Virus record (IMG/VR): IMGVR_UViG_3300028805_000045
Source: a virus
Taxonomy: Duplodnaviria; Heunggongvirae; Uroviricota; Caudoviricetes
Strand: one strand, 5' to 3'
DNA length: 64,000 nt
Position numbers and translations under genes: made by a program. The notes beneath the pieces are model-generated. The model searched no databases. It had not been told where the DNA came from and was given only the letters and a program-made list of their open reading frames with translations. Positions 1 to 64,000 of this stretch are shown here, in pieces (position 1 is the stretch's first letter; every line of letters starts with the position of its first letter).

Positions 1-3000
1 ATATGCAATTCTCTACCAAGTTGTAGCATTAACTGGCATATAATATAATGCCCCATTACTGCTAAAGCCAAGTCTTGCTTCATAATAATTTGAACCACTA
101 GTTGGATGTGCCTTTACAATTAATTCCGCATTTGCATTGTTCATTTTTGGCATTGAAGTATTAGATACATTGCCCACTACGGTCATCGTACCTACATCTA
201 GAATACTAGAAAATTCATTTGTTGCAACCGTGGCGGTATGAGCACCTTTACCAGTAACATCAGATTTGGTTGCACTGCCCGCGCTCGTCGCGGTTGTAGC
301 AGTTAAGGCATTACCGTTTAATGTAACATCGCCTGCTGTATTACTATATACAATCCACTTACCTTTTGTAAAATCATATAAACCGCCATTACCAGATGTG
401 CCGCCAACCATTAAAGCTATTTTCTTTGCTTTTGTTGTATCACTATTTGGATTGGTATGATTTACATATATACCAAAATTAGAACCATTATTTGCTTTAG
501 CTAAAGTAACTTCTCCACTAAAACTGCCACCAGTAGCCGCTAGTATTCCATTAATTGTTGCTCCCTATGTTGAGTATTTTAGACGCATAACCTCGTTATT
601 ATAAGTCGTGGCCTGTCCGCTAGTTTTATAATCTGTACGGAAAATTAATTCTCCTGCTTCATTAACAATTTGCCAAGAAGCCTTACCGTTTGTTGTATTA
701 TTAACTGCACCACGACGTAATTCAATCGCGGCAACTGGGCTAGAAGTAGAAGAATCGCAAATCTATAATTGTGATGAACCTTTTTCTGATGAAGCTGGGG
801 TTGTATAATTAATTGTAGTTTGTCCACCTAATGAAGTTGAGCCGCCAATATATAAATCTCTCGCGACACCCGCGCCGCCATCAACACGTAGTGCTCCTGT
901 TGTTGTTGAGGTAGCATTATATTTATACTATATATGCAAATAATTTGCGCTATTTTCTTCATCCGCATATCCAACAAATACTGGGCCACCTTTTAAATTA
1001 AGATATAAGCCCTAATCAGCACTACTTACAGTATCACCTCTAACTCCCTAAGCATTGCATCCTGAAATACCACGTACAATCAAAGGATGTTCGCTTGCTG
1101 GACCTACAATATGTACGCTACCAGTTAAATACGATGCCGCGCCAGTAGCAATACCGCCGCCTACAACTAAAGCACCGGTTGTTGTAGATTCAGAGGCTGT
1201 GGTGGCTTTAATTTTAGCGACACCATTACTATTTATAGTTAATAAATTATTATTACCATATAACCCTAATCCTACACTATTATTTGCCGCAGTTGTACTA
1301 TAATTAAATTCTAATACAGCAGAATTATTAGTACCATTTCCTTTACCAGTAATTAAACATGTATGGCCGCCGCTAGCTAAATTAGGGACTAAATGATTAA
1401 TACCCCAAGAATAGCTGCCACTCTTTGCGACTGCTGCAGTAGCGTTAGATGTTAGATTTATCATTCCCTTTGCAGTAGAATCAGTAGCGGTAGGGGTGTA
1501 TTCAATAGTGGTTTGTCCAGTAAACAGTGCTCCACCAGTTTCATAGAATCGTAATTGAGCGGATGTTGTTGCACTTGAACCATTGTATAAAGTATCTGTA
1601 ATGTACGTAAATAATAAATCATCTGTAAAAGAAGCGTTATCATAAGTACCAATTTCCCAAGAGCCATTAGTGGTTTTCATTGAAGCTAATGGACTATAAC
1701 CATTTTTAGTACTAATAGCTACTAATGCATTATCACGACCTTTATGCCAATTTGATGCTGTGCCTTTACGATAAATGCGACCGGTCATTTCTCCACCAGA
1801 TAGAGGAAGAGCATAATTATTATAATTGGCACTGGTTAATACCCGTTCCCATGTGCTCCATGCTCCAGTATTCCAATAACGCATCCATTTAGCACCGCCA
1901 GAACTATAAAGTTCTTGTACGCGATACCCATCAGCATTACGGTAAACATACATACCAAAGGCAGTAACTCCATCTGGAACATTAGTAACTGTATTCCCAC
2001 CAACCGCATAATACCAAGTTGGATATTGATTTTTATAATTATTAAGATCCTAATTAGTTAATTGCGTTGCAGTTAAATAAGAAGCACTAGTAGCACTTGA
2101 AGCATTTCCGCTCAAATTACCACTAAAACTGCCATAATAAGTGCCATCAATACGCATATTTAAAGTGGCAGTATTAGTTGTTCCGCCGCTAGTTAGCCAC
2201 ATAGTCAAGTCACCAGTATCAGTTACAGTAGATTCTGAACCACCACTGGGAGTATATTTTAAACGAGTATCACTGAATCGCTCTCCCCATACTTGATAAC
2301 TTCCAGTTGGAATAGCCCATGTTGAAGCTGATGCAGTGGTGTCGTCTGCGATTGGTTTTAATAATGTTGTCCATGTAGAAGTGGTTGCATTACCACTTAA
2401 ATTACCATAAAATGTTGTAGCATAAACATTGGCCCATTTATAAGTTGAACTACCTAAATTTCTTGATAATACTGCATCACCAGTTCCAGGAAGAATAGAA
2501 GTACCATCAAATGTCGCGGTTGTAATAGTGGAATTATCTGTATAGGTTTTAAACTAAATTTTTGTTCCACCACTAATTAATGTTGTTTTAATAGAATTAA
2601 TGGCCATGTTACCACTATCATCAATACTAGCATTACTGCTATTCTAAATAATCCTACCCGTTGTTCCGTTCCAACGAACGATTGCATTGTCTGTAGAACT
2701 TGTAGGCCCAATAACCGCCCCATCTTCATTCGTTTCAACTGATGTCCAGTCCGCATTATTCGCAGTGGTTCCATCAGTCGTACATATAATTAAAGTACCT
2801 TCTTCACAATATTTCCCTGCCCATGTTCCAGCAGTAATAACACGATAAGTATCGCCAGCATTATGAGACGCGGGAAGCGCGGTGACTGTGCCATTGGTGC
2901 CTAATGTACCTTTAAATGTCATTGCATTTGCATAAGCTAATGTATTATTTACAAACTCTGTGGTTGCAATTTGTGTAGTGCTTGTTCCATTTGCAGCAGT

Positions 3001-4305
3001 TGGCGCTTTTGGCGTACCAGTAAATGTAGGAGAATCTGTAAAAGCAAGTTGTTTCCAAGGGGTTTTAGTATCTAAAGCAGAACCATTAAAATTACGATAA
3101 TAAATATTACCATTACTTGAAAAACCCAATTGAGAATTATAATTATCGTCGTACTTATTTAATGTAATAATACTATTAGCATTATTAGTATGCGCAAATA
3201 ATCCAGCAGTATTTTTATTTACATGAAATGAATATTTTATTTTTCCAGTACCAGGTGACGTAGTAAGCGCCGTAGTAGTCTCACTTGTACCGCTTAAAAA
3301 TTTGGTAGTGGTAGTTACTGTCCAACCTTTAGTTGAACTACTAGATTCACCAGTTGTATCTCCAGTTAATTCTACTGTTGTACCAGATGAAAATGCGGTC
3401 GCTGTATTAGCATTGCCAGTCAAATCTCCAATAAATGTAGTAGCATAAACATTTGCCCATTTATTATCACTAGTTCCAATAGAACCAGTGTTATTATTAA
3501 TAGGGTAAAATATTCTACTATTACTGTTTATTGCGGCAAAATCTCCATTTGTCATTGTAGTTCTAAAAATAATTTTTTCATTACCATCATCTAAAGATTC
3601 AAATACTAAATTGCCTTCATTACTTGCATCTACTCTATAATAAAGCTTAAACTAATCAGAAGTTCCTCTCCAAGTTAATCCTTTTGATTTTAATGGATAA
3701 ACTTCATCTTCAGTGGAAGGCCATGTCCCTGTATTACTAAAGCTAATATCTCCAGACATTGTATCACCAGTTCTTTTAAGATAGGTTCCGCCAATATCTG
3801 GTATATCCGCTGCAGTCAATGCTCTAAAACTTGGCACCCCATTTTTATCACTTGGCGCGGCTAATACATAATTTTTTGTTTTACTTGCATAGGGGTTTTT
3901 AGTATCACCATATTTATCTGCAAGAGATATTGTACCAGTTCCAGTAATATCTCCACCAGTTAATCCAGTTCCGGTAGATACTTTTATTACACCAGAGCTA
4001 GTAACATATTCATTAGTATCTAATTCCCACGTATTAGATGCTGTTTTCTTTAGCAATCCACTAGTACTGCCGTTACTGGCTTCAATTGCGCGTAAGATAT
4101 CTGTATTTGCCGCGTCAATAAAAGGTAAATTCACTACTGTAGTTGTTCCGTCCCCAATTTTTATACGAGGATGATCATGCCCTTCTTCATCTACTGAATA
4201 GATAATAACTTCACCCTTTTTAGGCTTAAAATTAGTAGCATAGTTCCAATTCGCTTCTGTATCATTTTTTAACTAAATTCTTGCATTTAAAATGTTATCA
4301 GCCAT
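1..4305 (-). CDS. Long tail fibre / receptor-binding-like protein, TAG-recoded, runs off the left edge (>1,430 aa)
   Basis: ORF fragments 3652-4134, 2644-3555, 1048-1953 and 13-411 share one frame and each ends at TAG. Start ATG 4305 after GGAAGTG: MADNILNARI(Q)LKNDTEANW..FKPKKGEVIIY..IKIGDG..LP, resembling Mtd-N/hyaluronidase-N fibre domains; also SPTFTGTPKAPTA fibre motif. Confidence 0.8.
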
Positions 4306-4332
4306 TTAATTCACTTCCTTATAAAAGAAAAA

Positions 4333-4366
4333 AAGGTATATTATCAGTGATAATATACCTCTTTTT
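4333..4366 (-). terminator. Hairpin/intrinsic terminator between fibre genes
   Basis: aggtatattatcagtgataatatacct inverted repeat flanked by A/T runs. Confidence 0.55.
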
Positions 4367-4450
4367 CAGTGTCATTTTCAACTGATAATATAATCATAGT
4401 ATCTTTTCAACTATGTAATTAAAAGAATTAATCGTATCCCTACTATTAAC

Positions 4451-5875
4451 TCAGTCTATTAAATGCGTAGCATCACCGCAATCCCATATGAAATATTTAG
4501 CGGTACGCGCTTTCCCATTATCGATCGGAGGCTTCTATGTATTTGAAGCATTTCCTAAATCATATATATCTCCTGTGGTAGCTACAGTTTTTAAGTCTAA
4601 TTTCTATACTGTTCCTGAACTCGGAGTTAAAATTAATTTTTCTGCATCAGAAGTTGCTGTCTTATTATTCCAAGTTAAGGCATAAGTAGTATTAGCTGCC
4701 GCAGCAGTATCGTCTACATATTTTTTACTTGCTGCATCAGTATTATTTATAGGAGTAACTGGAATTGTTACTGTCCCAGTAAACTCAGGATTAGCTTTTG
4801 GCGCCAATGAACTTAAATCATCAGATAAAGTAGTATTTGCAGTGCTTCCTGCAATTTTAGTTTGAGCTATTGCTGCATTATCATCAATATCGTTATTAGT
4901 TATACTACCTTTGACTGCGTAAGAACCTTCATCACCTAATAGTTCCCAAGCAGTTCCAGTCCAAACATATTCTTGTCTAATTGGTTTTGAGCCATTTTGA
5001 TAAAGAACAACATCGCCTTTTGCTTTTTCTGTGACCGTTGTATTACCAATTGTTGGATCTTCTATCCCACCATCAGTAATTGTAGTAGTTGATATACCAA
5101 TAAAATGCATTGCTCCTGTTAATCCTGCAGTTGCAGTTGAAATTGCAGCTGAAACTGCTCCACTAGTTACTAAATTAGAACTATTAGCATTAACAGTAGT
5201 ATCAATTGCTTTCGTTGTAACAGCATTTGTACCATTACCTATTAACACTTCTCCGCTTGTAAGAGTTGAAGCTCCAGTACCACCCCTATTTACAGGTAAT
5301 GTACCAGAAGTTAATTTATCAGTAGATAAATTAGGAATATCACTAGCTTGTAACGCGGCACGACTAACACTAATGCTACCATCTGTTTCTGAGACAGCGG
5401 TTACAAATTGTCCTGTTTCTGCACTATCTGAAACATCTAACAATTGTAATTTGGCTAAAATCTAACTTTCAATTGAGCCCGTGCCCGCTCCAGAACTTAA
5501 GGTATTAATTGTTGTTGTCAAATAATTTAATACTTCTTGTACATTAGCAGTTGTAGTCGCAGAAGCTTGAGTATCTCCAATATTATTTTTTAATATCGTA
5601 GAAGTAATATCTCCTGCTTCTCCAGCAGATTTTTTAGCCCAAGCATATACATCGCCAGCAACTGCTTGAATCCAAGGTAAATCTTTTAAATAATCAGTTC
5701 CATTACCTACTTTTATTCCAACAGTTGGTGGCATTAAGCCAGTAGAAGTTTGCTATGCAGGAATTTGATAAATTATAACTTCACCAGCAAGCGGTATAAA
5801 ACTATTTTTAACTAATTCCCAATTAGCATAAGTATCATATTTTAACTTAATGCGGGCATTTAAAATATTATCCAC
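4451..5875 (-). CDS. Tail fibre-like protein, TAG-recoded (474 aa)
   Basis: GTG start, MDNILNARIKLKYDTYANW..FIPLAGEV..KVGNG..LPW; fragments 5462-5734 and 4604-5443 join through TAGs; ends TGA at 4451. Confidence 0.75.
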
Positions 5876-6818
5876 TTACAACACCCCCATTAGAGGTTCC
5901 ACCATCGAGTATCAATGAATCTCCAGTGGGAACATATAATAAAGTAGTTGATACTCTATTTAGTGTCATAAAACCGCGATTATCAACAATTATTTTATTT
6001 TTTTCTATTAGTTCTCCATTTGAAGAAAACATTGAAGCGCGCACAACTTCATCTTCTGGTGTGGTTGTTCCAGACTTAACTCCGCCTAAGTCAGTAGAAG
6101 TCGCAACTTCTAATGCACCAATTTCTGATGCGGCAATACCGGAATCTACTAGTGCGCCATCTCCAGCAACCGCAATTAAATGACCTGCTTCTTTATTGCC
6201 AGTAACTAGATTTTTTAAGTCTATAGAAGTATCACCAATTTGAGTCATCTATGGCTAACTATTGGCATCATTTATAACCATATATTCTTTATATTTATCT
6301 GCCCCTTTTGCGCTACTGTCTAATACCATATAAATAGTATAAGGATCTGCCACATTAGCTTCGGGTAATGTAGTAACAATTTCTTTCTTTAAATGCCCGG
6401 CTAAAGCAATTGCTCTATCTACATAGTATTTATTAACAATAGCTAAAATATCACCACTATCGGGAATATTTGGACGATTTAAGCTATCTGTACCATAGTC
6501 AATACGAAGTGGTCCGTCAATAGTTCCAACACCATTAGCATCTTTACTACTGCTTACAATTACATTTGCTAATATATTCTAAAAAGTAGAATTAAAAGTA
6601 ATAGTACCATCGGCAGCCTGAATAAAATAACTTTGGTCTAACTTATTTAAATAAGGCAATGAATTCCATGGAGTAGTTCCATCACCAATTTTAAGTAAAA
6701 AAGAATTATTTTCTAATCCAAATTCTCCTTGAGCCAGTGTTGGATTATTATTAGCCCAATTCGCTGCCAAGTCATTACGTATTTTAAGTGTAACTTTTAC
6801 TATATTATTATAAGCCAT
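5868..6818 (-). CDS. Tail fibre-associated protein with Mtd-N-like domain, TAG-recoded (316 aa)
   Basis: IRNDLAANWANNNPTLAQGEFGLE..KIGDGTTPWNSLPY; 6579-6818 and 5868-6248 are in frame and joined via TAG. Confidence 0.75.
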
Positions 6819-7201
6819 TATGCTCCACCTCCTTCCAAAGTAGTATTTGCAATCAACATTGCATTTACTGGGATATACTCATTGTCCCAATAATATAAAA
6901 TTTTATCTATCTAATCAAAATATAATTTATCTGTTTCTCCAGTTTGTGGAAAGGCGGTATAAGCAGCAAATATAACTTGTTTATTATTTAAATATTCGCC
7001 AAAATGAGAATTAAAATCGTTTTCTGTACCATTAAACCCGCTATTTGCCGCAATAATATATAACTATTTACTTACCTATTGCAGTAAATTATTTTCCCAT
7101 GGATATACCATAGCTAATCCGGCAGTACGTGGACGGGCTGGCATAATAGATATATCATATTCTAATAATCTATCTCTTGTTCTCCATCTTTCTTTACACA
7201 T
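6818..7201 (-). CDS. Hypothetical protein, TAG-recoded (127 aa)
   Basis: MCKERWRTRDRLLEYDI..; open except for TAG; its TAA overlaps the next ATG. Confidence 0.65.
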
Positions 7202-7556
7202 CTTGTGCCACCTCTCGTATCTCACATACAGGAAGTGAGAAGGCGGCATAATAAGAATCTATTTTTGTTCCGCCGACTAAAATTCCATCTTCATCATAGA
7301 CTGGTTCATTATAAATTTTTATATCCCATAAATATTTATTTGGCTTTAGTTTAACCGTTTCTTCATGAGTTAAACTAATTTCTAGTTTATCCGCAGTTAC
7401 TGGAATACTTTTTTCAAATATTGTTGTCCTAGTCAATGCATCATAAATAGAAAATATAGCAATATCCCCCTCTTTAGCACTAGGTAAAGAGGGGATAAAA
7501 AATGAACCAGTATCTCCGCGTGGAATGATTAGACGACGTTGTATTAATCTAATCAT
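7194..7556 (-). CDS. Putative virion structural protein (beta-rich, possibly BppU-like)
   Basis: 120 aa ORF, I.RGDT..F and Y.WDI pattern, tail-module context. Confidence 0.55.
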   Translation of the reverse strand: MIRLIQRRLIIPRGDTGSFFIPSLPSAKEGDIAIFSIYDALTRTTIFEKSIPVTADKLEISLTHEETVKLKPNKYLWDIKIYNEPVYDEDGILVGGTKIDSYYAAFSLPVCEIREVAQDV

Positions 7557-8125
7557 TCTTCATCATCCTCATATATTTTTTTTATTTTTTTACAATATTG
7601 TTTATATAAACAAGATTGCTAATCTATAATATAAACAATATCATATCCCATACTTTCTAGGTGAATTTGTTCTTCTTGTGCGTCTGCTAATTCATGGCTT
7701 ACATCTTCGACATATTTAGCTATTTTAATTGCACAATTAATTTCACCTAGTTCGTATAACTACTTATAGCTGGCTTCAAGTAAAACTTTAGTTTCTTTTT
7801 CCCAATCAACCCATTTTTTCATTAACTCTTTTATCGTTGATCGCTTAGTATTTGTATCTACTTCTATTTTAGTAAATTTATACCAATTAGCGGGAATTAT
7901 ACTTGGCTATTCTACGTTATTTTCATGAATTAATTTATTACAATATTTTAAAAAGAAATTCTATAATTGACGATAACTACGAGTTTCTTCGTAATAATGA
8001 TATTCATGACATTTCTAATAGCCACATAAATTTAAAAATCCATATAAAGAAGCTAACTAATTATGAATTAATAATCCTTTTGCCATATGAGTTGAAATAT
8101 TAGAAAAAATTTCTTCAACGGTCAT
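7553..8125 (-). CDS. Ferritin-like helical protein, TAG-recoded (190 aa)
   Basis: Absent from the ORF track; MTVEEIFSNISTHM..HEYHYYEE..WEKETK..EDVSHEL; only TAG interruptions; GGAG RBS. Confidence 0.6.
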
Positions 8126-8137
8126 TTTAAATCTCCA

Positions 8138-8548
8138 TTAATGAATTTTAGTTACTACAATATTAATATGAGCATCAGTTAAGGGGGTAATACCATTGAT
8201 TACTTGAAGAACAGTTGGACTGGAGAAGCAATTACATTGACAATTGTTTTCGGCTACTTGAACAAATGTTTTGAATCCAAAAGTATCAGCAGTTGCGGCA
8301 ACACCTGTAAAGGAGCTAATTGCCTGTGGCTGAGCAATTCCATTAACATAAAGCTGAGCAGTTACTAACGTCGCGTCCGCGGGAGTAGCAAACCCATCCA
8401 CTTCTACTAGATATACGCCACGTTGATTTAATTGAATAGAAGCAGGAGCGGATAGAGTTTCACCACATCCTTTATCTAAAGTAACATTATTAAATGGAAA
8501 AGCCGCATTGGCGGCAACATCTAAATCAGAACTATAAGCTTGTAACAT
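8138..8548 (-). CDS. BclA C-terminal/C1q-like beta-sandwich protein
   Basis: 136 aa; AAFPFNNV..IQLNQRGVYLV..LYVNG pattern. Confidence 0.5.
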   Translation of the reverse strand: MLQAYSSDLDVAANAAFPFNNVTLDKGCGETLSAPASIQLNQRGVYLVEVDGFATPADATLVTAQLYVNGIAQPQAISSFTGVAATADTFGFKTFVQVAENNCQCNCFSSPTVLQVINGITPLTDAHINIVVTKIH

Positions 8549-8550
8549 AA

Positions 8551-8862
8551 TTAACCCTCCTTATATAAAGCCAACATGCCTTTAACAGTAGCTACATGTT
8601 CGACATGCTTGCGATGTAAAATTTCATAAAGTAATTTCATAGCCTCTGGTGGTTCGCCTTTTTCTTTTTTATAAGCATCTATAATAGCTACTACCTGAGT
8701 ATGTAATAAACTCATATGATTTAATTTTTCAGTAGCAATTTTATAATAAACTTCTGCTAATTGAGGATAATCTTCTTTTTTAGATACAGCACATTTAGCA
8801 TATTTTTCTGCGCACTCGATTTCGTCAGCAATCTAATCAGACAAATATTCAATGATTTTCAT
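8551..8862 (-). CDS. Small helical (ferritin-like half) protein, TAG-recoded (103 aa)
   Basis: MKIIEYLSD(Q)IADEIECAEKYA..EKLNHMSLLH; AAGGAGAG RBS. Confidence 0.6.
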
Positions 8863-8886
8863 TTTATACTCTCCTTATAATAAAAA

Positions 8887-8915
8887 AAGAGGACGTGCGT
8901 TAAGCACGTCCTTTT
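8887..8915 (-). terminator. Intrinsic terminator
   Basis: aggacgtgc-gttaa-gcacgtcct with A-run on the left. Confidence 0.6.
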
Positions 8916-8940
8916 ATATTGGCGTACTTAATACGCTCTA

Positions 8941-9576
8941 TTACATATTGCAGCCACCGCAGAAGGGGCTAGTACCAGCATTATAAGTCCAACCATTAGG
9001 ATAGCGGACTACACCAGCAAGTTGATTTTGTAATTCAAGTTGATTGATACGATTTTGCATAGCATCCATACGATTGCCAGTGATAGCATCTAATACACGC
9101 TGATTTTGAGCAACAATGTTAGCATTAGTTGTAGCATCACGCATTGCGGCTTCATAATTCATTTCACGAATTAGAGATTGAATATTGCAGCAGCACTGAT
9201 TCTGATTAGCTAAAGCATTGGCTTGACCAACTGCTAAAGCTGCTACGTCACGCTGAAGTTCCATGTACTTATCGCCAACATAACCAGTAATATCATGATA
9301 TACTTGATTAGCAGCAGCAACAGACTGAGCAGTTCCAGAAGTTACGGCGGCAAGAATGTCACGAGTTTGGGCTTGTAGATTTTGATTATCGAATCCACGA
9401 TTTACATCAGCCTAGATTGCATTACCATTATTATTGCCCCAGCCACCGCCGAAGCCGCCGCCCATTAGGGCTAAAATAGCAAATAACCAAATCATTCCAC
9501 CCCAACCATTGCCAAAGCCATCATTATTATGGCTCATTAAAGCTACATCAGAAGCACTTAATCCATTATCATTCAT
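8941..9576 (-). CDS. Gly-rich membrane-segment plus coiled-coil protein, TAG-recoded (211 aa)
   Basis: MNDNGLSASDVALM..GFGNGWGGMIWLFAILALMGGGFGGGWG..QCCC..; AGGAGG RBS; one TAG. Confidence 0.75.
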
Positions 9577-9640
9577 AAGAATTACCTCCTATAAATTTGT
9601 ATAATAAAAAACCTATCTTTAAAAGATAGGTTTCTATTTA

Positions 9641-9946
9641 TCATGACTATAAAGCATTTAAAACCATTTGAGGGTCAACACCCAGTTGTTTCGCATAATT
9701 ATAAAATGCTGTTTGTGGGTCGCCGCCATTTTGCCTAACGTATTCAAAAACCTAAGCAAACTATGGATTTGACATTATTAACTAATTTAAGAACATAGTT
9801 GGATTCTATGCCATCTTAGCCTAATTAAACAGCGTTTTAAATTGTTGAATTGCTTGTGGGTTGATCTAAGTTGGAGTCTACGGCGGCGGATTGTTGCCGC
9901 TGTTTCTTAGATTGTTTTGTAGTTCCAATATTGGATTGTTGTACAT
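9641..9946 (-). CDS. Gln/Asn/Pro-rich hypothetical protein, TAG-recoded (101 aa)
   Basis: MYNNPILELQNN..GGDPQTAFYNYAKQLGVDP; eight in-frame TAG codons; invisible in code 11. Confidence 0.7.
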
Positions 9947-10280
9947 TAGCTATTATCTCCTCTAGTTTAGTTACACGAGCGGACAAGTCATTCATATCCA
10001 CTGGTTTTGGAGTTTGATGTGGAGTAATATCAAATGGAGCTACTGTTAAATAACCAGTGCCATCTGTTTGAGCATACCATACAATAGGCATAGTATTATC
10101 TAATAATAAAGCAGTACTATTAGGGGCCATTCTAAAATTTTTCGCGCTCGCTTCTCCATTAACTCTAATAATTTCATAACGAGGAGCATTATTCATTGGA
10201 TATAAAGGACGTAATGGTGGTGGTGTAATAGGATTTTGCTAATTTCCACCCCATCCTGGCCCTCCTTCAGAATTATACAT
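9837..10280 (-). CDS. Pro-rich N-terminus hypothetical protein, TAG-recoded (147 aa)
   Basis: Extends ORF 9837-10196 upstream through one TAG to ATG 10280; VNGEASAKNF.MAPNSTALLLD motif. Confidence 0.65.
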
Positions 10281-10284
10281 AATA

Positions 10285-10488
10285 TCACTCCCCAAATTTT
10301 CGTCCGCAGTATGGACAATAATTGCAGATTCTCATGTTATTTGCGCGGTCAAAGAAGTAAATTTCAAATTCCTTCTTCTTTTTATCATCCCAACAAAATT
10401 GACAACCAAATTCTTGTTCCTTAGGATTATAAGCTTCAACCGGCTGATAATCAAGTTCATCTTCTTCGTCGTAATACTTTTTCTTCAT
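10285..10488 (-). CDS. Small zinc-ribbon protein
   Basis: CQFC and CPYCG; sigmaA promoter upstream at about 10537-10566. Confidence 0.6.
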   Translation of the reverse strand: MKKKYYDEEDELDYQPVEAYNPKEQEFGCQFCWDDKKKKEFEIYFFDRANNMRICNYCPYCGRKFGE

Positions 10489-10616
10489 ATATTCCTCTCT
10501 TATTATATAGATGGATTTATTCCATCCTTATGAATATATTATAACATAGGATTAAAAAAAAGTCAAATTCTTTTCTCATTATTTTTGTATTGACATAAAT
10601 AAAAATATTTGGTTTT

Positions 10617-11387
10617 TTATTTCTGTGTAGTAGATATTTTCTGTATCAACTAATCGACTATTACTAAAGCGTCATGTAACTTTTGCTGTAAATCCAATAA
10701 TGCTTTTTTGGTATCTAAATCTGGAACGGCAGGCTTTTCTTCCTCTGCATCTCCATCAGTCCAAACTTTATCGCCTTCAACATATGTTACTTGTACGCCT
10801 TCTTGAATGGCGGCTGAAACTGCTTCACGGTAGTCCTTCATTGTTACGCCATATAGTTTAAGCCAATGAGTAATATCGCTATGGTTACTGGCTAGACCTA
10901 TATCGCATAGTTCAGAATGGTCTAGCACCTTACTAACTGGAATTGAATATTTTTTACATAAATAGGCGGTTAAATATACAGATAATCCCATTACTACCTA
11001 CTCAAAATAATCCTTATTTTTCTTATTATCTTCACAAATTTCAAATCCAATGTATCCAAGTTTATTAGCATTTCCCGCTTTTCCGCTGCCACTTAGCCAA
11101 CATCTATATTCCCAAGGTAAGGTTTGATAAATGGCGGGAGTACCATCCTCTAATTTTCCAATATAGGCATTCGCGCAAACACTTAATCCTGGTTTATTAT
11201 GATAATTTCCATATTTATTTTCTCCTAAACGCCCATCATTCGGGCCTACATAGCGTTTTAAATATGGATTATTCGCGCCAGTTGAATGAACTTGTATTCC
11301 TTTTGGCTCTTGTTTTACTCCAGATTTATAACAATCACAATTAGTAAAATAGTGACGATAAATAGTTATTTTATGCATATTAGTCAC
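10617..11387 (-). CDS. Endolysin, N-acetylmuramoyl-L-alanine amidase (Amidase_2-like), TAG-recoded
   Basis: GIQVHSTG, ANAYIG, GFEICED, VLDHSE, NHSD motifs; fragments 10998-11387 and 10650-10991 joined by TAG; ends TAA 10617. Confidence 0.85.
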
Positions 11388-11817
11388 CTCTCAGCGAAAA
11401 GTTGTAATGAGGTTGTTCTTCATTAAAAAATTTCCATCGTATATAATCATCTATTATAATGCAAAGTCCCGCTAATCCATACCAAGCAATACAAAATGGA
11501 ATACAACATTGTTCGTAAAAGAAATTTAATGGAGCATTACTATAGTCCCAAACATTTAATTTCAACCACACATTCAATATAAGTCCGCTTATACCTTCAA
11601 GAATAGTTGCTATTATCATACCAATTCCGCACTAATACCAGAAAGGCATCTCCCATGGAATATATTCATTAATGCCGCCTATTAGTACACCCGCGAGTCC
11701 TGCAACAATAAACATACTCCAATGGGTTAGATGACCTTTCCATAATGTTTCTATTATAAAATAGATAAGGCCGAATACTAAAAATAGTATTGCGGCCTTA
11801 CCAAATTTTTTAAGCAT
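11380..11817 (-). CDS. Multi-pass membrane protein (putative ABC-transporter type IV/CmpB-like family), possible holin, TAG-recoded (145 aa)
   Basis: YFIIETLWKG..HWSMF..E.ISGLILN..VWDYSN.P.N; directly upstream of the endolysin; one TAG at 11632. Confidence 0.7.
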
Positions 11818-12553
11818 TTAATGCCTTCAATACATCAGATTGATATTCCTCAGGTAATTCTATTCCATATGTTATATTCGCAATTACATAAGGATCATCT
11901 AATGAATTCACATAATTTTTAAGTGCATTATAATATGTGGTATGATAGGTTTTCCATTTAGTTGCTTCAGAAATAATCATTTTTATTTCTACTGGAGTAT
12001 AGAATTTACAAAGCTCGCCATCAGCATGATAAGGAATTTGTTCAAGTCCCTAATCTACCATTGCCTGTAAGCTAATTAAATTAAGCTAGTCTTGAGTTGT
12101 TAATGAGAAATGATGAACTTTCCCGTCAAGCATTGTTATATCAATACCATTTTCAATAGTCTAATTACAAATATGACTTAATTCCTTTATTTTTGCACTT
12201 TTAATTAATTCAATACCAGTTATATCTATTTCTTCAGGCTATACAATAGGAATTAATAATTCAGGATTATTATTATCTTCAATAATTACTTCATTAATCT
12301 ATAAAGCAGATAACAAATTTAAATAATCTTCTTCATTAATTTCTTTGATGATTGCCATTTGAAAACGTTTAAAAGCATTAGGAATCGTTTTCATCCAGGA
12401 GTCGTGATATAATGTATTTTTATATTCTAAAAAATTAGCTTTAGTAATATCTGTAGATAAAATCATATTATTAATAGAATTTATATATCTGAATCCAAAA
12501 CTGTCATTTACACCAATTATTTTTTGGTCCTAAATTATTTTATAGTATTTCAT
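11810..12553 (-). CDS. DUF4376-like tail-associated protein, TAG-recoded (247 aa)
   Basis: Not in the ORF track; C-terminal HFSLTTQD(Q)LNL..IPYHADGELCKFY..YHTTYYNALK..ITYG pattern; ATGA overlap with upstream gene. Confidence 0.65.
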
Positions 12554-15500
12554 ACACTATCACCTCCTATTGCAAATTCAATGCAAAGTCCTCTTGTTGT
12601 ATCTGGAACACTATTATAGCCACCACTTGGAATACTTAAAACACCGCTCTAAGAAATACGTTCAAAATTCTATGGACTTAATTGATCTCCAGAATTACGT
12701 AAAATAATTGTTCTGGTGCTCCAAATAATCGCAGGTTTCCAACTATTATTTGAATAAACATACATTGTCTAATCTGCTGATCTTAACCAATAATTTCCTT
12801 CTTTCGGTACAATACTGGCATTATTATAATTGTATCCTGATGGATCATTAGTAGTAGTAAATATAACATTATTAAATTTAACCTATTTTTCATAGAAGCG
12901 AACTTTCTAAATTTGGCTCAATAACTCATCTGTTAAAATGCCCTCTTCAGCTCTGTTGCTTACACTTGAATCTTTATAAACAATTATATTATCTCCAGGT
13001 ATTGTCTGCCAACGAAGATTAGCTTCTCTACTAAGAATAGTATCAGTAATATTTTCTAATTCTCTAGCAGAAGGTAAATAAATATCGCTACTATCTATAT
13101 AAGGAGTATCATTTCGTTGCCATTGCGTATAACCTCCACTACCGTTAACATATTCATAAGTAATACATGGAATTTGATTCGTATATAATATTGATTGTAA
13201 CACGGTAGGTAAAGCATTGTAAATTACAGTCTAACAATAATTTTTAATATTAGAATTATGCCATCCTGCTATATTATTAACTGCAATATCTGAAGTGCTA
13301 CTGCTCCACTAATATCCACGATCTCCTATTACAGAAACAGAAGCAAAATTTAATTTTGAAGAGCGTCCTACAGTAATAGTATTATCTTCTGTACGAGTAT
13401 TACCATTATCATAACCAGTTAAAACAAAAGAAATATCCTCATGTGGCCAACTGGCTAAAGCATTACAGTCATCACTTCTTAATGCCGCGTGCCAATATTT
13501 CATAAAATGAATTTGCGCTTTTGCTGGTCTTCTGACATAACTTCTATCATCATTTTCAATGATATTTTGAATTTCACCCGTATTAGTATTAACTAGATAG
13601 TTACCACCTAAAATTAATGGTACATTAATTGAAGTATAATTTTCAAGAGTTAAAGAACTAACAATTACTTCACCAGGTAGTGCATTTGTAGAAATTGGTC
13701 TACGATAATATACGTTTAATACATTACTATTAGCTTCATGAGATAAAACAACAATATTACGGTATCCATCATTACTGGCTAAAGAACCTTGTTCTATAGT
13801 AGCATAATTAGTGTTATCTCCCCAATAAACACGAATCTATGAACTAGTAACATCATAAGTGATTTTAAATCCATGTATTGTTTTATTGTTATTATTATAA
13901 TAGCATGAAGCTAAAATAGTTTCAGTTACAGAAGATGGAACATCCTATAACATTGTAAAGTCTAGAGCTAAAGTAAAACTTTCATTTTCTTTTAATGGAT
14001 AAATTTCATTAATATTATTATAGGTAATAACTCTATTTACGTTACCATTTAATATATATGGTAATGTTTGTCCAGATAATAAATCTTCTGATGTAATATT
14101 AGAATAATTAAAGTCATGTCCTAATGTAAAATTAACAGTGCCAGACCCACGATAATTTTCTAGACAATTCTATCTAATGTCTCCATTTAATTGTCCTAAA
14201 CCATATAAATCTGCTGCATTTAATTGTGAGAAGTCCGTAATATTAATTTCATTATTAAAATCAATAGTACTTTCTTCCCAGATAGCATTAACAACCGCGG
14301 TATTATTTTCTAATTCAAAGTTTTCTTCGTTTAAAATGGTTAATGCTTTATCCCATCCTTTAAAAGCATAATAGTGTCCATTACTATTTTTAACTGTATT
14401 TAGTTTAAGATTCCCAGTCTCTTTTTTTGAAGGAGAAGTATAAGCGACCAAAGATTGATTATATGTAAGATTTGGAATGGATGTCAATGTTGTACCATTA
14501 TCTTTCCATACAAGAGTGTAAAGTTGCGGAGTTTGACTATACTAAGCATAGAAAGTATAATTATTATTAGCTAACATTCCAGATTCTAAAATCTAACCAG
14601 TCGCAGTTTTCCAATTAGCAAATGTATAAGTTGCTACTCGATCTGCTTTTTTCTATGGCAATGGTGGAACCTAGCCAGTTATTGGATCTGGATAAGTGGT
14701 AGGATCTGGAATTGTTTCTTCTGAAGTTAAATAGAAAGTTTTATAAAGTACTTCGCCATTAAAAAACTGAATTGTATTTTCAGTAACCGTCTACTGGTGT
14801 ACATCAATTATTAAATCGTTGCCATATCGTTCTTTAATCTTATTTAACAAAGAAGCTCTAATTTTATTAATTCCAATTCTACCAGTAATTTGTGGAGTCT
14901 AATCTTTTCGTCCGCCATCGCTTGATAAGAATTTATTTTCCATTAAATCACTTGCTAATATTTCAAGGAAATATGGATCATCTTCTAATTCAATATTAAT
15001 TCCAATTAATCTAATTCCATTAGTTAAATGACTAATTTTTTTATCAACATTATTAATTTTAACAGTTTGAATAGTTTTAGTAATAATGTCAACAACTGGA
15101 ATGTTAGGAGTATTTTCTATCCATAAACGCATAACATTAGCATAATTATTATTTTCAGAATTTTCATAACTAAAATTAGTTAAACGACTCTAATTAATAA
15201 TTGTAATGTCAGTTATATTTTCACCATAAGCAATAGTATCAAGTACTCCACCACGAGGCAAAGCAATTGTATTTAAACCACTACCAGTTGCGTATACTTT
15301 TTTAATAAAACCATTATTACTTAATTGTAAAGAAGTTAAATTCTTTAAATTGCATACATTAATTTCTTCTAATAATACGCAAGAATTTAAACCATCAATA
15401 TCATCTGTTGATGTATTAGAATATCCAATGGCATCAGACCCAAGAATTAATTTCTTTAAATTTACCGCATTACCAATTTTAACTTGCCATGGATGGAAGC

Positions 15501-18500
15501 GAGAAATATCTCCAATATCATTTAATACTGAAGCCCCGTAAATTTCAATACCATCAGTATTATTCATATTACCAGAGTGCTATATTTGACATGGAGTAAA
15601 TTCAGGAACCCATTCTTCTTCATTAATATCTTTCCAATCTTTTAAATTAAAATCATATACTTTATTTGCACGACGCGTAACTTTAGTTGTATCATTAACA
15701 TCGCCAAACTATGCGCCAGGATATAATTTCTAGTTAGCAACTAAAGTTAAAATAGAATTATCATGATTAACCTATGTTCCCGCGCGGAAAGTAATTTTAT
15801 CTTGAAGAAATTCATTACCATCATATTTACTAGCTAGGAACAATGAACGCTATTTCATAAAGATAGCCTTTTGTCCAGTACGAGTTCCACGTTGTAAATA
15901 TTTATATTTATCAGTACTTGGAGCTGGCGGATCTTTTGTATAATCTAAGAATCCATTAGTCCAAGGCTTATCATATTTTAATATCATATCTTGATTAACG
16001 ATGGCAGGACACAAAGAAGCTAAATTATCAGTAATTTGCTAACGATAAAATACTGAATACTTTAAGCCAGTAGTATAGTTATATAATTTTTTAGCCATGG
16101 CCTTTAAGTCTTGCTAGAAACAGTCTTCTACTTGTAACCATAAAATAGAATCAAAGCCCGCAAATTTTAATTTATTGTATAGACTATAATCCCAATCAGC
16201 ATCATAACGAATTTTTAAATAACCAACGTTATCTGCACTAAAACATGAATCAAGGTCATACAATACTGGAGCCCAAATAGCAAAATTAGAATGTCCGTCT
16301 CCTTGCTCCCAATCTATGCTATTAATAACACTATCTTTAACAAATACATGTTCTATATTACCTAATTTCATGTTACCATTTTCATCAAACTAATAATCAC
16401 CATTATCATCCATAATTGGTTCTTGCATTACACGGGTTTCAAGATTTTCTGAAAGTGTCCAAGGGCCTGAATTAGGATTATTATTTCCTTCAAAATAATA
16501 TGAATCAGAATCTTTAATTTTAATTCTTTCTTCGCCTGCATTATCAGTTCTCATATGAATATTCTTTACACGATTATCACATAACGCAGTATATTCCATG
16601 AAAAGGTAATAAATAAGAATATGATTAAAATTAAAATGATTTTTAAATTCATTAATAAAAATTTGTTTCTTGTCTGCACGCTTATTGGCATCATGTTCAT
16701 ACCAGTAATTAGCACGATTTCCTAACCAGGAAGATAAAATCTAAAAATGATTATAATTGGGAACTTTATTAATATCAGCTAAATCTCCTTCATCTGGATA
16801 AATACATTCTAATTCTCGCGCTATTGCTGGTTTATTATCAATTATTTCAAATAAGCCATCATGTTTAAAGTATAATAAACTACCAGTATTATTACGAAAA
16901 TCCCATTTTTGACACATTGTGTCGTCATCTTTATCATTAGGAGCTTCCAAACCGAACGTTTTATGATTACCTTTATCATTATTTAGACAGCCATCCCCAA
17001 CAAATTCAGGCTAATCGTCTCCATTCTACTGAAATAATAAACATTTAATTCCATAAACAGTAAATTGAGTTTGATCAGTCCAACGATCAGATAATCTATC
17101 TTCAGCACTGTATAAAGTATTAGCAATGTTTGCATTAAAAGTATTAGCATGATCAGTAGACATATAATCTGCTTTCCAGCACAAAGTGCTTTCGCCAATA
17201 CCCGCTTCTTTTAATGCATATTTTACTTTCTTGCTTTTCTTATAAGCTTTAATAGGATGAATAATTAATTCATCACCTGTGCTATATAAATCATAAGCAT
17301 TTCCTACTTCTACTTCTTCCGTTGCTAAATATTCTTTAATTTTTTCTATTACTTCATTTTGAGTAGGTACACTTACTAAATTTTTTACAAGTGTAGAAAT
17401 ATTAGCTCCACAATCAATAATATAAGTAGGTAATTCTGCTTCATCTCCGTGTATACTTCTATACGCGGCTGCCGCAGCAGTATTAATACTATATTTATAT
17501 ACTTGCTTTACAGAAATGTTTTCATTTTCATCAAATACCATTACATCATTATCGTCGCCTTTAGCTAAATATATTTTTAAATTTTTTACAGGGAATTTCT
17601 ATGAAGAAGTACCTTGTACATTATTAGAGCTAGCATAGCCATACAAATTATTAGGATCAATAAGTTTATCCTATAAATTAAATTCAATAGAATAACCTTC
17701 ATTATTTGTAGCATCAGGCTTAGTTAGTAATAAACCAGATTCGGTTTTTCCAACCGTATCTCCATCTTTCTAGCGTCCAACAACAGAAGGATATCCCTTA
17801 TATGGTGCCATAGTCGGTACTTGAACTCCATTAACAGTTCCCATACCAGTTAATAATAAACAAGTATATTTTTTACGCGCCTTTTCATAATCTACTAAAC
17901 CCTAATCATTAAGAACATCGTTATGTTCAAGACGAATAATTTTATCACGAGTTGCTACTGGGGCTACTGCATAATTGTGTAATACTTTTTCAGTAGTTAG
18001 ACCACGATTATATAGTTTAATACTATATAATTTAATTAAGCAGGTATCACTACCAATTGTAATTGTAGCATTATTATTAAAATCATTACCAGTAATATTG
18101 TATGGACAAGAATTTGCAAATTCACCGTTAACATAAATATTAGTAGATTGATGATAAGTCCCATCCGCGGCTAAAACAGTAGAAATAGGTTCAATAACAA
18201 AAGTTAAATGAGTGCGTGTACCTGGATTTAAATAAGCCGCAGCAACACTTTCTTCATTTTTAATAAATCCTGTTTCATCAATGTCAATATTAGATCCGCT
18301 ATTTAGTAAATAACAATTTTGTGGAGTTACTCTAAAACCAGTTGGATTTGTACCTGTGCTCATACAATCAATAATTGTTGCTTTTAAATCTGTTGTGGAT
18401 AATACTTCATAATCAATTTCAATTGTACGACCATTAGTGGTAATGTTTTCTATCTCTGGACTTGTTTCAATACTAACATTATTAAATGTTGTGCTAAAAA

Positions 18501-21500
18501 TAGGAACATTTATATTTAATGTCGCTCCGCCACCAATGATTAAACTTTCACCGTCTACATATCCATCAGTGGCCCAATTAAAGTTATTAAAAGTGCCAAT
18601 GAATTCAAGATTTTGACCGCCGGGTGTAGTGTATGTATAAGTATATTTTTCTTTTCCTACATTATTATTAGAACGTCCATAAGCACTATATTTAAAAATT
18701 AAATTATCTATTTCTTCAGTTAGCTTATAACTAGTATCTAAATAATTAATTTGTACCGCAATCGTTTGAGAATCACTTAAATTATTATGTGTAGCAGTAA
18801 ATTTTACATATACAGTAATTGGATCTGGATCGGGATCACTTTGGTGCTCTTTTCTTAAACTTGGATAATTAAATGTTTTATATGGCGGGTCAATAAGTTT
18901 ATTATTTTGTACGTCAGTTAATACATCAGTCTAAATAGGATTTTTATTTTGTCCATTCATTGTATATAATTCAATTTCAACCTTATCAGTTGTTTCAGAC
19001 CCAATCGTATTGACTGAATAGTTTACTACTAATTCATCTCCATCCATAATAGAAGTATTTCTTGCAGAAGCGCCAATCATGGGGGCTAATCGTTCATTAT
19101 CCGTATTATATAAAATATAATAATTTAATCTATTGGATTCAAGTCCTGCTTCTGTTACAAAATAAACCTAAAATGTATGCATCCCATTTTTTTCATTTTC
19201 TGGTTTATCTTTTAAAATATTAGCAATAGGAATAAGCTAAGATAAGGTTTCATTATGAGAATTTGTAGTTACTGGATTAGTAGCTTCTTTTCCATCTAAT
19301 AGAAAATGCACGGTTTTTGTAATACCCTGTCCAAAGCAACGATAGGGGAATAAGAAATTACTATTTTTTACAGAACCATAATTAAATGATTCATCAACAA
19401 TAGAAATATTTACTCGCGTAACTCTAAAAGTAGAAGAATAAGTTGAAAAAGCATTTGTTTCTTCACTTGTAGGATAAACAGTTAATCTTATACGAAATTC
19501 CATTGTAATATCTTCTTCTAAATATTTAGTAATATTTATATTAAAAATGGTATTATTAGGAATAATGTACTTTTCGTCTTCAATATTTGCTTTAACTTCT
19601 ATTCTATCTCCAGTATTCCAAGCAGTAGTTCCTCTTCTACGATACTAAATATTTCCTTCTGCAGTTGCATTGGGCAATAAAGCATTTCCTTGCTAAATTA
19701 AAACTTTAGCACTAATTGTAACTGGATCGGTACTATTTGAAGGAATAGAACGACTTGCGGGCGTAGTAGAATCAATACGAGCATTATATAAGTTTGCAGT
19801 TCCACTACCGCCGCCACCAACGATATCATATTCCATTAACTTACCGTTTGTATCTAAAACTTGTAATTTTTGTGACTCTACTTCATTATTACTATCATAG
19901 ATATTTTGAATACGAGCATTACGAACTGCAACAAAATCACCTAATAAATTATTAACTTTTTCAGTATCTTCTACTGCATAAGCAACTAATCCACCAGAAA
20001 AAGATTGTTCGGTAGGCCATTTATCTTGTTCAGCAGAATTTTCAATTTGGACATTCTATACGCCAATTTCATTGATAATTTCATCTGGTAGTTCTGCTTC
20101 ACCGCCGCTACCGCCGCTGATTAGTTGCCAAGTTTCATTTATATATTTCCAGTAATAGTATTTATCTCCATTTTTTAATAAATAATCTACATCTTCTGAA
20201 GGTTCTTCACTAACTAAAATTGGATTACCTTCAGTATCATATGTTACAGCATCAATAACTTTCGTAGCAGATTTTGGCGCTGTTTCTAAATCATTTACTT
20301 TTTTTACTAGTCCAGCAGTTGAATTTCCTACTGTAGTTTCAAGAGTGCTTACTCTACTATTTAAAGCATTTCCCTCTAACTTTTCTCCGCCATCAATTGC
20401 GTCAAGACGCTCATCTAAACTAGTTAATGATTCATTTAAATTATCTAATGAGGCATTTACTGTAGAAGCAACCGCGGCCTTACTAGCAATATCTTCAACT
20501 GCACTTAATCTATCTTTGATACCAGTAGATTCAGTATTTAAATCAGATTTTACTTCATTTAAATCAGAAGCAATATTATCAATTCTACTCTAAGTATCTT
20601 CAATTGCTTCAGTATTAAACATTCCTAGTTCAGCTGCAATTGTATTAACTTTCTATTCAATAGAAGAGAAGCGAGCGGCAATTGTATCCGTGGGTTGTCC
20701 CGCTTCAACTTCTCGGTGCGCTGCATTTAGTTCACTACGAATTGCAGTAACTATATCTACAAGACTATTACTTTCAGAACCAGCCTCACCGCCATCTAAG
20801 CTATCTAAACGATCTTCAATATCTTCGAATCTAAGAGCTAGCGTGTCTACTGGTTGTCCAGACTGAACTGCTCGATGAGCATTATTAACTTCATTTAATA
20901 AAGCAGCAACGTTAGATTTTATATTAGAGCCAGACTGTGGATCATTAATGACTTGATCTTCAAGTGCTAATATTCTTTCATTATGCTTTTTCCCGCCTAC
21001 ATCATCACGTTTACCGCCATCAATTCCTGAAACACGATTTAATAAGTCATTAAAATCTGAATAAGTTACAATTGTATTAAGTTTATCATCCGTATAATTT
21101 TTTGCTCTATTATAAGCAGCGGTTTCGGCTGAAGCAATATCACTATCCATAGCTGTCAATCTAGCAACTAAGTCAGTTTTTCTGCCTGTTAATTTAGTAA
21201 GATTTCCTAAAGCGGTAGAAATGTCACTAACATTGGTATTAGTTGCGTCAAGACTTGCTTTATCGGCTTTTTTAGCCGCCTCCTAATCAGTATAAGTTTT
21301 TGCCGCGTCTAAAGCCTAGTTTGCCATAGTTTCTGCTGTAGTATTTGCATTATTAACTATAGAATTTAATTTTCCTAATAAGCTTTTATTAGGTGATTTT
21401 GCTGCCTCAACAGCGTCTATGGCATTCTGAGCATTAGTTACTGCTGTATCATAAATATTTTCTTTACTATTCTTCCAGCTTTTTAAAGTTGATATATCAC

Positions 21501-21681
21501 TTTCAAAATTTTCTACTTTATTAGCCTTTGTTACTGCGTCACTAATAGCATCACGAATATCAGGAATTGTCTTATCGTTAATAGTCTCTACACTAGTAGC
21601 TACGTTTTCAGTATCTTTAATCATATCGTTCAGATGCTAAGAAGTAATTGGATCACCTTCATACCATATTTGAGCAGTCAT
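12550..21681 (-). CDS. Giant multidomain tail/virion protein (~3,043 aa): coiled coil, LamG-like, CotH-kinase-like, LRR, InlB-B-repeat-like; TAG-recoded
   Basis: 13 ORF-track fragments from 12907 to 21624 lie in one frame and those checked end in TAG; ATG 21681 after AAGGAGGG; ends TGA 12550. Confidence 0.8.
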
Positions 21682-21807
21682 TATATTCCCTCCTTTAACT
21701 CGGCCCGTCGCCGTAATACCTTTTTCTCTTCAAATAATTTCATTTGAAGAAGAGTCTCCTCTATTTCAGGAGTGGCAATTCAATGTATAAATTCATTCTT
21801 TTTCTTC

Positions 21808-21836
21808 TTGACTTATTTTTTATTTTCTGATATAAT
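21808..21836 (+). promoter_or_regulatory. sigmaA-type promoter
   Basis: TTGACT-17 bp-TATAAT with extended -10 TG. Confidence 0.75.
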
Positions 21837-21859
21837 ATATATAGAAAGGAAGGGATAAA

Positions 21860-22279
21860 ATGAACGATTCTCACTTGTTTAAATTAGCGCGAGAATGTAG
21901 TTTTAAATCTGATTATACTGGCGGCGGAAAAGCCCATATTGGTTGTATTGCAGTCTATAAAGGAACTGTATTGGCAAAAGGCTGGAACACTGATAGAACG
22001 CATACTGACCAAGCAAAATTTAACATTTGGCGCTATAAAGATTGTGGGAATAATTATCTTCCTTCCAAAACTCATGCAGAACAAATGTGTTGCTCTAAAA
22101 TTAAATATTTAGATATTGATTTTTCTAAAGTTCATTTGTATATTTATAGAGAATTTAAAGACGGTAAGCTGGCAATGTGCCGCCCCTGTCCTTCTTGCCG
22201 TGCCGCACTTAAATCTCTTGGTATCCAACATATTCATTATACGACTGATAGCGGTTACTGTTATGAAAAATTTATTTAG
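21860..22279 (+). CDS. Zn-dependent cytidine/dCMP deaminase-family protein
   Basis: HAE and RPCPSC motifs; ends at TAG followed immediately by a terminator. Confidence 0.8.
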   Translation: MNDSHLFKLARECSFKSDYTGGGKAHIGCIAVYKGTVLAKGWNTDRTHTDQAKFNIWRYKDCGNNYLPSKTHAEQMCCSKIKYLDIDFSKVHLYIYREFKDGKLAMCRPCPSCRAALKSLGIQHIHYTTDSGYCYEKFI

Positions 22280-22303
22280 AAGCCTTTATGGCTTCTTTTT
22301 TTT
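22278..22303 (+). terminator. Intrinsic terminator
   Basis: agaagcc-tttat-ggcttct followed by T-run. Confidence 0.7.
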
Positions 22304-22362
22304 GTATAAAAAAGTGATTTTACTTAGAAGCCATAATACCTAAAAATAAGGGAGGTGATATT

Positions 22363-23040
22363 ATGGAAATTCAAGTACAAATCACTCGGCAAGAAAATGC
22401 GGATTACTTTAATGCTAAAATTAATGATATTGTTAAAGTAGATTTTGAACAATATGTTGCGGCAGTTGTCGCTTCTGAGATTGGTAATTCTCCATTAGAA
22501 GCATGTAAGGCACAAGCTGTCGCGGCGCGAACCTATGCTGTAAAACGCGGTGTCTTACGGGGAAAACCAATTTCCGATTCATCTCTTGTTGCATAGGCAT
22601 ATCGCGCGAATCGTTATGATATTAAAGTATATCCTAACTGTATTAAAGCCGCCAACGACACCGCTGGTGAAGTTCTTTACTATAACAAAAAGCCTATTGA
22701 TGCTGTCTATTCTTCTAGCAATGGAGGAATGATAGTATCAGCGGAAGAAAAGTGGGGAAGCGCAGTTCCATATCTTGTTGCAAAAGAAGATCCATGGACA
22801 TTAGCTTCTGGTTATAAGAAAAACGGACATAGCGTAGGAATGAGTTAGCAAGGCAGCATTTATGCCGCAAAACATAATTTTTCTTATCGTGCTATTCTTA
22901 ATTTCTACTATCCACAAACCACTTTAATGTTTTGTTACGGCGAGAACTTATCTGATATTGCGGCAGATTTGAAATTATTACATAATAAATTAGACGAAAT
23001 TTAGGCCGCATTAAGTAAAATAAAAGAGGAGCTCTTATGA
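22363..23040 (+). CDS. SpoIID/LytB-domain lytic transglycosylase-like protein, TAG-recoded (225 aa)
   Basis: YVAAVVASE, KAQAVAARTYA, YSSSNGG, VPYL, GHSVGMS(TAG)QG, ILNFYYP; TAG falls at family-conserved Gln positions. Confidence 0.85.
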
Positions 23041-23056
23041 GCTCCTCTTTATTTTT
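23023..23056. terminator. Bidirectional terminator between convergent genes
   Basis: aaagaggagctc-ttat-gagctcctcttt. Confidence 0.7.
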
Positions 23057-23488
23057 TTACTTTTCTACTCGATCGCTGATCCATTCTTCGCGCTTATCTT
23101 CATTCTTAGATACTCGTTCACCATATTCATCAAACTGGCGGGCAAGCTTTCCAATGTATTCATCCATATAATTTACTAGATAATTACCACGCTTGAAAAG
23201 ACTTACATTAAACTTATGCTTTGCTTTACCATAAGCAATTGCGCGACCGACTTCTTCATCCCAGGTGTCTCCTTCAGCACAAGTGGCAATACCAGTGAAT
23301 CGCCGTGGCATTGTTAGTTTTTCTATTAATGTACGTTCAAGATCTAGTGGACAATTACTCCATAGGCCAAAACCATAATCAATAAAGTCAAAAAGCTTAT
23401 TCTCTGTATTGTCAATAATACAAATTACCTTACGCTTTTCCTGATCAACAATAAATTTACAATCCTTGGGCCGAATATTAATTTTCAT
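23057..23488 (-). CDS. Hypothetical phage protein
   Basis: 143 aa with own promoter and RBS; GIATCAEGDTWDEEVGRAIA motif. Confidence 0.75.
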   Translation of the reverse strand: MKINIRPKDCKFIVDQEKRKVICIIDNTENKLFDFIDYGFGLWSNCPLDLERTLIEKLTMPRRFTGIATCAEGDTWDEEVGRAIAYGKAKHKFNVSLFKRGNYLVNYMDEYIGKLARQFDEYGERVSKNEDKREEWISDRVEK

Positions 23489-23546
23489 TTCTTTTTTCTC
23501 CTTTTTCTTTTTTACATATATATTATAATATAATTTTAAATAAAAG

Positions 23547-23945
23547 TCAAATTATTAAAATAAATAGCCAAGTTAAAAAAATTTGTCCAAAATGAATTAA
23601 TTGATCTTGAATTAGATTAATCCTATGCAGATTTGCTTTTAAATTATCTACATAAGCATGACATAAAGTATTATAAACATAAGACATAAAGATAGGATAA
23701 TATAATGATGAGTCATTTTTCCATATTGCTATTACTAGTAATGGTAATGAAATCATAAACGCCCAACTAAAAGCATGTTCATACAATGCCATTTTATAGT
23801 CATTTTTATATAGCTAATCTGGTGCATTCTTTTCCCACCATATCTTTTGTTTCATTGAAGCGAGGATACCCTATAAATAATAGTCATCCACTATGTGGCA
23901 GAAAAACATCATGACGAGAACTATAAACTTAAAATCAGTAGTCAT
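23547..23945 (-). CDS. DUF3307-like membrane protein, TAG-recoded
   Basis: HIVDDYYL(Q)GILASMKQKIWW..H..DNLK..DQLIH. Confidence 0.7.
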
Positions 23946-23949
23946 TAAT

Positions 23950-24216
23950 TTATTTTCTCCTTAGCATTCTTGCACCACAACATGGACAATAATTATTAAT
24001 ACCAATTTCTAATTGATATTCTGAAATTTTAGTTTGGCATTCAGAGCATAAAGTAATACCATTGGCTAACTTAATCCAATGTGCGGTTCTTTCTTTTTGG
24101 CCTTCTAATCTTAGAATACGATTATAACATTCGCTATAAGCACTAAAATTTTTAAACCCGCCCTTTTCATTAATGTCACGAATTATATCTATAACCTGAA
24201 TTTTTTTAATATTCAT
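23950..24216 (-). CDS. Zinc-ribbon hypothetical protein
   Basis: CSEC..YCPCCGARM. Confidence 0.65.
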   Translation of the reverse strand: MNIKKIQVIDIIRDINEKGGFKNFSAYSECYNRILRLEGQKERTAHWIKLANGITLCSECQTKISEYQLEIGINNYCPCCGARMLRRK

Positions 24217-24505
24217 TATTTGTCCCCTTTTTCAATAATTCAATATTAGAAAGACGATAATCATGTAAAATCCAATAAAGTTTATTATGTCGTGGAATAA
24301 AGCTTCGTTCCATAGATTCATTAGTCCCATGATTTGGGACTGAAACATAAGTCATAGTTTTATAACTAAATTGACTGATAAGATGTAAAACGGGTTGATT
24401 ATTGAAATAACTATGAACAATTATTCCAATGTATCTACGTTCAAAATCTTCAACTATGTCTCCATAATCTAACTGTTGGCCGCTAACATCTTTCCATTTT
24501 AGCAT
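24206..24505 (-). CDS. Hypothetical protein
   Basis: 99 aa ORF with RBS and promoter. Confidence 0.6.
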   Translation of the reverse strand: MLKWKDVSGQQLDYGDIVEDFERRYIGIIVHSYFNNQPVLHLISQFSYKTMTYVSVPNHGTNESMERSFIPRHNKLYWILHDYRLSNIELLKKGTNNEY

Positions 24506-24553
24506 TTCTTTCTCTCCTTCCTGTAAAAATTATAACATAATTTTTATAAAAAG

Positions 24554-24790
24554 TCAAGATAAATTTTCTTTTTTACTAAATAACTCTTTTAATTCTTCAT
24601 TTTTTTCTACAATATCAATAGCCTGATAAAATTTAGCTAAATAAGACTTGTCAACAGTCCAAGTCTTAGGGTCAATAAATAATAAAATAAAACTAACCAC
24701 AAAGGCGGCATTTTTAAAGCCGCACTCTTTCTCTATCTAGGAAGTCAGTTTGCTTAATACTTCCGTCTAAAAAATGTTTTTCTCGTCCAT
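24554..24790 (-). CDS. Hypothetical protein, TAG-recoded (78 aa)
   Basis: GGAGG RBS, MDEKNIF(Q)TEV..; two TAGs. Confidence 0.45.
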
Positions 24791-25157
24791 TTAAGTCCTC
24801 CAATGTATTACTATAACCTTCTTGAAAGCTATAAATATTTCCACAATTACCACAAGTTACAGTAATACATCTTTTATTTGGATTTTGTTCTGGTGGTCCT
24901 ACATAATATAAAAGAGTTTGTGTTTCATACATTTTATAATAATTAGTAGAGCCGCACTTTGGACAGGCATCATGTCCATCATCTTTATATATATAAAAAT
25001 TGTTATATAATTCCTTTATAATTGCCGTTGCTTTCTCAACTAATTTAAGCGCGCAATCACCATCATAATATTTACAAGTGTCACAATTATTTTTATGACA
25101 ATCTTCTAAATCTTGTAAAATATCTTCAGTTCGCTCTCTAAGTGTTTTCATATTCAT
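24714..25157 (-). CDS. Cys-rich hypothetical protein
   Basis: Several CxxC pairs. Confidence 0.6.
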   Translation of the reverse strand: MNMKTLRERTEDILQDLEDCHKNNCDTCKYYDGDCALKLVEKATAIIKELYNNFYIYKDDGHDACPKCGSTNYYKMYETQTLLYYVGPPEQNPNKRCITVTCGNCGNIYSFQEGYSNTLEDLNGREKHFLDGSIKQTDFLDRERVRL

Positions 25158-25298
25158 AGACTTCCTTTAAAATGTCATAACAATCATCAATAAGGCCATC
25201 CATACAACTTTGCTTATATTCACATAAACTACACATGCCTTTGATACAAATTTCTAAGTTATTTAATACAGATTCTATCTTTTCTTTATTCAAATTAA

Positions 25299-25634
25299 TC
25301 ACCATCTAATACGATATGGAAATAAATAACAATGCTCATCAATATCAAGCCGAGGACGAAATTCAGGAGTGAGAAATTTTCGTGCACGAACTTCCCATTC
25401 ATCAATAGTTCGACAGCCAGTAATATCTTCAATTCTATAGCCAAGTTCAAAAAGATCATCATTAATTTTATACAAAGTTTCAATAGATAACCAAACTGTT
25501 ATAGAAAATTCATCTTTCTTCGCTGCTTCTTCTATCTGTTCTGCTAATTGAGAAAGAATTTTTTCTTTTCTCTCTTGTTCTCTAATATATATAGGCATAC
25601 TGTTTCGTATTTCTCTCGCACTCTTCATTAACAT
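25299..25634 (-). CDS. Hypothetical protein
   Basis: 111 aa, tightly packed operon. Confidence 0.6.
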   Translation of the reverse strand: MLMKSAREIRNSMPIYIREQERKEKILSQLAEQIEEAAKKDEFSITVWLSIETLYKINDDLFELGYRIEDITGCRTIDEWEVRARKFLTPEFRPRLDIDEHCYLFPYRIRW

Positions 25635-25882
25635 ACCTCAATTTGAATTATAATATTGATTTATTTCAATTAACTTGCCACACGTATCACATACATAAAT
25701 ATAATTAGTGTTACTTCTATGTCCTACTGCATTTTGAAAAACATAGTGTCCACCGCACTCACGGCAAATACCGTTGTTATAAGTATTACTAGAATTACAA
25801 CTAGTAATAAACCATATTACAAACATAATTAAAAATAATAGAATAATAAACTACCACGGAGGTCTTTCATATTCTTTATATC

Positions 25883-26326
25883 TCATTTTTCTGACTCCTC
25901 TACTAAAAAATTATCAAGAGAAATAAATTCAAACTGATCGTAAATATCTGGGATAAAAATGCCAATCCAAAGATCGTATTGATTTACTTTTTTACCGGCT
26001 AAATCACAGTTCCATTCTTCAACATCTTTTACTAATTCACGAGTAGCTTCTTTTGTAATATCATTTTCATAAAGATTATTTTCTACTTGAAATACAAGAG
26101 ATTCGTAACATTTATTACATTTTTCAATATAACCGTCTACACCTAAATAATTAACGCCAAATGCAATACACGAGAAAAGAAGTCCTACCACCGCAATTAT
26201 AGTTGCTCCGGCGCTGATAGGTAAAATTACATCATTAATCCATTCATGCTCAAACCAGTCATTATTATAAATAACTAAACCGATAACACCAATTGCTAAA
26301 ATGATAAATACAATAACTAAAATCAT
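25883..26326 (-). CDS. Membrane protein
   Basis: Two hydrophobic N-terminal segments. Confidence 0.65.
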   Translation of the reverse strand: MILVIVFIILAIGVIGLVIYNNDWFEHEWINDVILPISAGATIIAVVGLLFSCIAFGVNYLGVDGYIEKCNKCYESLVFQVENNLYENDITKEATRELVKDVEEWNCDLAGKKVNQYDLWIGIFIPDIYDQFEFISLDNFLVEESEK

Positions 26327-26679
26327 TATTTATTCTCCTCTTTAATTAAACTTTCCCATTCTTCAATAGTTGTATCTTTTACTTCAAAAGTATATATCTT
26401 TCCAGTTTGTTCGCGCAACTTATATTTATCATTAATTTCTTGCCATGAGACGCTTTCATTTATCGTTGCTTTAATTATAGGAATTCTATTATCGGCTTTT
26501 AGAACAAAGCCGAATATAATAATTAATACTCCTATCAATATTATTCCTATACTACCTTCATAGCCTTGTATAAAACTAAATATAGCTCCAAGGCATAAAG
26601 CTGCTCCCAAAGCTATCATAAACCATCCAAGCGCCAGATCAGAGCCAGAGCCAATAAAACCTTTAAATAATATTTCCAT
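26326..26679 (-). CDS. Membrane protein
   Basis: Two hydrophobic segments, AAGGAG RBS. Confidence 0.65.
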   Translation of the reverse strand: MEILFKGFIGSGSDLALGWFMIALGAALCLGAIFSFIQGYEGSIGIILIGVLIIIFGFVLKADNRIPIIKATINESVSWQEINDKYKLREQTGKIYTFEVKDTTIEEWESLIKEENK

Positions 26680-26690
26680 ATTATTTCTCC

Positions 26691-27422
26691 TTACTCATTA
26701 GTTTTATTTCGCTTATTTAGTTTATACCAATTAATTACGCCAAAAATAGCTACAATAAGATAAATGCTCTTTTTTGTAAGATATACAGCGTCAAAGTGCT
26801 GAATGTACATAGCGACTGCAATGACGTCAGTAATTAGCCACCAAATATACTGTTCACGGAAACGGAATAGTTCAAGAATTACAGCTACAATACCAATAGC
26901 AAGAGTTGCGGCGTCAAGCCAAGCGACATTGCCACCCATTTGTACAAGAATAGCATGATATACAACTGTACCGATACCGATTACTGCGGCAACTAATGTA
27001 TTTTGCCACCAATTTAGACGGCGACTCTTAGTAAGTTCATTCTGCATTTCATCACGATGCCGTGCCCAGTACCACCAAGAGATAATATTCGCTGGCGCAT
27101 AAAAGAAAATTTCGAGGAACATTGTACCATAAATTTTCCAATACCATAGATAAATAATATATACAAATGTATTTACACAAGCAAATACAAAGTTAGAAAT
27201 CGAAGCTTTCGCGCATAAAAATACACAAAATACTCCGGCAATTGCACTAATAAAGTTAATGACCGTTAGCCATGCGGGATTCGCACTTTCACCAGGATTA
27301 GTAAAACCAATATACATGGCTCTTGCGGCAATAAAAACCATAATGGCGGCCATAAGCCATTCATACCATTTCATTGCTTTAATCGACTTTTTTAGATTTT
27401 CCCACTTCATAATTACATCCAT
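26691..27422 (-). CDS. pnuC: Nicotinamide riboside transporter PnuC
   Basis: Multi-TM protein with NFVF, WLDA.T, R.REQY.WW..TD motifs; adjacent to a NadR-type NMNAT. Confidence 0.8.
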   Translation of the reverse strand: MDVIMKWENLKKSIKAMKWYEWLMAAIMVFIAARAMYIGFTNPGESANPAWLTVINFISAIAGVFCVFLCAKASISNFVFACVNTFVYIIYLWYWKIYGTMFLEIFFYAPANIISWWYWARHRDEMQNELTKSRRLNWWQNTLVAAVIGIGTVVYHAILVQMGGNVAWLDAATLAIGIVAVILELFRFREQYIWWLITDVIAVAMYIQHFDAVYLTKKSIYLIVAIFGVINWYKLNKRNKTNE

Positions 27423-27952
27423 CCTTTCGCTTCTTTTTCTGTCATATTACGACAAGTTGTACCACTAATCGGGACAAAATGACGTGGCGGGTCAATAAGA
27501 ATATGCGTTGCTTCTGGATACGCACGCTTAAAATAATCATCGTATGAAGGTTCGCTACTGAACACTGCATCAAGTTTTCCGCAATTAGTTAAAACTAATG
27601 GCGTTTCAGCATCCCAATCTTCTTTGCCTTCTGGCGTTTTACAATTAGTCACGTCAATTACCAATGGAATGACATGACATTTAGTTGAACGAGTTATAAG
27701 CGCTGCTTCAGTTTGCATCATATTACGACGATAATCTAATGTAAGAAATTCTTTTGGAAGGGTTGTATTATTGTGTATGATTTCTTCTTCTTGTGCCCCG
27801 CCATAAAATAGAATTAAATAAAGTTTATCACAAAGAAATGAAGCTGTTCGGGCGCAAAATCTGTGACCCATATGCCAAGGCATAAACTTTCCACCATACA
27901 TACCGACGTTATAGTGTAAATAATTTTCATCTGCTTCATCAAAATGAATCAT
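27413..27952 (-). CDS. NadR-type NMN adenylyltransferase domain (no kinase domain)
   Basis: GMYGGKFMPWHMGH (HxGH), VFSSEPSY, VPISGT. Confidence 0.75.
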   Translation of the reverse strand: MIHFDEADENYLHYNVGMYGGKFMPWHMGHRFCARTASFLCDKLYLILFYGGAQEEEIIHNNTTLPKEFLTLDYRRNMMQTEAALITRSTKCHVIPLVIDVTNCKTPEGKEDWDAETPLVLTNCGKLDAVFSSEPSYDDYFKRAYPEATHILIDPPRHFVPISGTTCRNMTEKEAKGWM

Positions 27953-28000
27953 CTTATCTCCCCTTTCATACACTTATTATACTATAATTTTAAAAATATG

Positions 28001-28309
28001 TCAATCTTTTGAAGGACGTCCTATATAAATCGAATATGTAGTTTTTAACATAATTGGATTATCTGGATTATTGATGGTTTCACTTTCGTATAATTTTTCG
28101 TCTAAAATCATTTTTGTAAATTGTTTTGCGGCTTCCTCGTCAATATACTCTTTTGGAGTGCCTAAAATATACATTTGTGAAAATTTATATTTTTCAATAG
28201 GATATTCAGTTTTTACAATTTCTATTTTTCTATTAGGTAATAATTCATCTTTTGTATAGCCACCGCATAGATGAATTAATTTTCGCTTAATCTTTTCTTT
28301 TAAAGACAT
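28001..28309 (-). CDS. Hypothetical protein
   Basis: 102 aa ORF in operon. Confidence 0.6.
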   Translation of the reverse strand: MSLKEKIKRKLIHLCGGYTKDELLPNRKIEIVKTEYPIEKYKFSQMYILGTPKEYIDEEAAKQFTKMILDEKLYESETINNPDNPIMLKTTYSIYIGRPSKD

Positions 28310-28532
28310 CTTCTTGTTCTCCTAAATGGCAAAAGCCATAATCGGTTGTACGATCATGAATAATCCAATCACCATCATTTAGTTCATCATAACACATTGG
28401 ACACATTACAGGGTCGCCGCGTTTAACGCAATATTTACATTGTATTACTTTTGTTTTAAATGAATGATCTGGCGGCCAACCGCATGGTTCGACCGGAAAT
28501 TTAATATTTTCAAACATTATTTTTTTCTCCAA
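28287..28532 (-). CDS. Cys-rich hypothetical protein
   Basis: CKYC..CPMC..FCHLGE. Confidence 0.55.
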   Translation of the reverse strand: MEKKIMFENIKFPVEPCGWPPDHSFKTKVIQCKYCVKRGDPVMCPMCYDELNDGDWIIHDRTTDYGFCHLGEQEDVFKRKD

Positions 28533-28851
28533 ATCCGCAATAAAAACTATCGCCAGGAATTATATGTAACCATGAACAATAGCAAGTATAGTCATTTTTT
28601 CCTTCTTGATTTTTAGGAGCTACTATCTCATATTCGTCGCCTTCCCAATGTTTATGAGGTCGATGAATACAATCTTTACAATTTACTACTTTTTTATATC
28701 CCATTTCTTCTGGTGTAGGAAAACATACTTTTACATCATTGTTCTGAGATAGAAATTGTTTAGAAGCTTCTTTTAATAAATTTTCTAATCGTGTTATTCC
28801 GTCTAATTTCGCAAGCTCTTTAATTTGTTCATTAGTTAAAAATTCACCCAT
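28510..28851 (-). CDS. Cys-rich hypothetical protein (paralog of 28844-29191)
   Basis: Shared C.DCIHRPHK..APK..EG..DYTC..FYC. Confidence 0.6.
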   Translation of the reverse strand: MGEFLTNEQIKELAKLDGITRLENLLKEASKQFLSQNNDVKVCFPTPEEMGYKKVVNCKDCIHRPHKHWEGDEYEIVAPKNQEGKNDYTCYCSWLHIIPGDSFYCGFGEKNNV

Positions 28852-29191
28852 GTGCTTCTCCCGCCTTACAATAAAAGTCATCTTCTGGCATTTGAGTATA
28901 ATAAGAATCAATACAAACATAAGGGCAAGTATAATCTATATAGCCTTCTTTGGTTTTTGGCGCCATTACTTTTGAGTATTCTTTATGTGGACGATGAATA
29001 CAATCGCGGCAATATACAATTTCTGGAACAAAAGTAACAGTTGGCGGTTCAACTGTTATAAATTCTTGTGGGGAATTTTTTATTATTTTTACTGCTTCTT
29101 TGAATATTTCTTCATCGCTCATATTTTCAATTTCTTTATAGCGTTTACATAATAATTTAATAGCTTCAATTTCTTCCATTATTCTCTCCAT
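28844..29191 (-). CDS. Cys-rich hypothetical protein
   Basis: CRDCIHRPHK..DYTCPY..FYCKAGE. Confidence 0.6.
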   Translation of the reverse strand: MERIMEEIEAIKLLCKRYKEIENMSDEEIFKEAVKIIKNSPQEFITVEPPTVTFVPEIVYCRDCIHRPHKEYSKVMAPKTKEGYIDYTCPYVCIDSYYTQMPEDDFYCKAGEAHG

Positions 29192-29376
29192 TGAGATTCT
29201 TCAATCTCTTCTTCATTATATAGACGTTTATCTTCATAATTTTTAGTCAATTCAGACATATAATTTGAAAATTCATATTCACAAAAATAGCAAGTTGGCC
29301 GCAAATATCTTTGCCGCATCATACAGTTACTACAATAATAAGTTCCATCAGTTCTTTTTAATAAATTAGCAATCAT
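29179..29376 (-). CDS. Small Cys-rich protein
   Basis: CSNC..CYFC. Confidence 0.55.
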   Translation of the reverse strand: MIANLLKRTDGTYYCSNCMMRQRYLRPTCYFCEYEFSNYMSELTKNYEDKRLYNEEEIEESQWRE

Positions 29377-29771
29377 TATTTATGCTCCAAATTCTTCTTT
29401 ATACTTTCCTCTGCACCATTTTTAAATGCTTCAATTATTAATTTAAGTTTTTCTTCACTAATTAATCCATGTGCCTGACAAATTTTAAGTGCTGCTACAC
29501 CGCCATCTATAAATCCGCTGCCGTACCACTTATGAAAATCTTTATTAAAGGCTTCATTCCATGCGGTTTTTTCGCGAAAACGCTTATCAATTTCTTCAAC
29601 AGAAACACTACCATCAAACTTCACGCCAAGTAATTTTTCAAAATATTCTAAATAAAGTTCTTGTATTCGCATTTTACCGCATTGTAATTCATATTCATTT
29701 CTAGCAATGTTAAGCTTAAGACGTTCATCTTCAAGATAATTTTCAAGTTGCTTTTTCGTATAGAATCGCAT
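29376..29771 (-). CDS. Hypothetical protein
   Basis: 131 aa, GGAGGA RBS. Confidence 0.65.
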   Translation of the reverse strand: MRFYTKKQLENYLEDERLKLNIARNEYELQCGKMRIQELYLEYFEKLLGVKFDGSVSVEEIDKRFREKTAWNEAFNKDFHKWYGSGFIDGGVAALKICQAHGLISEEKLKLIIEAFKNGAEESIKKNLEHK

Positions 29772-29783
29772 AGTTATTCCTCC

Positions 29784-30314
29784 TTAATCCCACATTGCAT
29801 AAAGTTCTTGAGCAAGTCGTGCGAACGCATCTTCTAATAAAGTTTGCTATTCTTTAGATAGTTCATTTAAGCGATTGAAATATTTTTCATCTATTTCAGT
29901 TCGCTTTGGCGTATAAATAAGGTTTCCGTGTTCATCTCTTTTCCATTCATGATCCCAATCATCTAATTGTTTCATATAATCTTCGTAATATTCATTTTTA
30001 TTATTACCTTCGCAGTCTTGGCAATCTTCAAGGTCTTTGGCAATTTTAAATAAATATTCTTGCCAATCTTCAAATTCAGGGAACTTCTCATTTGAGGGCC
30101 ATCCATGAGAATGTTCTGCTAAATATTTAAGTGCGGCAGGAAGTACTTGTAATAACCATGAATCTAAATTCCAAGTGTCTGATGGCGCGAAACCTTTTGT
30201 ACCACGCTAAATAAAATCTTTAATATTACAATAAGTATGTTTAAAAAATTTCCAGGGATGCAATAAATAATATTTTTTTGAATAAGGATAATCTTTTAAT
30301 ACATTTAATCCCAT
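29784..30314 (-). CDS. Hypothetical phage protein, TAG-recoded (176 aa)
   Basis: Not in the ORF track; MGLNVLKD..FI(Q)RGTKGFAPSDTWNLD..HGWP..LYAMWD. Confidence 0.7.
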
Positions 30315-30318
30315 AATA

Positions 30319-30561
30319 TCACCTATTAATTTTTTTCATTTTTACTAAAAACGCACGAGCTTCATCATAAGTATTATATAAATAAAAATCCTATGGTTCT
30401 GGCGCGTCATCTGTTAATTGAATAGGCAAAACAGGTAAGCCCCATTCAAGGTTTACCTCTTTAATCGTCCAATATCTTTCATTTATATAAAATATTTCTT
30501 TAATGTCTTTGTCTCTGTATGGATTATATAAGTCTACAATATATACATGCTATTCATCCAT
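30319..30561 (-). CDS. Hypothetical protein, TAG-recoded (80 aa)
   Basis: ATG overlaps the upstream TAA; two TAGs. Confidence 0.55.
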
Positions 30562-30776
30562 TAAAGTTCCTCTAAAATAATTGGAGTATAATCAGGTTCA
30601 AGTCCCAGTTGAGAACTTACAATTTCATCAAGTTCATCTAAACTTACATTTGGATCTTCTAATGCCGCTTGAAATTCTTCTACACATTCATCGACCATGA
30701 TACGGGCTTCATTTAGAGATAAATTATCCCGCCGCTTAATTAGCCTAATGATGTCGTCGACAGTAGATACTGGCAT
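30561..30776 (-). CDS. Hypothetical protein
   Basis: RRDNLSLNEA..LGLEPDY. Confidence 0.7.
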   Translation of the reverse strand: MPVSTVDDIIRLIKRRDNLSLNEARIMVDECVEEFQAALEDPNVSLDELDEIVSSQLGLEPDYTPIILEEL

Positions 30777-30791
30777 CTTTATTCTCCTTCC

Positions 30792-31148
30792 TTAGCGCCA
30801 TTCAGATTCTTCATCAACATACTTATTAAGTCCGCACATGTTGATGGGAAGAATGCCATATTTTTCCGCAAGCTCTTTAGGAATTTGCTTATTACCATAT
30901 ATATCATAGAATAATTGAATATCTCTAGTAGTTAATTTAGTATCATAAAAATTAAGAATATCAGCAAAAATGTCATCTAAAGTTGGATAAACTTCAGGCG
31001 GATTTTCTTTACTCCAAGTCATTACAATATCTTCAAAATCTTCTGCTTCTGGACTACAATATTCTAGCAAAGGACATTCATCACATTGTTCACTAAAGGA
31101 GTCACACATACGCCGATATTCTTCCATAACTTTCTTAAATTCAGCCAT
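30792..31148 (-). CDS. Hypothetical protein
   Basis: RMC..CDECPL..WSKENP; own promoter. Confidence 0.65.
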   Translation of the reverse strand: MAEFKKVMEEYRRMCDSFSEQCDECPLLEYCSPEAEDFEDIVMTWSKENPPEVYPTLDDIFADILNFYDTKLTTRDIQLFYDIYGNKQIPKELAEKYGILPINMCGLNKYVDEESEWR

Positions 31149-31204
31149 TTAATTCACGTCCTTTCTTTTTTCTATATATAGTATATCATAAAATTTTAAG
31201 TGTG

Positions 31205-31993
31205 TCAAGAATTAGATTTCTTAAATTGCCATTTACCAACAGGGAAGAAATCAAGTGGCTCTAATTTAAATTTATTCTTTTCATGAAGTTTGTCAATTTT
31301 TTCTTTGACTTGTTGATCTTCAATTTCATTACAAACAATATATTTATTAAGGGTATGATAAGTAAATCCTAGATTATCTTCGTCAGTTTTTCCGCAAAGT
31401 CCATCACTTGGAGTTTTATGAGTTAAAATATAAGGTAAGCCGCAAGCATCACCAATAGCTACTACTTCATCAGAAGTAAACTTAGCGAGCGGCGAAAAGT
31501 CTCCGGCGGAGTCGCCATGCCAAGTTGAGTAGCCAACCCAATCTTCACTTAAATTACAAGTATTAATTACAAAAGCATTACCAAGAGTTTGCGCAATCAT
31601 GTATAGATAAACCATACGTACTCGTGCGGGCATGTTAATTAGAGCTTGATCACTTGGCTTTGCTAGCGCAAGTGCGGTCTTAGTTTCAAAACTATTACAA
31701 GTACCTCTAATATTAATTAAATATTCATGAATACCTAAATGATGAATTAATGCTTTTGCGTCATTAAGATCACTTTGATCTCCGTTAGGCATCATAACTC
31801 CATGCACTCTATCTTTACCAATAGCTTCAACACACAAAGCGGCGACTACACTAGAATCTTTTCCGCCGCTAATTCCAATTACTGCTTTGGAGGTCGTACC
31901 AAAGCTATTCATCTTGTTACGAATCCATTCTACAACGGCGTTTTTTGCGGCTTTGGCATCAAAATTTTTCATATGAAAATCATAACTATCCAT
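31205..31993 (-). CDS. nadE: NH3-dependent NAD+ synthetase
   Basis: GISGGKDSSV, ARVRM, NLSEDWVGYST.HGD, TPSDGL..KTDEDNLGFTY; start moved to MDSYDF. Confidence 0.92.
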   Translation of the reverse strand: MDSYDFHMKNFDAKAAKNAVVEWIRNKMNSFGTTSKAVIGISGGKDSSVVAALCVEAIGKDRVHGVMMPNGDQSDLNDAKALIHHLGIHEYLINIRGTCNSFETKTALALAKPSDQALINMPARVRMVYLYMIAQTLGNAFVINTCNLSEDWVGYSTWHGDSAGDFSPLAKFTSDEVVAIGDACGLPYILTHKTPSDGLCGKTDEDNLGFTYHTLNKYIVCNEIEDQQVKEKIDKLHEKNKFKLEPLDFFPVGKWQFKKSNS

Positions 31994-31994
31994 T

Positions 31995-32180
31995 TCATTC
32001 TTCTCCATGTAAATATTTTTTACAACAATCTTTACAAACATCCCATCGTTTAAGCGTACTATGCCGCCAAGGCTCTGACTTATCTGTCTCCCAAAGTAAA
32101 TATATAGAATAATAATGTTCAAACCATATTGTTTTATTACAATGTGGACACGTTATCGGAAGTATCGCTAATTTTTTCAT
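31995..32180 (-). CDS. Small Cys-rich protein
   Basis: CPHC..CKDCC. Confidence 0.5.
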   Translation of the reverse strand: MKKLAILPITCPHCNKTIWFEHYYSIYLLWETDKSEPWRHSTLKRWDVCKDCCKKYLHGEE

Positions 32181-32766
32181 AAGGATGATTTTTCTCCATA
32201 TATTTATATACACAATAGGGCACATCAAAACGATAGGATGAACCATTTGTGGCTTTATAACGAATCCGTGTGGAAGATAGTTCATTACTAAATTCCATTC
32301 TATAAATATGGTCTAAACCATACTTCTTTTTTAAATCATAAATGAACCATTTACAACTTGGCGCGCCTAGACGTGTAGCAACAATAATATTACAACTTCG
32401 TAGAAGCTCTTCCCACTTATACCAAGTTTGAATATTTATGAAAGCATCCGCGCCAACAATTAGATAAAATTCATTGTCAGGATATTGAGATTTAATTTTA
32501 GCAAGGGTTTCATAAGTATAAGAAGGCCCTTTATTTAATACTTCAATACTACTAACTTCTGCCCATTCAATACAATTAGTAGCATCAACTACTAAATTAT
32601 AACGTACATTAGCAGGAAGCAAATCTTTTTCATTTTTCTGATAAGGATCTCCCGCGGGAATAAACCATACTTCATCTAAACCAAATTTAAGGCGGGCTTC
32701 ATCCGCCAATGCTAAATGTCCATTGTGAATAGGATTGAAGGTGCCGCCAAGTAATCCAATTTTCAT
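32137..32766 (-). CDS. nadD: Nicotinate-nucleotide adenylyltransferase
   Basis: GGTFNPIHNGH, SYTYETL, IVGAD, LSSTRIR. Confidence 0.92.
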   Translation of the reverse strand: MKIGLLGGTFNPIHNGHLALADEARLKFGLDEVWFIPAGDPYQKNEKDLLPANVRYNLVVDATNCIEWAEVSSIEVLNKGPSYTYETLAKIKSQYPDNEFYLIVGADAFINIQTWYKWEELLRSCNIIVATRLGAPSCKWFIYDLKKKYGLDHIYRMEFSNELSSTRIRYKATNGSSYRFDVPYCVYKYMEKNHPYEKISDTSDNVSTL

Positions 32767-32820
32767 TTATATCCCTCTCTTTCTTTTATAATTATATTAT
32801 ATTTTTAAAAGAAAGTCAAA

Positions 32821-33165
32821 TTATTTTAATCTAGCAATTGCATTAACGATATAATTAACTATATCTTTTAATGATTCAACTGTTAAATCTACATTTTGTT
32901 TTGTTGCAAGTTTAGCGACTTCCATTTCAACTAATACTTCTTTTGAAGGAATAAAAGTTATAGCAAGAAGAGAAACTATGAAAATAATAAAATTAATTAT
33001 TTCTAATTTTTTAAAAGTATTTTCTTCAATTATATCTTCTGTTATTAAAGAAAGAGCTACAATAGCACATGTTCCGCTACCAATCATTAATACAATAAAA
33101 AATGTTTTTAAGGAATCAGCAACACTAATCCAATAAATCCAAGAAGGATTAATATAATATTCCAT
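32821..33165 (-). CDS. Membrane protein
   Basis: INPSWIYW..two TMs..FIPSKE. Confidence 0.65.
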   Translation of the reverse strand: MEYYINPSWIYWISVADSLKTFFIVLMIGSGTCAIVALSLITEDIIEENTFKKLEIINFIIFIVSLLAITFIPSKEVLVEMEVAKLATKQNVDLTVESLKDIVNYIVNAIARLK

Positions 33166-33168
33166 TAT

Positions 33169-33471
33169 TTATTCTCCTTTATAATTATAACCATAGATGG
33201 CAATTTCAGGTTTATTATTTACTCTAATATAATATTCACAAATGCCGCAACGACTTCCCTGAGTAATAATTTGATACATAATTCTTGTATTAATATCATA
33301 TACTAGTGCTACTATACCATTTGATTCAATTTCTTTAATAACAGCGTAATTACCGCATATTATTTTATGTTCTTGTGGGTATCCCAAATAACTTTCTTTG
33401 GTAGTTGAAACACATCCAGAAAGAATAAGACATGTAACAATTAATATAATAATTAAAATATACTTCTTCAT
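33169..33471 (-). CDS. Putative lipoprotein
   Basis: Signal peptide with LSGC lipobox. Confidence 0.6.
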
Positions 33472-33665
33472 TTTACTTCCTCATAAGTTTCTTCAAAAAT
33501 ATCAGGCTTACAAGGGTAAATTTCACCATGTACGCCAGTAATAATATAATCGCCTATGTTTGCGTGCATAACACCTTCAAGAGTATGAATATCTAATTCA
33601 GTATCGGTTTGATAGGCTTCAATAATTACAGGCTTTTTACGATATTTACGCACTTCTACATTCAT
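33468..33665 (-). CDS. Conserved phage protein (PGDYG-like)
   Basis: [36 protein letters not shown]. Confidence 0.75.
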
Positions 33666-33666
33666 A

Positions 33667-34860
33667 TTATTTTCCTTCTTTCGCGGCTGCAAGTCGATAA
33701 TTTACTGCTTGCTGTAAATATTTTGCATATTCAGCATCCTGTGACATGGTTTTCCCACTATCATCAGAAAGCTTAGCAACAGGACGATCATTTACATATT
33801 GTAATTTAATAACAATATTAAGTCCATGTACATTACTATTACTTGTAACGCCACCACCAATACCAAAAGCAACATTTACTTTATCTTTATACGCTTCATA
33901 TAATTCTTGTGCCTTATCAAGACATAGACTATTACTGAATAGAAGAGTTTTAGTATGAGGGTCAATATTATATTTCTTATAATGCGCAATTACTTTATCA
34001 GCCCATTCGTAGGGATCGCCGCTGTCATTACGTACACCGTTAAAAGTTGCGGCAAAACTTCTATCAAAGTCAAGTAAGAATACGTCAGTTCCAAGAGTAT
34101 CAGACAAAGCAATACCATTATCGCCACGATAAACGTCATACCACTCTTTAAGAGCATAGTAGTTAGCGTATGCTAGGGGGTACTTTTCATAACCGAGCAT
34201 AGCCATTGTAAATTCATGGGCAGAAGTACCTGTTGGCATCAAATTGTATTTCTTTGCGAGATATACATTGGAAGTACCGACCATTGCGGTGGTTTCAGTA
34301 GCAAAGCGCCGCACAACTTCATCCTGCCACTCACGAGATAGACGACGTCGCCCGCCAAATTCACTAAACTTAAAGGTATAAGTACCGTCATTAAATTTCT
34401 TAATATTTTCAGTAAGACGTGCACGAGCTCCATCAATTAGAACATCATAAATATAGTTCATACGGAAGTAGACTTCACTAATAATTTCTAGTAGATAGAT
34501 TTCAAAGAACATAGCGGAAAATAGCGGGCCATCTACTACAATATCAAGCTTGCCATCATTCCACTTAATATCTACATAATCACGAATAGGATGCCATAGC
34601 CGCAAAAATTCAACATAATCATAGCGTAAGAAACGAATAGAACGTAGATAACTTAGTTCATCTTCTGTAAAACGCAGTGAGCAAAGATGGTCTACCTGCC
34701 GCAGAATTTCATGATACATTTCTTCTGTGAAATAAACATCCTTATTGCGGCAAGCAAAATAATACTTCCCGCGCAAATCAGTATTGCGAAGAAAGAAAGC
34801 CTGATCCATCGTAAACTTGTACAAGTCAGTATCTAAAAGCGATTCAATACACCAATTCAT
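33667..34860 (-). CDS. pncB: Nicotinate phosphoribosyltransferase
   Basis: [43 protein letters not shown]. Confidence 0.92.
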
Positions 34861-34881
34861 TTTTATTCTCCTTTACTTTAA

Positions 34882-35097
34882 TTAATATTGAGACATAGCG
34901 AAATCAAATGCTTCATCATATGTATCAAAATTTTCTTCATACATATAAATATGTCCGCAATACCTTCCGCCGCAAACATACTTTTTATTTTCTATAATAT
35001 ATCGAAAGGTAGCGGCTTGTTTAGTAGTAAGTTCAATGATAGAATATTCATCCTCTTCTGCACTCTGGTTAATTACATACCATTTTTTCTTTTCCAT
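34882..35097 (-). CDS. Hypothetical protein
   Basis: 71 aa with RBS. Confidence 0.55.
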   Translation of the reverse strand: MEKKKWYVINQSAEEDEYSIIELTTKQAATFRYIIENKKYVCGGRYCGHIYMYEENFDTYDEAFDFAMSQY

Positions 35098-35108
35098 TTT
35101 ATGTCTCC

Positions 35109-35372
35109 TTAGAACATAATATATGCGGTATCGCCATAATCAAGATCACTATTTTTTACAATAACATCAGCAAGATTACAAGTGCTTTCATCGTAAAATT
35201 CACGCTCTTCAGCAGTTGGAAGATACATACTTACAATAGATTCATCACTATTACGCTGTGAGTCTAAAGCAAAAAGAAGCGCTCTGGCCTTATGTTCATT
35301 TCCAAAGTATTCCGCGGCAGCATTTTCTACCTCAACGCTATCAAATACAATAATGTTCAATGGTTTTAACAT
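35109..35372 (-). CDS. Hypothetical protein
   Basis: 87 aa, own promoter and GGAGG RBS. Confidence 0.6.
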   Translation of the reverse strand: MLKPLNIIVFDSVEVENAAAEYFGNEHKARALLFALDSQRNSDESIVSMYLPTAEEREFYDESTCNLADVIVKNSDLDYGDTAYIMF

Positions 35373-35436
35373 ATAATTATCATCCTCCCTTTCATATATA
35401 TATTATACTATAAAATTTTATATAAGTCAAATAAGT

Positions 35437-35694
35437 TTAATCCCAAGAAACTCTACTTGAGAAGGGTTCAAGATATTCTATCTGAAAACTACTTTGTTCT
35501 AACCATTCTTTGACTTCTGGTTCAAGAGGATAAAAATTTACATAAATATGAGAAGTTCCATGTTTTGCCGCGAAACGAATAAGTTTACAAATATATTTAT
35601 ATTCCTTTATTGCTTTACGATTTCTTTTTGCGGCCTACTTAGGTATTGCGGCGGTAGTAATTTGTTTTGCCGCATAAGCGTCAAAGTTTTTCAT
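35437..35694 (-). CDS. Hypothetical protein, TAG-recoded (85 aa)
   Basis: MKNFDAYAAK..; one TAG; ATG overlaps upstream stop. Confidence 0.55.
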
Positions 35695-36017
35695 TATTTA
35701 CTTTCTTCCCAATTAATTAATTGTCCGCAATCAACGCAATAGCAATTTTTACGCTGGCGGCTCAACCAACGATGACAGGTAGGGCAATAAAATTCATCAA
35801 CTATACAAGGTTTATTTTCATATCCATGAGGTTCACACCAAAGACAAAAATCATATCCGCATCTTTTACATCTAGGCCCATTATGATAATCATATTCCAT
35901 AGCAAATTCATCTATACTTCCATCTTCATCTCTTACCCAATCATGTTCTGGATATTCTTCATGAATATGATCGGGAAGTTTGGGAGTTGCTTTTTCTATA
36001 AGTTCTTTAATGTCCAT
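35694..36017 (-). CDS. Cys-rich zinc-finger protein
   Basis: Four CxxC pairs. Confidence 0.65.
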   Translation of the reverse strand: MDIKELIEKATPKLPDHIHEEYPEHDWVRDEDGSIDEFAMEYDYHNGPRCKRCGYDFCLWCEPHGYENKPCIVDEFYCPTCHRWLSRQRKNCYCVDCGQLINWEESK

Positions 36018-36030
36018 AAAAATATCTCCT

Positions 36031-36213
36031 TTAATATAATGGATAAGAACAGAAAGGACAATGATGTTCTACTCTTACTACATCATCTACATATTCTGCG
36101 GGATTACCGTCTTTGTCAAAAAAATCCATAGTCCAGCCGCCCTCATTAAATAAATCTTCTCCATATTTTTCTTCTACAATGCAGCCACAACTATCACATT
36201 TATATAGTTTCAT
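36031..36213 (-). CDS. Small zinc-finger protein (paralog family)
   Basis: YKCDSCG..FNEGGW..HHCPFC. Confidence 0.6.
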   Translation of the reverse strand: MKLYKCDSCGCIVEEKYGEDLFNEGGWTMDFFDKDGNPAEYVDDVVRVEHHCPFCSYPLY

Positions 36214-36238
36214 TTTATTTTACTCCTATTCTATAATA

Positions 36239-36481
36239 TTATGACCACTGTGTTGATAAAATTTCATCTTTATTTTCTAATTTCATAGAACAAATAGGAC
36301 AATAATGTTTAATAGTAACCGCATTACATTCCATGAATGCACTATTTTTATCCGCGGGTTCAATATATTTTGCGAGATTACCATTTTCATCTACAGGTAC
36401 TCTAGTCCAACGACCTTCATTAAATAAATCAAAATCCCATTTTTCTTCGGTAGTTCTGCCGCAGTTATCACATTTATACAT
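36239..36481 (-). CDS. Small zinc-finger protein (paralog family)
   Basis: YKCDNCG..FNEGRW..HYCPIC. Confidence 0.6.
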   Translation of the reverse strand: MYKCDNCGRTTEEKWDFDLFNEGRWTRVPVDENGNLAKYIEPADKNSAFMECNAVTIKHYCPICSMKLENKDEILSTQWS

Positions 36482-36482
36482 C

Positions 36483-36689
36483 TCACCACATCTCCTCGTC
36501 ATCATTATCAAACATCACAAATCTGTCGTTTCTTGCTGGGCACTCCATTTGTTCGAGGTCTTTCTTACCGTAACAATGAAAGGGCCAATAGTTGTCGCAA
36601 TAAATACAATGCCAATGCGGTTCGCAGCCTTTATACATGAGATTTTCAACTCGCTCAACTTCGTGATATTTTGTTGTTGTTTCAGTCAT
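36483..36689 (-). CDS. Cys/His-rich hypothetical protein
   Basis: HWHCIYC..HCY. Confidence 0.55.
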   Translation of the reverse strand: MTETTTKYHEVERVENLMYKGCEPHWHCIYCDNYWPFHCYGKKDLEQMECPARNDRFVMFDNDDEEMW

Positions 36690-36866
36690 TTCTATTTCAC
36701 CGTTCTATAATTCTATAAGTAAATCCAGGTTCTTTATATTCCTTTGACCATTTTCCATTTCCAAAGTAGAAACGAAAATATAGATAACCTCCATAACGAT
36801 TCTCATCTATTCGTTTAACTTCATATTCAGTAGACATTTCAGAAAAGTGATTTGTCAGTTCAATAA

Positions 36867-37178
36867 TCATTCCCACTTCACCGCCTGTCCACATTTTCTG
36901 CAAAATCTGTCCGTTTCTGACATAAGTACTCCACAAGACGGGCAATGACCAACTTTTACCTTTGGTTTATAACCAAGTGTTGCTTCTGCTATATCGTGAA
37001 CAAGCTTTGGTTCCCGCGCTTTCAGCAGTGAAAGGGCGTCAGCCGCAAGATGCGCTGACCCCGCAAATAGACCATCGCCTTCTTCGCATTCATTGGCATA
37101 CGGGCATTTTCTACACATTTCTCCTGCCATTTGCGAACAGCATTCCAGCCCATTCATTACTTTCGTTATGTTAACCAT
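36867..37178 (-). CDS. Zinc-ribbon protein
   Basis: CRKCPY..CPSCG..FCRKCGQAVKW. Confidence 0.65.
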   Translation of the reverse strand: MVNITKVMNGLECCSQMAGEMCRKCPYANECEEGDGLFAGSAHLAADALSLLKAREPKLVHDIAEATLGYKPKVKVGHCPSCGVLMSETDRFCRKCGQAVKWE

Positions 37179-37368
37179 TCCACTTCACCGCCTTTTCTCC
37201 ATATTTACAAGAATCATTCGGCCCACGAAAATGCCACTTCAAATGCCAGTCAGGATCATTTTCATCAACGCGAGTACATTCCATAAACTCTGATATTCCA
37301 GGAAATTCCTCTTCCATCTGCCAATACTTACATTCTTTACATTTTATCATTTAATTTTTACCTTATTT

Positions 37369-37602
37369 TTATTTTTGAATTTCCTTTGCTAATATAAATT
37401 GTTTTGCAAATTCTGCCGGAGCTCTTCCTTTAATAGTTATTTCAGTACATTCTACAGATTCTGCTACTTTTACGAATTCAAAAAAAGTAATGCCGCCAGA
37501 AGTAAATGGTAATTTTTCGCGAAGTTGTATAATCCATGAACGTACACATTCTTTTGTCATATTCCAATAATAAAACCGCATAGTAGTATAAACTTCTATC
37601 AT
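37369..37602 (-). CDS. Hypothetical protein
   Basis: 77 aa ORF in operon. Confidence 0.5.
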   Translation of the reverse strand: MIEVYTTMRFYYWNMTKECVRSWIIQLREKLPFTSGGITFFEFVKVAESVECTEITIKGRAPAEFAKQFILAKEIQK

Positions 37603-38018
37603 TTAAACACCTCATGAACACTTACATAATACATACCAGGGATATAGTCCGCATATGTTACTGTATGTTTTTGATAATAAATTTTTATGTTACTTGAATC
37701 TGGAATTGTAAGCCAGACATACTTACAATTTTTATATCGTTTTTCTAATCTATATTCTTGACCTGGAGCAATACAAAATGCGTCTCTATTTGCTTGTTCA
37801 GAAGAAAATTCAACAAATGCCCCATAGTCTCCAATAACAATGCGGCTGAAAGATGAACAGATAAGAGTGCCCGCGGAAGTATAGAGCGGCTGAATAGTAG
37901 AAAGAAAAGATGGTACATTTAATTCATAGAGTTGCCGCATTTCTTCTGAAAGTTGTGGTGTTAGTTTATGATATTTATAATGCTCTGCTAAATTAGCTTC
38001 TAAATTTCGTGTATCCAT
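37599..38018 (-). CDS. Hypothetical protein
   Basis: RIVIGDYGAFVE..YYQ..TVTYADY.PG.YYVS. Confidence 0.65.
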   Translation of the reverse strand: MDTRNLEANLAEHYKYHKLTPQLSEEMRQLYELNVPSFLSTIQPLYTSAGTLICSSFSRIVIGDYGAFVEFSSEQANRDAFCIAPGQEYRLEKRYKNCKYVWLTIPDSSNIKIYYQKHTVTYADYIPGMYYVSVHEVFK

Positions 38019-38266
38019 TAGTTTTCCCTCGGCATAAAAGGATAATACCATTTATAATATTTTTCATAACATAAAGGACAATAGTGATGAACCGTAGCAA
38101 TTACTGCATAAGTTTGAAATTCCTTAGTTTCTTCATTATAATCCCAATCAATTTCTTTGTCATTTACGTCAAATTCTACGCAAGCCCAACCGCCATCTTT
38201 GAAAGGATTGAAGTTTAGTGTAGATTTACGAATTTCGCCGCACATATCACATTCGTAATACTTCAT
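38018..38266 (-). CDS. Small zinc-finger protein (paralog family)
   Basis: YECDMCG..FKDGGW..HHYCPLC. Confidence 0.6.
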   Translation of the reverse strand: MKYYECDMCGEIRKSTLNFNPFKDGGWACVEFDVNDKEIDWDYNEETKEFQTYAVIATVHHYCPLCYEKYYKWYYPFMPREN

Positions 38267-38357
38267 TTTAATCTCCTTTTTTCTTTTATTATATCAAAAT
38301 TTTAGAAAAAAGTCAATAACAAAAAAAATACGGAAGTGCTCGCGCACTTCCATATAA

Positions 38358-38642
38358 TCACCACATAATCATAAATTCATTATAAAGTGGAAAAAGAATA
38401 TCTTCTGTTGAATAAGTACGACTCCAAGCTTCATCAGAATTTAAACGTCCATATAACTTAAATCCTTCTTTTTCTAAATAAGTTATAAAGCTATTAGATA
38501 ATTTAGTAGTAGGATAAATAACATAATGAAAACCATTTTCTGCTAACGATCTCATTGTATCTATAATTTTTTTATTTTCTTCCTCAACTCTTTTAGCAAT
38601 AGCTGTATCTGTAATCAATCGCATTTCTTGCGCTAATTTCAT
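38358..38642 (-). CDS. Hypothetical protein
   Basis: MKLAQEMR..; followed by hairpin ggaagtgc-tcgc-gcacttcc. Confidence 0.6.
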   Translation of the reverse strand: MKLAQEMRLITDTAIAKRVEEENKKIIDTMRSLAENGFHYVIYPTTKLSNSFITYLEKEGFKLYGRLNSDEAWSRTYSTEDILFPLYNEFMIMW

Positions 38643-39181
38643 TTTAGATATTCCTCCCAAGTTTTTACATTAACCTGACAGCTCTTCATTACAGTACAGG
38701 CAGCCGCATGAGACTCGGGGGTTACTCCCGCAGAAGCATCACTAATAAAAGTGATAGGAATTTCTGGATAAAGTGCTTTTATAATTAGCACGTTGCTTAC
38801 GACGCAAATATCGGAGCAATAACCTACAAAAATCAATTCATCAAAATCTTCCAGATGGACTTCGCGCCAATTAGTATAGCCGAATTGTGCCTTTGGATAA
38901 AAGCTACATTTATCATAATAAAAATCTGGTCGAGCTTCTGGTGCTAGCCGCCATCCAGAAGTATTTATAATACAATGAGGTACAGGTAAGTTTTTTCCTT
39001 CTTGTAAAGTAAGATACGTATCTTCTTCATGTGTATCTTTTGTATAAATCAACTCATATTTATTATCAACTGCCCATTCTACCACTTTATGTAAAGTAGG
39101 CAACGATTTAATTGCTTCTTCATTTCGTAGAGCACCAGTTACAAAATCATTTTGAGCATCAATTACAATAACCGCTTTCAT
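38639..39181 (-). CDS. pncA: Nicotinamidase (isochorismatase/cysteine hydrolase family)
   Basis: VIDAQNDFVTG, TKDTH, PHC, G..SDICV; genomic context with pncB/nadD/nadE. Confidence 0.8.
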   Translation of the reverse strand: MKAVIVIDAQNDFVTGALRNEEAIKSLPTLHKVVEWAVDNKYELIYTKDTHEEDTYLTLQEGKNLPVPHCIINTSGWRLAPEARPDFYYDKCSFYPKAQFGYTNWREVHLEDFDELIFVGYCSDICVVSNVLIIKALYPEIPITFISDASAGVTPESHAAACTVMKSCQVNVKTWEEYLK

Positions 39182-39193
39182 TTTTAATCTCCT

Positions 39194-39508
39194 TTACCAT
39201 ACAATTTTAATGTTACTTAAATCATTGTCATTAATCATATCTATTAATTTAGTATAACTTATTTCATGCCATTTTGAAGGGAAATCCTTAACAGAATAAA
39301 AACTTTCAAAACGGAATCCTAATCCATAAAGCCATTTAACTATTTCTTCATTAAGTTCTGAAATTTTTATAACTAAATTTGTCTTTCCAATTTTTGCTAT
39401 ATTAGTTAAATCTTCAGCAATATAGTAATATTTATTATATAATTCTTCTCGTAAAACAGTCCCTGCTATTTTATGAAGAGAAGCCGCGGAAAATTCTTCA
39501 AATTTCAT
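39194..39508 (-). CDS. Hypothetical protein
   Basis: 104 aa in operon. Confidence 0.6.
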   Translation of the reverse strand: MKFEEFSAASLHKIAGTVLREELYNKYYYIAEDLTNIAKIGKTNLVIKISELNEEIVKWLYGLGFRFESFYSVKDFPSKWHEISYTKLIDMINDNDLSNIKIVW

Positions 39509-39683
39509 TTTTATTTTCTTTCTCCATTTTTAAGTAATGCCATTTCTCACATAACTCATTAAGTATGTCAAAAGTAGAACGATAATATCCTTGTGCATCA
39601 CACAAATTTATATCTAATTTTAATAATAAATTATTAACTTCTTCTAACCATTCCTCTTTTGTTAAACCACATATTTCATTCAT
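39498..39683 (-). CDS. Hypothetical protein
   Basis: MNEICG..YRSTFDIL. Confidence 0.5.
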   Translation of the reverse strand: MNEICGLTKEEWLEEVNNLLLKLDINLCDAQGYYRSTFDILNELCEKWHYLKMEKENKNEI

Positions 39684-40041
39684 AAATATAGCTTCCTTGA
39701 AATACATCAAATGTAGAATAGGGGTTATCTTTCAGTCCATTAATATAATTTCCGTCTTTAGTAACTTGAATGTCACGCAAGAATGAAATCATCCTGTCAT
39801 ATTCATTCTCAATCCATAATGAATTAGCTTCAAAATAACGTCCAATTTCATAGGAATTGCCGCATGACATTAGGTAATCAGCAACACAACTTCTCAGTAC
39901 TTTATCAATGGAATCTCTTCCTTGATAATGCCAATCACTATCACTCCATTCTTCCATAAACATTCTTATATTTTCATCAGCGCAATAAGGGCCAAGTTTT
40001 AGCGCATAAATAATACCAATTGTTTTATCTTCCATTTCCAT
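39676..40041 (-). CDS. Hypothetical protein
   Basis: Start at MEMEDK after AAGGA. Confidence 0.6.
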   Translation of the reverse strand: MEMEDKTIGIIYALKLGPYCADENIRMFMEEWSDSDWHYQGRDSIDKVLRSCVADYLMSCGNSYEIGRYFEANSLWIENEYDRMISFLRDIQVTKDGNYINGLKDNPYSTFDVFQGSYIYE

Positions 40042-40054
40042 TTCCTTTCTAAAC

Positions 40055-40261
40055 TTATGATTCACTTTTATTTTCACAACGATATAGTTTACGTCCGCAA
40101 TTTGGACAATAAAGCCAAGAGCTATTTTCAAGCGCTTTATCTTGGCATAGACATTCAGGAGGTTCAAATAAATCGTCAAATTGAAAATCTTTTCGTAAAT
40201 TACGAGGACCATTTTCTAATTGGTCTTGAAGTAATAAATTATGTAACTCTAATGTATCCAT
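40055..40261 (-). CDS. Small zinc-ribbon protein
   Basis: MDTLEL..CLC..YCPNCGRKL; AGGAGG RBS. Confidence 0.6.
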   Translation of the reverse strand: MDTLELHNLLLQDQLENGPRNLRKDFQFDDLFEPPECLCQDKALENSSWLYCPNCGRKLYRCENKSES

Positions 40262-40286
40262 AAACTTACCTCCTTTTTCTATATAT

Positions 40287-40315
40287 ATTATACTATAAAA
40301 AATGTGAAAAGTCAA
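40287..40315 (-). promoter_or_regulatory. sigmaA-type promoter heading the leftward middle region
   Basis: TTGACT-17 bp-TATAAT on the minus strand. Confidence 0.7.
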
Positions 40316-40660
40316 GAAGAAAAAATCATAAAAATTATGTAATACTGGTACCTCGTAAAATGAAATAAGAGGGGAAGATAATTTATAAATAAGAAATAAA
40401 ATTGAAAAGGGGAGGGGTATGTAGGGAGAGTAGGGCCTGAATTTTTCTAGGAAAAATTGGTAGTGAGGGGAGAGTAGGAGGATTAGAGAGTAGTGCGTCA
40501 AATTTTTACTTTTGTCAACAATTTGAAAATGAAATTCTAAAAAAAACAGGGGTAATTTTTAGGCAATTTTTACAATTTTATACTAGTCAAATATTAGATT
40601 TAAATTCAAAATGAAATTCCAAAATTTTACATTTATGGTAAAATTAGGAAATTACGTTGA

Positions 40661-40965
40661 AGTGCGAGTTCCGCTTCACGGAACTCTCGGGCGTAATATT
40701 ACTCGTAATGCGCTTCGCGCATTACTCGTAATATTACTTATATATATTATATATAATATATAAGTAATTTTTTGGTGGTATTTTTTTAGGTATTTATAAG
40801 GGGAGTGTGGGGTCTACCAAAAAAATACCACCTAATTTTATATCACATTTAAATTATAGAAGCGGAGTTCGCTTTGCGAACTCCTCGGGGCGTAATATTA
40901 CTCGTAGTCCGCTAACGCGGACAACTCGTAATATTACTTATATATTATATATAAAAAATATATAT
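40661..40965. repeat. Two ~100 bp direct repeats of hairpin / GTAATATTAC / hairpin / GTAATATTAC / (AT)n; candidate replication origin
   Basis: Units begin at about 40661 and 40861; four perfect GTAATATTAC palindromes; hairpin stems differ in sequence but keep pairing. Confidence 0.6.
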
Positions 40966-41127
40966 AGTAAAAAAAGTGTGTTTTTTTTTGACTACACCCT
41001 ATATAGTCCTAGGGGTGTAGTCAATTTTTGTTACACTTTTTTTACTACAATTTTTTTTAGTAATTATAATAAAATAACCAATATGTTGGTAAGATTTTTT
41101 ACTTTTATTATGATAAAAGTATACTAT

Positions 41128-41156
41128 TTGACTTTTATTTAAATTTATGTTATACT
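41128..41156 (+). promoter_or_regulatory. sigmaA-type promoter
   Basis: TTGACT-17 bp-TATACT. Confidence 0.7.
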
Positions 41157-41175
41157 AGAAATAGAAGGTGATAAA

Positions 41176-42531
41176 ATGAATACAATTACAGTTAGCGATT
41201 TACAACTTCAAAACAAATTAGTTTTTCGCCGCGGCGATTACAATATATTAGATTGCGGCATACGTACTGGTAAGACTTATTGGGCAATTAATAATTTAAA
41301 GCAATTTACACATGATGGTTAGCTTAATCGTATTTTATTTCTTGTTGATACTAATGCGCTTAAAGAATAGATAATTCAATAGTACAGCGATAGTTGTACG
41401 AACGCAGACATGTTTTGGGAGAATCCCAGTTCGTGGGGCGAATCAGTTAATAAAATTGGAGTTATGTGCTATCAAGCTTTGGGACTTCGCGCAATACGAA
41501 ATAATTTATCTTTTTTAGAAAATATAGACGTTATATGCTGGGACGAATGTGATAGCGTATTTGATTTTGCGACTTAGGCTTTTGTAAAGGCACGTCGTAC
41601 AGATTTCGCGCGCAAAGATGCATCTAATATGGAAGTTCTTTCTATTATTCAATCCTTCTCTACTAAGAAAGAATATATGCCATTAGTTGTACTTGGTGAA
41701 TGGCAAAAATTAATAGAAGAAGGCCGAATTATGTGTATTGGTCTTTCTGCCTCTCCTGAGCGTGCGTATGCTTATTATAAATCATTGGTTAGCGCTAGTT
41801 ATCAAGGTAAATTAGAAGTTGGCTACCGTATGGCTAATGATATTTATTTTACTAATATTATACAGCATGTAAATGAATTATAGCCTGAATTAAATAAAGG
41901 ATACTGGTGTTTTTCTCCATTTATCGCGCCAAATTAGCAGCTTGTAGAAGCTGCGAAAGCACGAGGATTTAATGCCATTGAATTACATTCTCCTAATAAT
42001 ATTGATAAACCTATGACCCAAGAGCAGCTTAGAGTATATAATATGATTGTAGCTACTGGTATGGTCCCGCCAGAATATGATTTTGTTATCGTAAATAAAG
42101 CTCTTGCGCGAGGTATTACAATTATTGATTAGCGTTTTAATCATATCATAATTGATTCTGTTAATTAGGTAGATAGAATACAAGCAGCTCGTTAGACATT
42201 TTAGTATTAGCGACATTTAAAAGTTTTTGCGCCGCAGATACCAGAAGAATATTTAAACACTTGGATTACAGTAGAGCAATGTAGAAATTTGGCAGAATAT
42301 ATGAATGTGCCAGAATTAGATAAAAGTAATAAAAATAATTCTCGGGTTATGACCTGGAATAAATTAAAAGAATATTTGCCTAGTTTGGGATATACCGTTG
42401 AAGGAAAAAGAAAACGAATGAACGGTAAACCAACATAGTGCTATTATATTAGCGGCGAATGGCACGACGTAGAAATAGTAGATAATGATTTTTTATAGCT
42501 TGTAGAAGCAAGTCAAAAGCTGGAAGAGTAA
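41176..42531 (+). CDS. Superfamily 2 helicase (DExD-like), possible origin-binding protein, TAG-recoded (451 aa)
   Basis: GIRTGKT (Walker A), ALKE(Q), WDECD (Walker B), GLSASP, LARGI, IQAAR(Q); only TAG interruptions. Confidence 0.8.
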
Positions 42532-42533
42532 TC

Positions 42534-42973
42534 TTCCAGCTTATTTTTTTTATTTATTCCAGCTTATTTGACTTATTAAATAAATTATGATATAAATATT
42601 TATATTTATATTTCCCCTTTTATTATAACATAAATTTAAAAATAAATCAAATATTTTATTTTTTTTTAAATAAATAAAAATAAAATTTATTTATAAAAAT
42701 AAATTTAATTATTTTAAATTTTTAGTTTATTTTGTAGTAAAGATTCCAGTTTGTCAAACCTTTAGCTTGTAGAATATTTATACATATATTTGACTCATGT
42801 AAATTTCCAGCTTGTGTAAAATTTTACAAATTTTTCCAGCTCACTGTGTGGTTTCCAGCTCGCCCGCATGGGCTCTGCGCCCGACGCCCAGCTCGCTTCC
42901 AGCTTGCCCGTCTCAGATTTGCCTAAACTCCAGCTTACCAGCTTCTTCCAGCTTTTCCAGAAATTTCCAGCTT
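42534..42973 (+). repeat. Cluster of 11 CCAGCT (mostly TTCCAGCTT) motifs
   Basis: Counted by eye between 42536 and 42972, all on the plus strand. Confidence 0.7.
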
Positions 42974-43152
42974 ATGGTAAAATTTGACATATATGTCAAA
43001 TTCTGGAAGTGATGTATAAATTTGGAAGAAGTATAAAAATTAGATAAGTAATTATTTGACAAAAGTGGAAATTAGATGTATAACATCTAAAATTAGTTGT
43101 TGACTTTTTTATATTTCTGTATTATAATACTATTGAAAGTGAGGGATGAAGA

Positions 43153-43344
43153 ATGTGGGATTCTGAAAACATTATCTGGACTGTATCATGGAAAAAGAAA
43201 GAAAAGGGAAAGTCTTATTTTTGCTATGGCGCAAGAAGTTTTTCAAATCCGCGAGAAGCACGAGGTTTTGCTAAATATCTTATGACTAAACCTGAAATGT
43301 TTGGCATAATCATTAGCTCAAAAGAAGAATGGCGAAAAGAATAA
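43153..43344 (+). CDS. Cassette hypothetical protein
   Basis: Promoter TTGACT at 43100, RBS, terminator, bounded by palindromes. Confidence 0.7.
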   Translation: MWDSENIIWTVSWKKKEKGKSYFCYGARSFSNPREARGFAKYLMTKPEMFGIIISSKEEWRKE

Positions 43345-43455
43345 GCGGCAATAAGCCGCATTATAAGTTTAGATGTTAAACATCTAAAAACTTGTATTGA
43401 CTTTTATTTTATTATGTGCTATACTCTTATTGTAAAAGCAAGGAGGGATTTGGAA

Positions 43456-43869
43456 ATGATGAATTATTATAGGGTAAAAGAAGAACTGTATTTTAATAAT
43501 GAAAAGATTGGCGTACAATATAGCCATACTATGAAGGATGAGGAACCTGAATTTGATACTGAATTATATAGCGGTGCTGATTTGTTACAGAGTATCAAAG
43601 ACACTGGACATCTGCCGGGAAAGTTTCTTGGGCTCGCAAGTTGGGAAGCGCGTCTTTTTCATCGCAATCAATATGTATTGCGCGGTTGGGGCATTGGTTT
43701 TAATGGAATAAGCCGCAACTTAAATAAAAATGATATTATTGTTTATACAATTAAATATACAGAAGAAACTCCCTCTATAAAAGAAATCTTACAATATTCA
43801 GACGGTATGAAAGCTATTCAATGGTTGAAAGATAGAGGAATGACAACTTGTCCACTGAATCCGCAATAA
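43456..43869 (+). CDS. Cassette hypothetical protein
   Basis: AGGAGG RBS; TAA in hairpin loop. Confidence 0.7.
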   Translation: MMNYYRVKEELYFNNEKIGVQYSHTMKDEEPEFDTELYSGADLLQSIKDTGHLPGKFLGLASWEARLFHRNQYVLRGWGIGFNGISRNLNKNDIIVYTIKYTEETPSIKEILQYSDGMKAIQWLKDRGMTTCPLNPQ

Positions 43870-43967
43870 TGCGGATTTTATTATTTAGATGTTTAACATC
43901 TAAAAGTTGAACTTGACTTTTTAATATAATATGATATAATGCTATTGAAAGGAAGGGAGGAATTAAA

Positions 43968-44240
43968 ATGTTTAACTTCTTCAAAATGGAATCTTGGGAA
44001 CGCAAAGAATATATTGCGGACTGGTTTGGCTTGAAGTCTTGGTCGCATTTTTTCTACGCGGCGCGCGTTCTTCCTAAATTTAGACCGCACATTCATGGAT
44101 ACGTTTATGATTGGGCGGAAGAAAAAATTAAACCCGCTTATTGGATAAAAGACAAAAACGGTTCTATTATTCCTTGGGCACATTTTGACAAGAGTACTGT
44201 TATGTGTACTACAATGGATGATTGGTTAAACCATGTATAA
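43968..44240 (+). CDS. Cassette hypothetical protein (Trp-rich)
   Basis: Promoter at 43913, GGAGG RBS. Confidence 0.7.
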   Translation: MFNFFKMESWERKEYIADWFGLKSWSHFFYAARVLPKFRPHIHGYVYDWAEEKIKPAYWIKDKNGSIIPWAHFDKSTVMCTTMDDWLNHV

Positions 44241-44312
44241 TTAAAATAAGGCGGTTTAACCGCCTTTTATAATTAGATGTTTAACATCTAAAAAAAATAA
44301 AGGTAGTTAAAA

Positions 44313-44561
44313 CTACCTATACATAAGGGAAAGAAAATAGCAATTCAATACAACGCTGGCGACGTGAATCATAATATCATTACAATGGCGTTGCTGATTG
44401 GTAAAATCTTTAATAATACCAACCACGGCAATGCCAAGGCCAAACCACGATGCGGAAAACCCAAACAACATTACAAGCGCAACATTCAGAATCATGCCGA
44501 GCGCGCGGAGATCGTTCCACTCAAAGCGATATGCGGTTTCTACATTGAAAAACTTTTTCAT
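44313..44561 (-). CDS. Cassette membrane protein
   Basis: Hydrophobic segments; ends at TAG within terminator hairpin. Confidence 0.65.
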   Translation of the reverse strand: MKKFFNVETAYRFEWNDLRALGMILNVALVMLFGFSASWFGLGIAVVGIIKDFTNQQRHCNDIMIHVASVVLNCYFLSLMYR

Positions 44562-44764
44562 TCCACTTCTTCCTCCACTTCTTCATCATAGCTACTATAA
44601 AGAATATCATACAGGGCAGTATCAATTTTATTCAGTTCCTTATAAAAGTAAGGCAGTAAATCTTTGACTTTTTCGCCTGCGTCTTGAAGGAATCTGCGGA
44701 ATTCTTCAATCTTTTTTGCTTCTTCGCGTGTCCAACTAACTTCGATTTTTTTACTAATATTCAT
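44558..44764 (-). CDS. Cassette hypothetical protein
   Basis: Leader hairpin plus CCAGAAAGG RBS. Confidence 0.65.
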   Translation of the reverse strand: MNISKKIEVSWTREEAKKIEEFRRFLQDAGEKVKDLLPYFYKELNKIDTALYDILYSSYDEEVEEEVE

Positions 44765-44886
44765 TTCTCAATTTCCTTTCTGGTTTGTAGTGTGTCCTTC
44801 ACTTTTCACTAAGAGTATAACACAATTTTTATTATAAGTCAAATAAAAAATATAGATGTTTAACATCTAAATATAAAAGAGTTAGA

Positions 44887-45078
44887 TCACTCTAACTCTT
44901 TTATTTCTTCCAAACTGTCGCAATGTGAAAAATTATATACTTCATCCCAAAAGAAATTTTTATTACATTTAGGGCAGTATCCTTCCCAAGTTTCATAATA
45001 GTAGTCACCTTCATTTTGAGTGCGACAGCATTCAGTATATTCCAATTCTTCGTTACAATACGGGCATTTCGGTGGCAT
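44887..45078 (-). CDS. Cassette zinc-ribbon protein
   Basis: CPYC..CPKC. Confidence 0.6.
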   Translation of the reverse strand: MPPKCPYCNEELEYTECCRTQNEGDYYYETWEGYCPKCNKNFFWDEVYNFSHCDSLEEIKELE

Positions 45079-45289
45079 ATTATTCTTCCCCCTTTTATTC
45101 ACAATCAAATTCTACAATTTCATTATTAAGAGTAATACATTTAACACATGCTTGTGACCATTTTGCTTGTTTATTGAGTTTATAGGCATAGCGTTCTGCT
45201 TGTTCTCTATTTTTACTAATTGCAATGGGATGAGCGTAGTCACTAATGTAATATACCACATACAATTTCATTCTTTATCATACCTTTCT

Positions 45290-45514
45290 TTATTGATTTT
45301 CTTGGGCGGCGATTTCTCCCGCCAGATAGCCTTCTCCGTATCCCTTCATAAACATAGCATCATACATATCAAACTCATGAAGGGAAAATTTTTTGTCCGG
45401 AAAGAGATAGGCAAGATAGTGAAGCATTTCTATACTATACTTTCTTTCTATTACTTCCCATGGATAAAATTTTTTTATCCTTCTCACCATCTGTGTTACT
45501 TTGTAGTAAATCAT
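45290..45514 (-). CDS. Cassette hypothetical protein
   Basis: 74 aa, ATGA overlap with upstream gene. Confidence 0.55.
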   Translation of the reverse strand: MIYYKVTQMVRRIKKFYPWEVIERKYSIEMLHYLAYLFPDKKFSLHEFDMYDAMFMKGYGEGYLAGEIAAQENQ

Positions 45515-45666
45515 TCTTTATCCCATCCTTTCTTATGCTTCGGCTTCTTGTTGCGCTTGTCGGGAATCACTTTGGTCACGGGGCTGATAGTGCCCCAATC
45601 TTTACGCATAGCGCGATAGATTTCATAGTTGGAACGGGGTTTAGTTTTAGATTTTTTCTTGCTCAT
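45511..45666 (-). CDS. Small very basic protein (51 aa)
   Basis: MSKKKSKTKPRSNYEIYRAMRKDWGTISPVTKVIPDKRNKKPKHKKGWDKE; AGGAGGG RBS. Confidence 0.65.
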   Translation of the reverse strand: MSKKKSKTKPRSNYEIYRAMRKDWGTISPVTKVIPDKRNKKPKHKKGWDKE

Positions 45667-45761
45667 TTCTTTTCCCTCCTGACAATAGCATTATACTATA
45701 TAATTGGAATGAAGTCAAGATTGAAAGTTAGATGTTAAACATCTAAAATAGAAATGGGAGG

Positions 45762-46040
45762 TTAGCCCTCCCAAACTTCTTCTTCCCAAAAAGCAAACAT
45801 ACCTTCAAAATAATCATTAAATTCTGTTATAGTCCAAGAGCAAATAATATCAAGCCAGTTCGGCCCTAATTTTTCTGAAATTGTAGGGCAGTCCCAAGTT
45901 TTTTTCTGAAAATTATATTCGCTAAGTTCAAATTCTTCGTTTAGCCAATTCATTTGATATAGGTATTTAACCGCGGATTTATAGTCTTTTGCGACGCCAA
46001 GGAATCCATGGCTTTCTTCATTTATTACAATAACAGTCAT
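45762..46040 (-). CDS. Cassette hypothetical protein
   Basis: Promoter, leader hairpin, stop in terminator loop. Confidence 0.7.
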   Translation of the reverse strand: MTVIVINEESHGFLGVAKDYKSAVKYLYQMNWLNEEFELSEYNFQKKTWDCPTISEKLGPNWLDIICSWTITEFNDYFEGMFAFWEEEVWEG

Positions 46041-46159
46041 TTTCAATCCTTTCTGGTTTTTAGTTGTTTTCCTTCAACTTTCATATAGAATATACCATAA
46101 GTTTATATAAAAGTCAAGATTGAAAATTAGATGTTTAACATCTAACAGAAGAAGGACGA

Positions 46160-46429
46160 TTACTCGTCCTTACATCCTACGACAAGTTGATTACCGACTT
46201 CCTGGGAGTCAATCGGAGAACCGCAGTAATATATCGTCAGACCTCTCTCAGAAATTTCACTGATAAGGTCATTAATTTTATCGGTATATTCCGCGATAAG
46301 CAGTTCCCGTGTTGCACGAGCGCGTCGTTCCGTTTCCTGGGGAATCGCATTGAGCAGGAGCGCGAGTTCATAATCGCTAAGGCTTTCCAAATCAATTCCA
46401 TGACTTGCCATCATTTTTACAAAATTCAT
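46160..46429 (-). CDS. Cassette hypothetical protein
   Basis: Promoter, leader hairpin, stop in terminator loop. Confidence 0.7.
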   Translation of the reverse strand: MNFVKMMASHGIDLESLSDYELALLLNAIPQETERRARATRELLIAEYTDKINDLISEISERGLTIYYCGSPIDSQEVGNQLVVGCKDE

Positions 46430-46551
46430 CTTAATATCCTTTCTGGTTTTTAAGTCTTTCCTTGACTTCTTACAGATAGAGTATAACATAAATTTTATTA
46501 TAAGTCAATATTAAATTTTAGATGTTAAACATCTAACAAAAGAAAGGGGAT

Positions 46552-46923
46552 TTATTCCCCTTTTTCTTCTTCCTTCTTTTTCTTTTCTTCCCGCGCTTTC
46601 TTATCACGGGCAATTTTCGCTTCTTTGGCCTTGGCCTTCTCGACCTTGGCGGCCTGCTTCTCGTTGTAAGCGTCAATTTCAGACTGCATCAGTTCGCGGG
46701 CGGTCATGTCCTCGCGTTCCTCGGCAACAATGACGCCAACACGGCAATAGCGCTCAACGCCGTTTTTATCGGTCAGAATGACGCCATACTGACGGTCGTT
46801 GATTTTAACATAATCTTCGCGGGGATTATCAAAATCAACTTCGGTGGGAGGGTCGAGAATGAGATCAGCAAACACTTGGGCGCGCAGGTCGGCATCCACA
46901 ACATTCTTAGAAATCTTAGCCAT
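46552..46923 (-). CDS. Cassette protein with Lys/Ala/Glu-rich C-terminal tail (family B)
   Basis: MAKISKN..AAKVEKAKAKEAK; GC-rich codons. Confidence 0.75.
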   Translation of the reverse strand: MAKISKNVVDADLRAQVFADLILDPPTEVDFDNPREDYVKINDRQYGVILTDKNGVERYCRVGVIVAEEREDMTARELMQSEIDAYNEKQAAKVEKAKAKEAKIARDKKAREEKKKKEEEKGE

Positions 46924-47054
46924 AATCAAGCCACCTTTCTGGTTTTTAAGTGTTGTTCCTTCACTTGATGGGTATAGTATAGCATAAGTGAAGGAAGAAG
47001 TCAAGAAGTTATTTTAGATGTTTAACATCTAAATTGTAGAAAGGGCGTTAGCCC

Positions 47055-47267
47055 TTACTGTACAGTTAAGGTCTCTACAAGATATTGGCCGCAATTGGTA
47101 TATACTATCATATCCCCTAAACTATTAGGGCGGCGAAAATATTCATGCTCGCCCACCTCAAAGAAAGAGGGAATGGCTTCAAGTGCTTTTTCGGGAGAAG
47201 TGTATGCTCCTAAGTTTGTAGAACATCCAGTGTTATCTTCCCAGAAGAAAATTACAAATACTTTCAT
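47055..47267 (-). CDS. Cassette hypothetical protein
   Basis: MKVFVIF..GAYTSPEKA. Confidence 0.65.
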   Translation of the reverse strand: MKVFVIFFWEDNTGCSTNLGAYTSPEKALEAIPSFFEVGEHEYFRRPNSLGDMIVYTNCGQYLVETLTVQ

Positions 47268-47368
47268 TTTAGCACTTCCTTTCTTTTTTCTATATAAATT
47301 ATATCATAACTTTTGAAATTTGTCAATTTTCAAATTTAGATGTTTAACATCTAAACAAAAAAAGTGGG

Positions 47369-47599
47369 TTATTCACCCACAATTGCTTCGGTTAAGTCCA
47401 TCCAGTCGTGATAGGTCGTAATAATTTTAACTTCATCAGGTTCAAACGTGCCGCCGCAACAACCGCAAATAACGAAAAGAAGTTTGGGTTCCTCATTTTC
47501 GTTTTCTTGCTCGTATGCCGCAATCCCGCCCAGAATTTCCTGTTCTTCTTCGGGAAGCGTATTGTCTACAAATTTAACTTGCTTATAAAATCCTACCAT
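47369..47599 (-). CDS. Cassette hypothetical protein
   Basis: VICGCCGG motif. Confidence 0.7.
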   Translation of the reverse strand: MVGFYKQVKFVDNTLPEEEQEILGGIAAYEQENENEEPKLLFVICGCCGGTFEPDEVKIITTYHDWMDLTEAIVGE

Positions 47600-47712
47600 T
47601 TAGAATCACTCCTTTCTTTTTACATACATATTATATCATGCTGTTTGAAATTTGTCAAACTTAAAAATTAGATGTTAAACATCTAAATTGAAAGGATAGA
47701 AAAAATGGGAGA

Positions 47713-48702
47713 TTACTCTCCCATATACGCCATCACGGAAAAGATTTTATTTTCAATCTTTCTGTAATATGCTGTTCCTTCTTCTTTCGTGTTAAGATGA
47801 GCACGAAGGACAGAAACAACTTTTTCACATTCAGAAATATCAGGATACTTGCGGCGCTTTACAAAGTCCACGGTCTCTCCAAGTTCACGGAAAGGGAAAA
47901 AGCTGATGCCGATTTCAATAGCATGACGGGCGGCAATTTTAGAAAGAATGAAGGTCTCAATCATTGCGTCATCGAGCGCGGTATGACTTTCTACAAAGTC
48001 ATATTTATTTACCAAATACTGGTAAGAGGTTTCGGCGCTGGTTTTGAAGTAAAGGCCGGAAGCGGAAAGCAAGTCATGATTTAAGCATTCTTTTTTATAA
48101 GAAACATTGTTCAAAAGGATTTTTGCGGCAAGGCCCCAAAGGTCAAACAGGGGGAAATCTTCGCCGCGAAACTTGAAGCAATCGGCATCAAATTCTTTTT
48201 CGGGGTCTTTACGGTATTTTTCATTTGCGATTCGTGCACACAACAGGCGCTGAACCTGTTCCCACCGTTGATAGTCCGGGCTATACAGTTTCCGGATATA
48301 CAATTCAGTAAAGGGGATAGCTTTCTTGAAATCAAACATGGAATTAAACGCGCCCACCGCGTCAACCGTGCGCAGGTCAGCAAGGAACAATTCCATAATT
48401 TCATCCCAGGTTTTAATGACGGTTTCGCCGCGCTTGAGCATCTCCAGATACCGGGGCCGCTTTTCAGCATAATATGCAGTATTAAACACGGCGGGCACGC
48501 AGAAAGTTTCAGCCACCAGGAATTGCTTGCTGTCCAGGATTTCGCCCTTGCGGTTGGTAATAGTCCAGCCGATGTCATACACGAGAGGCCGGGCGATGGC
48601 AATTTTCTTTTTCTTTTCGGGGTCATCGTTGGCAATTTCATTAGCGAAGGGCAGGGTCGCGGTTTCGGTGTCTACTACCATGTAGGTCAGTTTTTTACTC
48701 AT
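47713..48702 (-). CDS. DEDDh 3'-5' exonuclease-family protein
   Basis: VVDTET, AFNSMFD, HTALDDA. Confidence 0.8.
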   Translation of the reverse strand: MSKKLTYMVVDTETATLPFANEIANDDPEKKKKIAIARPLVYDIGWTITNRKGEILDSKQFLVAETFCVPAVFNTAYYAEKRPRYLEMLKRGETVIKTWDEIMELFLADLRTVDAVGAFNSMFDFKKAIPFTELYIRKLYSPDYQRWEQVQRLLCARIANEKYRKDPEKEFDADCFKFRGEDFPLFDLWGLAAKILLNNVSYKKECLNHDLLSASGLYFKTSAETSYQYLVNKYDFVESHTALDDAMIETFILSKIAARHAIEIGISFFPFRELGETVDFVKRRKYPDISECEKVVSVLRAHLNTKEEGTAYYRKIENKIFSVMAYMGE

Positions 48703-48832
48703 CCAGTTAATCCCTTTCTGGTTTCAAGTGTTTTCCTTCACTTCATGTATAGAGTATATCATGGAATAGATAAAAAGTCAACAAAGAGATTTAGATGTTA
48801 AACATCTAAATAAAGAAAAGCGGCAAAGCCGC

Positions 48833-49132
48833 TTAATCATCATTAGTCAATTCAACTTCATAGAGATATTCGTTATTACAGTGGATGGAAAAGGCGGGGT
48901 CTTCTGAATCGGAATCCCAATAGAAGTCAATAGTATATCCTGCCGCGACCGCATCAGAAATTGCCTTACGAATATTATTAAAATATTCATCCTTCTTTTC
49001 TTCCTTGCGGCGATGCTGTTCTTTGCATACGTCTAAAAGAATATTGTTCAATTGTTCATCACTTGCGGAATGGAGCATCTGGCACAGATAACCATGATTG
49101 AAGGGGGTGAAGTCGTGATTACGTTCTTTCAT
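48833..49132 (-). CDS. Cassette hypothetical protein
   Basis: Promoter, RBS, terminator. Confidence 0.65.
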   Translation of the reverse strand: MKERNHDFTPFNHGYLCQMLHSASDEQLNNILLDVCKEQHRRKEEKKDEYFNNIRKAISDAVAAGYTIDFYWDSDSEDPAFSIHCNNEYLYEVELTNDD

Positions 49133-49243
49133 TCTAAGCACTTCCTTTCTTTTTATGTATAGAGTATAGCATACATTTATAAAAAAGTCAATCTTAAAAT
49201 TTAGATGTTAAACATCTAAAAGTAAAATAAAAAAGAAAGGGGC

Positions 49244-49588
49244 TTATGCCCCTTCCTTCATGCGGTAGGAATTGACCTTGCCTTCAATCTTTTCCACCGC
49301 GTCAGTCCAGTAGTGGGTCAGGCCATAACCGACCTGATTCTTAGTGAAGCCTTCGGGCAGTCCCTTTTCGCATTCTGCGAAGATCTCCGCGACAGTCGCG
49401 GGCTTCCCGGCAATCCGCAACGCTTCCAGAACCGCGGGCTTTGCGGCGGCGTACATGGCTTCTTTTTCCGCCTTTACGCGGTCATTGCGGTGAAGTTCTT
49501 TTTCAAGGGCTTCCATCACGGCGGGCTTGTTCTCGAAGTCAACAGTGTTCAGAGCGGTGTAAATGGTGTTCATGATTTCCTTAGTCAT
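49244..49588 (-). CDS. Putative winged-helix DNA-binding protein (family A)
   Basis: KPATVAEI..LPEGFTKNQVGYGL..W..VEKIEGKVNSY; paralog of 52613 and 56442. Confidence 0.65.
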   Translation of the reverse strand: MTKEIMNTIYTALNTVDFENKPAVMEALEKELHRNDRVKAEKEAMYAAAKPAVLEALRIAGKPATVAEIFAECEKGLPEGFTKNQVGYGLTHYWTDAVEKIEGKVNSYRMKEGA

Positions 49589-49691
49589 ATTAGTTCCCTT
49601 TCTGGTTTTTGAGAGTTTTCCTTCTCTTTTTCTTACATCCTTATTGTAGCACAGGATTTGCTTTTTGTCAAGAAGAAATTTTGTTAAGTTT

Positions 49692-49797
49692 TTGTTACAA
49701 GGGAGGAGTGGTTGTCACACGAGCGGCCGAAGGTGTGACGTTCTCGTTATCAAGAGAACACTCTTACTTTTTCCGTTTGCTCTCTCCCTTGGAACAA
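49692..49797 (-). ncRNA. Putative structured small RNA A
   Basis: Own promoter, no credible ORF; 5' UUGUUCCAAGGGAG pairs with 3' CUCCCUUGUAACAA; two internal hairpins. Confidence 0.55.
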
Positions 49798-49880
49798 TTA
49801 TATATTACCACATTTTTAGAAAGAAGTCAACATTTGAGTTTAGATGTTAAACATCTAAGTAAAATAACCCGCTATGCGGG

Positions 49881-50135
49881 TTAATAGTCAATATCAATAT
49901 AAACAGTCTCACCCAATAGATAAGGGGCCTCTTTTAGAATCACCTGTGAAATAAGGATTTCTTCTTCGTTATAATCTTCATATTCTTCAGGAGGAATCAT
50001 ATAGAGTCCGATGGAACATTCAGGCCCAGGGGTATACTGTTCATTGAAATCGCCTTCAATGTTTTTTCCAAATTGCTTTCTAATTTGGTCAAATACTTCG
50101 CGGCCCTCTACATGTGTCCAAGTAGTAAACTTCAT
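49881..50135 (-). CDS. Cassette hypothetical protein
   Basis: MKFTTW..; promoter and terminator. Confidence 0.65.
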   Translation of the reverse strand: MKFTTWTHVEGREVFDQIRKQFGKNIEGDFNEQYTPGPECSIGLYMIPPEEYEDYNEEEILISQVILKEAPYLLGETVYIDIDY

Positions 50136-50235
50136 AAATCCACTTCCTTTCTTTTGATGGATATAGTATAACATAATAATATTGAAAAGTCAACTAATAA
50201 ATTTAGATGTTAAACATCTAAGTAAAAAAGGAGGA

Positions 50236-50565
50236 TTACTCCTCCTCCTTCTTTTCCTTTGCCTTGGCTACCTTCTTAGCCTTTTCCGCGTCCTTCGCGG
50301 CCTTTTCTTCGGCCTTGATGCGCTTTTCTTCCTTCCACGCTTCCGCGGCCTCAAAGGGGTCGAAGGCTTCGGCGGTCTTGGTGGGCTTGTAAGCCTTGGT
50401 CTTGATGGTTACTTCCGTCCAGATTTCCTGGCCTTCAATGTTCTGAAGGATAGCCCACGAAGAATCTGCAAACTGAACAGCAGACTGTTCTTTCAGAGCA
50501 TCACTCATGGCGGCGATAGTAGCATTGCGGGCGGCGTTCTTCATTTCAGTAGCGTTCATAGACAT
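50236..50565 (-). CDS. Cassette protein with Lys/Ala/Glu-rich tail (family B)
   Basis: FEAAEAWKEEKRIKAEEKAAK; GC-rich codons. Confidence 0.75.
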   Translation of the reverse strand: MSMNATEMKNAARNATIAAMSDALKEQSAVQFADSSWAILQNIEGQEIWTEVTIKTKAYKPTKTAEAFDPFEAAEAWKEEKRIKAEEKAAKDAEKAKKVAKAKEKKEEE

Positions 50566-50669
50566 AATTTATACTTCCTTTCCGGTTTTTAAGAGTTTTC
50601 CTTCTCTTGATTACGCATTTATTATATCATGGATTTTGAAGTTTGTCAAGAAGAAATTTTGTTAAATTT

Positions 50670-50788
50670 TTGTCACAAGGGACTTGCAAGTGAGGTTTGC
50701 CCGTGTATCGGGAGCTTTGTAGCATCTGACACGTTGCGTTTGCGGTCTGTCAGATCGGCCCGAGGTTCTTTTCCTCTCCCTTGGAACA
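50670..50788 (-). ncRNA. Putative structured small RNA B
   Basis: 5' UGUUCCAAGGGA pairs with 3' UCCCUUGUGACA; AUCUGACA/UGUCAGAU stem. Confidence 0.5.
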
Positions 50789-50912
50789 CTTATATAATAT
50801 CACAAATTTAGAAAGAAGTCAATAATTGATTTTAGATGTTTAACATCTAAAAGAAGGGGTTGCGTTTTCAAGTATTTTATGTTATAATGTAACCGTAATA
50901 AAGAAAGGGGTT

Positions 50913-51410
50913 ATGAAAATGAAAACTGATTACACTGTACGCGCTCAAAAGTTTTTGGATGAAATCTTCCCGGTGATCGAAAAGTCTTTGGATGACCCCT
51001 ATGATTTGGCTGATGCGCTGTTTGACTATTGCGCGAAAAATCACAAGCGGGTGAATGTTCGGAACGGTGTTTCTCGCTGGGCCATTATTCATTCCGACTA
51101 TGTAATTAAATATGATTATAATGAGGAATGTTGGGTTGGAAATTGCCCCAACGAAGTGGATAAGTATGCGCAAGCAGAAAAAGATGGCTTTGCCTATCTG
51201 TTTGCCAAAATCACCCCGGTAGTTTCTCATAATATTACTTTTTATGTTATGCCCCGTGTTAAAAACATTGGGCGTCACAAGAGTTTGATAAGAGCGCTTA
51301 CAAATGAAGAATGGGATTACGTTTGGAGCATAACAGATGATCTGCACTGTAATAATTATGGTTGGGAAAATGATAAGCCTGTTATTATTGACTATGCCTG
51401 TGACCCGTAA
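50913..51410 (+). CDS. Minimal protein-kinase-like fold protein
   Basis: GVSR, VIKY, E..Y, VMPRV, DLH.NNYG, IIDY motifs. Confidence 0.65.
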   Translation: MKMKTDYTVRAQKFLDEIFPVIEKSLDDPYDLADALFDYCAKNHKRVNVRNGVSRWAIIHSDYVIKYDYNEECWVGNCPNEVDKYAQAEKDGFAYLFAKITPVVSHNITFYVMPRVKNIGRHKSLIRALTNEEWDYVWSITDDLHCNNYGWENDKPVIIDYACDP

Positions 51411-51457
51411 GGGTCTTTTATATTTAGATGTTTAACATCTAAATAAAGAAAGCGCGG

Positions 51458-51856
51458 TTACTCCGCGCTCTCGATCATTCCTTTCAATCCTTTTTGATTA
51501 AGTTCTTTTACAACTTTCTTTGCTTCGCGCTTGCGTTCCTTCTCTTTTTCGGCGGCGGCCTTTTTGGCTTCGCTTGCCGCTTTCTTTGCCGCCTTTTCTT
51601 CAAGATCGAACTTGTAATCATCGGCGGCGGCGTAAGCGTCATATTCAGTATAACCGCCCTCACCGTTGCGAGTGCCGCGAGGAATGGAAATCTTTATCAG
51701 ATAGAAAAATTCATTTCCATCCGCGTCTACGCCCGGAATAGCGATTTCGCTGGGGCCTACGCGCAAAACATCGGCGTTACGACGTTCAGAAAGAATAGTC
51801 TGGACTTCTTCAAGTAATTCATTTTTCTGCGCGTTGCGGTTTGCTTCTTTACCCAT
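51458..51856 (-). CDS. Cassette protein with Lys/Ala/Glu-rich tail (family B)
   Basis: YDAYAAADDYKFDLEEKAAKKAA. Confidence 0.75.
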   Translation of the reverse strand: MGKEANRNAQKNELLEEVQTILSERRNADVLRVGPSEIAIPGVDADGNEFFYLIKISIPRGTRNGEGGYTEYDAYAAADDYKFDLEEKAAKKAASEAKKAAAEKEKERKREAKKVVKELNQKGLKGMIESAE

Positions 51857-52042
51857 TTTTCATCCTTCTTTCTGGTTTAGTGTTTTCCTTCACTTTTCAT
51901 ATATAATATATCATAATTTTGAAAAATTGTCAAGTATTTTTTCGGGATAATTTGAAAAAATTTTTATACAGAATTTTGTATAATTATGTGGAAATGAAAT
52001 TAGATGTTAAACATCTAAGTAGAGAAAGAGGGATAAACCCTC

Positions 52043-52477
52043 TTAATTCGGGCGTGCTCCATATTCTTTATCGGTATAATTTAGCAAGTGTCTAAGTAAA
52101 TCTTCAATTTGATCACGCGTTTTTACTCTAACGGCGTAATCAATTTTTTCTTTTGATAATTTTTTAATGTGTTCCGCTTCATTTTCGATGGTTCTTTTTT
52201 TAGTTTCTTCTGTAAGTTCTTTACAATATTCTTGAATACATTCTTTCGGATTTATTGGGTCAATATGAATTACTGTATCGTTACTGCCATGCCAATTAGT
52301 ATATTCTTCTCGTTGCTTTAGATAATCTTCTTTTGTCATATTGACAGAGGCGAGCGCTTCTTCTTCTGTTTTATAAAAGCCAAGACATTCATAGTAGTAC
52401 CACCCATTGTTTGAGACTTCATAGGCTGTTTCCGGAAGAAGATCGTCTAAAAGCATGTTGACTGCATATTCCCGCAT
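52043..52477 (-). CDS. Cassette hypothetical protein
   Basis: Promoter, leader hairpin, terminator. Confidence 0.7.
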   Translation of the reverse strand: MREYAVNMLLDDLLPETAYEVSNNGWYYYECLGFYKTEEEALASVNMTKEDYLKQREEYTNWHGSNDTVIHIDPINPKECIQEYCKELTEETKKRTIENEAEHIKKLSKEKIDYAVRVKTRDQIEDLLRHLLNYTDKEYGARPN

Positions 52478-52612
52478 AGTTTTTTCCTTTCTGGTTTAAG
52501 GAGTTTTCCTTCTCCTTTTTCTTACAATAGAATTATAGTATTTTAGAAATAAAATGTCAATAGAATAAATTAGATGTTTAACATCTAAATAAAACCAAAA
52601 AGAAAAGAGGGC

Positions 52613-52936
52613 TTACGCCCTCTTGTATTCGTTGACCTTGCCCTCGATCTTGACGACCTCGGCGGCCCACAGTTCCCGCAAGGCGTACTGCACCTTGCTC
52701 TTGGTCATGCCCTCGGGGACAGTGCTCTTCACGGCTTCCCACAGTTCCGCAAGCGTCACGGGCTTGTCGGTCAGGGCGCCGATAACCACTTCATGGGCGG
52801 CGGCGTACAGGTTACGATTGGCCTGGGCCTTTTCGGCGTTCTTGTCCAGTTCGGCCTGAAGTTCGGCATATTCGGCGGCGAGTTCGGGCACGTTCTTGAT
52901 GTAGTTAGCGATAGCGGCCATAGTGTTCCTCTTCAT
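52613..52936 (-). CDS. Putative winged-helix DNA-binding protein (family A)
   Basis: KPVTLAEL..VPEGMTKSKVQYAL..W..VVKIEGKVNEY. Confidence 0.65.
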   Translation of the reverse strand: MKRNTMAAIANYIKNVPELAAEYAELQAELDKNAEKAQANRNLYAAAHEVVIGALTDKPVTLAELWEAVKSTVPEGMTKSKVQYALRELWAAEVVKIEGKVNEYKRA

Positions 52937-53037
52937 AGTTTATCCCTTTCTGGTTTTTAGGACTTTTCCTTGTCCTTTTCATGTATTCATTATAGCACAG
53001 TTTGTGCTTAATGTCAAGCATTTTTTTTGTTAAGTTT

Positions 53038-53163
53038 TTGTTACAAGTTCCTGTGCCCTCTCGGCGTGGTTACGGCTTCCATAACGCTTTTTCAGTCCTT
53101 GCGGATATGGAGGGCACGGGAGGAGTTCTTGCCTGCCGTCCGCTTTCCTCTCTCCCTTGGAAC
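53038..53163 (-). ncRNA. Putative structured small RNA C
   Basis: 5' GUUCCAAG pairs with 3' CUUGUAAC; GUGCCCUC/GAGGGCAC stem. Confidence 0.5.
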
Positions 53164-53240
53164 GATTATAGTATAGCACAACCTTAAGAAAAGGTCAAGC
53201 ATTGGATTTAGATGTTTAACATCTAAGTTAAAATGGGGCA

Positions 53241-54002
53241 TTATTGCCCCGGTTCGGTAAAACTATACAACCCATCACGAATATATTTCTTTATATATTC
53301 GCCTTGATGAATAATTTCACCATTGACTTTCACGGTGTAAGGCGTAAGGCGCGGGCGCTGTAAGATTTTTACAACTTTGTAATCTTTGCCGGGTTCCGCT
53401 TGGCTTTGATTGAAGCACCATTGTAAAATTATGCTTTCAATATCTACATCATACGCGCCCATGTGCGCTTCTTCAAAGTCATTATTTTTTGTAAGGTATC
53501 TATATACAATTTCGGCGCTTGCTTTATAGTTTCCGCTATCTGTAAAATACTGGTGTTCTTCACAGAAGTCTTTATATGCTTGTGCGCTTGTGATAAATTC
53601 GGAAGCATAGCCCCAAATATCATGAATGGGAATATCTTCCAAAGGGTTATTACACTTAAACCAGTCACAATTGAAAGTGAAAACTTTGTCATCAAAATCA
53701 CTGTTATAGGCGTAAGCATCGGTTACTTCATATTGGATAATATCACGGCGCATCGCTCGCATGATATAACCCCATTTATCCATGACGGCCTTTTTAGACC
53801 GCATCAGACCGATATACAAAGGGCGCTTTTCTTTGTAGTATGCGCTTTCAAACAAGGGTAAATTATGCCATACCTGTTCAACGATGAAGTGACGGCGCAT
53901 GACAGGCGAATCACTTTCATCATTGAAAATTGAATATCCCACGTCATAGCAGAAGGGCTTGTCTAAAGAGGTCGTTTCAGTGTCAAATACCATATAAGCC
54001 AT
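53241..54002 (-). CDS. DEDDh 3'-5' exonuclease-family protein
   Basis: VFDTET, AYNSDFD, HMGAYDV; paralog of 47713-48702. Confidence 0.8.
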   Translation of the reverse strand: MAYMVFDTETTSLDKPFCYDVGYSIFNDESDSPVMRRHFIVEQVWHNLPLFESAYYKEKRPLYIGLMRSKKAVMDKWGYIMRAMRRDIIQYEVTDAYAYNSDFDDKVFTFNCDWFKCNNPLEDIPIHDIWGYASEFITSAQAYKDFCEEHQYFTDSGNYKASAEIVYRYLTKNNDFEEAHMGAYDVDIESIILQWCFNQSQAEPGKDYKVVKILQRPRLTPYTVKVNGEIIHQGEYIKKYIRDGLYSFTEPGQ

Positions 54003-54120
54003 ACGGGTGCCTTTCTGGTTTGCGGTGTTTTCCTTCACCTATGGAAATAGTATAACATTAAAGAAATGAAATGTCAAGAGAGAAATTAGATGTTAAACAT
54101 CTAAATAATAAAAGGGGAGA

Positions 54121-54378
54121 TTAAATCTCCCCTTCTTCCCATTCACCATTACAGTTTAACCATGGAACATTACATTCCAAATCGCTATTGTATGTATTAA
54201 GTTTTACTGGTGTAATAGAAATGGAATGAATACCATTTACAATTTCTGAGAAGTCCGAAAAGTATTCTTCTCGCGCTTGAAATGCGGCCTCCGGGGTATC
54301 AAAAACCCCAATTAGATAGTCATAACCATCCGCATCTTCTTCAAAAAGAGAATAATGGTGAATAACTACATACAACAT
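54121..54378 (-). CDS. Cassette hypothetical protein
   Basis: IGVFDTPEAA; leader hairpin. Confidence 0.7.
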   Translation of the reverse strand: MLYVVIHHYSLFEEDADGYDYLIGVFDTPEAAFQAREEYFSDFSEIVNGIHSISITPVKLNTYNSDLECNVPWLNCNGEWEEGEI

Positions 54379-54473
54379 AATTTTTCCTTTCTGGTGTTAA
54401 GGATTTTCCTTTCCTTTTACACATTGATTATAGCACAGAATTTAGAGACTGTCAAGTGGTTTTTATTAAGAAT

Positions 54474-54564
54474 TGGGAAAGGTTGGAGTCGAACCAACAT
54501 CAAGGGCATTCAATCGCTCTATCCCTTCACGCGATCAAGCTCTGACCAATTGAGCTACTTTCCC
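54474..54564 (-). tRNA. tRNA-like RNA with non-canonical anticodon region (isotype undetermined)
   Basis: Acceptor GGGAAAG/CUUUCCC+A, D arm GCUC-AAUUGGUCA-GAGC, T arm GUUGG-UUCGACU-CCAAC; no 7-nt anticodon loop. Confidence 0.65.
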
Positions 54565-54566
54565 AT

Positions 54567-54731
54567 ATTGTTCCAAGAGAAGGAATTGTTAAGAAATTTC
54601 GATGGTCTTTCTCGCATTTCTTCCCATCGTCAAGAGCAAAGGGTTTCTGTCGTCCACGATGTTGTTTCTGTTTGCCCGCTCTTTCATTAACAAACGCGGT
54701 GGCCTTTCGCTTTCCCTTCCCTTGGAACAAT
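54567..54731 (-). ncRNA. Putative structured small RNA D, directly 5' of the tRNA-like element
   Basis: 17-bp terminal stem AUUGUUCCAAGGGAAGG / CCUUCUCUUGGAACAAU. Confidence 0.55.
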
Positions 54732-54806
54732 TAAAGTATATCATAATTTTAGAATAAAGTCAATAATTAGATTTAGATGTTTAACATCTAAATAATAAAA
54801 GGGTGA

Positions 54807-55259
54807 TTACTCACCCCTTAGAAGTTCTTTCAGAACTTCCAAAATCTGGTTAGGTTCATACGCTTCACCTTTCCATTCTTCACGGTTCGGCGCTTCATCG
54901 TCAAACAGAATATCATCTTCATTTTCCATGAAGGAGGATTTAGGCGTGCCATAGGCCACGATGCGGATGGCATCCCAGCTTACCGACCGCAAGTGTTTTT
55001 TCAGCCATACCAGCTTTGCGGCGGTCACAGCTTCGTCATATTCGGGGGTAGGGCACTTGGAAAGCCAGCTAATAATTCCAATCTGATACCCAGCTTCCTG
55101 CAAGCGGTTCAGATAGCGGGCGAGCAGACTCATATTCAGCATGACTTCGGCTTCCGCATAGGGCGTAGGGTCATAGGCGCGAAGCATAGAAAGCCAACCG
55201 TCAACCGCGTACAGATTGCCCAAAGTGCCATCCATGTCAAACCAAATAGTTTTCATCAT
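54807..55259 (-). CDS. HAD-superfamily phosphatase (5'(3')-deoxyribonucleotidase-like)
   Basis: FDMDGT, K..WL..H, ILFDD motifs. Confidence 0.75.
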   Translation of the reverse strand: MMKTIWFDMDGTLGNLYAVDGWLSMLRAYDPTPYAEAEVMLNMSLLARYLNRLQEAGYQIGIISWLSKCPTPEYDEAVTAAKLVWLKKHLRSVSWDAIRIVAYGTPKSSFMENEDDILFDDEAPNREEWKGEAYEPNQILEVLKELLRGE

Positions 55260-55364
55260 TCATCCCTTCCTTTCTTACGGGTATAGTATACCATAGAATA
55301 AAGAAGAAGTCAAGAATTGAATTTAGATGTTTAACATCTAAAATAGTAAGGCGACAAGTCGCCT

Positions 55365-55679
55365 TTAAGGACATTCAGTACACAGAATAATATTGGAAGA
55401 ATGTGTCAAATATGTGATTCCATCCATAGTAAATTGAATCATATCAGATTCGCTGAAATCTTTCCAAGAAGTGATGGTTCCTTCAATTAGTTCACCGTTT
55501 CCTAATTGAAGAATACCCCAGTTATAACGCCAATTGGTGTCAATGACTTGTTCATTACCATTGAATATAATATTTCTTGTATTTTTTACTAAGAATACAC
55601 CGCCAAGGATAATGACAAGTACGAGGGTGACAGCAACACTAATGAAGATCACGGGATGGTCACTGAAAAAATCGAACAT
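55365..55679 (-). CDS. Membrane-anchored cassette protein
   Basis: N-terminal TM; GNEQVIDT..SWKDF..YLTHSSN. Confidence 0.7.
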   Translation of the reverse strand: MFDFFSDHPVIFISVAVTLVLVIILGGVFLVKNTRNIIFNGNEQVIDTNWRYNWGILQLGNGELIEGTITSWKDFSESDMIQFTMDGITYLTHSSNIILCTECP

Positions 55680-55807
55680 AGCTTTTCCTTTCTGGTTTTT
55701 GGGATTTTCCTTTCCCTTTCGTTCTTACAATAGGATTATAGCATAAGAAAATGAAATTGTCAATTCTATAAGTTAGATGTTTAACATCTAAATAAAATGG
55801 GGAAGCC

Positions 55808-55996
55808 TTAATGGCTTGCCCACAATAAAGTAATTAGAACAATCAAAACGATGAGGACGAAGCTAATCCAAAGCGGGGACAGAACCCAAAGCCAAGACCA
55901 CGTGATGACATTGCACAGTTTAAGGACAATAAAGGCGATAGTCAGAAGTCCGCAGAATCCGATGCCGCCGCGAGTGTTATTTCCATTATTTTTCAT
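55808..55996 (-). CDS. Small two-TM membrane protein
   Basis: GIGFCGLLTIAFIVLKL.VI.WSWLWVLSPLWI. Confidence 0.75.
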   Translation of the reverse strand: MKNNGNNTRGGIGFCGLLTIAFIVLKLCNVITWSWLWVLSPLWISFVLIVLIVLITLLWASH

Positions 55997-56121
55997 CTTA
56001 GTTTCCCTTCTGGTTTGTGATGTTTTCCTTCATCTTTCTTACATGAATATTATAACATAAAAAATTAAAAAGTCAATATTTATAATTAGATGTTTAACAT
56101 CTAAAATAATAAAGCGCGGCA

Positions 56122-56295
56122 TTAGCGCCGCGTGAAGTCAATGATAAATTCTTTTGTTTCAAGGTCTAAGCAGAGAACGCCAGTACATTCTTTATCTTGA
56201 AGATAAATTGCGGCAGTAGCAAAAACAGTTGTAATGTCATTGCAAGTTTCTGCCTTGGTGAACCCATCATCATACATAGTGGTCAGAACGTACAT
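56122..56295 (-). CDS. Cassette hypothetical protein
   Basis: AAGGAG RBS, MYVLTT.. Confidence 0.6.
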   Translation of the reverse strand: MYVLTTMYDDGFTKAETCNDITTVFATAAIYLQDKECTGVLCLDLETKEFIIDFTRR

Positions 56296-56441
56296 ACTTA
56301 AATCTCCTTTCGGGAATTTCATTCCCTATCTTTTTTACAAGTAAATTATATCATCTTAGAAATAAAATGTCAAGTCTTAAAATTAGATGTTTAACATCTA
56401 ATTCTAAAATAAAAGAAAACCGCCCCGAAGGGCGGTTCGTA

Positions 56442-56777
56442 TTACTTGCGCCGATACTGGTTCGGCTTGCCTTCAATCTTAACCACTTCATCCTTCCAGT
56501 AGTTAAGAAGGCCATACTGTACCTTGTTCTTGGTGGTGCCGTCCGGCAGTTCGCTTTCACAAGCGGTAAAGATTTCCGCGACCGTCATAGGCTTGTCACC
56601 GAGGTGCGCCATCACTACATCGTGAATGGTTTCATAGGTGTCCAGCTTGGCAGAAGCCTTTTCAGCCTGCTTGGCGAAGTCATCTTCCAGCTCGCGGATG
56701 ACGGCCAGTTTGTCCGCTTCGTCAGTATTCGCGCCGGTCAGGATAGCATAGATAGTCTTGATGGTAGCATTCTTCAT
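56442..56777 (-). CDS. Putative winged-helix DNA-binding protein (family A)
   Basis: KPMTVAEI..LPDGTTKNKVQYGL..W..VVKIEGKPNQY. Confidence 0.65.
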   Translation of the reverse strand: MKNATIKTIYAILTGANTDEADKLAVIRELEDDFAKQAEKASAKLDTYETIHDVVMAHLGDKPMTVAEIFTACESELPDGTTKNKVQYGLLNYWKDEVVKIEGKPNQYRRK

Positions 56778-56912
56778 AATTCGTTCTCCCTTTCTGGTTT
56801 GGTGGGTTTTCCTTCCCTTGATTACGGGTATAGTATATCATGGATTTGAAAAAAGGTCAAGTATTTGTTTTAGATGTTTAACATCTAAAAGTAAAAAACA
56901 GGCAAAAGCCTG

Positions 56913-57287
56913 TTAGTTTTCCCATGGTGTCATATCTTCATTAAGACAATGAAGATAATAAGCAAGTTCTTTGGCATCGTGAACGCTTACATCATCACCA
57001 TCCCACGGAAAGCCAATGGTTTCCCAAGGGCCAGTTTGGCTCCAATTATTCTGATTGGTGGTCTTAGGATAAAAACACGGAGCATAGTTAGGGCTGCCAT
57101 AGCTACCATCATGGCAAATAGCGTCACCCGTATGTCCTTTGAAGGTTACGCGCCAACCATTTTCATAATGCTGAACTTTGTCAAGTTCAATGTGCCAGTC
57201 ACGGCAAGCATTAACAAGGTCAACCAGAGCATTGATGTAAGCCGCATCAATCTGTTTAGGGGTAAATTCAGAGTAGTTAGTCATCAT
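56913..57287 (-). CDS. Cassette hypothetical protein
   Basis: GDAICHDGSYG..ETIGFPWD. Confidence 0.7.
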   Translation of the reverse strand: MMTNYSEFTPKQIDAAYINALVDLVNACRDWHIELDKVQHYENGWRVTFKGHTGDAICHDGSYGSPNYAPCFYPKTTNQNNWSQTGPWETIGFPWDGDDVSVHDAKELAYYLHCLNEDMTPWEN

Positions 57288-57387
57288 TCTCGTCTCCTTT
57301 CAATTTCTGTATATATAATATCATATTGAATTTATTTTGTCAATATAAATATTTAGATGTTTAACATCTAAAATAGAAATTTGGGCA

Positions 57388-57690
57388 TTACGCCCAAATT
57401 GTTTTTCCATTTACTGTATATTTGCTTTCATTTTTATATACTTTCTTTTTAAGGAATGGAGGTATTTTTTTATCTCCCCCGTATACTTTCATCAGCTCGT
57501 GAACAGTTGTGACATAAATTGTGATAGTGTCCAGCTTGTTTGCGCTTTTGATGATAGTGATTCCAGTGTCGGTGATGCAAGTCCAGCGCTGGTGAATGAA
57601 TGCTTCCTTAATTACTTGCCCCATACCAATTTCTGCGACAATGTGCGCGACCCGTTCGGCTCGTTCTACTTCGCAATGGTAACTCATCAT
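57388..57690 (-). CDS. Cassette hypothetical protein
   Basis: Promoter, RBS, stop in terminator loop. Confidence 0.7.
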   Translation of the reverse strand: MMSYHCEVERAERVAHIVAEIGMGQVIKEAFIHQRWTCITDTGITIIKSANKLDTITIYVTTVHELMKVYGGDKKIPPFLKKKVYKNESKYTVNGKTIWA

Positions 57691-57790
57691 GGTTTCTTCC
57701 CTCCCTTTCTTTTATGGCTATATTATAGCACAAAGAAAAGGAAAAAGCAATAGCGGACTTTAGATGTTTAACATCTAAATAATTAACCCC

Positions 57791-58036
57791 TCATTCGAGG
57801 GGTGTAAGAGCAAGTAGTTTAACATCATTTGGAACATCACTATCAATATAAGTTGCCTTGCGGCTCTCGGACTCAAATTCTACCATGATCGCGCCCGTGG
57901 TTCCATCCATTACATCAGTGGAGAAGCCGTGGCTTTCTGTAATGGCACGAGCCTTGAATACGGCGGCCCAAAGAGACTGAAAAAAATAATTATAGGTAAT
58001 AGGCTTATTATTTTGCCAATAAGTAACGTGATACAT
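57791..58036 (-). CDS. Cassette hypothetical protein
   Basis: Promoter, GGAGG RBS. Confidence 0.7.
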   Translation of the reverse strand: MYHVTYWQNNKPITYNYFFQSLWAAVFKARAITESHGFSTDVMDGTTGAIMVEFESESRKATYIDSDVPNDVKLLALTPLE

Positions 58037-58386
58037 AACTTTTTCCTCCCTTCAATTTTCATATATATAATAGCATAATAATATTAAAAAGTCAATAGTT
58101 TATTTTAGATGTTTAACATCTAAAATCATAAAAATAAAAATAGGCGGCCACGTTCGCCGCCTATTTTGGCTCAATCATCTCCAGCTTCGCCACTACTGGA
58201 AATGGGAGAATGCCCTCCATTCAATAACGCCGCCGCGCAAGACATTCTGCGCGCTGGCTTGCTAACCGGGTGGAGTTTCCATTCTCAACCCTCCTTCCTT
58301 CCTTTCGACGTGTATAGTATAACATAAAATGAAATTGAAGTCAATAGTTTATTTTAGATGTTTAACATCTAATATATAAAGGGATA

Positions 58387-58533
58387 TTAACTCCTCCTTT
58401 CAATTTCAAAGTCCATATCCCATCCGCGGCGCTTACTATCTTCTTGGATTTCTTTTAACTGTCGCTGCGCTTCTTCGAGAGAATCAACCAGATCGCCCCA
58501 AGCAAAACCGAACATATCAACAACACACCACAT
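58387..58533 (-). CDS. Cassette small protein (48 aa)
   Basis: MWCVVDMFG..; AGGAGG RBS. Confidence 0.6.
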   Translation of the reverse strand: MWCVVDMFGFAWGDLVDSLEEAQRQLKEIQEDSKRRGWDMDFEIERRS

Positions 58534-58652
58534 AATGATACCTCCTATATTTGGGAGTTTTTCTCTCCCTTTGATGATATAAGTATATCATATTTAATAA
58601 ATAATGTCAATCAAAGTTTTTAGATGTTTAACATCTAAATTGAAAAGAGGGC

Positions 58653-58871
58653 TTATGCCCTCATGTATCCAACTTCATTATAATATTCCCATACCTTCAC
58701 GACTTCATTTCCAGCTTCGTCATACTCAATAGGATATTCTATTAAGCTGCCGGGACATTCCAGCTCTTCAAAGATAATAGTTTCTTCGGTGCGTTCAATG
58801 TTTCTTACCCAAAAGGAAGGAATAAACAGCCCGGGGCGCAAATACACTTTTCCGACTTCAAACTTCTTCAT
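58653..58871 (-). CDS. Cassette hypothetical protein
   Basis: MKKFEVGKVY; stop in terminator loop. Confidence 0.7.
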   Translation of the reverse strand: MKKFEVGKVYLRPGLFIPSFWVRNIERTEETIIFEELECPGSLIEYPIEYDEAGNEVVKVWEYYNEVGYMRA

Positions 58872-58985
58872 GGCTTTTTTCTCCTTTACTCTTTCGTTCC
58901 TTGGAACAATTATATAATATCACATTGGAGTCAAATTGTCAACAATAGAATTTAGATGTTTAACATCTAAGTTTCGGGATTTGGG

Positions 58986-59135
58986 TCACTGTTTAGCGAC
59001 CCAATTTTCCGCGGCACGTTTGGATTTGAAACGCTTTACGACTTCGGCAGAAATGGTCTCTCCGGAAAAGTTTCGGGCAACTTTCCACACGTTCCAAGTT
59101 TTAGTAAAGAAATTGAAATTGATTTCAAATGTCAT
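58986..59135 (-). CDS. Cassette small protein (49 aa)
   Basis: MTFEINFNFFTKTWNVWK..; GGAGG RBS. Confidence 0.6.
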   Translation of the reverse strand: MTFEINFNFFTKTWNVWKVARNFSGETISAEVVKRFKSKRAAENWVAKQ

Positions 59136-59258
59136 TTTTTCTGCCTCCGTTTCGGGATTTACTATCCCTTTTCTTTTTTACAATTAAATTTTATCACTTA
59201 AAAATGAAATTGTCAAGAGATAATTTTAGATGTTTGACATCTAAATTGGAAAGCGTGC

Positions 59259-59330
59259 TTATCGCATGCACGCTTTGGCCATTCCAACTGTTACAATAAC
59301 GCCAACAATAATGAAAAGAACTATATCCAT
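59259..59330 (-). CDS. Hydrophobic micropeptide (23 aa)
   Basis: MDIVLFIIVGVIVTVGMAKACMR; sole ORF of a full cassette with promoter, AAGGAAG RBS and terminator. Confidence 0.55.
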   Translation of the reverse strand: MDIVLFIIVGVIVTVGMAKACMR

Positions 59331-59481
59331 TAGTTACACTTCCTTTCTTTTTTGTAATTATATTGTAACATAATGTAATAAAAAAGTCAATAAAATAATT
59401 TAGATGTTTAACATCTAAAAAGCAATATTGATTTTCAAAATGAGATATGATATACTATAAGCATGAAAGGGGTGCAAAATT

Positions 59482-59883
59482 ATGGAAATTCGCTTGGCTA
59501 ATAAAAATGATATTTCTAAAGTAAATTTAATTCTGAAATCATATAATATTTCTTATATTACAATAGAGCACTTTCGGGAAGATGTAAGACTTAATCGTCA
59601 ATTTATCATGACAGAAAACGAAAATATCATTGCTATATTATCTCTTGTGTATGATAATCAATATAATTATTATGCTATGAAACGCCTTCTTGTTACTAAT
59701 GAATATAAGGGAAAGGGATATGCACGTATTATGTTAAATTATGTAAGTCAAAAGGCACAAGGTAAAGTTGGCTGTACTCCATGGACTAATAATGCCGCAA
59801 TGCGTCATTTATTAGAAACGCTTAATTTTCATCTTGAATATATATTTGATAATAAGTGGTGTTATTATGTTAAGCAAGTCTAA
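59482..59883 (+). CDS. GNAT-family acetyltransferase
   Basis: MEIRLA..RLLV..EYKGKGYA..N.AM..L.E.LNF. Confidence 0.75.
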   Translation: MEIRLANKNDISKVNLILKSYNISYITIEHFREDVRLNRQFIMTENENIIAILSLVYDNQYNYYAMKRLLVTNEYKGKGYARIMLNYVSQKAQGKVGCTPWTNNAAMRHLLETLNFHLEYIFDNKWCYYVKQV

Positions 59884-59931
59884 CTTGCTTAGTGTACTTA
59901 GATGTTGAACATCTAAAATATAAAGGGAGGA

Positions 59932-60165
59932 TTATTCCTCCCGAGATAATAAATCTTCCTCTGTCATTCCAATCATTTCAGTGATAAATTCAGTGTTATA
60001 GGCAAAGAAATCATTTAAGATAGTTTCGTCAATACCTTCGGGATAAATGCATTCCAATTCGTACTCAATCGCGGTGAGTTCATCTTCAGTAAACAGTTTT
60101 ACTATCTGTCTTGCCCTTCCCCAAAATTCAAAGTCTTTCAAGGTGATTTCTTTTTTGATAGTCAT
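59932..60165 (-). CDS. Cassette hypothetical protein
   Basis: DFEFWG.A..YPEGIDET.LNDFF. Confidence 0.7.
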   Translation of the reverse strand: MTIKKEITLKDFEFWGRARQIVKLFTEDELTAIEYELECIYPEGIDETILNDFFAYNTEFITEMIGMTEEDLLSREE

Positions 60166-60283
60166 TGTTTTGCCCTCCTCTTTTTGTCCTTTCCCTTTGG
60201 ACAAGTATATATTATCATAAATTAAAGAAAAAAGCAAGTATTTTTTTTAGATGTTAAACATCTAAATTAAAAAGGTTTATTGC

Positions 60284-60598
60284 TTAGCAATAAACCAAGG
60301 ACATATTTGACCATTTGAGAATAGAGATTTGATTGTGCTCTTTTCCAATTTTTAGCGCCTCTTTTTTAGTGCTGATCCGCATAGAGTGGTCAACATAGTA
60401 AATGCCATCACTGTACCACACGCCGCAATTACCTTTCATTTTTTGAACCGCTTCAATAGCTTCTTTTATTGTGCGGCATTCTGTGCCATAATCTGCGACC
60501 TGCCACCCTGTTTTATAAGTGATGATTTTGTTGCTTTTCATGGTAAAGCCGTCGTTATTCTTGAGATTTTCAAAATAGGTTTTGATGTCGTTGTTCAT
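60284..60598 (-). CDS. Cassette hypothetical protein
   Basis: DGFT..GWQVA..GVW..YVD.S..NQISI..W. Confidence 0.7.
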   Translation of the reverse strand: MNNDIKTYFENLKNNDGFTMKSNKIITYKTGWQVADYGTECRTIKEAIEAVQKMKGNCGVWYSDGIYYVDHSMRISTKKEALKIGKEHNQISILKWSNMSLVYC

Positions 60599-60699
60599 TG
60601 TCTTAATCCCCTTTCCTTATCTTCAAGTGTATTATAGCACATATATTTTTTAATGTCAATAATGATTTTTAGATGTTAAACATCTAAAAAAATAAGGGA

Positions 60700-60903
60700 T
60701 TATGTATTTTCCCTTAAAAGCGCTCGACGCGCTTCTATAAATTGGGTATGAAGTTTATCTAACCGGGCAACAAGTTCCATCATCTCTCTTTCAGTGAGAG
60801 AAGTGGTGTCCGCTTTTTCGGCAAGCACCTGCGCCCGCGGATCATGATGGCGAACATAGTTAGAGAAAGCAACGGCGATTTCGTGGGTGTTAGTAGTGGT
60901 CAT
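60700..60903 (-). CDS. Cassette hypothetical protein
   Basis: Promoter, RBS. Confidence 0.6.
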   Translation of the reverse strand: MTTTNTHEIAVAFSNYVRHHDPRAQVLAEKADTTSLTEREMMELVARLDKLHTQFIEARRALLRENT

Positions 60904-61018
60904 GGTTTTATCCCCCTTTTTAATATCTTGTCCCTTCGGACAATTATATTATACTACAATATAATATTTCTGTCTATACTTTTTTTAGATGTTAAACATC
61001 TAAGATTCTAAAGGACGC

Positions 61019-61297
61019 TTACGCGTCCCAGTCCCGAATTTCACCGGTGTTAAGATTTACGTCATAGTTATCATACAATAACTGTTTTGCAAGCTGATAA
61101 TTATATCCAAGCATTTTCATAAACCATCCGATATGTTTGATTGTGGTCATGCTATACAGACCATTGATGTGTAACCATCCATCTTGGCTAACTGTGATTA
61201 CAACCGTGTTGTAACTAATCAGTTCAAAAGAACCATCTTCATAGTAGTTGATGCGCGCCGCGGCCTTCTCGTGTCCCTGGAATTTCTTGCTTGTCAT
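61019..61297 (-). CDS. Cassette hypothetical protein
   Basis: LISYNT.V..YSMTT.KHI. Confidence 0.7.
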   Translation of the reverse strand: MTSKKFQGHEKAAARINYYEDGSFELISYNTVVITVSQDGWLHINGLYSMTTIKHIGWFMKMLGYNYQLAKQLLYDNYDVNLNTGEIRDWDA

Positions 61298-61424
61298 TGT
61301 TTTTACCCTCTTTCTTTCTTTTCTTGTCCTTCGGACAAGTATATATTATCATAGATTAGCATATATGTCAATGGATTGTTTTAGATGTTAAACATCTAAA
61401 TATGACTTTCAGCTTAAATAAAGT

Positions 61425-61481
61425 CCAGCTCGTCTCGTGCCTTACATTCCAGCTTCCAGCTTGTCCAGCTTTTTCCAGCTT
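61425..61481 (+). repeat. Cluster of 5 CCAGCT motifs
   Basis: At 61425, 61449, 61456, 61465, 61475. Confidence 0.65.
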
Positions 61482-61985
61482 GCCTGCGCGTATATAAGCC
61501 ACTGGATGGCGCAGGCGGCGCACGGCTGAGCGTGGCGACCCTCGACCAATTCTGACAATGTAGGATCTGGTCGCCAGATTTGACAATGGCGAACTTGGAA
61601 CCAGAATTGACATTTGTTACGGAATTGTTACGATTGTAACATTTTTGTAACATCTTCCTCCCCTCCTCTTGTGTATATTGTACCACAGCCGGCCCGAATT
61701 GTCAATTTTTTGGCTTAGATGTTTAACATCTAAACCAGATTATACATTTTTTTGACCAAATTTTACATCAATTTATTACGAAAATATTAAAATTGTAACA
61801 TTTTTGTAACATATGAATACATGCTCATATGTTGATTGTATACATGTATACATTTATACAGATATACTAAAATACTTATATAATTATATAATTGTATACA
61901 ATTATACTGATATATAATCAATTACATTTTTGTATATATGTTTTTGTGTATACAATATGATACAATTATATTTTATTCAATACAA

Positions 61986-62012
61986 TTAGCACTCACCGGA
62001 AAAGAGTGCTAA
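61986..62012. promoter_or_regulatory. CIRCE element (HrcA operator consensus)
   Basis: TTAGCACTC-accggaaaa-GAGTGCTAA, exact match to TTAGCACTC-N9-GAGTGCTAA. Confidence 0.85.
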
Positions 62013-62088
62013 CAAAAATGGAAAAAATAGGAAAAATTTTATTCATATTTTATTTACAATTTGTTCTCGTTTTTGTTCGCATTTTCTA

Positions 62089-62117
62089 TTGACTTTCCCG
62101 CTTTTTTGCTGTATACT
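62089..62117 (+). promoter_or_regulatory. sigmaA-type promoter
   Basis: TTGACT-17 bp-TATACT. Confidence 0.7.
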
Positions 62118-62235
62118 TGCATTGCTTGCAAGGAAAAAGCAAGCGCGAAACTTGAAAATTGAATAGCACAGGAAAAGAGAACAAACGCACATTGACAGAA
62201 AAGAAAAAAAATAAAAAGAAAAGAGGAAAAAAACA

Positions 62236-62874
62236 ATGGATAGCAAAAAAATCATTGATAAAGCGCTTGCGGTAAAAATTCTCCATTATATGGAGGAAAA
62301 AAACTTCAATTACATTCAAGCAAGAAAATTTATTGAATACTTGAAGATTGAAGGCGGCACCCAAGTGAAAAGGGAAGCATTTCCCTTTGTTGCGCGGATC
62401 ATTGAATTTCTGTATAATCCTGCCGACTATGGCAGAAACGGAAAGATTTCCGAAGTGCAGGAAAGGCTTGATCGCTGGTATGAAAATAACCGTCCCTTGT
62501 GCGCTTGGCATGAATTACACGCAAGAAAAAACGGTAAAAGCGACCTGCAAAACAAGAAACAGGAAGAAATGAAAACCGGCGCGGGTGATTGGTTATATAG
62601 CAATACAGCAAACACAAGAGAAGGAATCATCGCACAATACAGAACAAGAAAAACCCTGATTTATTGGAAAACAGAATATTTTTCCATCCGTTGCACTTGG
62701 GAACAACTTTTTGATTATATGGAAACATATAATCAAAAAGGCGTTGAACAATTTTTCAAGGTCAATATCAAGTACAATCCCCAAGTCAACAAAAGTATTT
62801 GCATGTTGCAAGAATGGAAAACAAGCAAAAAAAAGATTGCCTTCTTTCAAGCTTGCCCTTATAATGAAGAATAA
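62236..62874 (+). CDS. Hypothetical protein (212 aa)
   Basis: Promoter, GAGG RBS, downstream hairpin; no family recognised. Confidence 0.7.
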   Translation: MDSKKIIDKALAVKILHYMEEKNFNYIQARKFIEYLKIEGGTQVKREAFPFVARIIEFLYNPADYGRNGKISEVQERLDRWYENNRPLCAWHELHARKNGKSDLQNKKQEEMKTGAGDWLYSNTANTREGIIAQYRTRKTLIYWKTEYFSIRCTWEQLFDYMETYNQKGVEQFFKVNIKYNPQVNKSICMLQEWKTSKKKIAFFQACPYNEE

Positions 62875-62933
62875 ACGACAAAAGAGAAGGGAAGAAAAAA
62901 TCTTCCCTTCTCTTTCATGGGAGGTGAAAAAAA

Positions 62934-63167
62934 ATGTATTTCATTGAATCGGAATATTTGGAAAATGTTGACAGCATGAAAGCATTTTATCATTATGAAC
63001 AAGCCGTAAAATACATGAAAAAAGCCTATAAAAAAGAAAAGAATTTGCATAGTTGGCAATGGGCTTTTTCCCCGTTCTCTGTCGCTTGTGTCCGTGATGA
63101 AAAAGGAATCATGATTGCAAGTGTAAACAATCGCGGAATTATAACAATTTATTCTTGGAATTTTTGA
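62934..63167 (+). CDS. Hypothetical protein
   Basis: GGAGGTG RBS; terminator gagggg..cccctc+T-run follows. Confidence 0.65.
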   Translation: MYFIESEYLENVDSMKAFYHYEQAVKYMKKAYKKEKNLHSWQWAFSPFSVACVRDEKGIMIASVNNRGIITIYSWNF

Positions 63168-63433
63168 GGGGTTTTTAACCCCTCTTTTTTTATTTATATC
63201 AATAGGAAAAAATTTCCAGAGGGGAGGGGGCGTATTTTAGGATTTTTGACTTTCTTTGACCTTCAAAGGCCCGCCTCTCCCAACTCTCAACCGCATTTTT
63301 TATTTTAAAACTAACATATTTTTTATTTTGAAACAAACCAAAAAATTTTAAAACTCTAACACTTGACAAATTCAAAAAAGTATGATAATATATAGGTAGA
63401 GGGTTATGAAACCCACTGAACCGAGGTGCTTAT

Positions 63434-64000
63434 ATGAAAAGAAAATACTCTTTAGATTATTCAATCGACCGCGACATTGATAGAGTTGCCGCCGTAAAAG
63501 AAATATTAGATTCATTAGATACAGACCCCTCGGCTCTAGAATTAGAGTAGATGGGGTCTTATATATTATATGGAAAAGACGAAAATGGCCTAAACGCCGT
63601 TCAAAGAGGAGAAACTACAGACGGTAATAAACGTTACTCCTCATTCAAAAAAACTGACGATAAATTGCTTTCATTAGAAGAAATTTTAGAAAATCCTTTA
63701 ACCGATCAGTCTGAACTAAAACCCGCGCATCAAAAGCAAGCTTATACAAAGAAAAAGCCGACAATTGCGCGACCAAAGTACGACCGCAAAGGCAACCTAA
63801 TAGATCCCGGCGATTCTGACATTCCAGGCATGTAGGAACTATGGGACTGCATTGACCATATGGAACATGTAATTGCCGTAAATGAAGGTAAAGTGCCGCC
63901 AGACGAAAACACAACAATTTTAAAAGATAGTTATCGTCTCTATCAACTAAAACACAATTTAATAGATTTGCGCCGTCACCAATATTATTTGAAAGACGCC
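63434..64000 (+). CDS. Hypothetical phage protein, TAG-recoded, runs off the right edge
   Basis: MKRKYSLDYSIDRDIDR..LE(Q)MGSYILYGKD..IPGM(Q)ELWD..; TTGACA promoter at about 63364, GAGGTG RBS. Confidence 0.7.

Follow-up and report, generated by a model that had tools for sequence, protein, structure and literature searches.

What is the role of a short palindrome that recurs dozens of times in one part of a phage genome: does it mark a site of regulation, of recombination, or of both? Using the pattern TTAGATGTTWAACATCTAA with up to two mismatches, we found 41 copies of TTAGATGT-N3-ACATCTAA (19 bp, 14 of them A or T) at 43072-61733 of the window, the whole 64,000-nucleotide stretch that was analysed. 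The copies are exact in 37 cases and carry one change in four (43072, 44852, 59226 and 59898), and none of 100 shuffles reached 41 matches. Further analysis of the whole 141,343-base virus record recovered the same 41 palindromes and zero elsewhere, and the reversed-pattern control gave zero. Adjacent palindromes are spaced by 174 to 1123 bp, start to start. These data confirm what the initial annotation had reported: 41 near-identical sites, four with one change, about 170-1,120 bp apart and with none noticed elsewhere in the window. The source phage is uncultured and comes from the ruminant gut. In addition, TCCAGCTT repeats were found in 17 copies in the window against 1.8 expected, in part as two clusters.

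43072..61733, no strand: array of 41 palindromes bounding 40 cassettes (pattern search, 0.01 matches expected by chance)
Palindrome starts 1-21: 43072, 43369, 43885, 44273, 44852, 45728, 46127, 46518, 47014, 47336, 47668, 48791, 49201, 49840, 50203, 50832, 51424, 52000, 52570, 53208, 54086
Palindrome starts 22-41: 54773, 55323, 55773, 56086, 56383, 56870, 57353, 57760, 58105, 58354, 58620, 58952, 59226, 59400, 59898, 60247, 60669, 60985, 61381, 61715
42517..42973, + strand: cluster of eight TCCAGCTT repeats, just beyond the left end of the array
61448-61481: second cluster of TCCAGCTT repeats (n = 4), within the last cassette of the array

The cassettes follow a common order of terminator hairpin, T-run, palindrome, 9 bp, -35, 17 bp, -10, leader, ribosome-binding site and one small gene, and the hairpin and T-run that end a cassette adjoin the next palindrome. 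Near-consensus sigmaA-type promoters (score of at least 9/12) are present at 36 of the 41 sites, 38 promoters in total, and the palindrome lies 9 bp from the -35 in 36 promoters and 8 bp from it in two. Correspondingly, 441 promoters of the same score were detected at the 469 sites of 14 related arrays, with offsets of 9 in 365, 8 in 28 and 10 in 13, against a flat control of 4200 random positions. Inspection of ORFs, promoters and terminators in the 40 intervals demonstrated that most contain one ORF with a ribosome-binding site, the exceptional intervals being one with two ORFs, one with four and one with an ORF and a tRNA-Ser, and the earlier description of nearly every interval as one complete unit holds. 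About 18 palindromes are located at convergent terminators without a promoter, and their half-sites are perfect across all 14 arrays; perfect half-sites are also retained in related arrays at the convergence point of palindrome 44273.

46451..46536, - strand: example regulatory unit, with palindrome 46518-46536, a 9-bp spacer, -35 TTGACT, a 17-bp spacer and -10 TATACT; past the -10, a leader hairpin and the motif AAACCAGAAAGG precede the start codon
43072..44291, + strand: three cassettes whose promoters lie on the right-hand side of sites 43072, 43369 and 43885, ending at the promoter-less convergence palindrome 44273

Across the 14 arrays (ATG type), neither of the 8-bp half-sites changes, whereas the three central bases and all flanks vary; the centre takes the forms TTA, TAA, TAT, ATA, TCA, TGA, TTG, CTA and others, in genomes whose identity elsewhere is 65-89%. 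In arrays of a sister clade, a symmetric double change, TTAGACGT-N3-ACGTCTAA, is present at all copies (ACG type); this variant occurs in 119 viral loci, and the ACG-type array L280 keeps the 9-bp geometry at 17 of 18 sites. The joint shift of all copies per genome to the ACG form points to one reader. About 20 other host-type promoters of the genome (TTGACT-17-TATAAT), located in the tRNA cluster, in the TAG-free block and upstream of the helicase gene, lack the palindrome, which therefore marks one promoter class; among the strong promoters inside the array, 34 of 41 have it. The fixed 9-bp spacing, the invariant half-sites with a variable centre and the presence at one of two promoter classes support the regulatory half of the role first suggested for the sites, that of a master operator. 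Judged by its sequence and placement, the palindrome is most likely an operator for a dimeric protein.

A symmetric dimer would read both half-sites, whose centres are separated by 11 bp, one helical turn. For a transcription start 7 nt beyond the -10, the site would span about -63 to -45, the docking zone of the polymerase alpha subunits, and a protein bound there could switch about 38 promoters jointly. With promoters already near consensus, the bound protein would more probably shut off the early class than activate it. Against a repressor role, a site centred near -54 lies clear of the core promoter, a placement classically seen with activators and not with repressors. In phage phi29, a dimer of protein p4 bound upstream of the -35 of the strong early promoters A2b/A2c represses them via the polymerase alpha subunit, showing that a non-overlapping site can shut off consensus promoters. 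For the mechanism, p4 is an analogy only: phi29 has a handful of sites, as against about 40 here, and both the sequence and the protein family differ. Moreover, a pure promoter-operator role does not explain the roughly 18 promoter-less palindromes with perfect half-sites.

The same geometry bears on the idea that there is no trans-acting reader, and that the palindrome either strengthens the promoter as an upstream element contacted directly by RNA polymerase or forms a structural DNA cruciform. Its A/T-rich composition, its fixed distance to the -35 and its position, which is where UP elements lie, agree with this idea. However, about 20 equally good promoters of the genome do without the palindrome, about 18 perfect copies stand where there is no promoter, all copies switched jointly to the ACG form, and an 8-bp A/T-rich stem with a 3-base loop makes a weak cruciform. 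In addition, UP elements are, to our knowledge, not invariant palindromes, and we give this idea a slim chance of being right. Barely credible is an action as RNA, in which the palindrome forms a hairpin in read-through transcripts and serves as a processing site or back-up terminator. Being upstream of the promoter and downstream of the terminator, it is transcribed only by read-through. Its place after the T-run of the upstream cassette's terminator and the pairing preserved in the symmetric variants suit such a role, but no U-run follows the palindrome, the stem is invariant with no copy-to-copy covariation, hybrid half-sites exist and no Rfam family matched.

The binder of the putative operator is most likely encoded by the phage, and the best candidate is a family of predicted winged-helix proteins carried in the array, family 1.

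49244..49588, - strand: family-1 paralogue a, predicted winged-helix protein of 114 aa with a leader of roughly 200 nt
52613..52936, - strand: family-1 paralogue b, 107 aa, structure-predicted candidate palindrome binder, a long helix followed by a winged helix
56442..56777, - strand: family-1 paralogue c, 111 aa

Proteins of family 1 (about 110 aa) are encoded in all 14 arrays of ATG type, with two to four copies each and 38 ORFs in total. Residues 41-106 of the paralogue b model (pLDDT 93.7) matched the winged-helix DNA-binding domains of PerR, Zur and Fur (Z 9.5-8.3, rmsd 1.5-2.1 Å, about 62 residues), with winged-helix Z values of 8-9.5 being near the level that the comparison tool's own note calls common. 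None of the 1070 ORFs of ACG-type arrays belongs to family 1; what these arrays carry in abundance is a family of their own, about 115 aa long, that shares the layout but differs in the recognition helix and is weakly linked to family 1 (hhalign probability 18%, P 0.0013).

Alternatively, a transcription factor of the host, such as a metal repressor of the DtxR or Fur type, could have the palindrome as its operator, and the phage would sense this factor or soak it up. The site, a 19-bp 9-1-9 palindrome that begins with TTAG and ends with CTAA, presumably resembles the DtxR/IdeR consensus. The fold matches of family 1 are Fur-family DNA-binding domains, such dimers read sites of this size, and a phage-encoded binder remains a candidate. 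However, in 185,579 species genomes the exact pair of half-sites turned up at 118 loci, which does not exceed chance (139 expected at 50% GC and 507 at 40%); as real operators are degenerate, such a count bears only partly on the true hosts. Arrays were found only on small MAG contigs resembling phage pieces, most of the 12 single-site loci inspected have the site inside an ORF, none of nine flanking proteins scanned was of a metal-uptake or metal-regulator gene, and counts off phage contigs in five Oscillospirales-type MAGs were not above the reversed-pattern control. Moreover, two sister phage clades with symmetric variants at all copies are what a co-evolving phage reader would be expected to leave. 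We consider a host regulator unlikely.

Only one of the 42 array proteins, a GNAT acetyltransferase (PF00583, E 6.5e-09), passed the curated Pfam cut-off. The family most widely common to ATG-type and ACG-type arrays is phrog_20187.

59400..59916, + strand: inverted GNAT acetyltransferase cassette, ORF 59482-59883, with divergent promoters at site 59400 and a promoter-less convergence site at 59898
50832..51442, + strand: inverted cassette, ORF 50913-51410 (165 aa), with promoters on both sides of site 50832 and terminators on both sides of site 51424, which has no promoter
54807-55259, - strand: 5'-3' deoxyribonucleotidase-like (HAD-like) gene (PHROGs phrog_2643, E 1.7e-10), also in ACG-type arrays
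47713..48702, - strand: gene of the phrog_20187 family, 329 aa, with a paralogue at 53241-54038
54473-54565, - strand: tRNA-Ser (anticodon TGA) inside a cassette, the sole catalogued RNA of the array

The cargo originally listed is thus borne out for GNAT by Pfam, for HAD by PHROGs and for RNA by the one tRNA-Ser; the exonucleases have matches only at E about 0.1, no kinase-like protein was seen among the 42 array proteins, and the list is largely unverified.

Cassette content and order differ among related arrays. Between two genomes about 96% identical (G010 and G011), there are two precise one-cassette indels, in both of which the flanks swap partner within the 19 bp. Cassette replacements between G012 and G008 have their limits at positions -9/-10 and +9 to +27 relative to the palindrome centre, and a goat-gut contig differs from the array by a swap exactly from palindrome to palindrome, matching 59107-59916 and 60246-60687 with 600 other bases between.

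59917..60246, - strand: cassette replaced in a close relative (goat-gut DNA contig, run X4)

One whole cassette is inverted palindrome to palindrome with unrelated flanks, and three gene families lie on both strands, depending on the array; homologues of the GNAT cassette are on the opposite strand in four arrays and those of ORF 50913-51410 in six others. Among 385 internal right ends of homology blocks, 223 (58%) fall at +8 to +25 from the palindrome centre, against 3.5% expected, and 101 are at +9 or +10; 181 of 391 left ends fall at -26 to -120, over the common promoter and leader. Many block ends would fall at the palindrome edge anyway, since it is there that the sequence common to unrelated neighbours stops, and the precise indels and the inversion are stronger junction evidence than these counts. 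Comparison of the related genomes shows the palindrome to be a recombination junction for single-gene cassettes. The other half of the suggested role is thereby upheld, gain, loss, replacement and inversion all breaking at the palindrome; the comparison of relatives that the initial annotation had proposed as a check comes out in its favour.

The array had also been called integron-like, on which reading a dedicated site-specific recombinase recognizes the palindrome and excises or inserts circular cassettes. Like an integron, it consists of tandem single-gene cassettes delimited by a repeated symmetric site, with content varying between relatives, and this superficial likeness, the two recent indel crossovers inside 19 bp and the inversion from palindrome to palindrome speak for such an enzyme. 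However, profile searches found no tyrosine or serine recombinase (PF00589, PF00239) in five genomes, two of them with terminal repeats and a completeness rating of 100% and another rated at 93%, whereas the controls were positive in 14/14 and 12/14 reference genomes; no homologue of YopR/MrpR, which has a recombinase fold, was found in the five genomes either. The absence of a recombinase gene noted for the window thus extends to five genomes, so the array is not an integron. Integrons have an integrase and long imperfect attC sites and lie on a bacterial chromosome or plasmid, whereas this phage array has a 19-bp perfect palindrome, no integrase, and a promoter and terminator of its own in each cassette. 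A pure recombination site does not require a promoter at fixed distance in every cassette, and the spread of left block ends over promoter and leader is what homologous exchange would give. We regard a dedicated recombinase as highly unlikely and do not retain the integron-like label.

The closest known systems are the PeSL cassettes of T4-type phages and SPBRE/MrpR of SPbeta, and the closest architecture is PeSL, which the initial annotation had named as a precedent along with integron cassettes but set aside. In the cited passages, PeSL are dozens of repeated modules, each a strong host-type early promoter and a terminator stem-loop, set around individual genes without known function in a hyperplastic region; close relatives differ by indels and replacements located at these modules, and inter-module recombination was proposed to shuffle self-contained genes (Arbiol et al. 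2010, PMC2839356; Comeau et al. 2014, PMC4122927). The palindrome array shares, as far as these passages describe them, the module plan, module-mapped indels and proposed shuffling. It adds an invariant 19-bp palindrome, fixed 9 bp from the -35 and separate from the G+C-rich terminator hairpin; recent crossovers fall within 19 bp rather than in a conserved zone of about 100 bp, and the self-reverse-complementary site also yields inversions. T4 belongs to an unrelated lineage: the DNA polymerase III alpha of this phage is nearest to SPbeta-like phages (closest cultured relative, 36-37% identity), TAG is a sense codon, and the signals are sigmaA-type (Firmicute-like). The Bacillus phage SPbeta, as described by Kohm et al. 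2023 (PMC10516654), likewise repeats one short motif, SPBRE, over many early transcription units: it recurs in about 10 early promoter regions, where a single master repressor, MrpR, binds it. SPBRE comprises about 10 sites of a 15-bp motif against about 40 copies of a 19-bp palindrome, and for its reader, MrpR (YopR), no homologue was found in the five genomes. SPbeta is temperate and its sites serve lysogeny, whereas no integrase was found here and the array resembles a block for lytic early functions or host takeover; the passages of PMC10516654 on SPBRE do not mention cassette shuffling.

Both halves of the reading as junction, master operator or both thus gain support. We favour, as the probable explanation, that the palindrome is at once the shared operator of one temporal class of sigmaA-type early promoters and the crossover point of cassette gain, loss, replacement and inversion. 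With about 40 identical and self-reverse-complementary 19-bp copies, short-homology recombination between any two would delete, duplicate or invert a cassette. For homologous recombination of the RecA type 19 bp is a short stretch, which makes a protein-assisted route or replication slippage conceivable. Co-infecting relatives may exchange cassettes at the palindromes, a dedicated recombinase would be unneeded, and a working promoter and terminator would survive in every product.

A search with TTAGATGTTWAACATCTAA returned 41 matches between 43072 and 61733, 37 of them exact and four with one change, against 0.01 expected from shuffled sequences. These 41 palindromes are also all the copies in the whole 141,343-base record, of which the window forms bases 17571-81570, and the reversed-pattern control gave 0. 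The array of palindrome-bounded sites reported in the initial annotation therefore stands as described, the rest of the record containing none. Adjacent palindromes are 174-1123 bp apart, their 8-bp arms are perfect in 37 of the 41 window copies, and 35 of the intervals are transcribed on the - strand. In the direction of the - strand transcript, the palindrome comes after the G+C-rich hairpin and T-run that end the cassette before it, and is followed by nine non-conserved A/T-rich bases, a -35 element (TTGACT/TTGACA), a 17-bp spacer, a TATAAT-like -10 element, a leader that often carries a 5' hairpin, a ribosome-binding site and one small ORF. The hairpin with its T-run, immediately upstream of the palindrome, is a predicted terminator, and each cassette has its own. 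Scoring of the flanks identified 38 promoters with at least 9 of 12 matches at 36 of the 41 sites, with an offset of 9 bp in 36 cases and 8 bp in two. With a start assumed 7 nt past the -10, the palindrome would lie at about -63 to -45, centred at about -54, a position computed from this geometry and not from a mapped start. Individual sites in the window have the following arrangements.

44273, 51424 and 59898: promoter-less palindromes with terminators on both sides
52000: palindrome with its promoter about 62 nt off
60247: palindrome with a weaker promoter
50832 and 59400: palindromes with promoters on both sides

That nearly every interval holds one unit, as had also been claimed, is true for most of them: the ORF listing gives mainly single-ORF intervals, with two ORFs in one interval, four in another and an ORF plus a tRNA-Ser in a third. 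This tRNA (anticodon TGA, long variable arm) lies inside an early cassette at window 54473-54565 and the same tRNA occurs in the array of the relative G001, and an Rfam search of the array returned nothing beyond it. A GNAT acetyltransferase was the only one of 42 array proteins to pass the Pfam cut-off, and PHROGs contributed a deoxyribonucleotidase along with several families without a known function. At least eight cassettes are covered by RNA-library contigs identical to the window; such coverage is not in itself a sign of transcription. A leader motif, AAACCAGAAAGG, is found just 5' of the start codon in 15 array cassettes (window 44775-56800; 0.27 expected), usually preceded by a small hairpin with an AAGGA-type loop. 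In addition, the 8-mer TCCAGCTT, with 17 copies in the window versus 1.8 expected, clusters at both ends of the array, with eight copies at 42517-42973 and four at 61448-61481, and might serve as another repeat bound by a protein or mark a boundary or an origin. The right end of the array (window 61540-61660 and 61790-61815) also contains TGACAAT three times and ATTGTAACATTTTTGTAACAT twice, and to the right of these repeats come a very A/T-rich 400 bases and then the first + strand gene.

The exact palindrome was found at 113 loci on 23 contigs in IMG/VR. Five long relatives, collinear with this genome at 65-89% nucleotide identity, have 32-36 palindromes each in one ~18-kb array, with control counts of 0. 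Across 14 arrays, both 8-bp arms are invariant and the central three bases vary widely; when oriented to the promoter, the centre triplet is TAA in 182 copies, TTA in 93 and ATA in 38, with a polarity bias of only 2:1. The 469 sites of these arrays have 441 adjacent promoters with at least 9 of 12 matches, at offsets of 9 bp (n = 365), 8 bp (n = 28) and 10 bp (n = 13), and identical scoring at 4200 random positions gave a flat distribution. Sister phages have ACG-type arrays, in which the palindrome is TTAGACGT-N3-ACGTCTAA, both arms being changed symmetrically at every copy relative to the ATG-type form of the window. The 9-bp geometry is unchanged in them (17 of 18 sites in the locus L280), and the ACG form was found at 119 viral loci, the first 80 of which, as listed, cover more than 30 contigs. 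Rarer symmetric variants, together with half-site hybrids, were detected in otherwise ATG-type arrays, the variants being TTGGATGT...ACATCCAA at the array edge of the relative G003 (91651-93020) and TTAGGTGT...ACACCTAA in the relative G005 (3831, 20011 and 20330, oriented copy).

These data point to a sequence-specific dimeric protein that reads the palindrome and acts on the promoter, which would make the palindrome a putative operator. A dimeric reader is suggested because the site has a fixed phase to the -35 and invariant arms whose centres are one helical turn apart, with a free spacer, because all copies change together in sister clades, and because the site is specific to one promoter class. 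If instead the palindrome acted as a hairpin only, its copies could covary independently, and none was seen doing so. The putative operator is present at 34 of the 41 strong array promoters. A second class of about 20 equally good promoters has no palindrome and consists of TTGACT, 17 bp ending in TTATGa (a TGn extended -10) and TATAAT. Promoters of this class precede tRNAs (the tRNA cluster), the NAD-salvage/TAG-free block and the helicase gene, and are located as follows.

Record 1039-6803: second-class promoters
Record 28136: second-class promoter
Record 41120-57885: second-class promoters
Record 128242: second-class promoter
Window 23550, 24557, 32819, 35430, 38316 and 40315: examples of the class

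An activator seems unneeded, because the array promoters are near consensus. A factor bound upstream can also repress a strong promoter via the alpha subunit, as phi29 p4 does at promoter A2c. In SPbeta, the master repressor MrpR binds a motif that recurs in about 10 early promoter regions (PMC10516654). Judging from the near-consensus promoters and the phi29 and SPbeta cases, collective shut-off of the early class is somewhat more likely than activation. The orphan palindromes, about 18 promoter-less copies at convergent terminators in the 14 arrays, all have perfect arms. This may point to a function in addition to promoter control: for example, the protein might bind cooperatively along the array, the site might act as a roadblock to transcription, or recombination itself might be under selection.

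The protein that binds the palindrome might alternatively belong to the host, the site being the operator of a metal repressor of the DtxR/Fur type, but we consider this quite improbable. The exact arm pair occurs at 118 loci in 185,579 species genomes, which is at or below chance (exact matches only), and the arrays in these genomes lie only on small, phage-piece-like MAG contigs labelled Acutalibacteraceae, Oscillospiraceae or Bacillota. Outside the phage contigs, five MAGs showed no excess over the reversed control. The way the MAGs are binned weakly hints that the host is probably a member of the Oscillospirales. Moreover, the palindrome lies inside an ORF in most of the 12 single-site loci inspected, and none of nine flanking proteins scanned at single-site loci was metal-related. 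At one bacterial locus, L173 on a Clostridium-labelled contig, an exact palindrome lies at 68-86, with the 3' end of a tRNA gene on one side and a gene for a tyrosine integrase on the other, a single case that may be due to chance.

Within the phage arrays, a candidate reader is family 1, a group of ~110-aa paralogues with 2-4 copies in each of the 14 arrays (38 ORFs in total) and 179 metagenome homologues, none of them named. The regions upstream of its genes in the window are listed here.

49589-49839: region upstream of the family-1 gene at 49244-49588
52937-53207: region upstream of the family-1 gene at 52613-52936
56778-56869: region upstream of the family-1 gene at 56442-56777

The first two of these three genes have long leaders (~200 nt) beginning with GTTCCAAGGGAGAG, and the highest contig depth in the RNA library, which is not a measure of expression, was in the bins with those two leaders. 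In the family-1 model (pLDDT 93.7), a short helix precedes one of 38 residues, and the C-terminal part is a winged helix. Residues 41-106 matched the DNA-binding domains of PerR, Zur and Fur in VIA-align (Z 9.5-8.3, rmsd 1.5-2.1 A over ~62 residues), which also returned Z-alpha, MarR and IscR. Foldseek E-values were weak (0.05-0.1), and the Atlas neighbours (0.84-0.87) are HTH_24, MarR_2 and FaeA families, which serve as leads only. On the basis of this model, family 1 is predicted to have a winged helix-turn-helix fold. No Pfam family scored above its cut-off for family 1; profile searches for a binder found no helix-turn-helix family in Pfam (E up to 0.3, 73 small proteins) or PHROGs (48), and Pfam returned no regulator among 109 other proteins of the genome. 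A homodimer prediction gave an ipSAE of 0.05 versus a mark of 0.42, which weighs neither for nor against a homodimer. Family 1 was found in none of 1070 ORFs of ACG-type arrays, whose own most abundant family (45 ORFs in 35 loci) has the same layout as family 1 and a different recognition helix; a profile comparison aligned the two families in register, though weakly (P 0.0013, probability 18%). The model of a dedicated reader predicts one reader family per palindrome class, and the ATG and ACG families fit this prediction, which, with two classes only, is suggestive at best. The identification of family 1 as the palindrome reader is accordingly put forward as a tentative one.

Cassette families vary in presence, order and copy number between arrays. 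The initial annotation had proposed that the sites act as recombination junctions, and indeed cassette gain, loss, replacement and inversion with breakpoints at the palindrome were observed. Between the relatives G010 and G011 (~96% identical in the array), there are two indels, each of precisely one cassette. At both of them, the single site matches the left junction in its left flank and the right junction in its right flank, and the two junctions share the 19-bp palindrome and nothing else. Between G012 and G008 (~93% identical), replacements have their limits at positions -9/-10 and +9 to +27 relative to the palindrome centre. In a goat-gut DNA contig (sequencing run X4), 600 other bases replace the cassette at 59917-60246 exactly from palindrome to palindrome, with an identity of 97% on one side and 92% on the other. 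The evidence for recent events comes from these two pairs and this one contig, because no relative of the window above ~92% identity was found. Furthermore, three gene families change strand from array to array, and the two + strand cassettes that interrupt the - strand block of the window (50832-51442 and 59400-59916) are among them. For one inverted pair, whose proteins are 69% identical, the cassettes align in reverse complement over the full distance between two palindromes (terminator, gene, leader, promoter and 9-bp spacer), beyond which the flanks are unrelated. What decides for a junction at the palindrome is this inversion together with the precise indels. All ordered pairs of the 14 arrays together gave 385 internal right ends of homology blocks, of which 223 fell at +8 to +25 of the palindrome centre (3.5% expected), 101 of these at +9/+10, and 59 of 391 left ends fell at -12 to -8 (1% expected), with 181 spread over the neighbour's promoter and leader. 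Part of this pile-up is expected, because the palindrome is the last shared sequence.

The absence of a recombinase gene from the window, noted earlier, agrees with a search of five whole genomes (G000-G004), three of which are at least 90% complete and two of which have terminal repeats and are rated complete. Tyrosine recombinases (PF00589) and serine recombinases (PF00239) were found in none of the five, the controls being positive in 14 of 14 and 12 of 14 reference genomes, respectively. The simplest reading would be short-homology recombination between identical 19-mers via general functions of the phage or the host, the phage itself encoding RuvC and RecJ among such functions; the similar promoters and leaders may help recombination on one side. 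Since the palindrome is its own reverse complement, two copies could pair in either orientation. Such pairing would explain not only deletions, insertions and inversions but also why a flipped cassette has an orphan palindrome, with convergent terminators, at one end and a site with two promoters at the other. Contig joints in Logan link the repeated leaders with sides of 20-33 nt and are uninformative on circles or inversions.

The integron-like architecture originally suggested for the array is not borne out, since three defining features of integrons fail here. An integron encodes intI with its array, whereas PF00589 and PF00239 had no match in the five genomes. Integron cassettes are promoter-less and served by a common promoter, whereas here 38 near-consensus promoters stand at 36 of 41 sites and there is a terminator per cassette. 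An attC-type site is a long imperfect inverted repeat with unpaired bases, whereas the site here is a 19-bp palindrome with perfect 8-bp arms in 37 of 41 copies. The PeSL cassettes of T4-type phages are closer in design: they have a strong sigma70-type early promoter per repeated module, a stem-loop terminator joined to the promoter, and indels or replacements between close relatives at the modules (PMC2839356, PMC4122927). All three are found here too, the terminator as a predicted one formed by the hairpin and T-run. In contrast, PeSL elements belong to T4-type myoviruses, which this phage is not, having DNA polymerase III alpha, DnaB and RecJ and SPbeta-like nearest cultured relatives, and the additional invariant palindrome at a fixed phase is specific to the present array. 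The SPBRE/MrpR system of SPbeta likewise has a motif repeated in the promoter regions of early units, which is an analogy of layout; the motif itself is different, being an SPbeta palindrome unlike this one. Its repressor MrpR/YopR has a recombinase fold and no homologue in the five genomes, in none of which YopR of SPBc2 found a match at E up to 1 (a query run without a positive control). By analogy, the array would work like PeSL cassettes, as self-sufficient promoter-terminator modules that shuffle orphan genes, combined with an SPBRE-like multi-copy master operator, and is a member of neither group. Our literature search found no description of this palindrome-tagged cassette element, and neither 'palindrom' nor 'promoter' occurs in the phAss-1 paper, whose subject is recoded gut phages that have DNA polymerase III.

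TAG is a sense codon in this genome outside the array and outside a TAG-free block (window 23000-40300). ORF read-through identified the following regions.

Window 1-23000: TAG as sense
Window 41176-42531: TAG as sense, in the ResIII helicase-like gene left of the array (13 in-frame TAGs)
Record 81000-124000: TAG as sense

Reading through TAG doubled the summed length of long ORFs, created ORFs of 4729, 4329, 3059 and 2196 codons and raised coding coverage from 68% to 90%. A tRNA with the anticodon CTA (amber reader) is present in both complete relatives (G001 47569-47658 and G003 165546-165630), within clusters of 25-27 tRNAs; the window's own record has 13 tRNAs, none with this anticodon, and ends within its tRNA cluster. 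The array ORFs contain no in-frame TAG and stop at TAA (37), TGA (5) or TAG (1), which identifies the array as a standard-code block and fits genes expressed before a code switch. Other genes recognized by Pfam encode DNA polymerase III alpha, DnaB, RecJ, RuvC, NrdD, a dUTPase, an NAD-salvage cluster, an amidase and tail-fibre-like proteins. The NAD-salvage set, in the TAG-free block at window 26691-39181, consists of a PnuC-like transporter, NAD synthase, a cytidylyltransferase-like protein (NadR/NadD-type), nicotinate phosphoribosyltransferase and an isochorismatase-type nicotinamidase. The DNA polymerase III alpha is most similar to YorL (36-37% identity) of SPbeta-like Bacillus phages, which are the nearest cultured relatives, and megablast against GenBank phages returned no match for the array or for window 1-25000.

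Taken to its furthest, the operator and junction readings might combine in an undescribed dual system, to which we give only a small chance. In this scheme, a cognate phage winged-helix dimer would clamp ~40 early promoters as one switch at the palindrome and, by pairing identical self-complementary sites, would cause self-sufficient anti-host cassettes to be gained, lost, exchanged and flipped. It would amount to a 'phage integron' that does without a recombinase, and its specificity classes (ATG, ACG and rarer ones) would set which phages trade cassettes.

The array is a standard-code early block in a large clade of uncultured gut phages with TAG as sense, and the host polymerase reads it before any other DNA. 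Nearly all of its genes are of unknown function, and they probably serve host takeover and anti-defence. With the 19-bp tag, early genes, their promoters and their turnover can be traced computationally in dozens of uncultured phages. Should a single protein recognise the tag, it would be a master switch of the early programme and would form with its site an orthogonal regulator-operator pair that already comes in natural specificity variants. Precise cassette indels and inversions located there indicate that the early gene set is renewed without a recombinase, which carries the PeSL idea to phages outside the T4 type, with inversion as an additional outcome. The element thus bears on both phage gene regulation and genome plasticity.
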